From NCBI GenBank assembly GCA_965224465.1, contig OZ245049.1, positions 2,640,001 to 2,672,000 on the forward strand: a stretch of DNA of 32,000 bases, in the 5' to 3' direction. The first letter of the stretch is position 1. Every line of letters begins with the position of its first letter. Below are positions 1 to 32,000 of the stretch, in pieces. The position numbers were made by a program, and so were the translations under genes. Source of the DNA: Flavobacteriaceae bacterium (GTDB taxonomy: Bacteria > Bacteroidota > Bacteroidia > Flavobacteriales > Flavobacteriaceae). The notes beneath the pieces are model-generated. The model was not told the DNA's origin, searched no databases, and worked only from the letters and a program-made list of their open reading frames with translations.

Positions 1-2
1 TT

Positions 3-1028
3 CCAAATCAAGAAAATGTAATTCTTAAATTAGTGATTACAGAAATTCAAGGTAGTGTAGAAGATACTGATATTATAAAATTACCACCAAAAAGTGGAAT
101 AATATTTGAACCTAACCAACTAAAAGTGTCAGAAGCCAATGGTAAAAAAATAACTATAATTTGTGAATCGCCTTTAAGTAAAGATATTACCATTTCATTA
201 TTAGATAAATATGATAAGAAGGTTGGCATGGTTAATATTGTTAAATGTAAAGATGCAATTAGTTTACCTTTAAATTTGGTTTTGGTTTCTGAAAGCAGAC
301 ATATCAATAAGCTAAAAGAGAAGCATCAAAACACAATGCTTACACTAGAGAGTAATCTTCAAAATAACTCATTTAATCAAGCTTTTATAAAGCCTTACTT
401 TACAAATGATCTAAATACTGCTCCAATTATTTCTTTAGATAATTTTAGTGAAAATGATTATAATGGAACTAATTTGTCAAAAAAAGGGAAGGTAAAAATA
501 CTTGAAAAGTTTAAAAATGATGTTGTACAAAAAAAAGGAATTTCATTATTCCTATTAGCAACAAATCATGAAAGAAATCAAGCAGGTGATTCTCAAATAG
601 TTCCTCTTAATTGGAGCAATGTGTTTATCTATATAAATGTTGGGACAGATTCTGATTACGTTCATGAAATAGGTCATGCATTAGGTCTCACGCACAGCTT
701 TAAAGAGGGTAAAGACAAGGTGTATTATAGAAATCAGATAGGAGAAGGAAAATTAAATGAATTTAAAACTAAATTAGAGAGTCAAATAAAATATTTGGAT
801 AAAAATTTAAGCACAGAAAATAGAAAGAAAGTTAATAAGAATATTGAGGTTTTAAATAAGAATATTAAAAAATATCAAGAAAGGTTTTCAATAGGAGACA
901 AAAACCCGTATAAATTTAACAAAAGTGGTACTACAAATTTTATGGATTATTTTAACGATGCTAAAGATTTTTACAGATGGCAATGGAACGTAATGTATCA
1001 AGAAGTAAAAAAATACTATTCTATATAA
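3..1028 (+). CDS. C-terminal part of a larger toxin-like protein (5' end lies outside the window) ending in an M43/metzincin-like zinc metallopeptidase domain
   Basis: The frame is open from nt 3 with no stop before the GTG at 33 used by the ORF track, so the gene starts upstream of the window. HEIGHALGLTH at nt 663-695 is an HExxHxxGxxH zinc site. The downstream TNFMDY resembles the NxMDY region of cytophagalysin/pappalysin-type (M43) peptidases. Confidence 0.7.
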   Translation, partial: PNQENVILKLVITEIQGSVEDTDIIKLPPKSGIIFEPNQLKVSEANGKKITIICESPLSKDITISLLDKYDKKVGMVNIVKCKDAISLPLNLVLVSESRHINKLKEKHQNTMLTLESNLQNNSFNQAFIKPYFTNDLNTAPIISLDNFSENDYNGTNLSKKGKVKILEKFKNDVVQKKGISLFLLATNHERNQAGDSQIVPLNWSNVFIYINVGTDSDYVHEIGHALGLTHSFKEGKDKVYYRNQIGEGKLNEFKTKLESQIKYLDKNLSTENRKKVNKNIEVLNKNIKKYQERFSIGDKNPYKFNKSGTTNFMDYFNDAKDFYRWQWNVMYQEVKKYYSI

Positions 1029-1031
1029 ATT

Positions 1032-1466
1032 ATGAAAAATATACTATATATCGCTTTATTATTGGTCTCCTGTTCAAAAAAAATAACTATTCAAACAATT
1101 AAACCAATACCTTTAATAGAAGAACACTTAGATAGCAGTAAAAAACTATATTTATCAGGAGAAATATATCCAATTCCAGAACCAAAACAATACTATACTT
1201 CTGTTCTGTTGTTACATTACAACGATTCTACTAAAATATTCGCAAGTTCTGATTTTGATGGTAGGTTTGCATTTTATGATTTTAAACCTGAATTAATCAA
1301 TAAAGAATCTTACATATATGCAGTAAATAAAGGATGCATAGCTAAGAGAATTTTATTTGATAGTTTAAAAAATCCAATACGTATTTATTTAGTACAAGAT
1401 TCAATAAAGGGGCTTTCTTATGATGCGTATATTGATCTTCTTATTAAAAATCGACCTATTGATTAA
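1032..1466 (+). CDS. Small lipoprotein, candidate immunity protein for the upstream metallopeptidase
   Basis: Starts 3 nt after the upstream stop. N-terminus MKNILYIALLLVSCSK has a lipobox (LVSC). SDFDGRFAFYDF resembles the carboxypeptidase-regulatory-like (CarboxypepD_reg) beta-sandwich signature. Confidence 0.6.
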   Translation: MKNILYIALLLVSCSKKITIQTIKPIPLIEEHLDSSKKLYLSGEIYPIPEPKQYYTSVLLLHYNDSTKIFASSDFDGRFAFYDFKPELINKESYIYAVNKGCIAKRILFDSLKNPIRIYLVQDSIKGLSYDAYIDLLIKNRPID

Positions 1467-1477
1467 TAGGAATTAAT

Positions 1478-2616
1478 TTACTCACCTTACGCAATAATAA
1501 TTTAGATTTAAGGAAATAATTGTCTATATTGTTAATAACTTTGAGAAGAAAAAAGATGGATAATTTTGTTGATTTATATACCGATTATTTGATAAGTTCA
1601 AGTTCTTATACTACAGCAACAGGAATGTCCCACTTGCTTTGCATAAAACATGATAAAATAACAAGAGCATTGTCAACAGGTGTTTACGACAGTAAATTTC
1701 TATGGAAAACGGCAAAACCTTATATTGAAGAATTGACACAATCAAAAGAAACCGTTATTTTAAGTTTTGATGATTCTATACAAGAAAAACAATATACAAA
1801 AGAAAGTGAACTTAACACTTGGCATTTTGACCACGTGTTTGGGAGGTCTGTAAAAGGAGTTAATTTTCTAACAGCTTTAATAGAAGTAGCCGGTATGCGT
1901 TTGCCTTGTAGTGTGGAGTTTATAAAGAAAGACCTTTGGGTAACCGATAAAAAAACAGGAAAACAAAAGCGTAAAAGCAGCAAAACCAAGAATGAATTAT
2001 TTAGAGATATGTTGCGAGAATGTAGTAGCAAAATACTCTTTGATTATGTTTTGGCTGATAGCTGGTTTTCATCTGTAGAAAATATGATTTACTGTAAAAC
2101 AGCATTAAAAAATAATTTTATTATTGCTTTAAAAAGCAATCGAAGAGTAGCCTTATCATTAGAAGATAAGCAAAAAGGAATATACGTGAATATTAAAACA
2201 TTACAGCCAGAACAGCAGACCGTGGAAGTTTGGTTTGAAAAACTAGACTTTCCGCTGTTGCTTACAAAGCAAATTTTCAAAAACGAGAATGGTACAGTCG
2301 GCGAGTTGTATTTGGCTTGTAGTGATTTAAGTTTAGCGTATGACCAGATAACTACAATCTACAAAAAACTGGGCAGTAGAAGAATATCACAAATCGATTA
2401 AAAGCAATACAGGATTTGCTAAATCTCCAACAAAAAAAACAGAAACTCAAATGAATCATTTTGTCTTACCCATTGTAGCATATAAAATCACTTTGCCATG
2501 AAAACACAAATTTATTTAGCCGCTCAAAAAGCAGCCTATAATGAACTCAAAAACTTATCAACACCCAAGGCAGCATAATCTCTTTTTTAGAGAAAATTAT
2601 GCGTAACATGAGTTAA
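1478..2616 (+). mobile_element. Decayed IS element (IS701/IS4-like DDE transposase) with imperfect terminal inverted repeats
   Basis: Left end ttACTCAccTTACGCAaTAAT (about 1478-1498). The reverse complement of the right end (about 2596-2616) reads ttaACTCAtgTTACGCAtAAT. The element encloses the broken transposase reading frames. Confidence 0.6.
1556..2578 (+). pseudogene. Frameshifted DDE transposase (IS701-like)
   Basis: The N-terminus MDNFVDLYTDYLISSSSYTTATGMSHLL...HDKITRALS is typical of this transposase family. DDE candidates are SFDDS, LADSWF and WAVEEYHKSIK. The last of these is only readable after a frame change near nt 2365. A second frame change near nt 2490 is needed to read HFAMKTQIYLAAQKAAYNELKNL. 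The ORF-track frame stops at 2401. Confidence 0.65.
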
Positions 2617-2821
2617 TCAGAATAAAAACACAATAACACATAGGCGTATAACATTATTTTATATATTTGATCAACGCTTAAAAACAGATACGCCCTAACA
2701 ACAAGCCTTCCCTACATAGTGAACTAGATGGATATGCCATCAAGTTTAGAATTGTTATTGTGAGAATATTACAAAGCATTGACATACTCAAACAACTTAA
2801 TACAACATATAACAAAACAAC

Positions 2822-3511
2822 ATGGTAAAAGCAATATTAATAATAGATGGAAAAGAAGTAAACGTACGTTGGTTTACTATCAATTTTAATCAAGGAGCAA
2901 ATCCTAACGGAAGACCTTCACAAATCCCGGTATTTATAGGTTTTAAACTAATTATAGAAACCAGAAAAGACCTAAACCTTACTGAGTGGGCCTTTTCCTC
3001 TAGACAAACAAAACAGATAGTATTACATATTAGTTCCGTTATTGTGGGAGGCAAAACAAGAAAAATATTTTTCTATGACTGTCATCTTGTAAACTGGAAA
3101 ACAAATTTTTCTTCTACAGGATCAGATCCAATGACGGAAACTTTAGAAATCACCTGTGCGGGTGTTGAAGATTCTAACTCGTTTGGTGTGTATTCTGCTT
3201 CGTGGAGAAAAACTTATAAAGAAGAAAATATTGAACCTACAATTTTAGATAATAACAATGAAAAAGAGTTTACAAGATGTTATATTACAGACTTAGAAGA
3301 AAATGAATTAAATGAATATAAAACTGGAGATAAAATTCTATTGAACATTGAAAGTGAAAATCGTATAGGAGATAATATGACTATTTTTTTAGATGATAAA
3401 ACTCATGATTTCAAAAAAAACGGTCAAACTTTAGAAAATGACACCTTAAAACATACAGTTAGTAGTAATTTTGAACAAATAGAGTTAGAAGTAATAGACC
3501 AAATAAATTAA
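2822..3511 (+). CDS. tssD: Type VI secretion tube protein TssD/Hcp (Bacteroidota T6SSiii type) with a C-terminal extension of about 95 aa
   Basis: Residues 1 to about 130 follow the Bacteroidota TssD pattern: A.L.IDGKE..V, NGRPS, L.EW, YDCHLV, and GSDPMTETLEITCAGVE, which corresponds to the PxSETxxIxA end of the TssD fold. Known TssD proteins end about there. This ORF continues for roughly 95 more residues (nt about 3212-3508). Confidence 0.75.
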   Translation: MVKAILIIDGKEVNVRWFTINFNQGANPNGRPSQIPVFIGFKLIIETRKDLNLTEWAFSSRQTKQIVLHISSVIVGGKTRKIFFYDCHLVNWKTNFSSTGSDPMTETLEITCAGVEDSNSFGVYSASWRKTYKEENIEPTILDNNNEKEFTRCYITDLEENELNEYKTGDKILLNIESENRIGDNMTIFLDDKTHDFKKNGQTLENDTLKHTVSSNFEQIELEVIDQIN

Positions 3512-3518
3512 CACAAAA

Positions 3519-4349
3519 ATGGGAAAGAATACATTTAGAGTAGAATTTGATGATGGAGCTACTAAATCCGTGAGCATTAATATAGTAGACCCTATTACAA
3601 ACTTAGCTCTATACGGAAGTGGGTTTTTAGAACCTAATTCCTCAGGTGGAGGTCATGATACTGGTGACGGATTTAAAAGAATAGCAGAAGCAAGACATAA
3701 AATAAACGAAAAAAAAACTCCAAAAGACATTAATAAAATTCTGTTTTGCCCTACAGATTATGATTTTTTCAAGATTATCAATAATACTAAAAATATAGGA
3801 AGATTAGATATTTATTGTCATGGTTGGCTTGACGGCATAAATCTTGGTGGCTTTAAAGGTAAAAGAAAATTAGGAGGTATTGAAGTAGATGGTGACAAAA
3901 TAGATTGGATGGATAAAAATGAAAATAAAGGTAAAGATTTGAGAAGAGTAGAAACACGTGAAAATTTATACTTAAATAGTACAGAAAAAACAGAATTAAC
4001 TAAACTAAAATCATCTCCTTTTTCTGCTAATACCGAGGTGTACTTTTGGGGTTGTAATATTGGAGGTCAGTTGAGTCCTAAAGGAATCCATATAGCCAAC
4101 AATAACCCTCTAATCAAAGACCCAAAAATTTCTTTTGCTCAAAAATTTGCTAAAAAAATGGGGAAAGGAAATGTTTATGCTCTAGTTGGAAAAGGAAGTG
4201 CAGCTGGTTCTATGTTTAAAAGGAATTCTAAAGAAAAGAATATTTATAGTGATGGGGAGATGATTCCTGCCAATATTTCATATAATCATGGAAATAAAAA
4301 CACCATAATACTTGATGCAACAAAATATCTTAAAAAATTTCCTTTATAA
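3519..4349 (+). CDS. Hcp-linked effector candidate with a His/Cys dyad (DUF4347-like / clan-CD-peptidase-like pattern)
   Basis: Starts 7 nt after the tssD stop and has no signal peptide. LDIYCHGWLDGINLGG has its His codon at 3819-3821. EVYFWGCNIGG has its Cys codon at 4053-4055. In both motifs a hydrophobic strand precedes the catalytic-type residue. This is followed by SFAQKFAKKMGKGNVYALVG. Confidence 0.55.
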   Translation: MGKNTFRVEFDDGATKSVSINIVDPITNLALYGSGFLEPNSSGGGHDTGDGFKRIAEARHKINEKKTPKDINKILFCPTDYDFFKIINNTKNIGRLDIYCHGWLDGINLGGFKGKRKLGGIEVDGDKIDWMDKNENKGKDLRRVETRENLYLNSTEKTELTKLKSSPFSANTEVYFWGCNIGGQLSPKGIHIANNNPLIKDPKISFAQKFAKKMGKGNVYALVGKGSAAGSMFKRNSKEKNIYSDGEMIPANISYNHGNKNTIILDATKYLKKFPL

Positions 4350-4359
4350 AAAATAAGTC

Positions 4360-4851
4360 ATGAAAAAATCATTTATATTTTTTTTTACTATTACTCTAAT
4401 ATGTAATACATCTTGCTTTAAAAAACCAAAATTAACAAGTTCTCCTCAATATAGTATTATTGATAGCTTGAAATATGTATCTACAATTCCAGACGATTAC
4501 TTTCATCCTAGAGGAGATAGTATCTGTTCTAAAATTTTAGCTAATTATAAAAAATTAACTCCTGTATTAATCGAAAAAATTACTGATACCACTAAATCTA
4601 AATATAAATACGCAGATTTTTTTTATTATAAAGTTGGAGACATCTCATTAGAGTTACTTTCTTTAGGTAATCAAGACTATCAATTTCCAATAAGAGAACT
4701 TATTAGTAATGAATTTGAAATAAAAAATAAAAATGATCAACTTAATTTAATACTATACGAACTCTTTCACAAAAATTCCTCTGAAATAAACAATAAGAAT
4801 AGAAAAAAAATAAAAATAGTAATACAAAAATGGTTTAACAATAATAAATAA
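4360..4851 (+). CDS. Lipoprotein, candidate cognate immunity protein
   Basis: Starts 10 nt after the effector stop. MKKSFIFFFTITLICNTSC is a signal peptide with lipobox-type cysteines. Confidence 0.55.
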   Translation: MKKSFIFFFTITLICNTSCFKKPKLTSSPQYSIIDSLKYVSTIPDDYFHPRGDSICSKILANYKKLTPVLIEKITDTTKSKYKYADFFYYKVGDISLELLSLGNQDYQFPIRELISNEFEIKNKNDQLNLILYELFHKNSSEINNKNRKKIKIVIQKWFNNNK

Positions 4852-4857
4852 CGTTGC

Positions 4858-5047
4858 CTAACAACTAAGTGTTCGTGCGGTGCGTAGCACCCAGCATGAA
4901 CATAGTGTTGACTATACCGGCTCAAAAGATGATACTATGGGGATTGCGCGAAGTTTATTAAGAGGCTATCGACAAAGACCTTAATAGGTACCACCTATTT
5001 TTAGGTCATTTTCTCTCACGCTCTTTTGTGGGGATAGTTTTTTACTG
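4858..5047 (+). repeat. Inter-cassette repeat, copy 1 (full length, about 190 bp)
   Basis: Aligns by eye with 15265-15450 over the full length and with 19149-19239 over the 5' half. Begins 6 nt after an immunity-gene stop. Contains conserved inverted repeats (ACATAGTG ... ATACTATGG) and an inner 4-bp hairpin. Confidence 0.8.
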
Positions 5048-6304
5048 TTTATTGAAACAGAAGGTATAGATGATGGAACTGAACTTGAAATAGAAATTAG
5101 TGCTAAAAATGAGGAAGGAACAACTGTTGAAATAAAAAATGATGACGACCAACCTATAAAAATCACAGCAAAAGCAACCTGTAACAACGTTACTTTTGAG
5201 CCTTTCTATGTAAATCCAAAATGGTTTGACAAAAAAGCTCCTATCACTTACTTTTTTAATCTTAAAATTAAAGATGAAAACACTTATATCTGTGAGAATT
5301 TACCAAATGATATTGAAAACCAATTAAAACCTATAGGATTTGGAAAACCAGACGAGTTTAAAATTGACAAAGCAAAAGGATATCTATTAGTAAAAAATAA
5401 AAATGGAACAAAAACGGCTTATACGAGTGGAGAACGATTAGATATTTTAAAGTACCAAAAATGGTTTGAAGATGATTCTGAAGAAATAGACATTAAAAAT
5501 AAAAAGCAATATAAGAGCTATTTTAAAAGTGTTTATTTGACCCGTTTGTTTGGTTGGTCAATAAATAATGAATTTGATAATGAGGCTAACAGACAACAAA
5601 TAATTGCAGAGTTTGAAAAAGCAGGAAAAAAATATAATATTCCACCTTCTATTCTATGGACATACGCAGCAGGGGAAGGACTTCTTGAAAATTGTAGTTG
5701 GAGACCTAAACGTGTAGATTTAAAAGCGGAGGTGAACTCATTCAAAGCCTTTGGTTTAGATTTTTTTGAAAATCATGTGAAAACAATGAGAACAAAAGGC
5801 TATTTAGATGCTTCTTTTAAACAGAACAAGACAAATGTTATTTATAGCGGTTCTTACAAAATGCCCCCCTCTTTTACAGAAGACTATGCTGCTATTAGAA
5901 ATAAGTATGGAACTAAACTCATAAGAAAAGAATCGGCCGACCCCGCAGCTACTGGAACACGTGTATGCCCTGTGTTTTTTAAAGATTTACTAACAGGAAT
6001 AAAAGGCGCATCTGCTATATATGCAAATGCTTATGATTATGCTTCAACAAGTGCTCAAAATCTCGGTTGGGGAAAACTAACTTTAAATCAACAGGTATTT
6101 TTTGGATATGTAAAAATACAAAAGACTAGTGAAAAAGGAAATGCAGAGATCAATAGGTATAGAAATAAACCAGACGCTAATTTTTTAGATGAAAATTATA
6201 CTAGGGATGCCACTAGAACAGATTTATTGCTCATTAAAAATAAATGTTATGTAAGATGGGTTGTTTGGCGCTATGTATTATTAGGAAAACACTTTAGTAA
6301 ATAA
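4988..6304 (+). CDS. 5'-truncated (orphan) effector A: partial delivery domain plus a toxin domain of unknown family. There is no ATG/GTG/TTG before nt 5537.
   Basis: The frame is open from 4988 (after TAG at 4985-4987) to 6304. I translated 5042-5536 codon by codon and found no stop and no ATG, GTG or TTG. Residues encoded by 5042 to about 5530 are homologous to the N-terminal region of the 15943 effector (FYVNPKWF vs FYLDPKWY; ITYFFNLKIKDE vs ITFIFEAKFEDR; LKPIGF vs LRPITY). The first 50 or so codons of that domain are missing and the inter-cassette repeat sits in their place. Confidence 0.7.
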   Translation, partial: VPPIFRSFSLTLFCGDSFLLFIETEGIDDGTELEIEISAKNEEGTTVEIKNDDDQPIKITAKATCNNVTFEPFYVNPKWFDKKAPITYFFNLKIKDENTYICENLPNDIENQLKPIGFGKPDEFKIDKAKGYLLVKNKNGTKTAYTSGERLDILKYQKWFEDDSEEIDIKNKKQYKSYFKSVYLTRLFGWSINNEFDNEANRQQIIAEFEKAGKKYNIPPSILWTYAAGEGLLENCSWRPKRVDLKAEVNSFKAFGLDFFENHVKTMRTKGYLDASFKQNKTNVIYSGSYKMPPSFTEDYAAIRNKYGTKLIRKESADPAATGTRVCPVFFKDLLTGIKGASAIYANAYDYASTSAQNLGWGKLTLNQQVFFGYVKIQKTSEKGNAEINRYRNKPDANFLDENYTRDATRTDLLLIKNKCYVRWVVWRYVLLGKHFSK

Positions 6305-6311
6305 AAAAAAT

Positions 6312-6944
6312 ATGAAAAAAATAATTATAGTTATCTATTTATTAACGGGGAGCATTCTAGTCAATGCCCAAAGAAATTACACAACAAGATCAAAAGACAA
6401 AACAGTAAGCGCTACAACTTTCATTAACCATGGTGAAGGTCTGGATAGTGTAATTGTAACAAACAAAAAACATAAAATGAGGTTCTTGCCCAGCACACCT
6501 TTATTTAATTTTTATGATAAAAATAATGAACCTGAACCTGAACCAATAGGGAATTATTTTACTGCTTATAGCATACAAAAAATAAAAAAAAACATATATC
6601 TACTAGTAGGTCTTGGTGGATATCGAAATTTTGAGATTGAACTCCATTTAATTATTATTAAGAAAAATAAAATATTAAAATATTATATAGTTAAATCAGG
6701 CGATAAAACGCTGAGAGATCCAAGATTTAAATACCTGTCTAAAACAAAAGAAATACTAATTTCAATTCCGAAACTAGATACACCAGAAAATTCTGTTCAT
6801 GAAATAAACTTAAAAGAAAATAAATTCAAGATTATAAAGTCACTTACAGCAAAGGAACTTACCGTAAAGCCACTAACGGAAAAGACACTTACTAAAAAGG
6901 TGTCAGATTCTTTGTTCTATCATTATAAATTGAAAATAAAATAA
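6312..6944 (+). CDS. Exported protein, candidate immunity A1
   Basis: Starts 7 nt after the effector A stop. Signal peptide MKKIIIVIYLLTGSILVNAQ. Paralog of 7341-7973 and distant homolog of 8890-9498. Confidence 0.6.
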   Translation: MKKIIIVIYLLTGSILVNAQRNYTTRSKDKTVSATTFINHGEGLDSVIVTNKKHKMRFLPSTPLFNFYDKNNEPEPEPIGNYFTAYSIQKIKKNIYLLVGLGGYRNFEIELHLIIIKKNKILKYYIVKSGDKTLRDPRFKYLSKTKEILISIPKLDTPENSVHEINLKENKFKIIKSLTAKELTVKPLTEKTLTKKVSDSLFYHYKLKIK

Positions 6945-7095
6945 AGATTCTTTGTTTTGATATTGGGAAATAAAAAAAACAGCATATAAAAGCTGATTGT
7001 CAGGTGATTTTCATTTAAAAACTCATAATAAATAGAACCTATCAACTCAACGCTATTTATAATTATACTAGGACAGCGTAAATAATGTAGGATAA

Positions 7096-7329
7096 AAAAA
7101 ACTACCTTTAAATGAACAGGTATTTTTTGGATATGTAAAAACACAAAAGACGAGTGAAAAAGGAAATGCTGAAGTTAATTTATATAGAAATAAACCAGAT
7201 GCTAATTTTTTAGATGAAAATTACACTAGGAATGCCTCTCTAATCGATTTAAAGCTCATTAAAAATAAATGTTATATAAGATGGGTTGTTTGGCGCTATG
7301 TATTATTAGGGAAACACTTTAGTAAATAA
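7096..7329 (+). pseudogene. Orphan 3' fragment (last 70 or so codons) of an effector-A-like gene
   Basis: Translates as ...NEQVFFGYVKTQKTSEKGNAEVNLYRNKPDANFLDENYTRNASLIDLKLIKNKCYIRWVVWRYVLLGKHFSK*. It differs from the tail of effector A at about 9 of 70 residues. There is no start codon, and a stop at 7093-7095 lies immediately upstream. Confidence 0.8.
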
Positions 7330-7340
7330 ATTTAAAAAAT

Positions 7341-7973
7341 ATGAAAAAAATAATTATAGTTATCTGTTTTTTAACGGGGAGCATTTTAGTCAATGCCCAA
7401 AGAAATTACACAACAAGATCAAAAGACAAATTAGTAAGCGCTAAAAATTTCATTGGTGCTCAAGAACGTATAGATAGTGTACTTGTAACAAATAAAAAAC
7501 ATAAATTGAGATTCGCGTTCCGTACACCATTATTTAATTTTTATGATGAAAATAATGAACCTAGACCTGAACCAATAGGTTACGCTTTTCGTGCTTATAG
7601 CATACAAAAAATAAAAAATAAAGTATATATGCTAGTAGGTATTGGTGGAAATCGAAATTTTGGGGTTGAACTCCATTTAATTATTATTAAGAAAAATAGA
7701 ATATTAAAATATTATATAGTTAAATCAGGCGATAAAATACTGAGAGATCCAAGATTTAAATACCTGCCTAAAACAAAAGAAATACTAATTTCAATTCCGA
7801 AACTATATACTCCAAAAGATTATATTTATGCAATAAACTTAAGAGAAAACAAATTCAAGACTATAAAGGCACTTACAGCAAAGGAACTTACCGTAAAGCC
7901 ACTAACGGAAAAGACACTTACTAAAAAGGTGTCAGATTCTTTGTTCTATCATTATAAATTGAAAATAAAATAA
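7341..7973 (+). CDS. Exported protein, immunity paralog A2 (orphan immunity candidate)
   Basis: 210 aa, the same length as 6312-6944. By my count 41 of 210 residues differ. All differences lie before the last 35 residues, which are identical. Signal peptide MKKIIIVICFLTGSILVNAQ. Confidence 0.6.
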   Translation: MKKIIIVICFLTGSILVNAQRNYTTRSKDKLVSAKNFIGAQERIDSVLVTNKKHKLRFAFRTPLFNFYDENNEPRPEPIGYAFRAYSIQKIKNKVYMLVGIGGNRNFGVELHLIIIKKNRILKYYIVKSGDKILRDPRFKYLPKTKEILISIPKLYTPKDYIYAINLRENKFKTIKALTAKELTVKPLTEKTLTKKVSDSLFYHYKLKIK

Positions 7974-8124
7974 AGATTCTTTGTTTTAACATTAGGAAAT
8001 AAAAAAAACAGCATATAAAAGCTGATTGTCAGGTGATTTTCATTTAAAAACTCATAATAAATAGAACCTATCAACTCAACGCTATTTATAATTATACTAG
8101 GACAGCGTAAATAATGTAGGATAA

Positions 8125-8886
8125 AAAAAACTACCTTTAAATCAACAGGTATTTTTTGGATATGTAAAAACACAAAAGACTAGTAAAAAAGGAAATACTA
8201 CTAACGTAAGTCGTGTAATTAAAGCATTTAATGATGCAGGAAAAAAACATAATTTGTCTGCTTCACTTTTATACACTTATGCATGTGGAGAAGGAATGAT
8301 TAGCGATTACAAATATTTTCATAATAATAATTTAGACAAACCAGTATTGTCTTTTGAGACTTATGGTTTAGATTTTTTTGAAAAAGAAGTTGCAAATTTA
8401 ATAGCTGAAGGATATTTACAGAGTTCTTTTATATCAGGGGGACTGAAGAATACTAGAAGAGGAACTAGCCAAAACCCTCCAAAACCTTTTCCAAGAGGTT
8501 CTAATTATGCTTTAGTTAGAGTTTCAGGAAGTCCGATGACTAGAAGTGAAGCAGGTGGAAAAATGGATGTTTATCCAGTTTGGTTTAGGGTTTTAGAAGA
8601 TGGAGTTGAGGGAGCTACTGCTGTTTATGCCAGAGCTTATCAGTTAGCAATAAATGACGCCAATACTTCTGGCTGGAAGAAACTAAATAGTAATCAAAAA
8701 GCTTTCTTTGGTTATCATAAAATTCAAAATCATGAAACTTTTACTGACTTCTATAAATATAATAATCAAATTTTCCTCAAAGGTAAATACAGTAGAGATC
8801 CAAAGACTAAATACATAAAACATAAAGCTTTCCAACGGTTTGCAGCTTGGAGGTATATCTTATTAGGTAAATATTTTAACGATTAA
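8125..8886 (+). CDS. Orphan toxin module B: complete toxin domain (homolog of the effector A toxin) fused in frame to an 18-codon stub of the effector A tail, with no delivery domain
   Basis: The frame is open from 8125 and the first start codon is TTG at 8254. 8143-8196 encodes QQVFFGYVKTQKTSKKGN, which is the repeat-unit head. From 8197 it reads TTNVSRVIKAFNDAGKKHNLSASLLYTYACGEG..., which aligns with effector A IIAEFEKAGKKYNIPPSILWTYAAGEG and continues to a homologous C-terminus (WRYILLGKYF vs WRYVLLGKHF). Confidence 0.65.
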   Translation, partial: KKLPLNQQVFFGYVKTQKTSKKGNTTNVSRVIKAFNDAGKKHNLSASLLYTYACGEGMISDYKYFHNNNLDKPVLSFETYGLDFFEKEVANLIAEGYLQSSFISGGLKNTRRGTSQNPPKPFPRGSNYALVRVSGSPMTRSEAGGKMDVYPVWFRVLEDGVEGATAVYARAYQLAINDANTSGWKKLNSNQKAFFGYHKIQNHETFTDFYKYNNQIFLKGKYSRDPKTKYIKHKAFQRFAAWRYILLGKYFND

Positions 8887-8889
8887 AAA

Positions 8890-9498
8890 ATGACAAAAAG
8901 AATAACGTTACTATTGGTGCTTGCTTTCTTCATTACCAAGGCATATTCACAGCAAAGATCACATACTCTTTTTGACAAAGATTCTCTTGTTAGTGTAACT
9001 AATTATATTAATAAATTTCAGATCATCGATAGTTTAGTAATTAAAACAAGTAAGAAAAAAATAATTATTTCTGAAAGAAGTGTAATTCGTTTTTATGGAA
9101 ATAACAATGCAAATGAAGAATTAGGAATTTGTCCATTTGCTACAGAAATCTTCTATTTTGATAAACGAATAATACTTATGTCTGCTATTTTTAGAAATAG
9201 TTTTTCTACATCTTTTTATATTTTTTCTATAAATGTAAAAACAGGAAAAATTATTAAAATTATTAAAACAAAATCCTATAAAAAAGGCTTAAATAAATTA
9301 ACTATAATAATAAAGAATAAAATAATTATTCCTAAAAAAGTAAATTTCATTAGCAGTGATACTATAAAAGTAATAAATAAAAACAGGAAAATAATAAATC
9401 TAATAACCACTTCTTCTAAATGTATTAAATCATTAATACTAGGAGATTTAAAAAGTGAATTAGAGAAGGAAAGTTATTTTGAAGTACCTATAAAGTAA
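8890..9498 (+). CDS. Exported protein, candidate immunity B
   Basis: Starts 3 nt after the stop of module B. Signal peptide MTKRITLLLVLAFFITKAYSQ. Distantly similar in layout to immunity A1/A2 (DSLVSVTNYI..IDSLVIKT vs DKTVSATTFI..LDSVIVTN). Confidence 0.55.
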   Translation: MTKRITLLLVLAFFITKAYSQQRSHTLFDKDSLVSVTNYINKFQIIDSLVIKTSKKKIIISERSVIRFYGNNNANEELGICPFATEIFYFDKRIILMSAIFRNSFSTSFYIFSINVKTGKIIKIIKTKSYKKGLNKLTIIIKNKIIIPKKVNFISSDTIKVINKNRKIINLITTSSKCIKSLILGDLKSELEKESYFEVPIK

Positions 9499-9516
9499 GA
9501 AAGTTGTTTTTGAGCA

Positions 9517-10002
9517 TTGGATTTAAAAAAAAGACCTATAACAACATATTGTCAAGGCGTTAGTATTTGGATACCCATAACAACTCTTCTTCTGAGTGCA
9601 TGTTCAAATGAAATCAAGTTTGAGTCTTCAGAAGTGGTTAAAAACCCTCATTGGAGTGACAGATACTATGCTTTTTATTTAGTAAGTAATTATGATGAAA
9701 GTAAGTATCCTAAAGTGAGTCAATTGGCATCGGATGAGTTTATTCGTATAACACAAACAAATGATTCACTTGAATATATTCAATTTGATTTTTATAAAAA
9801 AAATTGGAATACATCTATATTTCTAACCTCTTGGGATCCTTATGGTAGTAATAGCCTTATGCTTCCTGAAAATGACAAAAAATATGGAAAATACCATATT
9901 GATGGAACTTACTACAAACGGATAGGAAAGTCCAATAAATGGCATCATAATTCTTGGAAGATGGAAGTAGCTGATACAATTGTAGTGAAATCAAATAAGT
10001 AG
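9517..10002 (+). CDS. Orphan copy of the lipoprotein immunity gene found at 11968-12423, with a replaced 5' end
   Basis: From nt 9578 it is near-identical to 11999 onward. The lipobox LLLSAC is retained. The N-terminal 20 codons (TTG start, MDLKKRPITTYCQGVSIWIPI) are unrelated to the intact copy. Confidence 0.6.
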   Translation: MDLKKRPITTYCQGVSIWIPITTLLLSACSNEIKFESSEVVKNPHWSDRYYAFYLVSNYDESKYPKVSQLASDEFIRITQTNDSLEYIQFDFYKKNWNTSIFLTSWDPYGSNSLMLPENDKKYGKYHIDGTYYKRIGKSNKWHHNSWKMEVADTIVVKSNK

Positions 10003-10013
10003 AAGGCTTAATT
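9578..10013 (+). repeat. 436-bp near-identical duplication, copy 1 (partner 11999-12434)
   Basis: Line-by-line comparison found only 5 substitutions. Homology extends 11 nt past the stop codon. Confidence 0.9.
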
Positions 10014-10024
10014 TATATTCATAC

Positions 10025-10424
10025 CCCTAAAACAACCGTTTTAAACGGTTAAAACGATTATTGAATAACAACCCTTTTTAAGCGTAAAAACACGTAGCAT
10101 TCCTCTTTTTAGAAGTAATAACACTGTTAAAATAATTGATACAGCTAAAAAAAACACACCGTTCCCCCAGTAATTTGCATCAATTAAAACCCTACAAGTA
10201 CCGCCAATACTACAAAGTACGCACACAACCCTTTGCAGTAACATTTATTAATAAACACCCCTGGTTATATGCTGCTAATTAAAATTATTAACGACCTTTG
10301 ATCTATTATTTTAATACCTTCTGTAGTGCTTGTAGGTATTACGGAAATAACGTCAACTTTAGGGTTGCTATTGTGGATATAGACGTGTTACAAAACATTA
10401 AAACCGCACCGTAAAAAAGAAACA
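10025..10424 (+). promoter_or_regulatory. Conserved effector leader, copy 1 (partner 15591-15942)
   Basis: Aligns with 15591-15942 along its whole length, apart from a 22-nt and an 18-nt insertion and scattered substitutions. It ends at the effector start codon. It contains the direct repeats CTACAAGTAC (10192-10201) and CTACAAAGTAC (10210-10220). Confidence 0.7.
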
Positions 10425-11966
10425 ATGAGTAAGGAACCAATAGTAATGAGGGAAAAAGAAAATCCTCCAAGAAAAAAAGAAGAGTTTAGTACATTATCAA
10501 TAACTATTACGGTTGATGACCCTGATGTAATAATAGCACCAGCGGCTCAAAAACCTGCCACATTAAAGTTTGCAAAACCATTAGTCAAAAAGATGGAAGG
10601 ACCATTTAATGAACAAGGAAAACTTATTGAAGAAATGATAGAGGGGCAAGAATATGTTTTTAAAGCTACAGAGTTTCAAAAATCTACTATGTCACCTATA
10701 AAACATATTTGGTGGGCGGAAAAAATTGACGAAGGGGAGATAACAGATCTCGAATATAACAAAGGTGTAAACCCTTATTTAGATGACAAGAAAGTTGTGT
10801 GCTTTAAATATAAGGCAAAGAAAGCTGAAAAAATTAGGATTTATGCTTATGTGGCAAGTCCTGCAGAAAAAGTCAGTGTTGAAGTTCCAATTGTATCATT
10901 TCCATTGTGTATTGATAGGGTTAATTTACCAGGCTTAGATAGAAACCTAAAAGATATAGCTGAAGATATGACTTTTGGATATGGTAAAGTTGTTTCTCGT
11001 CCAATATATAGTTCTTCAGTAATAAATAAATATAAATCAGAGTACATTAAGAATGGTTTTGATTATGAGGGAAAGCACGGTCTATTTGCTAATATTAAAA
11101 ATGAGCAGTATCCAATAAAAGCTATTTACTCAGAGAAGCAAATGGCAGATACTGAGGTTGCTCTATTTGGGAAAGAATGGATGGAGTGGTACGACTCCGG
11201 AGACGATATAATGAAGTATAAGTCTAAAGAAGAATATTCAGACGAGAAACTTTTTGATATATTCAGGGATAAAGCAAAATATTGGTTTGCAAAAGGTGAA
11301 CTAATTGGGAATATTGAGAGAATGATTGATCAATTTCAGGCAAATAAAGGTGGGATTTATGAGGATGAAGATTTGTCAAAAGCTTTAATAGATAGCTCCA
11401 ATATGGATCTTTATTGTAATAATGTACAAGATTATATTGCTCAACGTTTAAAAGAAAGAAAGGGTTTGGTACTAAAAGAAATTAATGGAGTTAAACCTTT
11501 ATTGGATGAAACCATCTACTTAGTTTTAGATAAGGATTCTCATAAGGCTCGTTTGAAGATTGGCAAAACAACATCCGTTCCAAGGGAAGATGGTAAAGGT
11601 AATTGTTTCTTCTTTCGCCCCACATTTGGTTCAAAGGAAGATAGAACAAAGGGAACTCAAATCGCAACAAATGATATTTGGTCAACAGAAGTAAAAATAA
11701 CAAATATAAAATTGGATGGCGATGACTATACAATTGATTACCATGTAAATTTATGGGATCATTTTGGCTTAGATATTGGAGATATGAAAGCTATGCCAAA
11801 TACCGCACCGTTTGCCAATAAAACATTTGCCGTTTGGTTTGTTTTACAACATTTAAGAGGATATAAGCCATTTGTAACTAAAATTACATTTGACAAATCC
11901 TTTTCTGGTAATTTAACAAAAGGCATGAAAGATAGAGTTACTGAAAGACAGAGTAAAAAAATATAA
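10425..11966 (+). CDS. Effector C, 513 aa, with a DUF3289-like C-terminal domain
   Basis: No signal peptide. The C-terminal region NDIWSTEVKITNIKLDGDDYTIDYHVNLWDHFGLDIGDM...FAVWFVLQHLRGYKPFVTKI matches my recollection of the DUF3289 signature (hDtWa, DHFGLDxxD, WFxLQ, YKPFxT). So does the upstream GNIERMIDQFQANKGGIY. Confidence 0.55.
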   Translation: MSKEPIVMREKENPPRKKEEFSTLSITITVDDPDVIIAPAAQKPATLKFAKPLVKKMEGPFNEQGKLIEEMIEGQEYVFKATEFQKSTMSPIKHIWWAEKIDEGEITDLEYNKGVNPYLDDKKVVCFKYKAKKAEKIRIYAYVASPAEKVSVEVPIVSFPLCIDRVNLPGLDRNLKDIAEDMTFGYGKVVSRPIYSSSVINKYKSEYIKNGFDYEGKHGLFANIKNEQYPIKAIYSEKQMADTEVALFGKEWMEWYDSGDDIMKYKSKEEYSDEKLFDIFRDKAKYWFAKGELIGNIERMIDQFQANKGGIYEDEDLSKALIDSSNMDLYCNNVQDYIAQRLKERKGLVLKEINGVKPLLDETIYLVLDKDSHKARLKIGKTTSVPREDGKGNCFFFRPTFGSKEDRTKGTQIATNDIWSTEVKITNIKLDGDDYTIDYHVNLWDHFGLDIGDMKAMPNTAPFANKTFAVWFVLQHLRGYKPFVTKITFDKSFSGNLTKGMKDRVTERQSKKI

Positions 11967-11967
11967 T

Positions 11968-12423
11968 ATGTGTAAAACAATAAATAATTTAATCTTAGTA
12001 ACAACTCTTCTTCTGAGTGCATGCTCAACTGAAATCAAGTTTGAGTCTTCAGAAGTGGTTAAAAACCCTCATTGGAGTGACAGATACTATGCTTTTTATT
12101 TAGTAAGTAATTATGATGAAAGTAAGTATCCTAAAGTGAGTCAATTGGCATCGGATGAGTTTATTCGTATAACACAAACAAATGATTCACTTGAATATAT
12201 TCAATTTGATTTTTATAAAAAAAATTGGAATACATCTATATTTCTAACCTCTTGGGATCCTTATGGTAGTAATAGCCTTATGCTTCCTGAAAATGACAAA
12301 AAATATGGAAAATACCATATTGATGGAACTTACTACAAACGGATAGGAAAGTCCAATAAATGGCTTCATGATTCTTGGGAGATGGAAGTAGCTGATACAA
12401 TTGTAGTGAAATCAAATAAGTAG
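11968..12423 (+). CDS. Lipoprotein, candidate cognate immunity C
   Basis: Its ATG lies 1 nt after the effector C stop. MCKTINNLILVTTLLLSACS is a lipoprotein signal peptide. Confidence 0.65.
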   Translation: MCKTINNLILVTTLLLSACSTEIKFESSEVVKNPHWSDRYYAFYLVSNYDESKYPKVSQLASDEFIRITQTNDSLEYIQFDFYKKNWNTSIFLTSWDPYGSNSLMLPENDKKYGKYHIDGTYYKRIGKSNKWLHDSWEMEVADTIVVKSNK

Positions 12424-12434
12424 AAGGCTTAATT
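11999..12434 (+). repeat. 436-bp near-identical duplication, copy 2 (partner 9578-10013)
   Basis: See copy 1. The offset is 2421 nt throughout. Confidence 0.9.
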
Positions 12435-12922
12435 GTTTTGATTAAGGTGTAATAAATAATGTTTTGTAACACATGCTCTTACATCATAGCTTTGCCGCAG
12501 GCGCAACACAAAGCTACGCTGCATAGCACCATCATTAGCAAAAACACTAAACTGAAATATCACCTTAAATACAAATTACAATAAAAAAATTACAGAAAAT
12601 AATCCTATTAACCTTAATCTTATTAGGATTATTAACTTTCACCTGTAGTGAGAATTTGAATGAATCATTAAATGAAAGCCCTTAAAATTCATTTATATTA
12701 AAAGAAGGAGTATTAAAATTTAAAAACGAAGAAGAACTAGAGCAATTAGTTAAAGAAACAGGAGCAGAAAAATTTTATAACAAAAAATATAAAAGTCCCA
12801 TTTCCTAAATTAAGTACGTCTAATTATGATACTGGATCAATAGACATTTATGGAGGAGCTTTTTATGGTGGTAAATGGTATGGGAAACGATTAATTTCTG
12901 CTGACTTTGAATAGGTAATAAT

Positions 12923-13480
12923 ATGAAAAATAAAATAACAATTATTTTATTTTGTGCTTTTGTATCACATACGAAAGCACAAAATTCAAATATAGAAAAA
13001 TCAATCATTGGTATACAAGCAGGATTTTTAGGTGCTTGGGTTTATAATGAATTCAAACTCATTGATAAATTTGCATTACGAACAGAACTTGGACTAAGCT
13101 CAGGGTTTGGGGATAATGGAAAAATAGAGTTAGTTATTTCTCCAACATTAGCTATAGAACCTAGAATATACTATAACATCAATAAAAGAGCCAAAAAAGA
13201 AAAGATGATTATAAACAATAATGCAAATTTCTTTGCACTTACTACTAGATATAATCCGGATTGGTTTGTAATTTCTAGTAATAAAAACAATAATGTTCCT
13301 AGTCAAATATTAATAGTTCCAAAATGGGGTATGAGAAGGAGTATAAATAAACATTTTAATTATGAATTAGGTGTTGGTTTAGGTATTCGTTCTTATTTTG
13401 GGATGAGAATAGGATTTAATAACAAAGCGAATGAAGCTGCTGCTGAACTTCACATAAGAATTGGATATGATTTCAAATAA
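12923..13480 (+). CDS. Small outer-membrane beta-barrel-like protein
   Basis: Signal peptide MKNKITIILFCAFVSHTKAQ. Alternating hydrophobic beta-strand pattern, with a C-terminal ...HIRIGYDFK aromatic end. Confidence 0.5.
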   Translation: MKNKITIILFCAFVSHTKAQNSNIEKSIIGIQAGFLGAWVYNEFKLIDKFALRTELGLSSGFGDNGKIELVISPTLAIEPRIYYNINKRAKKEKMIINNNANFFALTTRYNPDWFVISSNKNNNVPSQILIVPKWGMRRSINKHFNYELGVGLGIRSYFGMRIGFNNKANEAAAELHIRIGYDFK

Positions 13481-13766
13481 AATAAATTTTAAGACATCTT
13501 TTATTCTCTTTTTAATAATAGTTCTACTAAGCTCATGTGTTTCTTTTTTTGGGTTTGAAAAAAGAAATTATAACTATGAGTACAAAAGTTTTGCTAGAAA
13601 CATAAATTTAAGTGAAGGAAAATGGCTTTTAACGCCAATTTCTTCCACTTCTTTCGGAAGTAATGAAGATGAATCTTATAACCTGTTAAAAGAGTTTTTA
13701 ACTTCTAAATTGGGAGACAGATTAAAAATATCTAACAAATTAAAAGATAAGAATAACAAATCTTAA
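13461..13766 (+). pseudogene. 5' part of a lipoprotein gene interrupted by IS30
   Basis: Lipobox LLSSC. The reading frame ends in a stop created exactly at the IS boundary (TAA 13764-13766, IS inverted repeat from 13767). Confidence 0.65.
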
Positions 13767-14881
13767 ATTCAACTAATAAACGCAACTTTTCGATTTGATT
13801 CTATGATGGTTATATTTTCAAAACAGAAAAGTAGGAAAACCTACCTTTCTTGTCTTGATGGATATGTATCTTACGGTCTCAAATCTCGAAAAAAGAAGTT
13901 GTATGAAACACATCACCCAAGCGCAAAGATACACAATTTGTTGCATGTTAAAACAAGGTTATAAACAGGTTGAGATAGCAGCTGCTATAGGAAAAGACAA
14001 GTCTGTTATTAGCAAAGAGATTAAGCGTAATTCAGACAAAAGAAATGGAGTTTACAAGCATGAATTAGCCCAAAAAAAGTATGCTAAACGTCATAAAGAA
14101 AAGCCTAAAAGAAAACGCTTTACAGAAGATATTCAACAAGCAATAGAGTTGTTATTGCGAGACGATTATAGTCCTGAGCAAGTAGTTGGTGTCCTAAAAA
14201 AACAAGGTAAAGAAACGGTGTCTATTGAGCGTATATATCAGCATATTAGGGAAGACAAGAGGAATGATGGTGATTTACATACACACCTTCGCAGACAGGG
14301 AAGGAGATATAGAAAACGTGGCTCATCAAAGGATTCTAGAGGGGTTATAAAGAATCGTATTAGTATAGAACAACGCCCTGAAGTTGTTGAACAAAGAAAT
14401 CGATTTGGAGATTTAGAGGTCGATTTAATCATAGGTAAAAACCATAATCAAGCCATACTTACCGTAAATGATAGAGCTTCTGGAATGCTTAAAATGAAAA
14501 AAGTAAGCTCTAAAGAAGCAGTTGTTGTCACTAAAGCTATCAATGAAATATTAGAAGACTGGAAGCCTTATCTACATACTATAACAGCTGATAATGGAAA
14601 AGAATTTGCAGGCCATGAGCAGGTTGCAGAAAATTTATGTATTGATTACTTTTTTGCGCATCCATATCACTCTTGGGAAAGAGGATCTAACGAAAATTTA
14701 AATGGTTTGATTAGACAATATTTTGCCAAAGGAAGTGACTTTACAAACCTAACAGATCAAAGAATCAAAGAGGTAGAAACAAAATTAAATAACAGACCTA
14801 GGAAGAGACATAAATATCAAAACCCTATATTTGTAATGGAACAATTATTATTTAACTAAAAGTTGCGTTTGTGACTTGAAT
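13767..14881 (+). mobile_element. IS30-family insertion sequence, apparently intact
   Basis: Terminal inverted repeats: ATTCAActaAtAAACGCAACTTTT at 13767-13790, and the reverse complement of 14858-14881, which reads ATTCAAgtcAcAAACGCAACTTTT. It encloses one complete transposase ORF. Confidence 0.85.
13903..14859 (+). CDS. IS30-family transposase
   Basis: MKHITQAQRYTICCMLKQGYKQVEIAAAIGKDKSVISKEIKRN is the IS30 helix-turn-helix N-terminus. The DDE integrase core is present (DLIIG..., TADNGKEF, SWERGSNEN). The ATG at 13903 is preferred over the 13855 start in the ORF track. Confidence 0.85.
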   Translation: MKHITQAQRYTICCMLKQGYKQVEIAAAIGKDKSVISKEIKRNSDKRNGVYKHELAQKKYAKRHKEKPKRKRFTEDIQQAIELLLRDDYSPEQVVGVLKKQGKETVSIERIYQHIREDKRNDGDLHTHLRRQGRRYRKRGSSKDSRGVIKNRISIEQRPEVVEQRNRFGDLEVDLIIGKNHNQAILTVNDRASGMLKMKKVSSKEAVVVTKAINEILEDWKPYLHTITADNGKEFAGHEQVAENLCIDYFFAHPYHSWERGSNENLNGLIRQYFAKGSDFTNLTDQRIKEVETKLNNRPRKRHKYQNPIFVMEQLLFN

Positions 14882-14882
14882 T

Positions 14883-15251
14883 CAGCAATACTTAATTCCA
14901 TTTAATATCGATTTAGACAATATAAAAGAAAATATTAGCTTTTTGAGAGCATCATCAAAATGTGATTACCTCATTAGTTCAAAAATATATTATCTTGATG
15001 ATACGCGCGATATTGGAGTGGGACAATATCATAAAAATAAAAACTTAAAAAGTAATGGATATAAGTCAGCCTGTAAAATTTCCATTATTGCTTATGATTT
15101 AAAAACAGAAGAGGAAATATTTAATTTAGATTGTTTAGGTTATATATGGATTGATGATGAACTTGACGAAGGCCTTAAAATATATCAAACATCTAAATCA
15201 GCTAGTGCCGATGTTATGGCTAAAATTATAAAAAAATTAAAAGAAAGATAA
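14883..15251 (+). pseudogene. 3' part of the IS30-interrupted lipoprotein gene
   Basis: The frame is open from 14883 (QQYLIPFNIDLDNIKENISFLRASS...), which is 60 nt upstream of the TTG used by the ORF track. It is in the same coordinate frame as 13461-13763, and the intervening 1119 nt is a multiple of 3. Confidence 0.6.
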
Positions 15252-15264
15252 ACACATACTATTG

Positions 15265-15450
15265 CAAATAACTAAGTGTTCCTACGCGTAGTACCTAGCA
15301 TGCACATAGGGCTGACTATACCAGCTAAAAAGATGATACTATGGGGATTGCATGATTTAATTAAGAGGCTATCGACAAAGATCTTTATAGATACTACCTG
15401 TTTTTAGGTCATTTGCTCTATCGCTCTTTTGTGGGTATAGATTTTTACTA
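15265..15450 (+). repeat. Inter-cassette repeat, copy 2 (full length)
   Basis: Aligns with 4858-5047. Begins 13 nt after the stop at 15251. Contains the perfect palindrome CTACGCGTAG. Confidence 0.8.
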
Positions 15451-15590
15451 TATTTCGATACTGATTATTGTTGGTTAGTAGCGTTTATGCATCCGTTTCC
15501 CATTACGTGGCTACGTTTGTTTTTTTATTCGGTATTAGTACCTGACGACAATCTTTTTAAAAAAAAAGAAGACTTAATTGTTATTCTTAG

Positions 15591-15942
15591 CCCTAAAACG
15601 ATTATTGAATAACAACCCTTTTTAAGCGTAAAAACACGTAGCAATAACACTGTTAAAATAATTTATACAGCTAAAAAAAACACAGTTCTCCCAGTAATAT
15701 GCATCAATTAAAACCCTACAAGTACCGCCAATACTACAAAGTACGCACACAACCCTTTGCAGTAACATTTATTAATAAATACTCCCAGTTATATGCTGCT
15801 AATTAAAATTATTAACGACCTTTGAACTATTAATTTAATAGCTTCTGTAGTGCCTGTAGGTATTACGAAAATAACGTCAACTTTAGGGTTGCTATTGTGG
15901 ATATAGATGTGTTACAAAACATTACCAAAAAATCAAAAAAGA
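15591..15942 (+). promoter_or_regulatory. Conserved effector leader, copy 2
   Basis: Aligns with 10025-10424. Ends at the ATG at 15943. Confidence 0.7.
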
Positions 15943-17565
15943 ATGAAAAGAACAGGATTTACGATAACTTTTGAAGATGGAGAATCTCATACAAGATATT
16001 TGACACCTATTGGTATTAGAGATGGGGTTTGGTTAGATAATGAAGGTAATAAATTACAACAATCAAATAGATTGACAACTAACGCTTTTTTTGGAGAAAA
16101 TGTTAAAATTCAAATAGAAACATTTAATATTACTGATGGAAAAAAATTAGATATTAAGATTAAAGCTAAAATTGGAGAAGAATATGTAGAAGAGTTTGAA
16201 GAAATAATTCATAAACTTGAAATAAAGAATAATTTGGCTACTTTAGAAAATTTCTATTTAGACCCTAAATGGTATAATGAGGAAATTGAAAATTACAATT
16301 ATGATACTCATTCTACAGAAATTGATTTTGAGAAAGCTATAACTTTTATTTTTGAAGCAAAATTTGAAGATAGAGATTGGGATAAAGCTAGAAGTTTTCC
16401 TAAAAATGAAAATGATTACCTAAGACCAATAACTTACCGAAGAAATTACGAAGAACTCATAGGACTTTTTAAAACTGATAATAGTGGAGAAAAAGATGTA
16501 AAAAGTAACTATGAAAATAAATTCATTAATAATAATGTTGAAATCAAAAGTTTTGTTGACGAATTTATAGAAAAAACCATTGAAGAAAACATAACTATTA
16601 CTGATATAAAAGTATTAATTGAAGAAAAAGCAACTGCACTTTGGGATACATCTGTAAAACAAGTACAAAATGGTAATCTTGACGACAGACCATTATACTG
16701 GGCTCGAAATAAAATGCAAACTTGGCTCAAACGGAACCCACTTTTTAAAGACCAAATTAATTTTGAAAAATCTATCGTAAAAAAAGGGACTGAGCTTGAA
16801 AAAATAATAACCCTTTTTGAAGAAAAAAGCAGGAATTATACAGGAATTGACTTCTCTAAAGCTGAAAACAGGAAAAAAGTATTGATTACTGGATTTGACC
16901 CGTTTCAACTAAATCCTGATACCAATTTTAATACTAGTATGGGGGTAGATTCTGCAAATACATTTAATCCTTCTGGAATTGTTGCTTTGCATTTAAATGG
17001 AAAATTGATAGGTAATGACATTTACATTCAAACTTGTATTTTTCCAGTACGATATGAAGATTTTGATAAAAAATATGTAGAAAAACTAATTAAAGAGCAT
17101 ATTTCAGATGTAGATGTTATAATCACAACTAGCTTGAACGGGGGGAATAATTGGTTTGATATTGAAGCTGACGCAATAGAATATAGAGGTGGTTTTCACG
17201 ATAATATGTGTATTGGAGGACAAAACTATAGTAAATTTAAATACAACTCAAGTAGATTTATAGCTAATACGAGTAACAAACATAATCTCACAACACTTCC
17301 TAAAACAAAGATATTTAGTGATAATTCATCTATAAATATCAATGGGTTAATTGTTAAATATGATACTACAAGATTAAATTCTAAAACTGAAGGTGGTGGT
17401 GGAAATTACCTCTCTAATGAAATAATGTATAGAGCTACTTCAATAAGAGCGAATAAATCAAAAATACCTGTTGGACACTTTCATCTAGCAAATTTAAGAA
17501 CAATAAAAAGAAGCAATGAGATTTTGAATGTAACAGAAATCGTAATAAAGAAAATAGTAGAATGA
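15943..17565 (+). CDS. Effector D, 540 aa: delivery domain shared with effector A, plus a C-terminal pyroglutamyl-peptidase I (C15)-like domain with a Glu/Ser/His triad
   Basis: The ATG at 15943 (MKRTGFTITFEDG) is preferred because the ATG at 15907 lies inside the conserved leader, where the other copy has ACG. The C-terminal 230 or so residues align with Pcp. KKVLITGFDPF matches KKVLxTGFxPF. DIEADAIE matches the catalytic-Glu motif PERVAIN (Glu codon 17164-17166). GGGNYLSNEIMY matches AGxFVCNxxxY (Ser TCT at 17413-17415 where Pcp has Cys). PVGHFHLA matches GGFIHIP (His codon 17482-17484). Confidence 0.7.
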   Translation: MKRTGFTITFEDGESHTRYLTPIGIRDGVWLDNEGNKLQQSNRLTTNAFFGENVKIQIETFNITDGKKLDIKIKAKIGEEYVEEFEEIIHKLEIKNNLATLENFYLDPKWYNEEIENYNYDTHSTEIDFEKAITFIFEAKFEDRDWDKARSFPKNENDYLRPITYRRNYEELIGLFKTDNSGEKDVKSNYENKFINNNVEIKSFVDEFIEKTIEENITITDIKVLIEEKATALWDTSVKQVQNGNLDDRPLYWARNKMQTWLKRNPLFKDQINFEKSIVKKGTELEKIITLFEEKSRNYTGIDFSKAENRKKVLITGFDPFQLNPDTNFNTSMGVDSANTFNPSGIVALHLNGKLIGNDIYIQTCIFPVRYEDFDKKYVEKLIKEHISDVDVIITTSLNGGNNWFDIEADAIEYRGGFHDNMCIGGQNYSKFKYNSSRFIANTSNKHNLTTLPKTKIFSDNSSININGLIVKYDTTRLNSKTEGGGGNYLSNEIMYRATSIRANKSKIPVGHFHLANLRTIKRSNEILNVTEIVIKKIVE

Positions 17566-18020
17566 TTATGAAACTAATAATAACATTAATATTTATTTCA
17601 ATTTTTCAGTTTTCTTACGCACAATCTTGTGGTAGTGGGGAGTTAATATTTGATTTTTATACAATGGACAATGAAAAGTTAGAATATGAAATTTCGGAAA
17701 TAGAAGTAATTGATAGTATCCTATTAGACAAAACCTATCAAGGAATCAAAATAGATTCTACAAACCTAGAGGGAATAAAGCAATATAAATTTAATAAAAA
17801 AAAATTACCTAAATTTATTTCTGAGTCAATGAAATGTAATAATTCAATAATTAATAATCAATTAAGTTTTAAAACACTTGAATTATTTAATAAAGTTTTT
17901 TTATTAAGAGTTTGGAGCAAAAATAGTGAAATTAAAATTTTAATTGAGTTATTTGGTGGTTGTAATAGAAAGAAAATAATCGTTATGTCAAAAGAACCTA
18001 TCTTGATACATAAAGATTAA
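17562..18020 (+). CDS. Exported protein, candidate immunity D
   Basis: Its start overlaps the effector D stop (ATGATTATG). Signal peptide MKLIITLIFISIFQFSYAQ. Confidence 0.6.
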   Translation: MIMKLIITLIFISIFQFSYAQSCGSGELIFDFYTMDNEKLEYEISEIEVIDSILLDKTYQGIKIDSTNLEGIKQYKFNKKKLPKFISESMKCNNSIINNQLSFKTLELFNKVFLLRVWSKNSEIKILIELFGGCNRKKIIVMSKEPILIHKD

Positions 18021-18041
18021 CACAAATATCGTTTTACAACA

Positions 18042-18698
18042 ATGTATAAAAAATACAAAAAAAAAACAGGAAAAAAAGTAAAACAAAAAATTATTGGATC
18101 ATATACTGGTAATCTTCAATATGCAGATGTTGATACTTATAAAGTATTTGTTACAGATGAAGAAGACGCTAGTTTTAAATTGGAGTTTTCAGTAGCTAGA
18201 GACGCATATGCCGTAATTCCAGGAAATGATAAAGGGAGAACAATAATTTTATCTAATATGTCTTTTGAACCAAAGGATGGGAAAATCAACCATTATTCCG
18301 GAAAATACATGAAAATTTATCCTAAAAAGAATGATACTCCTGCTATAAAATTAACTCAGAAAGGGTCAGAGGTTATGCATACTGAATCTAGACCTGATGC
18401 ATTATCATTAAACTACCGTTCAAAAAAAGATATTGCTTCTGGGGTAATGATTCATGTTGGAGGCAATTATGATAACGAACAACACGGCAAAGCTATTTCA
18501 GCTTCAGAAGGTTATTTTGGAATTGTTAATAATGGTAATTCACAAAAAAACACTTCTGACAAACTAACTAAAGAAGTAATAAATACTGTTTGGAAACGAG
18601 CACAAAACAGTAAGTCAAATCCAAACCATATTAGAATAATTATAGAAAAAAGAGATGAAAAAAGCATTCCAAATAATATCGTTTTTACAAAAAAATAG
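18042..18698 (+). CDS. Small effector candidate E with a YkuD/Tlde1-like (L,D-transpeptidase fold) motif in which the Cys position is Tyr
   Basis: No signal peptide and a Lys-rich N-terminus. In IHVGGNYDNEQHGKAISASEGYFGI the His codon is at 18453-18455. Sixteen residues later comes S-E-G-Y (TAT 18513-18515). This reproduces the H-x(14-17)-[ST]-x-G-C-hydrophobic spacing, except for the nucleophile. Confidence 0.4.
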   Translation: MYKKYKKKTGKKVKQKIIGSYTGNLQYADVDTYKVFVTDEEDASFKLEFSVARDAYAVIPGNDKGRTIILSNMSFEPKDGKINHYSGKYMKIYPKKNDTPAIKLTQKGSEVMHTESRPDALSLNYRSKKDIASGVMIHVGGNYDNEQHGKAISASEGYFGIVNNGNSQKNTSDKLTKEVINTVWKRAQNSKSNPNHIRIIIEKRDEKSIPNNIVFTKK

Positions 18699-19116
18699 AA
18701 TTATTTTTATTTTATTAATTATTTCATCATGTAGTAAACAAGTTAAGTTTAATAAAGTAACTACAGGTGTTTTAGTTCCTAAAGGACAAAATATTGTTTA
18801 TAATAATGAATCAATTATAGAAGTAAACAATAATACAATATTTATAAGAAAAATTGAAAAATACAATCAAGATTTAAATTTATTAGAAGTTGATATTTCA
18901 AAGGCAGAAAGTATGTTAACTTATTCAAGAAAAGAATTAGAAAACGATAGTGCTTTAATTGATTACTATCAAATATCCAAAGACAGAAAAAAAACATCTA
19001 TTAAAAATGATTTTATATTTGATAATAATGTAAAATATAAAATCATTTATAAAGTAAAAGATACTGTTTTATGTATTAAAGATAAGAGTATACTCCTTTT
19101 AACAAGATCACATTAA
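18655..19116 (+). CDS. Lipoprotein, candidate immunity E
   Basis: Overlaps the end of effector E by 44 nt. MKKAFQIISFLQKNRIIFILLIISSCSK contains a lipobox (ISSC). Confidence 0.55.
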   Translation: MKKAFQIISFLQKNRIIFILLIISSCSKQVKFNKVTTGVLVPKGQNIVYNNESIIEVNNNTIFIRKIEKYNQDLNLLEVDISKAESMLTYSRKELENDSALIDYYQISKDRKKTSIKNDFIFDNNVKYKIIYKVKDTVLCIKDKSILLLTRSH

Positions 19117-19148
19117 ATTCGATATAAACCAAAACGATAAATATAGCC

Positions 19149-19239
19149 CAAATAACTAAGATTCCTACGATACGTAGTACCCCGCATGCACATAGTGCTG
19201 ACTATACCAGAACAAAAGATGATACTATGGGGCTTGCAT
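19149..19239 (+). repeat. Inter-cassette repeat, copy 3 (5' half only), at the island boundary
   Basis: Aligns with the first 90 or so nt of copies 1 and 2. Begins 32 nt after the stop at 19116. Contains the hairpin CTACG-ATA-CGTAG. Confidence 0.75.
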
Positions 19240-19525
19240 CAAAAACGGAATGAATGAATTGGACAGCCACATCAGTATTAAATTTAATACTGATTGGCTA
19301 CAAGTCTAAGCCCCTGAATTAAACCCACACTTTCTAAAGACACAAAGACAAGCTATTCTACAATCAATTAGCGCTGTTTTTAAAGTTAAATACTGCTAAA
19401 AACAAACACTAGATTCATTCTCGTTTATTTAAGCGTAACAAAGTCGCTTATTATAACAAAAGTCCAAGTATAAATCCTTCAAAAAACGTATCTTCGAAAC
19501 CAATTTAACTTTAATTTGATTATTT

Positions 19526-20902
19526 ATGTTTAAAGGATTACAAGGTTTCTCAAAAGCTTTTTGGACAGCCAATACCGTAGAATTATTAGAAAGAGCCGCG
19601 TATTACGGAGTTTTCATCGTAATAACATTGTACCTATCACGAATTTTAGGTTTCTCAGATATGGAATCGGCATTGATTGCAGGGTTCTTTTCTGGAGGAT
19701 TGTATTTATTACCCACTTTTACAGGAGCCTTGGCGGACAAAATAGGTTTTAAAAGCTCTTTGATAATAGCCTTTACTTTGTTGACTATCGGTTATTTTGG
19801 ACTAGGAATACTTCCTACCATGCTAGAATCGTCTGGCTTAGTTGATTATACAGATAAAATCACATTTACTGGATTAAATGAATCCGTACAACGTTGGGCT
19901 ATTGTACCCGTATTAGTGATTTTAATGATAGGTGGTTCGTTTATAAAAGCGGTAATTACAGGAACTATTGCTAAAGAAACTACTGAAGCTACAAGAGCAC
20001 AAGGTTTTTCTATCTTTTATATGATGGTAAACATTGGAGCGTTTTCTGGAAAAACAATTGTAAAGCCATTGCGTGAGTCTATGGGAGATATGGGATTGGT
20101 TTACTTAAACTATTTCTCTGCTAGTATGACACTGTTAGGCTTGATATTAATAATTATTTTTTACAAAGGAGCCAAACAAGAAGGACCAAGTAAAAGTTTT
20201 AAAGACATCTTAGATGGTTTTGTTAGAGTACTAAGTAATGGTCGTTTAATTTCGTTAATCTTAATAATTACAGGCTTTTGGATGGTTCAGGCTCAGCTAT
20301 ACGCAACCATGCCTAAATACGTATTAAGAATGGCTGGAGAAGCCGCTTCCCCATCATGGTATGCAAACGTAAACCCTTTGGTTGTAGTATTGACAGTTGC
20401 TTTTATAACAAAAATGCTAGCGAGTAAAACACCCCTATTCTCCATGGTTATAGGAATGTTTATTATGCCTTTTTCTGCATTGGCAATGGCTTCTGGAAAC
20501 TGGTTCTCTGGAGGAGAAATTGACCTAGGAATTATTAGCATGCACCCAATTGCCTTGATGATGATTATAGGGATTATATTACAAGCTGTCGCAGAATCTT
20601 TTATATCACCTAGGTACTTAGAGTTTTTCTCTTTACAAGCACCAAAAGGAGAAGAGGCCATGTATTTAGGATTTAGCCATTTACACTCCTTTATTTCTTC
20701 CATTCTAGGTTTTGGTCTTTCTGGTTTTTTATTGTCAAAATACTGTCCAGATCCCAAATTATTTGATACGCATCAAGATTGGGAAGTAGCCGCTGTAAAT
20801 GCACATTATATTTGGTACTGCTTTGCTGGAATTGCAATAGTTTCCGCAATTTCCCTAATCATTTATGGAAGGGTAATCCAACGCTTAGACGCGAAAAATT
20901 AA
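19526..20902 (+). CDS. Proton-dependent oligopeptide transporter (POT/PTR2 family MFS)
   Basis: N-terminal FWTANTVELLERAAYYG matches the POT ExxERFxYY motif. The protein is multi-pass hydrophobic throughout. Confidence 0.8.
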   Translation: MFKGLQGFSKAFWTANTVELLERAAYYGVFIVITLYLSRILGFSDMESALIAGFFSGGLYLLPTFTGALADKIGFKSSLIIAFTLLTIGYFGLGILPTMLESSGLVDYTDKITFTGLNESVQRWAIVPVLVILMIGGSFIKAVITGTIAKETTEATRAQGFSIFYMMVNIGAFSGKTIVKPLRESMGDMGLVYLNYFSASMTLLGLILIIIFYKGAKQEGPSKSFKDILDGFVRVLSNGRLISLILIITGFWMVQAQLYATMPKYVLRMAGEAASPSWYANVNPLVVVLTVAFITKMLASKTPLFSMVIGMFIMPFSALAMASGNWFSGGEIDLGIISMHPIALMMIIGIILQAVAESFISPRYLEFFSLQAPKGEEAMYLGFSHLHSFISSILGFGLSGFLLSKYCPDPKLFDTHQDWEVAAVNAHYIWYCFAGIAIVSAISLIIYGRVIQRLDAKN

Positions 20903-20915
20903 CATTGTTTAAAAC

Positions 20916-20959
20916 AAAAAAACGTCCGATGCTTATGACTTAAACATCGGACGTTTTTT
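20916..20959. terminator. Bidirectional rho-independent terminator between convergent genes
   Basis: AAAAACGTCCGATG - loop - CATCGGACGTTTTT: a 14-bp stem flanked by an A-run and a T-run. Confidence 0.8.
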
Positions 20960-21033
20960 AATTTTAAAAGAACAATCGCTAAGACATAAACAGTCTGAAT
21001 AATTCTTTGCGATATAAAGCCTAGATAAATAGA

Positions 21034-22083
21034 CTAAATTACCTCATACCTTTTTAAGGTAAAAGAAAAATCAGATCCTTTATGTAATTCGCTCTTCACT
21101 TCTATATGTTCACCATGCGCTTCCACAATATGTTTTACAATAGACAAACCCAAACCAGAACCTCCTTGTTCACGAGACCTGCTCTGATCCACACGGTAAA
21201 AACGTTCAAACAAACGCCCTTGAAACTCTTTCAGAACACCTTCTCCATTGTCTGAAACAGTAATTCTTAGTTTTTCACTATCAATATCCGTTAAACTCAC
21301 AAAGGTTGTCCCATTAGTTTTTCCGTATTTTATAGAATTCACAAGAAGATTTATCAATACTTGCTCTAGACGCTCTACATCACCATATACCATAACAGGC
21401 GCATCGTAAATACAATCAAACCTAAGAATAATATTCTTTTTCTTAGCCTTCATTTCTAACAAATCAAACACACCTTGCACCAATACCACCATATTAATAG
21501 GCTGAATGTTTAAATGTAAGTCAGCGGACTCAAATTTAGCGATCATATCCAAGTCTTTTACAATGGCAATTAAGCGTTCGACTCCTTTATTAGCGCGCTG
21601 GAGGTATTTTTCTCTAATGGTTTCATCATCAATAGCACCATCCAACAAGGTCAATATAAAACCTTGAACGGTAAATAGCGGTGTTTTTAATTCGTGAGAA
21701 ATATTCCCTAAAAAATCACGCCGATAACTTTCCCTTTCGTTTAGTATCTCGATTTGTTGTCGCTTATTTTCTGCAAAATTTTTAACCTGTCTGGACAAAG
21801 ATTCCATATTACTTGTCACTTTAGTTTGATATAGATCCGACACATCAAACAAAGAAACATCTTCATAGATTTTTTTAACTCTAAGATAAATAAAACGCTC
21901 TACTCTGTACTGAATAATAACAAAACAGAACACGAAAAGGAGGGCATAAAAAGAGAGAAAAAAAAGGTAGTTTAACAGATGACTCACCATAAAATAATAC
22001 AATAATAGCAACACGAATGTTGCTAATGTTGAGATATAAAACGAGGACCAAAAGGCAAAATTATATGTTTTTCTAAACTTCAT
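21034..22083 (-). CDS. Sensor histidine kinase (PhoR/BaeS-like architecture)
   Basis: H-box SHELKTPL, N-box LLVNSIKYG, G-boxes DNGEG and GGSGLGLSIV, with two N-terminal TM segments. The start at 22083 (MKFRKTY) overlaps the regulator stop by 11 nt and is preferred over 22167. Confidence 0.85.
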   Translation of the reverse strand: MKFRKTYNFAFWSSFYISTLATFVLLLLYYFMVSHLLNYLFFLSFYALLFVFCFVIIQYRVERFIYLRVKKIYEDVSLFDVSDLYQTKVTSNMESLSRQVKNFAENKRQQIEILNERESYRRDFLGNISHELKTPLFTVQGFILTLLDGAIDDETIREKYLQRANKGVERLIAIVKDLDMIAKFESADLHLNIQPINMVVLVQGVFDLLEMKAKKKNIILRFDCIYDAPVMVYGDVERLEQVLINLLVNSIKYGKTNGTTFVSLTDIDSEKLRITVSDNGEGVLKEFQGRLFERFYRVDQSRSREQGGSGLGLSIVKHIVEAHGEHIEVKSELHKGSDFSFTLKRYEVI

Positions 22084-22765
22084 CAATAATAAATTTATAT
22101 CCGACTCCTTTGACCGTTTTGAAATTACGTTCTCCAATTTTTTCTCGTAATTTACGGATATGAACATCTATAGTCCTACCACCAACAACCACTTCACTTC
22201 CCCATACTTTGTCCAAGATATCGTCTCTTTTAAAAACTTTACCAGGTTTGGATGCGAGTAAAGAAAACAACTCAAATTCTTTACGTGGCAAACTGAATTT
22301 ACGACCCTCTTTAATAATCATATATTCATCTCTATCAATAATGATATTGCCTACTTTTACCTGATCATTTTCTGCTTCATCACCCGCTACCCTACGCAAT
22401 AGCCCTTTCACTTTACTCAACAAAACTTTAGGCTTAATTGGTTTGGTGATATAATCATCTGCACCTGCATCAAAACCTGCTACTTGCGAATAATCCTCAC
22501 CACGTGCTGTAAAAAACACAATCAACACTTTCTCAAAACCTTTGATCTGTCTGATTTTCTCACAAGCTTCAATACCATCCATTTGGGGCATCATAATATC
22601 CAATAAAATTAAGTCTGGGCGAAAGGTTCGCGCACGTTTTACCGCCTCAATCCCATTGGCAGCGGTAGCTATCGTATAACCTTCCGATTTTAGGTTATAG
22701 CCAACAATTTCCAAAATGTCTGGCTCATCATCCACCAATAATATTTTAATATCTTTAATTTTCAT
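22073..22765 (-). CDS. OmpR/PhoB-family response regulator
   Basis: Receiver domain KILLVDDEPDI...DLILLDIMMP and a winged-helix C-terminus (TIDVHIRKLREKI...VKGVGYKF). The start at 22765 (MKIKDIK) is preferred over 22801. Confidence 0.85.
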   Translation of the reverse strand: MKIKDIKILLVDDEPDILEIVGYNLKSEGYTIATAANGIEAVKRARTFRPDLILLDIMMPQMDGIEACEKIRQIKGFEKVLIVFFTARGEDYSQVAGFDAGADDYITKPIKPKVLLSKVKGLLRRVAGDEAENDQVKVGNIIIDRDEYMIIKEGRKFSLPRKEFELFSLLASKPGKVFKRDDILDKVWGSEVVVGGRTIDVHIRKLREKIGERNFKTVKGVGYKFIIDEV

Positions 22766-22922
22766 TTTTATATTGCTTTCAATCTTCCTCAAAAATAACA
22801 TTTAATATTTAATAATACACCCGAATCTGCCCAGAAGGTGAAAAGTAACATTTTGCTAACATTGCCCTAACATACGAACTTGATTTGGGCAAAAAAACGT
22901 AATTTTAAACTAAAAAGCGACT

Positions 22923-23639
22923 ATGAATTTAAAAATTGACTTTAAAAATATCCTTTTTTTAGACATAGAAACAGTTCCTGAACTGGAAAATTTCGATGAT
23001 TTAAGCAGGCATAAACAAGCATTATTTGCAAAAAAAACAGCCTATCAACGCAGCGAAGAGCAATCGCCAAAAGACTTCTACAATCGCGCTGGAATTTGGG
23101 CAGAATTCGGAAAAATAGTTTGTATATCTGTAGGATATTTTCGCAACACAACAGGGAACCGAAAATTCCGAATCACCTCTTTTTACAACGATGACGAAAC
23201 GCAGTTATTACAGGAATTTAAAACACTCTTAGACACACATTATCACAAAAAAAAGCATGTCCTCTGTGGACATAACGGAAAAGAATTCGATTTCCCATTC
23301 ATTGCCCGCCGAATGATTATAAATCGCATTGGATTGCCAGAAAAATTAAATATGTTTGGAAAAAAACCCTGGGAAATCCCACATATAGACACCATGGAAT
23401 TATGGAAATTTGGAGACTACAAACACTATACCTCGCTAAAACTACTCACTGAAATATTAAATATTCCATCCCCAAAAGACGATATAGATGGCAGTCAAGT
23501 AGCACAGGTATACTACGAAGAAAAAAACTTAGAACGGATCAAAATATATTGCGAAAAAGACACCATTACAGTCGCACAACTATTATTGCGATTTAATAAC
23601 CAGCCCTTATTAACAGCAAATGAAATAGAAATTATTTAA
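22923..23639 (+). CDS. DnaQ-like 3'-5' exonuclease domain protein (PolB-exonuclease-related)
   Basis: Exo motifs LFLDIETVP, GHNGKEFDFPF and YCEKD. Confidence 0.65.
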   Translation: MNLKIDFKNILFLDIETVPELENFDDLSRHKQALFAKKTAYQRSEEQSPKDFYNRAGIWAEFGKIVCISVGYFRNTTGNRKFRITSFYNDDETQLLQEFKTLLDTHYHKKKHVLCGHNGKEFDFPFIARRMIINRIGLPEKLNMFGKKPWEIPHIDTMELWKFGDYKHYTSLKLLTEILNIPSPKDDIDGSQVAQVYYEEKNLERIKIYCEKDTITVAQLLLRFNNQPLLTANEIEII

Positions 23640-24031
23640 CGGATACAACACAAACCAATAAGGGTAACGGCTAGGTAAACACCCAAGGACATTGCCCCAG
23701 GATAATCCTTTGCAATTCGCTGCCCTATCAACAAGACCAATAAAGTGATGGCAACACAAACAAGACCTAGAAACAATAAAACATTCAATTCCAACACTAA
23801 AAACTGGTACAAACCAACAGTCATTAAAAAAATAGAAATCATTTCCAATACAATCACAAACACCAAAGAAACCGGAATGATAGACGCTACAAATGTCCCC
23901 TTAAAATGCTGTTGATAAAAACCGACGGTTCCTTTCCAATCCATCAATTTCTCAAGCGTAGAAAAAACAAAAGTAATCACTAAAAAAATGGCAACTACTA
24001 TTAAAGGCATCACTGATTGCAAAAAATCCAT
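23636..24031 (-). CDS. Small integral membrane protein (four predicted TM helices, DoxX-like)
   Basis: Hydrophobic throughout. No motif that I can name with certainty. Confidence 0.4.
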   Translation of the reverse strand: MDFLQSVMPLIVVAIFLVITFVFSTLEKLMDWKGTVGFYQQHFKGTFVASIIPVSLVFVIVLEMISIFLMTVGLYQFLVLELNVLLFLGLVCVAITLLVLLIGQRIAKDYPGAMSLGVYLAVTLIGLCCIR

Positions 24032-24034
24032 TGT

Positions 24035-25168
24035 TTATTTTTTATGTAATAATCGGGTCAATTTAATCGAAGTATCTAATAATATTAATTTGGCATTCCC
24101 ATTCCGCTCTATGTGATACATCGCCTCATTTATTTCATTTGAAATCTCTAAAATATTCCCACCGTGAATAAATGGAGCAAATTTAGCGAGCTCAAAATTC
24201 TTAGGCTGTAGAAACACCAATTCATCCACCTTGTAATTTAACATAAGTGCTTGTCTAAAACATTGCAGGCAATAGTGCAAAAAATACTTTTGTGTTTCCC
24301 TACCTGCACCAGCAATATCGGTACTCCATTGGATTAATTCTTCAATCACACTCGCATCAGTTTTTGCTCTAAAAGCAGCACGTACCCAGGTAATAAACCA
24401 TTTCTCGAACTGATCATCTGCATTGCTATTATTTAAAATATGCAATGCTTTGTTAAAATTACCTTCTGCTTGGTGGGCAATATTCTTCGCCGTATCTGGC
24501 AAACAATTTTGTCTACTCACCAATGCATCAGCTATCTGCTGCTCACTCAACTTCGAAAAATGGAGAACTTGACAGCGAGACCTAATGGTATTTATAATCT
24601 GTTCTTCCTGCTCAGCAACAAGGATAAAAACCGTTTTTGCTGGCGGTTCTTCAATCAATTTCAATAATTTATTGGCAGCAGCGATATTCATTTTTTCCGC
24701 CATCCATATCACCATTACTTTATAGCCCCCTTCATAGGATTTTAACTGTAAGGATTTGACAATTCTTTCTGCTTCGTCTACATTAATAATTCCCTGCTTA
24801 TTTTCTATCTCCAACACAGCAAGCCAGTCAAAAAGATTCCCATAAGGACTTTCTTTAACAAAACTTCTGAATTCCTGTAAAAAATCGGTACTCGTTGGAT
24901 GTCTTTTAATCTTCGCTGTACTCGCCACCGGAAATGCGTAATGCAGATCTGGATGGGACATATTTCCACATTTCAACTTTGTCGCCTCGGGATCTTTTGA
25001 TTCCAACGCTAATATATGTTGTGCGTAGGCTAAGGCCATAGGTAAGGTACCACAACCTTCTTTCCCTACAAACAACTGAGCGTGTGCAATCCGACCCTTA
25101 TTTGCAGATGTCTGCAAATGTGATTTTATATGTTCCTGTCCTAAAATATCTGAAAAAAGCATGGACAA
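24035..25168 (-). CDS. holB: DNA polymerase III delta-prime subunit
   Basis: HAQLFVGKEGCGTLPMALAYAQHIL (degenerate Walker A of the clamp-loader delta-prime), KLLKLIEEPP and TIRSRCQ (SRC motif). Confidence 0.8.
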   Translation of the reverse strand: MSMLFSDILGQEHIKSHLQTSANKGRIAHAQLFVGKEGCGTLPMALAYAQHILALESKDPEATKLKCGNMSHPDLHYAFPVASTAKIKRHPTSTDFLQEFRSFVKESPYGNLFDWLAVLEIENKQGIINVDEAERIVKSLQLKSYEGGYKVMVIWMAEKMNIAAANKLLKLIEEPPAKTVFILVAEQEEQIINTIRSRCQVLHFSKLSEQQIADALVSRQNCLPDTAKNIAHQAEGNFNKALHILNNSNADDQFEKWFITWVRAAFRAKTDASVIEELIQWSTDIAGAGRETQKYFLHYCLQCFRQALMLNYKVDELVFLQPKNFELAKFAPFIHGGNILEISNEINEAMYHIERNGNAKLILLDTSIKLTRLLHKK

Positions 25169-25384
25169 AAATACAAAATACTAAGACTAATTTCACAAAA
25201 AAACACCAATAGTTAAGACAAGCTATCTACAATTAAACTAAACAGCCTAAAACCAATACAAAAAAAGACCTAAACTCAATAATAGCAAGCATAGAAAACG
25301 GTTTCGTAAATAAAAAAAAACAGCGTTTTAATTTCTGCTATCTTTGTACGGAAATAGCATCAACAACTTAAAAAATATACAGAG

Positions 25385-26572
25385 ATGAAAACCATAAATG
25401 ATTTTAACTTTAACAATAAAAAAGCGATAATCCGTGTAGATTTTAATGTGCCTTTAAACGAAGCATTTGAAGTAACAGACACCACACGAATTGAAGCTGC
25501 AAAACCAACAATATCTAAAATCTTAGCAGATGGAGGATCGGTAATTTTAATGTCACATTTGGGGCGTCCAAAAGGAGTTGATGCAAAATTTTCTTTAAAA
25601 CACATACTTTCTAAAGTAAATGAAGTATTAGGTGTTACCGTAAAATTCGCTACAGATTGTATTGGTGAAGAAACTACTAAAATGGTCTCTGAATTACAAA
25701 AAGGCGAAGTATTATTATTAGAAAACTTACGTTATTATTCAGAAGAAAAAGAAGGAAACGAAGCTTTTGCTGAGAAACTTGCTGCACATGGAGATATCTA
25801 TGTAAACGATGCCTTTGGAACTGCTCATAGAGCACACGCTTCCACCGCTATTATTGCGAAATTTTTCCCAACTACAAAATGTTTTGGATTGTTATTAGCC
25901 AAAGAAATTGAAAGTATCAACAACGTATTAAATAACAGTGAAAAACCAGTAACAGCTATTATAGGAGGCGCAAAAGTATCTTCTAAAATTGAAGTTATTA
26001 AAAACATTATGGATAAGGTAGATAATATCATTATCGGTGGTGGTATGGCATATACATTTATCAAAGCACAAGGAGGTAAAATTGGAGATTCTATTTGTGA
26101 AGACGACAAAATGGAACTTGCATTAGAAATATTAGCAGAAGCTAAACTAAAGAAAACACGTATTTACTTACCAGTAGATGTAATTGCAGCAGACGCATTT
26201 AGCGAAACTGCAAATACTCAAATTGTTCCATCAAACGAAATCCCTGACGGATGGCAAGGATTGGATTGTGGACCACAATCTAATGTTGCATTTTCTTTTG
26301 TAATTGCAGATTCTAAAACTGTATTATGGAATGGACCTGTAGGAGTTTTTGAAATGAAAGCTTTTAGAAAAGGAACCATAGAAATCGCAAACGCTATTGA
26401 CGAAGCTACCCAAGGAGGAACATTCTCTCTTGTAGGTGGAGGTGATTCTGTTGCTGCAGTAAAACAATTTGGTTTTGCAGATAAAGTAAGTTATGTTTCT
26501 ACTGGTGGTGGAGCAATGTTAGAAATGCTAGAAGGCAAAAAATTACCAGGAATTGAAGCTATCTTAAACTAG
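25385..26572 (+). CDS. pgk: Phosphoglycerate kinase
   Basis: [35 protein letters not shown] and STGGGA are canonical PGK motifs. 395 aa. Confidence 0.95.
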
Positions 26573-26618
26573 ATTTAATTTTAGACACTACTTATAATAC
26601 TTTTTATTAAGTATCTTT

Positions 26619-26653
26619 AAACCATCTTTACGCATTGTAGAGATGGTTTTTTT
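26619..26653 (+). terminator. Rho-independent terminator after pgk
   Basis: AAACCATCT - 13-nt loop - AGATGGTTT followed by a T-run. Confidence 0.7.
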
Positions 26654-26773
26654 ATTTTAAAATGATGTCAATAACAAATACAAAGTATATGCAATACATC
26701 GTGTAAATTCACCTAAAAAAGATGTTTATATAGATTTTTAGTAATTTATACAAGCACCTATAAATCCTAAAAC

Positions 26774-27811
26774 ATGAAATACAATAAACTTCCAAACACA
26801 GACATTTCTATAAGTGACATTTGCTTAGGCACTATGACTTTTGGCGAACAGAATAACGAAAAAGAAGGGCATGACCAGTTAGATTACGCATTGGAACAAG
26901 GAATTAATTTTATTGATACTGCCGAGTTGTACTCCGTTCCTTCAAGATCAGAAACCTATGGCTCTACAGAAAGCATTATTGGTAGCTGGCTAAAAAAAAC
27001 AGGAAACAGAAATAAAATAGTCCTTGCAAGTAAAATAGCTGGACCAGGAGACTACACAGCACATATACGCACTACAGGATTCTCCAAACAAGCCGTTACA
27101 GAAGCGCTACACAATAGTTTAAAACGACTTAAAACAACCTATCTAGACCTTTATCAACTACATTGGCCTACAAGACCTACCAATTTTTTTGGAATTCGAA
27201 ATTACACACATACAAACGCTGAACAACAAGAAGATGAATTTCTAACCGTACTAGAAACCCTCAATCAATTTGTACAAGAAGGAAAAATAAGACATTTAGG
27301 TGTCTCCAATGAAACGGCATGGGGAACCATGAAATTTCTAAGTGAAGCAGAAAAGCACAGATTGCCACGAATAAAAACCATCCAAAACCCCTACTCCTTA
27401 TTAAATAGAACCTACGAAGGCGCATTGGCAGAGATTTCCATGAAAGAAAACATAGGACTCCTTGCCTATTCACCTCTAGCATTTGGAGTGTTATCTGGTA
27501 AATACAGGAATGGAAAAACACCCCAAAACTCACGCATCACCTTATTCCCTCGTTTTGATAGATATTCCAATCAAAATTGCACAAAAGCCGTAGACTTATA
27601 CCATGCGTTAGCAACCAAACACAAGCTAAGTTTAACAGCATTATCATTAGCATTTGTAAGGCAGCAGCCTTGGGTAAGCAGTACCATCATAGGTGCCACT
27701 ACTATGGAACAACTCAAAGAGAACATTGAAACTGCAGGACTTGTCTTGACTACAGAAATCATAGCAGAAATCAATCAAATTAACGAATTGATTCCTAATC
27801 CAGCGCCGTAA
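26774..27811 (+). CDS. NADP(H)-dependent aldo/keto reductase (Tas-like)
   Basis: LGTMTFG, INFIDTAELY, LDLYQLHWP and GVSNE are AKR family motifs. 345 aa. Confidence 0.85.
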   Translation: MKYNKLPNTDISISDICLGTMTFGEQNNEKEGHDQLDYALEQGINFIDTAELYSVPSRSETYGSTESIIGSWLKKTGNRNKIVLASKIAGPGDYTAHIRTTGFSKQAVTEALHNSLKRLKTTYLDLYQLHWPTRPTNFFGIRNYTHTNAEQQEDEFLTVLETLNQFVQEGKIRHLGVSNETAWGTMKFLSEAEKHRLPRIKTIQNPYSLLNRTYEGALAEISMKENIGLLAYSPLAFGVLSGKYRNGKTPQNSRITLFPRFDRYSNQNCTKAVDLYHALATKHKLSLTALSLAFVRQQPWVSSTIIGATTMEQLKENIETAGLVLTTEIIAEINQINELIPNPAP

Positions 27812-27840
27812 AACCTTATACATACACAACATAAGAAAGT

Positions 27841-27883
27841 AAAAGTCTTGCTAGGATTATTGGGTCCTTTACGCAAGACTTTT
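27841..27883 (+). terminator. Possible terminator hairpin after the reductase gene
   Basis: AAAAGTCTTGC - 21-nt loop - GCAAGACTTTT. The loop is large and the T-run is short. Confidence 0.4.
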
Positions 27884-28061
27884 GCAATTACAAATGATAT
27901 TTAACAGTAAATACGCCTTCTAAATCCACATAATAATCAATAACGGTTCTAAATTAAGAAAAACAGTAAAAAATGTCTCTAAAAAAAACTACAACAACCT
28001 GATTTACTAGCTATTGACACGTGTTAATCACACAAACAGAAAAAGACCTTTATATCATCTT

Positions 28062-28077
28062 ACTGACAATTGTCAGT
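28062..28077. promoter_or_regulatory. Perfect 16-bp palindrome ACTGACAATTGTCAGT, candidate Crp/Fnr-type operator upstream of the porin-nrf cluster
   Basis: Contains TGA-N6-TCA, the core of Crp/Fnr-family boxes. It lies 57 nt upstream of the ATG at 28134. A second, imperfect site TTGACACGTGTTAA sits at 28014-28027. Confidence 0.4.
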
Positions 28078-28133
28078 GTCTAAACGTAAATTTTAACGGA
28101 TTTTTGTGATATAATGTTACACACAAAAAAGAC

Positions 28134-29375
28134 ATGAGAATCAAACAACTATTTTTAGGGATTTTGGGATTAGTGGCCGTACAGAGTTATGCGCAACTGA
28201 CCATTAATGGAGAATTAAGGCCACGAGCTGAGTATCAAAATGATACAAAAACACTGAATGCAGATGCAACAGATCCTGCGTTGTTTGTATCTCAACGTAC
28301 ACGTATCAACACCAAATTTAAGACAGAAACATATACCTTTTATGTAAGCATGCAAGACGTGAGAGTTTGGGGTGATGTTAAACAATTGGCTGATAATGGA
28401 AACTCATTATCTTTACACCAAGCTTGGGGAGAAGTAAAATTCGCACCTAATTTTTCTGTAAAAGTAGGACGTCAAGAGATTATTTTAGACGACAGTCGTA
28501 TCTTCGGAAATGTAGGTTGGGCACAACAAGGACGTTCTCATGACGCTGCTATATTTAAACTTGGCAATTCCAAGTACAAATTAGACTTAGGAATCGCTTA
28601 CAATCAAGACACCGATAAAACTACAAAAGGTACAGACTACAACGTAGCTGGCAACTATAAAACGATGCAATACGCATGGTTTCATAAAGATTTCAGCAAC
28701 ATAAAAGCAAGCTTCTTGTTTTTAAACAATGGATTGGTACCTACACCAACGGCAAACATTAACTATAGCCAAACATACGGAACACATTTAAAATTTAAAG
28801 CAGCAAACAACGTATCCGCAGCATTTAATGGTTACTACCAAGGAGGAGAAGACATATCAGGAAAAGACCTAAGTGCTTACCTCTTAGGATTAGATTTAGG
28901 GTACAAAGCAAACGAAACATGGAAATTTGGACTTGGATTTGAAATGCAATCAGGAAACGATTACAACAGCACATCATCAGACAATAAAGCTTTTACACCA
29001 TTCTATGGCACCAACCATAAGTTCAATGGGTTTATGGATTATTTTTATGTTGGAAACCACGGAAACAGTGTTGGATTGGTTGATTTATACTTAAAAGCAT
29101 CTGCTAAACTTAATCAAAAATCAAGCATCACAGCATTTGTACACAATTTCTCAGCACAAGCAGCTATTGCAGCAAATGTAAACAAGGCATTAGGAACAGA
29201 AATTGACCTCGTGTACAAGTACAAAGTAAACAAAGACGTTTCAATTTCAGCTGGATATTCTCAGATGTTCGCATCAGAAGGATTGGAAGTATTAAAAGGA
29301 AACGCAGACGGAAACACCAATGATTGGGGATGGTTAATGTTAACGATCAAACCAAGTTTGTTTATCTCTAAATAA
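28134..29375 (+). CDS. Outer-membrane beta-barrel porin (alginate-export-like family)
   Basis: Signal peptide ending SYAQ. GELRPRAEY near the N-terminus and alternating beta-strand pattern. 413 aa. Confidence 0.6.
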   Translation: MRIKQLFLGILGLVAVQSYAQLTINGELRPRAEYQNDTKTLNADATDPALFVSQRTRINTKFKTETYTFYVSMQDVRVWGDVKQLADNGNSLSLHQAWGEVKFAPNFSVKVGRQEIILDDSRIFGNVGWAQQGRSHDAAIFKLGNSKYKLDLGIAYNQDTDKTTKGTDYNVAGNYKTMQYAWFHKDFSNIKASFLFLNNGLVPTPTANINYSQTYGTHLKFKAANNVSAAFNGYYQGGEDISGKDLSAYLLGLDLGYKANETWKFGLGFEMQSGNDYNSTSSDNKAFTPFYGTNHKFNGFMDYFYVGNHGNSVGLVDLYLKASAKLNQKSSITAFVHNFSAQAAIAANVNKALGTEIDLVYKYKVNKDVSISAGYSQMFASEGLEVLKGNADGNTNDWGWLMLTIKPSLFISK

Positions 29376-29384
29376 TAGTAAATT

Positions 29385-29996
29385 ATGAGTTTTTTTAGAT
29401 ATCTATTACCACCACCAGAATGGCGCTTACCCGTGATTATTCTACTAGGTGCGTTAACAGGACTCACTTTATATGTTTTAATTGAATCTAAAGCGATATC
29501 CTATTTATCAGACGACCCTAAAACCTGTGCCAACTGTCATGTTATGACACCGCAATATGCAACATGGCAAAACAGTTCACACAGAGAATGGGCTAGCTGT
29601 AACGACTGTCACGTACCGCAAGACAATGTATTTAGAAAATACTTTTTCAAGGCAAAAGACGGACTCTACCATTCCTATATGTTTACCACGCGTCAAGAGC
29701 CCGAGGTAATACGTATGAAAGAAGCAGGAATTGAAGTAGTTCAAGAAAACTGTATCCGATGCCATGAAGATCAGGTAACCGATGCTCGTTTAAGCGGAAT
29801 GATACCCAATCATAAAAAAAACCGTACCGAGCGTAAATGCTGGTCCTGTCATCAGGAAGTACCACACGGATCTGTACACAGTTTATCATCCGTAAAATAC
29901 TACGGAAAAATATCCAAAGAACACCAAGAAACGGTGCCAGATTGGTTGAAAAGTTTAACAAAAGAATCAGAAGAAAAAAAAATAAAATCAAAGTAA
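29385..29996 (+). CDS. nrfH: Cytochrome c nitrite reductase small subunit NrfH (NapC/NirT tetrahaem quinol dehydrogenase)
   Basis: N-terminal TM helix and four CxxCH motifs (CANCH, CNDCH, CIRCH, CWSCH). Located immediately upstream of nrfA. Confidence 0.9.
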   Translation: MSFFRYLLPPPEWRLPVIILLGALTGLTLYVLIESKAISYLSDDPKTCANCHVMTPQYATWQNSSHREWASCNDCHVPQDNVFRKYFFKAKDGLYHSYMFTTRQEPEVIRMKEAGIEVVQENCIRCHEDQVTDARLSGMIPNHKKNRTERKCWSCHQEVPHGSVHSLSSVKYYGKISKEHQETVPDWLKSLTKESEEKKIKSK

Positions 29997-29997
29997 C

Positions 29998-31488
29998 ATG
30001 AGTAATAAAAGAAAACCTTGGATGAACTGGATGCTATTCCTATCATCTTTAGTTATTGTATTCTTATTAGGATTACTAGTATCTACAATTACAGAACGCA
30101 AAGTAGAGGCTAGATTTGCCTATACTCCGGTAAACAACATTAATAAATTAGAACCAAGAAACGAAGTTTGGGGAGAAAATTTCCCTCGTGAATTTCAATC
30201 TTACTACAAAACAGCAGACACAACTTTTAGGTCTAAATACAACGGTAACGCTGTAATAGACATGCTAGAAGTAGATCCTAGACTGGTTGTTTTATGGGCT
30301 GGTTATGGTTTTTCTAAAGATTATAATCAAGGACGTGGACATGTGTATGCCATTGACGACATCCGTAACACCTTAAGAACTGGTGGACCAAAAGGCAAAA
30401 AGGACGGACCAATGCCTGCTACGTGTTGGACCTGTAAATCTCCAGATGTTCCCCGTTATATCAACGAAAACGGAACCGACAAATACTATAGTGGTAAATG
30501 GGCTGGTAAAGGAGAAGAATTCGTAAACCCAATAGGATGTGCGAACTGTCATGATGAAAAAAGCATGAACTTAACCATTACTCAACCTGCATTAATTGAA
30601 GCTTTTGAGCGTCAAGGAAAAGACATTACCAAAGCATCTCATAACGACATGCGTTCATTAGTATGTGCACAATGTCACGTAGAATATTACTTTAACAAAC
30701 ACCTACCAGGAAAAGAAGGAATTCCTTATCTAGTATTCCCTTGGGATGAAGGACAAACTGTTGAGGACATGGAAAAATACTATGACAATATAGGCCATGT
30801 AGACTGGACACATAAAATAAGTAGAGCTCCAATGTTAAAAGCACAACACCCAGGATATGAAACTTTCCAAATGGGGATTCATGGTAAACGTGGTGTTTCT
30901 TGTGCAGATTGTCACATGCCTTATAAAACAGAAGGTGGACAGAAATTTACAGATCACCATATCCAATCTCCATTAAACAACGTGGCAAACTCTTGTCAGG
31001 TATGTCACCGTGAAGAAACAAAAGAATTGATTCAGAATGTATATGACAACCAAGATCGCATCATTGGAAATAGAGATCAATTGGAACGCTTGTTAGTTCG
31101 TGCACACGTTGAAGCAGGTAAATGTTGGGATTTAGGTGCTACAGAAGCACAAATGAAAGACATCTTACACGGTATTCGTAGTGGACAATGGCGTTGGGAT
31201 TACGCTGCTGCATCACATGGAGGATCTTTCCATGCTCCAGTAGAATTAGGTCGTGTAATTGGTACAGGTATTGATATAACTCAAGAAACCAGAATCAAAC
31301 TAGCAAAATTGTTGATGACATTAGGATTCAAAGGGGATGTTCCTTATCCAGATATCTCAACAAAAGAAAAAGCACAGAAATATATTGGATTGCCAATGGA
31401 AAAATTAAGAGCTGAAAAAGCAACATTCTTAAAAGAATTGGCTCCACAATGGGACGCTGCAGCTAAAGAACGCGAAAGTAAGTACTAA
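29998..31488 (+). CDS. nrfA: Ammonia-forming pentahaem cytochrome c nitrite reductase NrfA
   Basis: The CWTCK active-site haem motif (nt 30424-30438) plus four CxxCH motifs (CANCH, CAQCH, CADCH, CQVCH). N-terminal membrane/signal anchor. 496 aa. Confidence 0.95.
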   Translation: MSNKRKPWMNWMLFLSSLVIVFLLGLLVSTITERKVEARFAYTPVNNINKLEPRNEVWGENFPREFQSYYKTADTTFRSKYNGNAVIDMLEVDPRLVVLWAGYGFSKDYNQGRGHVYAIDDIRNTLRTGGPKGKKDGPMPATCWTCKSPDVPRYINENGTDKYYSGKWAGKGEEFVNPIGCANCHDEKSMNLTITQPALIEAFERQGKDITKASHNDMRSLVCAQCHVEYYFNKHLPGKEGIPYLVFPWDEGQTVEDMEKYYDNIGHVDWTHKISRAPMLKAQHPGYETFQMGIHGKRGVSCADCHMPYKTEGGQKFTDHHIQSPLNNVANSCQVCHREETKELIQNVYDNQDRIIGNRDQLERLLVRAHVEAGKCWDLGATEAQMKDILHGIRSGQWRWDYAAASHGGSFHAPVELGRVIGTGIDITQETRIKLAKLLMTLGFKGDVPYPDISTKEKAQKYIGLPMEKLRAEKATFLKELAPQWDAAAKERESKY

Positions 31489-31505
31489 TTTGTACTAAAA
31501 TTTAT

Positions 31506-31546
31506 AAATGGCGAATGTGTTTCACGATGCATTCGCCATTTTTTTA
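31506..31546 (+). terminator. Rho-independent terminator-like hairpin after nrfA
   Basis: ATGGCGAATG - 12-nt loop - CATTCGCCAT followed by T7. Confidence 0.75.
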
Positions 31547-31576
31547 TTCTATTGTTTGCTACTATATTTGCCAACT

Positions 31577-32000
31577 ATGACTCACAAAACAAAACGACCT
31601 CAACATTATCTATGGGATACGCCTTGGGGCTATGCCGAATCTTTTTTAATAACCTTTGGGCTTTTAATCACAGGATTTATAATGGAAGCTAGTTTGGGAA
31701 CACAAACAGCTATTTCTTTAATCTTCCCTTACAACCTAACACTATTAATTGCCTATATATGCCTATTAATTGCCCTCTACAAATGGGCTAGTAATCATCC
31801 CATCGTACGGTGGTTAAGTAAAATACCTGCAAGTATCACTAGCATTGTTTTTGTCACTCTATTAGTGATGATTATGGGGATTATCCCGCAAATACACAGC
31901 GAAAATTACACGATAAACCTCCTAGGACTCAATCACATCACCACCAATTGGGCTTTCTTGTTAATCATCGGATTGTTCCTAACCTGCTTAGGTTTGATTT
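31577..32000 (+). CDS. 5' part of a ResB/CcsB-like cytochrome c biogenesis membrane protein (runs off the window)
   Basis: The ATG at 31577 opens a frame with no stop to the window end, and this ORF is absent from the ORF track. It is hydrophobic. VRWLSKIPASITSIVFVTLLVMIMGIIPQ resembles the ResB N-terminal motif. A gene of this kind next to nrfHA fits haem attachment to the cytochromes. Confidence 0.5.
   Translation, partial: MTHKTKRPQHYLWDTPWGYAESFLITFGLLITGFIMEASLGTQTAISLIFPYNLTLLIAYICLLIALYKWASNHPIVRWLSKIPASITSIVFVTLLVMIMGIIPQIHSENYTINLLGLNHITTNWAFLLIIGLFLTCLGLI

Follow-up and report, generated by a model that had tools for sequence, protein, structure and literature searches.

A probable T6SSiii toxin and immunity island in a marine Flavobacteriaceae genome, with a variable Hcp tail domain that may pair with effector tags

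The AT-rich stretch of about 19 kb at positions 1-19240 of the DNA analyzed here (the window; 32,000 nucleotides of a marine Flavobacteriaceae genome) is probably an island of accessory effector and immunity genes serving a type VI secretion system of the Bacteroidota type (T6SSiii); effectors would be loaded through a variable C-terminal domain of Hcp (ext) and a short tag with which they begin. In one module, which is intact, an extended Hcp is followed by a tagged caspase-like protease and then by an exported immunity candidate (Table 1). The first-pass annotation had read the locus as an Hcp-anchored toxin/immunity island, and this reading proved largely right, five of the six toxin types being tied to T6SS genes or effectors elsewhere. 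Conservation for delivery lies in the Hcp N-domain together with the ext-and-tag pair and does not extend to toxin N-terminal regions as a whole.

Layout of the island

All the relevant genes lie on the + strand. As had been claimed, the locus is more AT-rich than the genes to its right, with a GC content of 0.292 (29.2%) in 1-19239 versus 0.358 (35.8%) in the housekeeping flank 19526-32000; the genes to the right of 19240 encode a POT/MFS transporter and a two-component system and include holB, pgk, and nrfA. At the other end, the first ORF is open to the left edge of the window, where the island is cut. The six toxin types announced by the first-pass annotation could all be located (3-1028; 3519-4349; 5063-6304 with 8254-8886; 10425-11966; 15907-17565; 18042-18698), and so could its one-strand arrangement of a toxin without a signal peptide directly followed by a small exported protein, the successive gaps being 3, 10, 7, 3, 1, -4, and -44 nt (range, -44 to +10 nt). 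In all the downstream proteins a K/R-rich N-terminus precedes a stretch of high hydrophobicity (hydropathy of the best 10 residues, 2.55 to 3.14), and three of the toxin neighbors (LVSC, LSAC, ISSC) plus the orphan copy at 9517-10002 (LSAC) carry a lipobox by pattern. The same hydropathy scan found no export-type hydrophobic N-terminal segment in any toxin candidate. The pairs are interspersed with two IS elements, with toxins that are truncated, and with immunity genes present in duplicate.

Flanking DNA is indeed shared between modules, in the form of an upstream block of about 340 nt and a cassette-end block of about 200 nt whose copies are 82 to 85% identical. The copy at 4866-5061 (BLASTN identity of 85% and 82% to the other two) has an RNA fold z-score of -3.8 and a terminator-like site at 5014-5033; the upstream block at 10050-10430 contains no ORF and no RNA structure in excess. 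The accompanying claim that N-terminal regions are shared among the toxins in general did not stand, as BLASTP between different island toxins found no common N-terminal regions; a short N-terminal tag is common only to 3519 and 15907, the latter read from Met13.

Table 1. Features of the island, all on the + strand
Positions	Feature	Basis or remark
3-1028	Metzincin-like toxin, C-terminal part (HEIGHALGLTH)	Gene cut by window start
1032-1466	Lipoprotein immunity candidate for metzincin-like toxin	3 nt after toxin; LVSC lipobox; no Pfam match
1520-2401	IS701-family transposase gene, probably incomplete	DDE_5, E 7e-13
2822-3511	Extended T6SSiii TssD/Hcp	PF17642, E 1e-24 over residues 2-116
3519-4349	Cargo effector: tag (residues 1-26) and caspase/CHAT-like cysteine protease-fold domain (His101, Cys179)	Tag HMM, Foldseek
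4360-4851	Exported immunity candidate for 3519	10 nt after toxin; hydrophobic N-terminus
4866-5061	Cassette-end block, copy 1 of 3, with terminator-like hairpin	Repeat families D6, D8
5063-6304	5'-truncated "GEG" toxin (putative cell-wall glycosidase)	Open frame, no start codon before 5537
6312-6944	Signal-peptide immunity candidate for GEG toxin	7 nt after toxin; 47% identical to L009:3204-3779
7098-7973	Tandem duplicate: toxin 3'-end copy (7098-7330) and second immunity gene (7341-7973)	Repeat families D2, D4, D7
8127-8886	Third toxin-end fragment fused to diverged 5'-truncated GEG toxin (8254-8886)	Repeat family D5, translation
8890-9498	Signal-peptide immunity candidate for 8254 toxin	3 nt after toxin; weakly similar to 6312
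9517-10002	Orphan copy of DUF3289-type immunity lipoprotein	LSAC lipobox
10050-10430	Upstream block (~340 nt), copy 1 of 2	91-94% identical to 15594-15930
10425-11966	DUF3289 (colicin M-like) toxin	PF11692, E 3e-18, 66.8 bits
11968-12423	Lipoprotein immunity candidate for DUF3289 toxin	1 nt after toxin; LSAC lipobox
12923-13766	Two small exported proteins (12923-13480, 13461-13766)	Signal-peptide-like N-terminus and LSSC lipobox, respectively
13766-14882	Complete IS30-family element	NCBIfam transpos_IS30, E 1e-86; 25-nt terminal inverted repeats
15270-15465	Cassette-end block, copy 2 of 3	Repeat search, BLASTN
15594-15930	Upstream block, copy 2 of 2	Repeat search, BLASTN
15943-17565	Tagged effector, pyroglutamyl-peptidase (C15)-like C-terminal domain	Likely start Met13 of ORF 15907-17565
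17562-18020	Signal-peptide immunity candidate for 15943	4-nt overlap with toxin gene; hydrophobic N-terminus
18042-18698	Probably degenerate toxin, H..SxGC-motif family	Motif Cys is Tyr
18655-19116	Lipoprotein immunity candidate for 18042	44-nt overlap with toxin gene; ISSC lipobox
19155-19240	Cassette-end block, shortened copy 3 of 3, right border of island	82% identical over 91 nt

Toxin modules, intact and degenerate

Relatives of the toxins at 3-1028, 3519, and 18042 directly follow extended Hcp genes in other genomes. For 3-1028, whose matches to Pfam M10, M43, and M66 were all below threshold, these are the C-terminal parts of Hcp-adjacent effectors in loci L012 and L014 (E 1e-7), and the effector of L004 has the similar motif HEIGHGLGLPH. 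The transposase gene behind this module scored 221 bits with NCBIfam transpos_IS701_2, under the 250-bit cut-off. The start of the caspase-like effector 3519 was matched by a tag HMM built without it (E 7e-14), and no change at His101, Cys179, or Asp97 occurs among 38 sequences. Its AF2 model (pLDDT 92.8) matched in Foldseek the SAVED-CHAT protein 8tl0, Tce1 of the Hcp3-Tce1 complex (9qpe_G), and caspases, with high probability and low TM scores (0.33 to 0.54).

The GEG family turned out to be rare (17 representatives), with the domain C-terminal in all of them; the full-length relatives P0249 and P0253 bear an Hcp tag, and other relatives have Rhs-like or eCIS_core N-termini. Judged by its motifs, the GEG domain probably acts as a glycosidase on peptidoglycan. 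The 8254-8886 toxin shares 36% identity with the 5537 toxin, and the tandem duplicate preceding it has a period of 1029 nt and 88 to 93% identity, the proteins of 6312 and 7341 being 80% identical. The DUF3289 toxin 10425 matched the DUF3289 proteins 9jg8 (E 3e-53) and 9jdi (E 2e-50) of the PDB; its N-terminal ~130 residues have no assigned function, and the tag HMM found no match in it. Experiments have validated DUF3289 as a domain of T6SS effectors (PMC11148199, PMC12135965). The opinion that the domains mostly fall outside classical T6SS effector families had to be narrowed: it does not hold for DUF3289 or for Hcp-loaded cysteine proteases, both described classes. The immunity candidate 11968-12423 is 92% identical in protein to the orphan copy 9517-10002 (DNA, 99% over 300 nt); its assignment to DUF943 was ruled out, as Pfam gave no match, and nothing significant was found by Pfam for 12923-13480 or 13461-13766.

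The effector 15943 was matched by the tag HMM at its first nucleotide (E 6e-5) and by PF01470 at 24.1 bits (cut-off, 22.7 bits). A homologue (47% identical) lies directly after a VgrG-like gene of a Tenacibaculum finnmarkense T6SSiii cluster. In a weak collinear alignment with the pyroglutamyl peptidase PGP-I (1AUG), a Ser falls at Cys144, where the catalytic Cys is expected, and this Ser is a candidate nucleophile. The toxin 18042 shares 28% identity with the Hcp-adjacent effector L027:984-1781 and reads SEGY where the latter reads SYGC; neither the tag HMM nor Pfam matched it.

It could be argued that the island serves chiefly as a store for defense and as a graveyard, made up of orphan immunity genes and decaying toxin fragments, from which few or no toxins are still fired; its orphan immunity genes would then resemble the acquired interbacterial defense clusters of gut Bacteroidales. 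Both GEG toxins lack their 5' ends and tags, 18042 lacks a tag as well as the motif Cys of its relative, immunity genes are duplicated (6312/7341, 9517/11968), two IS elements lie within the island, and the homologue of 6312 in L009 is an orphan behind another module. We nevertheless consider such a store unlikely, since Hcp, 3519, and 4360 form an intact module that is conserved in Aquimarina (effector, 85% identical; immunity protein L001:11528-12019, 66%), 3519 retains all the family-invariant residues, and 10425 and 15943 are full length with intact domains.

The extended Hcp and its probable secretion system

A tssD/hcp gene does head one of the pairs, as the first-pass annotation had it. 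Its product comprises an Hcp barrel (residues 1-125), a flexible linker, and the all-beta ext domain (residues 149-226), a variable domain of about 90 residues that bears an invariant DDKTHDFK motif and had no match in a Pfam search. The AF2 model (pLDDT 84.6; below 50 at linker residues 137-145) matched 8gra_B, Hcp1 of F. johnsoniae (6bdc, TM 0.84), and Hcp5 of B. fragilis; the top-ranking structures were Hcps of T6SSiii. The window contains no T6SS core genes. T6SS genes elsewhere in the genome, whose absence would have refuted the earlier reading, do seem to be present. The host genome appears to encode the T6SSiii sheath protein TssC (P0137; PF17541, 83% identical to a T. finnmarkense plasmid TssC), putatively on the same contig as the island: P0137 is recorded on a 5,241,564-bp contig, as are the Hcp of the window (P0001), the caspase-like toxin (P0205), and six or more additional extended Hcp paralogs.

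Could an extracellular contractile injection system (CIS) be what the extended Hcp and its cargo belong to, or could the toxins exit by T9SS, Sec, or lysis? CIS tube proteins have the same fold as Hcp, an eCIS_core domain occurs in one distant relative of the GEG toxin, and extended Hcp modules occur outside T6SS clusters, amid housekeeping genes (chromosomal loci L001-L005, L030, and L031). We regard these routes as highly improbable, however, given the T6SSiii-specific TssD match, the TM scores of 0.81 to 0.84 to T6SS Hcps versus 0.45 to 0.52 to eCIS tubes, the toxins without signal peptides, and the TssC recorded on the source contig. A 42-kb Bernardetia plasmid, moreover, has both an extended TssD-effector module and a T6SSiii cluster, and an ext-bearing tssD lies inside the T. 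finnmarkense cluster.

Co-variation of ext with the effector tag

In 27 of the loci L001-L029, the extended Hcp is followed by an effector of 136 to 694 residues at a distance of -20 to +31 nt. The first ~25 effector residues fit M[GA]KNTF.[IV].F.DG.T.S.S..I..P in most of these loci, while the remainder differs; in the AF2 model of 3519 this tag is a predicted beta-hairpin. Effectors after non-extended Hcps lack it. Two results speak against the ext-tag scheme: an ext HMM found nothing in the other toxins, and 10425 and 18042 have no tag. Across 26 Bacteroidota loci, ext identity and tag identity were correlated with a Spearman rho of 0.70, a value reached in 0 of 2000 Mantel permutations, versus 0.12 for the Hcp N-domain and the tag and 0.21 for ext and the toxin body. 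Hcp paralogs of the same genome have N-domains 88 to 96% identical and ext domains merely 20 to 44% identical; between Hcps of distant genomes the pattern is the reverse (24 to 27% and 57 to 62%). DNA similarity to the Aquimarina locus L001 begins at about Hcp codon 139 and extends through the effector and immunity gene, and one protein (P0206) combines a toxin body as in 3519 with the other tag type.

A less probable alternative is that ext and tag do not interact: the Hcp lumen would carry the effector, and ext would cap the tube, bind VgrG or the sheath, or adhere to the target. In solved complexes the cargo does lie inside the Hcp ring (PMC13323088, PMC13035841). On the DNA the tag lies within about 10 nt of where ext ends (3' end), so that their co-variation could reflect linkage of two recombination breakpoints and not physical binding. 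Against this stand the size of the effectors after extended Hcps, up to 694 residues compared with 190 to 310 for described Hcp-loaded cargos (PMC13323088), the retention of tags (mean identity, 36%) while toxin bodies were exchanged (mean, 23%), the restriction of tags to effectors of extended Hcps, and an ext far better conserved than the Hcp barrel across phyla-level distances. A precedent for the hairpin tag is the antiparallel beta pair at the N-terminus of a B. fragilis effector, a loading region that co-evolves with Hcp3 (PMC13035841), and minor Hcps co-segregate with their own effectors (PMC13213661).

Under ext-tag loading, the constant Hcp N-domain would build into, or cap, the T6SS tube, and the tethered ext would recognize the hairpin tag of the effector encoded next and load it for firing. 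The tagged effector 15943 has no Hcp beside its gene, and its tag (TFEDGE type) resembles those found after PEYDFEYNG-type ext domains, such as that of P0004, an Hcp paralog encoded elsewhere in the genome, which makes loading in trans probable. The exchangeable unit would be ext plus tag, and also ext plus effector plus immunity gene, with the near-identical N-domains of a genome's Hcp paralogs offering a constant region for recombination. The delivered toxins (the DUF3289 toxin, colicin M-like and with the cell wall as its presumed target; the probable glycosidase GEG; and the others, putative peptidases) would act in the target cell envelope, which would be why every immunity protein is exported, and the orphan immunity genes may add protection against toxins fired by neighboring cells. 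A swappable Hcp tail domain that travels with the effector tag, as sequence comparisons suggest, would match toxins to their carriers in a way that seems not to have been described before.

Layout of the island and its T6SS context

The island (window 1-19240, + strand) was found to be built on a recurring pattern, in which a protein lacking a signal segment is followed by a small exported protein. The gaps between toxin genes and their downstream neighbors were 3, 10, 7, 3, 1, -4, and -44 nt, the neighbors had a strongly hydrophobic segment behind a basic N-terminus, and a lipobox pattern was present in three of the seven as well as in an orphan copy at 9517-10002. No signal-type hydrophobic segment was present among the toxin candidates. 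The first-pass annotation had described such a one-strand grammar of toxin and exported neighbor, and with the spacing and N-terminal segments now quantified, all seven neighbors fit it; it had also judged the island to be more AT-rich than the core genes on its right, which was borne out by the GC content (29.2% in 1-19239 versus 35.8% in 19526-32000). The right flank carries housekeeping genes for a POT/MFS transporter, a two-component system, an exonuclease, holB, pgk, an aldo-keto reductase, a porin, and nrfA. On the left, the island continues beyond the window, since its first ORF runs on past that edge. The features are listed in the table. Within the core flank, the stretch 28134-31488, comprising a porin-like gene (Alginate_exp family), a short ORF (29385-29996), and the cytochrome c552 nitrite reductase gene nrfA, showed no connection to the island.

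Features of the island and of the extended Hcp (nucleotide positions in the window unless residues are stated)
Feature	Position	Strand	Remark
Metzincin-motif toxin	3-1028	+	HEIGHALGLTH (HExxHxxGxxH motif)
Caspase/CHAT-like effector	3519-4349	+	Pfam-less family, 44 proteins
GEG toxins	5063-6304 and 8254-8886	+	both window copies without 5' ends
DUF3289 toxin	10425-11966	+	PF11692, 66.8 bits vs 25-bit cut-off, C-terminal third of model only
C15-like effector	15943-17565	+	PF01470, 24.1 bits vs 22.7 cut-off
H..SxGC-type toxin	18042-18698	+	28% identical to Hcp-adjacent effector of locus L027
Hcp barrel	Hcp residues 1-125		AlphaFold2 model
Low-confidence linker	Hcp residues 137-145		AlphaFold2 model
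Ext, separate all-beta domain	Hcp residues 149-226		AlphaFold2 model
Cassette-end block, ~200 nt	4866-5061, 15270-15465, 19155-19240		closes three cassettes
Upstream block, ~340 nt	10050-10430, 15594-15930		91-94% identical, before two unrelated toxin genes
IS30-family element, complete	13766-14882		25-nt terminal inverted repeats

The gene at 2822-3511 matched the Pfam TssD family PF17642 in residues 2-116 of its 229 (E 1e-24; 87.2 bits, cut-off 25.8 bits), and its AlphaFold2 model, built on 53 sequences (pLDDT 84.6), fell into three parts: the barrel, the linker, and the C-terminal domain called ext here. In Foldseek the model matched 8gra_B (E 4e-8, TM 0.83), Flavobacterium johnsoniae Hcp1 (6bdc, TM 0.84), and Bacteroides fragilis Hcp5, while tube proteins of extracellular injection systems were clearly poorer matches to the barrel than were T6SS Hcps. 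A Pfam search with ext gave no match. The extension is not a toxin domain, being all-beta and ~90 residues long, with a separate effector gene next to the Hcp gene in 27 loci.

The core gene looked for in the source genome was TssC, with queries taken from the T6SSiii clusters on plasmids of Tenacibaculum finnmarkense and of Bernardetia. A TssC of 450 residues (P0137; PF17541, 83% identical) turned out to be recorded on a contig of 5,241,564 bp, a length shared by the contigs recorded for the window Hcp (P0001) and the 3519 protein (P0205); the nearest relatives of this TssC were P0122 (95%) and then P0116, from a Flavobacteriaceae MAG (93%). At least six more extended Hcp paralogs (P0004, P0006, P0010, P0014, P0082, and P0083) were recorded on the contig of this length. 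They were 88-96% identical to the window Hcp in the N-domain and only 20-44% in ext, a pattern that suggests gene conversion or repeated cassette exchange onto a constant 5' half.

The first-pass annotation had expected T6SS genes in this genome and had named their absence as the main argument against an Hcp-anchored toxin/immunity island; with P0137 on a contig of this length that argument falls away. Given this TssC and the Hcp family match, we read the locus, from its sequence, as a T6SSiii auxiliary effector-immunity island mixing intact, orphan, and degenerate modules. The layout of an effector-immunity pair, with the effector beside hcp, vgrG, or PAAR and the immunity gene directly downstream, was found for the caspase/CHAT-like effector 3519 and its immunity candidate 4360, and in other loci for relatives of 3-1028, 15907, and 18042.

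Extended Hcp modules and a short effector tag

Related loci were collected by a genome-collection scan with the window Hcp, which returned three loci only, all distant (L001-L003), by exact look-ups (L004, L005, L030, and L031), by a metagenome scan (L006-L029), and from plasmids (L032 and L033). Most of their hosts were marine Flavobacteriaceae; Cytophagia, Marinilabiliales, and Bacteroidales MAGs were represented too. In 27 loci the gene after the extended Hcp, at -20 to +31 nt (mostly -1 to +11), encodes an effector of 136-694 residues; where the gene after this effector was inspected (L001-L005 and L009), it coded for a small protein. The window carries a single hcp gene outside any core cluster, and so do the chromosomal loci L001-L005, L030, and L031; no paired hcp genes were seen in the window or in these seven loci, and the flanks of the chromosomal loci checked were housekeeping genes with no T6SS core genes. 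Two short Hcps, P0055 and P0065, considered as neighbors of a core cluster, were orphan modules too. On the 42-kb Bernardetia plasmid, the extended Hcp module occurred together with a T6SSiii cluster, and in T. finnmarkense an ext-bearing tssD lies within such a cluster.

Several loci showed further peculiarities. The T. finnmarkense gene (L032:19905-21023, in the T6SSiii cluster of plasmid CP116296) encodes a 372-residue 'tssD' in which a partial Hcp and ext (E 4e-28) are followed in frame by a stretch, MAGKQNKIVASFSSAKGNSLDIIFP, resembling the effector tag described below by eye only, and then by ~170 residues. Its sequence looks like a natural carrier-tag-cargo fusion, and this in-cluster tssD was the only fused Hcp-ext-cargo version seen. 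Directly upstream of the extended tssD on the Bernardetia plasmid, hypothetical proteins of ~175-240 residues are encoded by six genes in tandem (L033:145-4288), which may be an immunity-gene array. Two tandem ext domains were present in the 345-residue Hcps of L021:6001-7023 and P0077. In L009:1960-3782, an Hcp-effector pair is followed first by a 137-residue gene present twice and next by a homolog (47-49% identical) of 6312/7341, the immunity candidates of the GEG toxins; with no GEG toxin nearby, this homolog is an orphan immunity gene.

In most loci, the effectors encoded after extended Hcps were alike in their first ~25 residues only and diverged completely beyond them. The consensus of this tag is M[GA]KNTF.[IV].F.DG.T.S.S..I..P. 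A tag HMM, built without the window protein and without its close Aquimarina homolog, was run against the six-frame translation of the window and gave two significant matches only: one begins precisely where 3519 does (E 7e-14), the other at Met13 of ORF 15907, nt 15943 (E 6e-5). In the AlphaFold2 model of 3519 (pLDDT 92.8), the tag is predicted to fold as a beta-hairpin whose two strands span residues 2-9 and 15-22. The effectors of L030 and L031, which follow two non-extended Hcps, have different starts and no tag. The N-terminal domains of the toxins had also been considered as copies of ext, a possibility rejected since an ext HMM matched the Hcp itself only.

We then compared the parts of the module with one another. 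Across 26 loci, the identity of ext correlated with that of the tag (Spearman 0.70, reached in none of 2000 Mantel permutations), the Hcp N-domain did not correlate with the tag (0.12), and ext correlated weakly with the toxin body (0.21). Genetic linkage alone could produce the ext-tag correlation, as the two adjoin on the DNA. The Hcps P0066, P0069, P0070, and P0072 of Aquimarina and Olleya were 24-27% identical to the window Hcp in the N-domain and 57-62% in ext; the Labilibaculum and Bacteroidales Hcps (L002 and L003) were 34-40% identical overall and kept the invariant ext stretch DDKTHDFK. DNA similarity to Aquimarina (78%) began at window position 3236, that is, at about Hcp codon 139, and ran through the effector gene (protein 85% identical) and the immunity gene (66%); the DNA of the window Hcp N-domain resembled loci other than Aquimarina. 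Members of the 3519 family keep the toxin body and differ in their first ~25 residues; P0206, for one, is 78% identical to 3519 but carries a TFEDGE-type tag.

Toxins, cassette borders, and mobile elements

The DUF3289 toxin 10425 was matched in PDB by 9jg8 (E 3e-53, residues 131-497) and 9jdi (E 2e-50) and scored 66.7 bits with the whole-protein model TIGR03034, below its 156-bit cut-off. DUF3289 is a colicin M-like, periplasm-acting, and validated T6SS effector domain (PMC11148199, PMC12135965). In T6EC1, whose immunity protein is DUF943, and in the orphan effector of Aeromonas jandaei, the domain is likewise accompanied by an exported protein encoded downstream. In contrast to these effectors, the N-terminal 130 residues are unrelated here, the host system is T6SSiii, and the immunity candidate is a 151-residue lipoprotein. 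No Pfam match, to DUF943 or to any other family, was obtained in 11968-12423 or in 9517-10002, and these putative immunity genes represent a family different from DUF943.

The 3519 family has members in Tenacibaculum, Chryseobacterium, Aquimarina, and Capnocytophaga. Its members do not vary at D97, H101, or C179 (His101/Cys179 across 38 sequences), no Pfam family was matched, and a PDB sequence search came out empty. The best Foldseek matches were SAVED-CHAT, Tce1 in the Pseudomonas aeruginosa Hcp3-Tce1 complex, and caspases, with a probability of 0.98-1.0 but an E of only 2e-3 to 9e-3 and a TM of only 0.33-0.54. Tce1 and Tce2 are Hcp-loaded putative cysteine proteases with a proposed action on eukaryotes (PMC13323088). 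Both these Hcp3 cargo proteins and 3519 are Hcp-associated, and a clan-CD-like Cys-His protease fold may be common to them, but they share no sequence similarity and the TM-scores are low; the exported immunity candidate of 3519 argues for a target in the bacterial envelope, unlike that proposed for Tce1/Tce2.

The best Pfam score of the metzincin-motif toxin was 19.5 bits, below the 24-bit cut-off, and it has homologs among Hcp-adjacent effectors. The C15-like effector 15943 is 47% identical to the product of the gene after a VgrG-like gene in the T. finnmarkense T6SSiii cluster; since the N-terminus is different there, the C15-like toxin occurs in two delivery modules. In a weak collinear alignment with the pyroglutamyl peptidase PGP-I 1AUG (E 0.19), the Glu and His positions are preserved, and Ser stands at that of Cys144 in the window protein and the Tenacibaculum homolog alike. 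The GEG family is rare, with 17 representatives among 1.84 billion proteins; its domain, with the invariant motif PSxLxTxAxGEG, is always C-terminal and stands behind Hcp tags (P0249 and P0253), Rhs-like regions, or an eCIS_core domain. From this motif one might guess at a lysozyme-like glycosidase. PDB sequence searches with the GEG toxin and with 18042 were empty. The latter has no tag and reads SEGY where its L027 relative reads SYGC, with Tyr for Cys, and is probably inactive. The H...SxGC pattern presumably resembles the YkuD/Tlde1-like catalytic motif; a YkuD (L,D-transpeptidase) reading was dropped, as neither 18042 nor the L027 relative had a Pfam YkuD match.

The cassette-end block includes a terminator-like hairpin and scored as more strongly folded than shuffled controls (z -3.8); its three copies gave no usable covariation. 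The copy at 19155-19240 is truncated, cut exactly at the border between the island and the core genome. The upstream block contains no ORF, no Rfam match, and no excess RNA structure. In its last part lies a 23-nt motif, TTTAGRRTTGYTATTGTGRRWAT, also found at 2740-2762, 60-82 nt upstream of the Hcp start, and the motif or the block may be a shared promoter or operator. TBLASTN did not support a decayed Hcp 3' end as the origin of the block; a similar 23-nt motif also precedes the intact Hcp gene, which makes a regulatory site the likelier reading. Rfam searches were negative both for the whole window at gathering thresholds and for 15252-15945 at E up to 1, and no tRNA genes were found in the window.

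The island further contains a 1029-nt tandem duplication of a toxin end with its immunity gene, an orphan copy of the DUF3289-type immunity gene, and an IS701 transposase fragment. The 3' end of the small lipoprotein gene 13461-13766 is where the IS30 element has inserted; 13461 and 14943 are not one gene split by it, since a stop codon remains when the flanks are joined.

Proposed loading device and comparison with known systems

In the proposed mechanism, the Hcp barrel would be the constant structural part, the tethered ext would bind the N-terminal hairpin of the effector encoded next door, and ext and tag, together with toxin and immunity gene, would be exchangeable cassettes. We tentatively propose, at somewhat less than even confidence, a Bacteroidota T6SS loading device in which a tethered, interchangeable C-terminal adaptor of Hcp captures a ~25-residue hairpin tag of the effector outside the tube lumen.

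The closest precedent is that of gut Bacteroides, in which minor Hcps co-segregate with their effectors (PMC13213661). The minor Hcps of B. fragilis GA3 (Hcp1-Hcp2 and Hcp2-Hcp3, with the effectors Bte1, Bfe1, and LysM; PMC13035841, PMC13213661) and the island both belong to T6SSiii, and in both the hcp genes adjoin variable, co-segregating effector cassettes. Loading in GA3 goes through an antiparallel beta pair at the effector N-terminus that co-evolves with a hypervariable part of Hcp, and here, too, such a pair, predicted as a hairpin in 3519, co-varies with the variable Hcp part (rho 0.70 over 26 loci). Unlike in GA3, there is here a single Hcp with a ~90-residue C-terminal beta domain on a flexible linker, it is ext and not the barrel that varies with the tag, the tag is ~25 rather than ~70 residues long, and the modules lie dispersed, away from the core T6SS cluster, with no paired hcp genes seen.

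The orphan hcp/vgrG modules and Hcp-ET proteins of Proteobacteria are similar in that an effector-immunity pair follows an hcp located away from the main cluster and Hcp bears a C-terminal extension; here, however, the extension is a small all-beta non-toxin domain without a Pfam match, and the effector gene is separate. With Rhs and CdiA-CT/CdiI arrays the island shares a constant region joined to variable toxin-immunity cassettes, 5'-truncated orphan toxins with intact immunity genes, tandem duplicates of toxin end and immunity gene, low GC, and IS elements. Unlike in those arrays, where the constant region is the N-terminal part of the toxin polypeptide itself, a separate structural domain, the Hcp barrel, has this role here, and there are two exchange points, barrel/ext and tag/toxin. 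The kind of system is known. The modular adaptor domain of the extended Hcp and the matching effector tag seem to be undescribed in the searchable literature, in which we came across neither an extended flavobacterial Hcp nor the tag.

What pairs a T6SS effector with its carrier is an active question, and to our knowledge it was not until 2026 that Hcp-cargo complexes were first solved structurally and a co-evolution model was first put forward for Bacteroides. The window locus and ~30 related loci suggest that Bacteroidota, marine ones and others, have a simpler, modular solution, consisting of a constant tube domain, a swappable adaptor, and a short effector tag. If this is true, effectors far too large for the lumen (up to ~700 residues) could ride on Hcp, adaptor and tag would be a portable plug-and-socket pair moving between species independently of barrel and toxin, and genome-wide searches for T6SSiii effectors could use the tag as their sequence signature. 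We know of almost no T6SSiii effectors in Flavobacteriia, including the Tenacibaculum fish pathogens. If confirmed, the tag could be used for their discovery in this group and as a handle for loading chosen cargo onto the T6SS, and the putative caspase-like protease with its candidate periplasmic immunity protein, the rare GEG domain, and the presumed Ser variant of the C15 fold would be candidate toxin families.

Follow-up and report, generated by a model that had tools for sequence, protein, structure and literature searches.

A family-wide serine at the nucleophile position of a pyroglutamyl-peptidase fold in a candidate T6SS effector paired with an exported candidate immunity protein

The window examined for the current report, a stretch of 32,000 nucleotides from a Flavobacteriaceae bacterium, contains a gene for a protein of 540 residues whose C-terminal part has the pyroglutamyl-peptidase I (C15) fold, with Ser at the position where the cytoplasmic pyroglutamyl peptidases (Pcp) have their catalytic Cys. 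We consider it probable (roughly 0.72) that this protein is a cargo of a Bacteroidetes-type T6SS, namely a C15-fold Ser hydrolase that would act in the periplasm and that is accompanied by an exported immunity partner. Catalytic activity, T6SS-dependent delivery and a periplasmic site of action are properties that we infer for the effector, as is the substrate considered further below. The features referred to in the text are the following.

15943..17565, + strand: effector gene from the ORF list (540 aa, ATG at 15943, stop TGA at 17563-17565)
15985..16272, + strand: "domain X", a beta-rich N-terminal domain delimited by jackhmmer (residues ~15-110)
16273..16518, + strand: conserved pre-toxin linker, RNYEELIGL...NYENKFI (residues ~111-192)
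16519..16860, + strand: helical PA0049_N-type domain (residues 193-306), from homologs with PF27118 and the AF2 model
16861..17562, + strand: C15-fold catalytic domain with Ser nucleophile, putative (residues 307-540), from Pfam, profile against PDB and Foldseek
17164..17166, + strand: GAA codon of Glu408, the putative triad acid, aligned to the catalytic Glu of Pyrococcus furiosus Pcp (ISIER)
17413..17415, + strand: TCT codon of Ser491, the putative nucleophile, in YLSNE, aligned to the Pcp nucleophile
17476..17484, + strand: His512-Phe-His514 (GHxH), in which His514 corresponds by alignment to the Pcp catalytic His
17562..18020, + strand: exported immunity candidate of 152 aa, with a signal-peptide-like N-terminus and a start that overlaps the effector stop (ATGA)
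2822..3511, + strand: gene for a Bacteroidetes-type Hcp (TssD) with a C-terminal extension (Pfam TssD PF17642, E=1.1e-24)

An alternative ATG for the effector ORF is located at 15907.

The assignment of the C-terminal part of the effector to the C15 fold, which had been proposed for residues ~310-525 from the sequence alone, is confirmed by the agreement of Pfam, a comparison of a family profile with the PDB, and Foldseek. The Pfam match to Peptidase_C15 is marginal (24.2 bits, with a gathering cut-off of 22.7) and extends over residues 311-411, or profile positions 1-82 only, and the NCBIfam models PRK13197 (a weak alignment over residues 311-518, 22.7 bits versus a cut-off of 199) and TIGR00504 (18.4 bits versus 201.75) score below their cut-offs. 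A profile built from 61 homologs matches 20 Pcp sequences in the PDB (best E=4.4e-11) and aligns YLSNE with the YL(C)N nucleophile motif, FD(I/L)E with the catalytic Glu and GHxH with GFIH. A structural comparison had been named as the appropriate check of the proposed fold, and in such a comparison the AF2 model of residues 193-540 (pLDDT 93.0, pTM 0.93) yielded 34 Foldseek matches in the PDB at E<=0.001, all 34 of them to Pcp, with target TM-scores of 0.62-0.73 and a probability of 1.0. No NlpC/P60 or CHAP papain-like fold occurs among the Foldseek or Pfam matches of the effector. A direct phmmer search of the PDB with the effector itself returned only chance matches to T4 gp17 (E 0.2-0.7), and Pcp surfaced only with the family profile. 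Every motif on the original list (GFDPF, NPSG, the catalytic Glu, an LP-containing motif, the nucleophile and the His) is present, at 317 for GFDPF, 342 for NPSG, FDIE for Glu408, 451 for TLP, 489 for YLSNE and 510 for VGHFH, which includes His514, and the agreement of these motifs with Pcp is well beyond chance.

The effector domain thus has the same alpha/beta fold as Pcp (MEROPS C15, PF01470) and has in common with it the motifs GF(D/E)PF, NP(S/T), PV, DN and YLxN as well as matching positions for the acid and the His, whereas it has Ser rather than the catalytic Cys expected of a C15 peptidase and its scores of 18-23 bits are far from the NCBIfam equivalog cut-offs for Pcp of ~200 bits. 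In the effector family a helical PA0049_N domain of ~115 residues is always found in front of the catalytic domain, and members of this family are predicted to be exported or injected, in contrast to the cytoplasmic location of Pcp.

The positions of Glu408, Ser491 and His514 are those of the Pcp catalytic triad. The earlier suggestion that these three residues form a triad is supported by their alignment with the Pcp Glu, Cys and His and by their near-absolute conservation among 218 family sequences, and we retain the designation of a putative triad for them. The codon TCT at 17413-17415 does, as had been stated, specify Ser491 in YLSNE. The secondary structure of the AF2 model puts Ser491 at the N-terminal end of a helix and both Glu408 and His514 at the ends of strands, an arrangement that is also that of Pcp. 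The catalytic residues Glu79 and His166 of P. furiosus Pcp are those that we take to be the equivalents of Glu408 and His514. The nucleophile position is occupied by Ser in 216 of the 218 sequences and by Cys in none, the acid position by E in 146 and D in 70 (E/D in 216/218), and His514 is kept in 215/218. His512, which is retained in 216/218, is an additional invariant residue next to His514 that is specific to the family. At related loci, the codons for the nucleophile Ser belong mostly to the TCN set (106 cases, with TCA, TCC, TCT and TCG all used), together with two of the AGY type. Since Ser is family-wide and its codons are varied, the remark in the sequence-only reading that TCT is a single transversion away from TGT carries no meaning, and a recent pseudogenising change from Cys to Ser at residue 491 is ruled out by the family invariance together with the codon diversity. 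From the alignments, Ser at this position appears to be a selected trait of the family as a whole.

The motifs PVRYxDFD, YLSNE, GHxH, R415 and DN, which are specific to the family, are all found in the effector and are conserved in at least 97% of the 218 sequences. Invariant residues that are absent from the Pcp pattern include R370, D373, S397, R415, E493, R497 and H512. A simple Cys-to-Ser mutant of Bacillus amyloliquefaciens Pcp is reportedly inactive, and activity with Ser would therefore need R370, D373, R415, E493, R497 and H512. V369 and Y489-L490 are near-invariant in the family, and the GFDPF of the effector is identical to the motif in B. amyloliquefaciens Pcp; GFDPF, V369 and Y489-L490 are presumably the equivalents of the residues that form the pyroglutamate pocket of Pcp, a list that is said to originate with Odagaki 1999 and Ito 2001.

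The predicted toxin module is larger than had been thought. Homologs of the effector carry a precomputed PF27118 (PA0049_N) assignment, and residues 193-306 of the effector align with the region that bears it and contain its DDRPLYWAR and EExSRNY motifs, in which 56-57 of the 57 sequences aligned over these columns retain E293, S296 and R297. AF2 places helices at model residues 7-104 with pLDDT values of 90-98, and these confident helices, together with the pTM of 0.93, indicate that PA0049_N and the catalytic domain are one compact unit. The PA0049_N domain always accompanies the catalytic domain, also in free-standing secreted homologs. The predicted module, as delimited by alignment and model, starts near residue 193 and ends at 540, and an earlier boundary that had the toxin begin at ~310 is wrong, in that residues 193-310 represent PA0049_N and belong to the module.

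The N-terminal ~300 residues had also been described as common to a second candidate in the window, effector A (ORF 10425-11966), a claim that is unsupported at the sequence level: BLASTP against this ORF was negative, and neither BLASTP of the N-terminal 200 aa nor jackhmmer with residues 1-110 found a match in other ORFs of the window. A word-indexed search with the N-terminal 192 aa detected only 5 homologs, and jackhmmer found "domain X" in ~35 other family members, from Bacteroidota, where it lies between the toxin module and a TssD domain (P0087, residues 144-242), DUF4280 (P0102, P0107) or other N-termini. "Domain X" is presumed to be a loading or adaptor domain. Motifs of the pre-toxin linker recur in the consensus of the homolog alignment, and the linker is included in the match (42% identity) between residues 104-535 of the effector and the 634-aa effector of locus L005, one of four loci (with L008, L088 and L089) that encode full-length homologs of 541-648 aa.

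The start of the gene at 17562-18020 overlaps the effector stop by 4 nt. Its product has three invariant Cys residues and a signal-peptide-like N-terminus, MIMKLIITLIFISIFQFSYA, followed by QS, and all of the homologs that were found lie directly downstream of PA0049_N toxin genes (loci L001, L005, L008, L012, L088 and L089, and P0226 beside P0002). At most of 21 Bacteroidota loci, the gene 0-50 nt downstream encodes a protein of 150-250 aa with a signal-peptide or lipoprotein N-terminus, and the more divergent toxins are paired with different exported small proteins. We regard the product of 17562-18020 as a conserved, apparently exported partner and a candidate for the cognate immunity protein. 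The partner carries an export signal, and the toxin therefore probably acts in the periplasm; this argument had been made before, and it is borne out by the signal peptide and by the consistent location of the homologs downstream of toxin genes. An AF2 model of the immunity protein, made from 5 sequences, is poor (pLDDT 57.9).

The family defined by the toxin module is large, with at least 570 clusters at 50% identity (E<=1e-30), and in many of its members, which are 500-3255 aa long, the module is C-terminal. Among proteins of 316-3255 aa, at least 8 classes of N-termini precede the module, and Pfam annotation of 60 long members identified eCIS_core in 7, DUF4280 (PAAR-like) in 4, TssD in 2, YkuD in 4 and patatin in 1, with the combination of eCIS_core, YkuD and module in P0162. 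The module is found in fusions with Hcp, DUF4280 or eCIS_core, beside VgrG, in orphan cassettes, and in proteins with signal peptides, the last of these in Gammaproteobacteria and Streptomyces. At locus L005 the full-length effector gene is followed by an orphan cassette with a partner, and at L007 the gene for a 578-aa homolog lies ~360 bp downstream of a VgrG gene, from which two very small ORFs separate it, and an orphan cassette plus partner is located further downstream. Such a combination of unrelated N-termini and orphan cassettes is the pattern of a polymorphic toxin domain. Free-standing relatives have signal peptides of their own, and the fold therefore works outside the cytoplasm. 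The neighbourhoods of free-standing members in Pseudoalteromonas, the proteobacterium-like L093 and the high-GC L094 revealed no conserved partner or informative neighbour.

The linkage to a T6SS is genetic and consists of the TssD gene at 2822-3511, which belongs to the same co-oriented gene array as the effector gene, the homologs fused to TssD (P0087) or DUF4280, and the VgrG gene near the L007 homolog. Within the effector itself there is no Hcp, PAAR or VgrG domain, and 12 kb separate its gene from the closest T6SS gene of the window. In the scheme that we propose, residues ~193-540 would constitute one module in which the helical PA0049_N is packed on a hydrolase of pyroglutamyl-peptidase fold, with an active site of Ser491, His514 and Glu408 in place of the Cys, His and Glu of cytoplasmic Pcp; a Ser nucleophile would suit an enzyme in the oxidising extracytoplasmic space. 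The N-terminal ~190 residues would be non-toxic and presumably load the effector onto the secretion apparatus, and the injected enzyme would act in the periplasm of a neighbouring cell. The product of 17562-18020 would protect the producer, presumably by binding and blocking the enzyme.

Most exported proteins of Bacteroidetes bear an N-terminal pyroglutamate that is made by glutaminyl cyclase (the Q-rule), and this cyclase is a drug target in Porphyromonas gingivalis. The host of the effector fits the Q-rule, since 6/6 of the non-lipoprotein signal peptides in the window end in A or S followed by Q. Because the equivalents of the Pcp pyroglutamate pocket are kept, our tentative guess is that the substrate is N-terminal pyroglutamate, the ancestral substrate of Pcp; a further, still more doubtful step is to see in the effector an injected pyroglutamyl peptidase of the serine type that strips Q-rule caps from Sec/SPI-exported proteins of the prey. 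Through such cap removal, the essential function of glutaminyl cyclase would be irreversibly cancelled, and the uncapped periplasmic and outer-membrane proteome would be open to aminopeptidases. P. gingivalis cannot do without glutaminyl cyclase, and exported proteins that lose the pyroglutamate cap become less stable (PMC10653852; PMC5837995). Against pyroglutamate as the substrate are the occurrence of the family in Gammaproteobacteria, in Streptomyces and among non-Bacteroidota eCIS toxins, i.e. outside the range of the Q-rule, and the YkuD L,D-transpeptidase domain on four long members, which is a hint of peptidoglycan. The abundance of extra invariant charged residues also points to a substrate of greater polarity than the pyrrolidone ring by itself.

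Peptidoglycan is the leading alternative to pyroglutamate caps, and the main rival to our reading is that the same effector and immunity logic serves a cell-wall hydrolase, which would lyse the target as the Tae amidases do by cleaving an amide bond of the stem peptide (e.g. MurNAc-L-Ala, or around D-isoglutamate) or the link between lipoprotein and peptidoglycan. The gamma-glutamyl or N-terminal amide bonds in peptidoglycan or lipoproteins that the sequence-only reading had put forward as substrates are speculative. Most T6SS effectors of peptidase type that act in the periplasm target peptidoglycan, and the periplasmic immunity partner, the YkuD domain on 4/60 long members (P0162 among them) and the free-standing exported members in Gram-negatives and Gram-positives, whose common extracytoplasmic polymer is peptidoglycan, would all be in keeping with such an activity. 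We nevertheless consider it unlikely, though a serious contender, since the motifs of a Pcp-type hydrophobic S1 pocket are kept and peptidoglycan has no pyrrolidone-like ring; moreover, none of the peptidoglycan-binding domains LysM, SPOR and PG_binding was found in the 60 long members, and conserved cell-wall genes were not seen around the free-standing members.

Triads of Ser, His and Asp or Glu are typical of esterases, and an effector with such residues might instead be an esterase, lipase or deacylase that acts on membrane lipids, lipoprotein acyl chains or lipid A in the manner of Tle effectors. One long member does have a patatin phospholipase domain, and the top Foldseek match other than Pcp is a putative SGNH-type lipase. 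However, this structural match is not significant (E=0.015, TM 0.2), the patatin co-occurrence amounts to just 1/60, and both the fold and the motifs of the pocket match an omega-peptidase, with neither a GxSxG nor a GDSL motif, so that a lipolytic enzyme seems improbable. Least probable, in our opinion, is that the protein is either a dead pseudo-peptidase that does harm by binding or no toxin at all, just a secreted peptidase with a housekeeping or nutritional role that happens to reside in the island. The inactivity reported for canonical Pcp Cys-to-Ser mutants, the free-standing secreted relatives without an immunity partner (in Pseudoalteromonas, Streptomyces and others) and the disruption of the effector gene by IS elements in a related strain might be cited in favour. 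The near-absolute conservation of the three triad positions and ~15 further residues in 218 diverse sequences argues for catalysis, and the fusions to Hcp, DUF4280 and eCIS_core, the upstream VgrG, the orphan cassettes and the exported partner that co-varies with the toxin are features characteristic of polymorphic toxins.

If the injected Ser hydrolase that we favour is active, it would establish a new family of serine hydrolases and add a new activity to T6SS and eCIS toxins. Effector-immunity pairs are of a known kind, but the catalytic domain of this effector is outside the characterised toxin classes, in a large family that appears to have switched the nucleophile of the C15 fold from Cys to Ser while moving out of the cytoplasm. 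Should the pyroglutamate reading be true, the effector would be the first T6SS toxin directed against an N-terminal modification of proteins and also the first C15-fold enzyme with a serine nucleophile; it would tie warfare between bacteria to the essentiality of glutaminyl cyclase, which is so far unexplained, and could provide a natural reagent for uncapping periplasmic proteins in vivo, by which the essentiality behind the Q-rule might be probed.

In the Tae1-4/Tai and Tlde1 systems, too, peptidase-type effectors are delivered to the periplasm, and the gene directly downstream encodes an immunity protein that is exported or a lipoprotein. The Tae effectors are papain-like (NlpC/P60 or CHAP folds) and use a Cys nucleophile, and the fold of Tlde1 is that of YkuD, with peptidoglycan as the established substrate; neither kind of fold matches the AF2 model of the effector described here. 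The sequence-only reading knew of no C15-fold domains among reported interbacterial toxins; Zhang, de Souza, Anantharaman, Iyer and Aravind (2012; PMC3482391) had already noted pyroglutamyl-peptidase domains in polymorphic and PVC toxins in one sentence. These domains, at the C-terminus of polymorphic and PVC/eCIS toxins, very probably belong to the same family as that of the effector, in which eCIS_core accompanies the module in 7/60 long members; that sentence comes with no alignment, Ser nucleophile, immunity family or link to T6SSiii. Our literature searches found no functional studies of PA0049 or of C15-like T6SS effectors, and mentions of PA0049 itself are confined to the entry "hypothetical protein" in expression tables. 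The PA0049-like proteins P0037 and P0052 of Pseudoalteromonas (382 aa) have the same two-domain module and the same invariant motifs as the effector, with 30-33% identity over residues 300-540. Proteins of this type are free-standing, with their own signal peptide and without a conserved partner gene, whereas the effector has no signal peptide, an additional ~190 residues at its N-terminus and an adjacent immunity gene.

As judged from sequence profiles and a predicted structure, the resemblance of the C-terminal domain of the effector to pyroglutamyl-peptidase I (Pcp, peptidase family C15) is real. The locus comprises:

15943-17565, + strand: effector ORF, 540 aa; the sole alternative start is an in-frame ATG 12 codons upstream
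17413-17415, + strand: TCT codon of Ser491, within YLSNE
17562-18020, + strand: immunity candidate, whose start overlaps the effector stop (ATGA)

All of the Pcp-like motifs claimed from the sequence alone (GFDPF at 317, NPSG at 342, FDIE with Glu408, TLP at 451, YLSNE and VGHFH at 510) were recovered in the translation. Pfam Peptidase_C15 is a narrow pass over residues 311-411 (24.2 bits, gathering score 22.7), and NCBIfam PRK13197 aligns weakly with residues 311-518, far under its cut-off. Used as a single-sequence query, the effector had no meaningful match in the PDB; a profile of 61 homologs matched 20 Pcp sequences there (best E=4.4e-11). In its alignment YLSNE of the effector family coincides with the nucleophile motif of Pcp, and the catalytic Glu and His are matched by FD(L/I)E and by the second His of GHxH, respectively. 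The best-ranked PDB matches of this profile are Cys-free mutants of the P. furiosus enzyme, which read YLSN. An AlphaFold2 model of residues 193-540 (pLDDT 93.0, pTM 0.93) places Ser491 at a helix N-terminus and Glu408 and His514 at strand ends, as in Pcp. Foldseek, which had been proposed as a check, gave 34 significant PDB matches with this model, every one of them a Pcp (target TM-scores 0.62-0.73). The C15 fold that the sequence-only reading assigned to the effector C-terminus is thus upheld by Pfam, by the homolog profile and by the model with its Foldseek matches.

One departure from Pcp lies in the nucleophile. A database search with the effector found 76 relatives. When 1.84 billion cluster representatives were searched exhaustively with a profile, 1249 proteins reached E<=0.001 and 570 reached E<=1e-30. 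Inspection covered the 150 best of these representatives and 80 genomic loci, which gives a sample of how toxin-type members are distributed among taxa. Among 218 aligned family sequences, position 491 is Ser in 216, Pro in one and a gap in one, and never Cys; the acid position 408 is Glu in 146 and Asp in 70, and His512 and His514 are kept in 216 and 215, respectively. Residues R370, D373, S397, R415, N421, N492, E493 and R497 are also near-invariant. In related loci the nucleophile Ser is encoded by TCA, TCC, TCT or TCG (106 cases) or by AGY (2 cases), a variety which implies that Ser has long been held here by selection. With Ser present family-wide and its codons diverse, the single step between TCT and TGT, remarked on earlier, has no bearing, and on the same counts we rejected the idea that the family is a decayed Pcp. 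Since the defining Cys is absent and the equivalog thresholds are failed, the effector is not a strict member of C15, whose Pcp is a Cys enzyme; it belongs to the PA0049-like family, which on these alignments we regard as a Ser-using sister family of C15.

The sequence-only reading set the start of the module at about residue 300-310; its C-terminal C15 part stands, but residues 193-306 also belong to the module. They are helical, carry the motifs DDRPLYWAR and EExSRNY, and correspond to the homolog region now classified as Pfam PF27118 ("PA0049_N"), which lies ahead of the catalytic domain in free-standing relatives too and forms one compact body with it in the model. Residues ~111-192 are a conserved linker, and residues ~15-110 a beta-rich domain that jackhmmer finds in ~35 other family members, where it separates the toxin from a genuine delivery domain such as TssD, DUF4280 or another N-terminus. 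An N-terminal delivery region had been thought to be shared with effector A, another effector of the window; this is unsupported, BLASTP and jackhmmer having found no match to the N-terminal region among the other window ORFs. A pattern F-x-[IV]-x-F-[DE]-D-G is common to the N-termini of ORF 3519-4349 (MGKNTFRVEFDDGATKS, 3519-3590) and the effector (MKRTGFTITFEDGESHT, 15943-16010) and is kept in three relatives (P0105, P0121 and L024). It is too short to score; it may be what was taken for the shared region.

Pseudoalteromonas, Colwellia, Shewanella, Kangiella and Streptomyces, among others, encode the module as a free-standing protein of 380-460 aa that bears its own signal peptide, with no conserved neighbour in the genomic neighbourhoods inspected. 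For the namesake, PA0049, the literature offers nothing beyond entries as a "hypothetical protein" in tables of expression data. Given these signal peptides, the ancestral job would have been extracytoplasmic, which might be the rationale for a hydroxyl in place of an oxidation-prone thiol.

Elsewhere the module forms the C-terminal end of proteins of 316-3255 aa with at least eight kinds of N-terminus, and these family members bear the typical marks of polymorphic toxins. Pfam domains in 60 long members include those of T6SS and eCIS delivery (eCIS_core in 7, DUF4280 PAAR-like in 4, TssD in 2) as well as YkuD (4) and patatin (1); giant members (P0176, P0156, P0199 and P0168; 2300-3255 aa) carry an S8 subtilase domain at the N-terminus and the PA0049-like module at the C-terminus. 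The gene of P0168 (locus L092, 8001-15659) lies amid T9SS-type genes, and a 181-aa ORF follows it. At locus L007 a 578-aa homolog has a VgrG gene ~360 bp upstream, with only two very small ORFs between them, and an orphan cassette with its partner further downstream; at L005 an orphan cassette that shares 66% identity with the window toxin comes after a 634-aa effector. The window effector itself lacks an Hcp or PAAR domain; its delivery would presumably be T6SS-dependent.

The product of 17562-18020 has a signal peptide, ending in SYA before Gln, and three invariant Cys. Each homolog found adjoins a toxin homolog, directly downstream: at L001 (97% identical), L005 (49%), L008, L012, L088 and L089, and as P0226 beside P0002. 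Downstream of more divergent toxins, other small exported or lipoprotein-like proteins are encoded. In the closely related strain of L001 (7238-9770), three transposase genes split the effector into 227-aa and 283-aa fragments, and the 97% identical partner is kept. Together with the toxin-like traits of the family, the signal peptide and this constant position fit the earlier proposal that the effector acts in the periplasm, with its cognate immunity protein encoded alongside. Ser491, His514 and Glu408, which align with the Pcp triad and are conserved, would form the catalytic site.

For the substrate, we favor N-terminal pyroglutamate, at a probability of only about 0.3-0.35. GFDPF, V369 and Y489-L490, which we take to be the equivalents of the pyrrolidone-pocket residues of B. 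amyloliquefaciens Pcp, are kept in the family. The host follows the Q-rule, by which most exported Bacteroidetes proteins begin with Gln after the signal peptide and are then pyroglutamate-capped: each of the six signal peptides in the window that are not of the lipoprotein type (ORFs starting at 6312, 7341, 8890, 12923, 17562 and 28134) ends before Gln, with the ends VNA, AYS, TKA and SYA. Pyroglutamate caps most SPI-exported proteins in Bacteroidetes; this cap stabilizes exported proteins, and in P. gingivalis glutaminyl cyclase is essential (PMC5837995, PMC10653852). The family occurs in phyla without the Q-rule as well, and this, the YkuD co-fusions and the base rate among periplasmic effectors speak for peptidoglycan, a target that we rate almost as likely; an esterase or other activity is less probable.

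In Zhang et al. 2012 (PMC3482391), "pyroglutamyl-peptidase" domains receive one sentence, as domains of polymorphic and PVC toxins. Our literature searches found no experimental study of the family, nor any paper that mentions the serine switch or such T6SSiii effectors; what the locus adds to the known kind of effector-immunity pair is an uncharacterised, apparently Ser-dependent version of a Cys-peptidase fold.

Small gene pairs in a single orientation make up the array of the window, in which IS elements and genes for a metallopeptidase-like protein, a DUF3289 protein and a TssD are also present:

2822-3511, + strand: Bacteroidetes-type Hcp (TssD) with a C-terminal extension of ~110 residues beyond the Hcp domain

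This protein is possibly an "evolved Hcp", its extension serving as a small adaptor or cargo domain. ORF 33-1028 has weak zinc-metallopeptidase matches (HExxH, metzincin-like) under Pfam thresholds; with the small lipoprotein-like ORF after it (1032-1466), it is possibly another effector-immunity pair. The putative effectors 5537-6304 and 8254-8886 are paralogous (36% identical) without a Pfam match and are followed by signal-peptide proteins (6312-6944 and 8890-9498, respectively), the former with an extra copy at 7341-7973 (80% identical). Two 92% identical lipoprotein-like ORFs (9517-10002 and 11968-12423) flank a DUF3289/YPO3983-family protein (10425-11966) and appear to be copies of one immunity gene, duplicated around another effector. 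IS elements interrupt the array at 1520-2401 and 13855-14859 (DDE_5; IS30-like transposase). The ~690 bp that separate the small ORF 14943-15251 from the effector start (15252-15942) contain no ORF of at least 60 aa and may represent a promoter region or the scar of an IS. Directly past the immunity gene, 18042-18698 (218 aa, no confident Pfam match) and the overlapping lipoprotein-like ORF 18655-19116 (153 aa) probably form the next such pair in the array.
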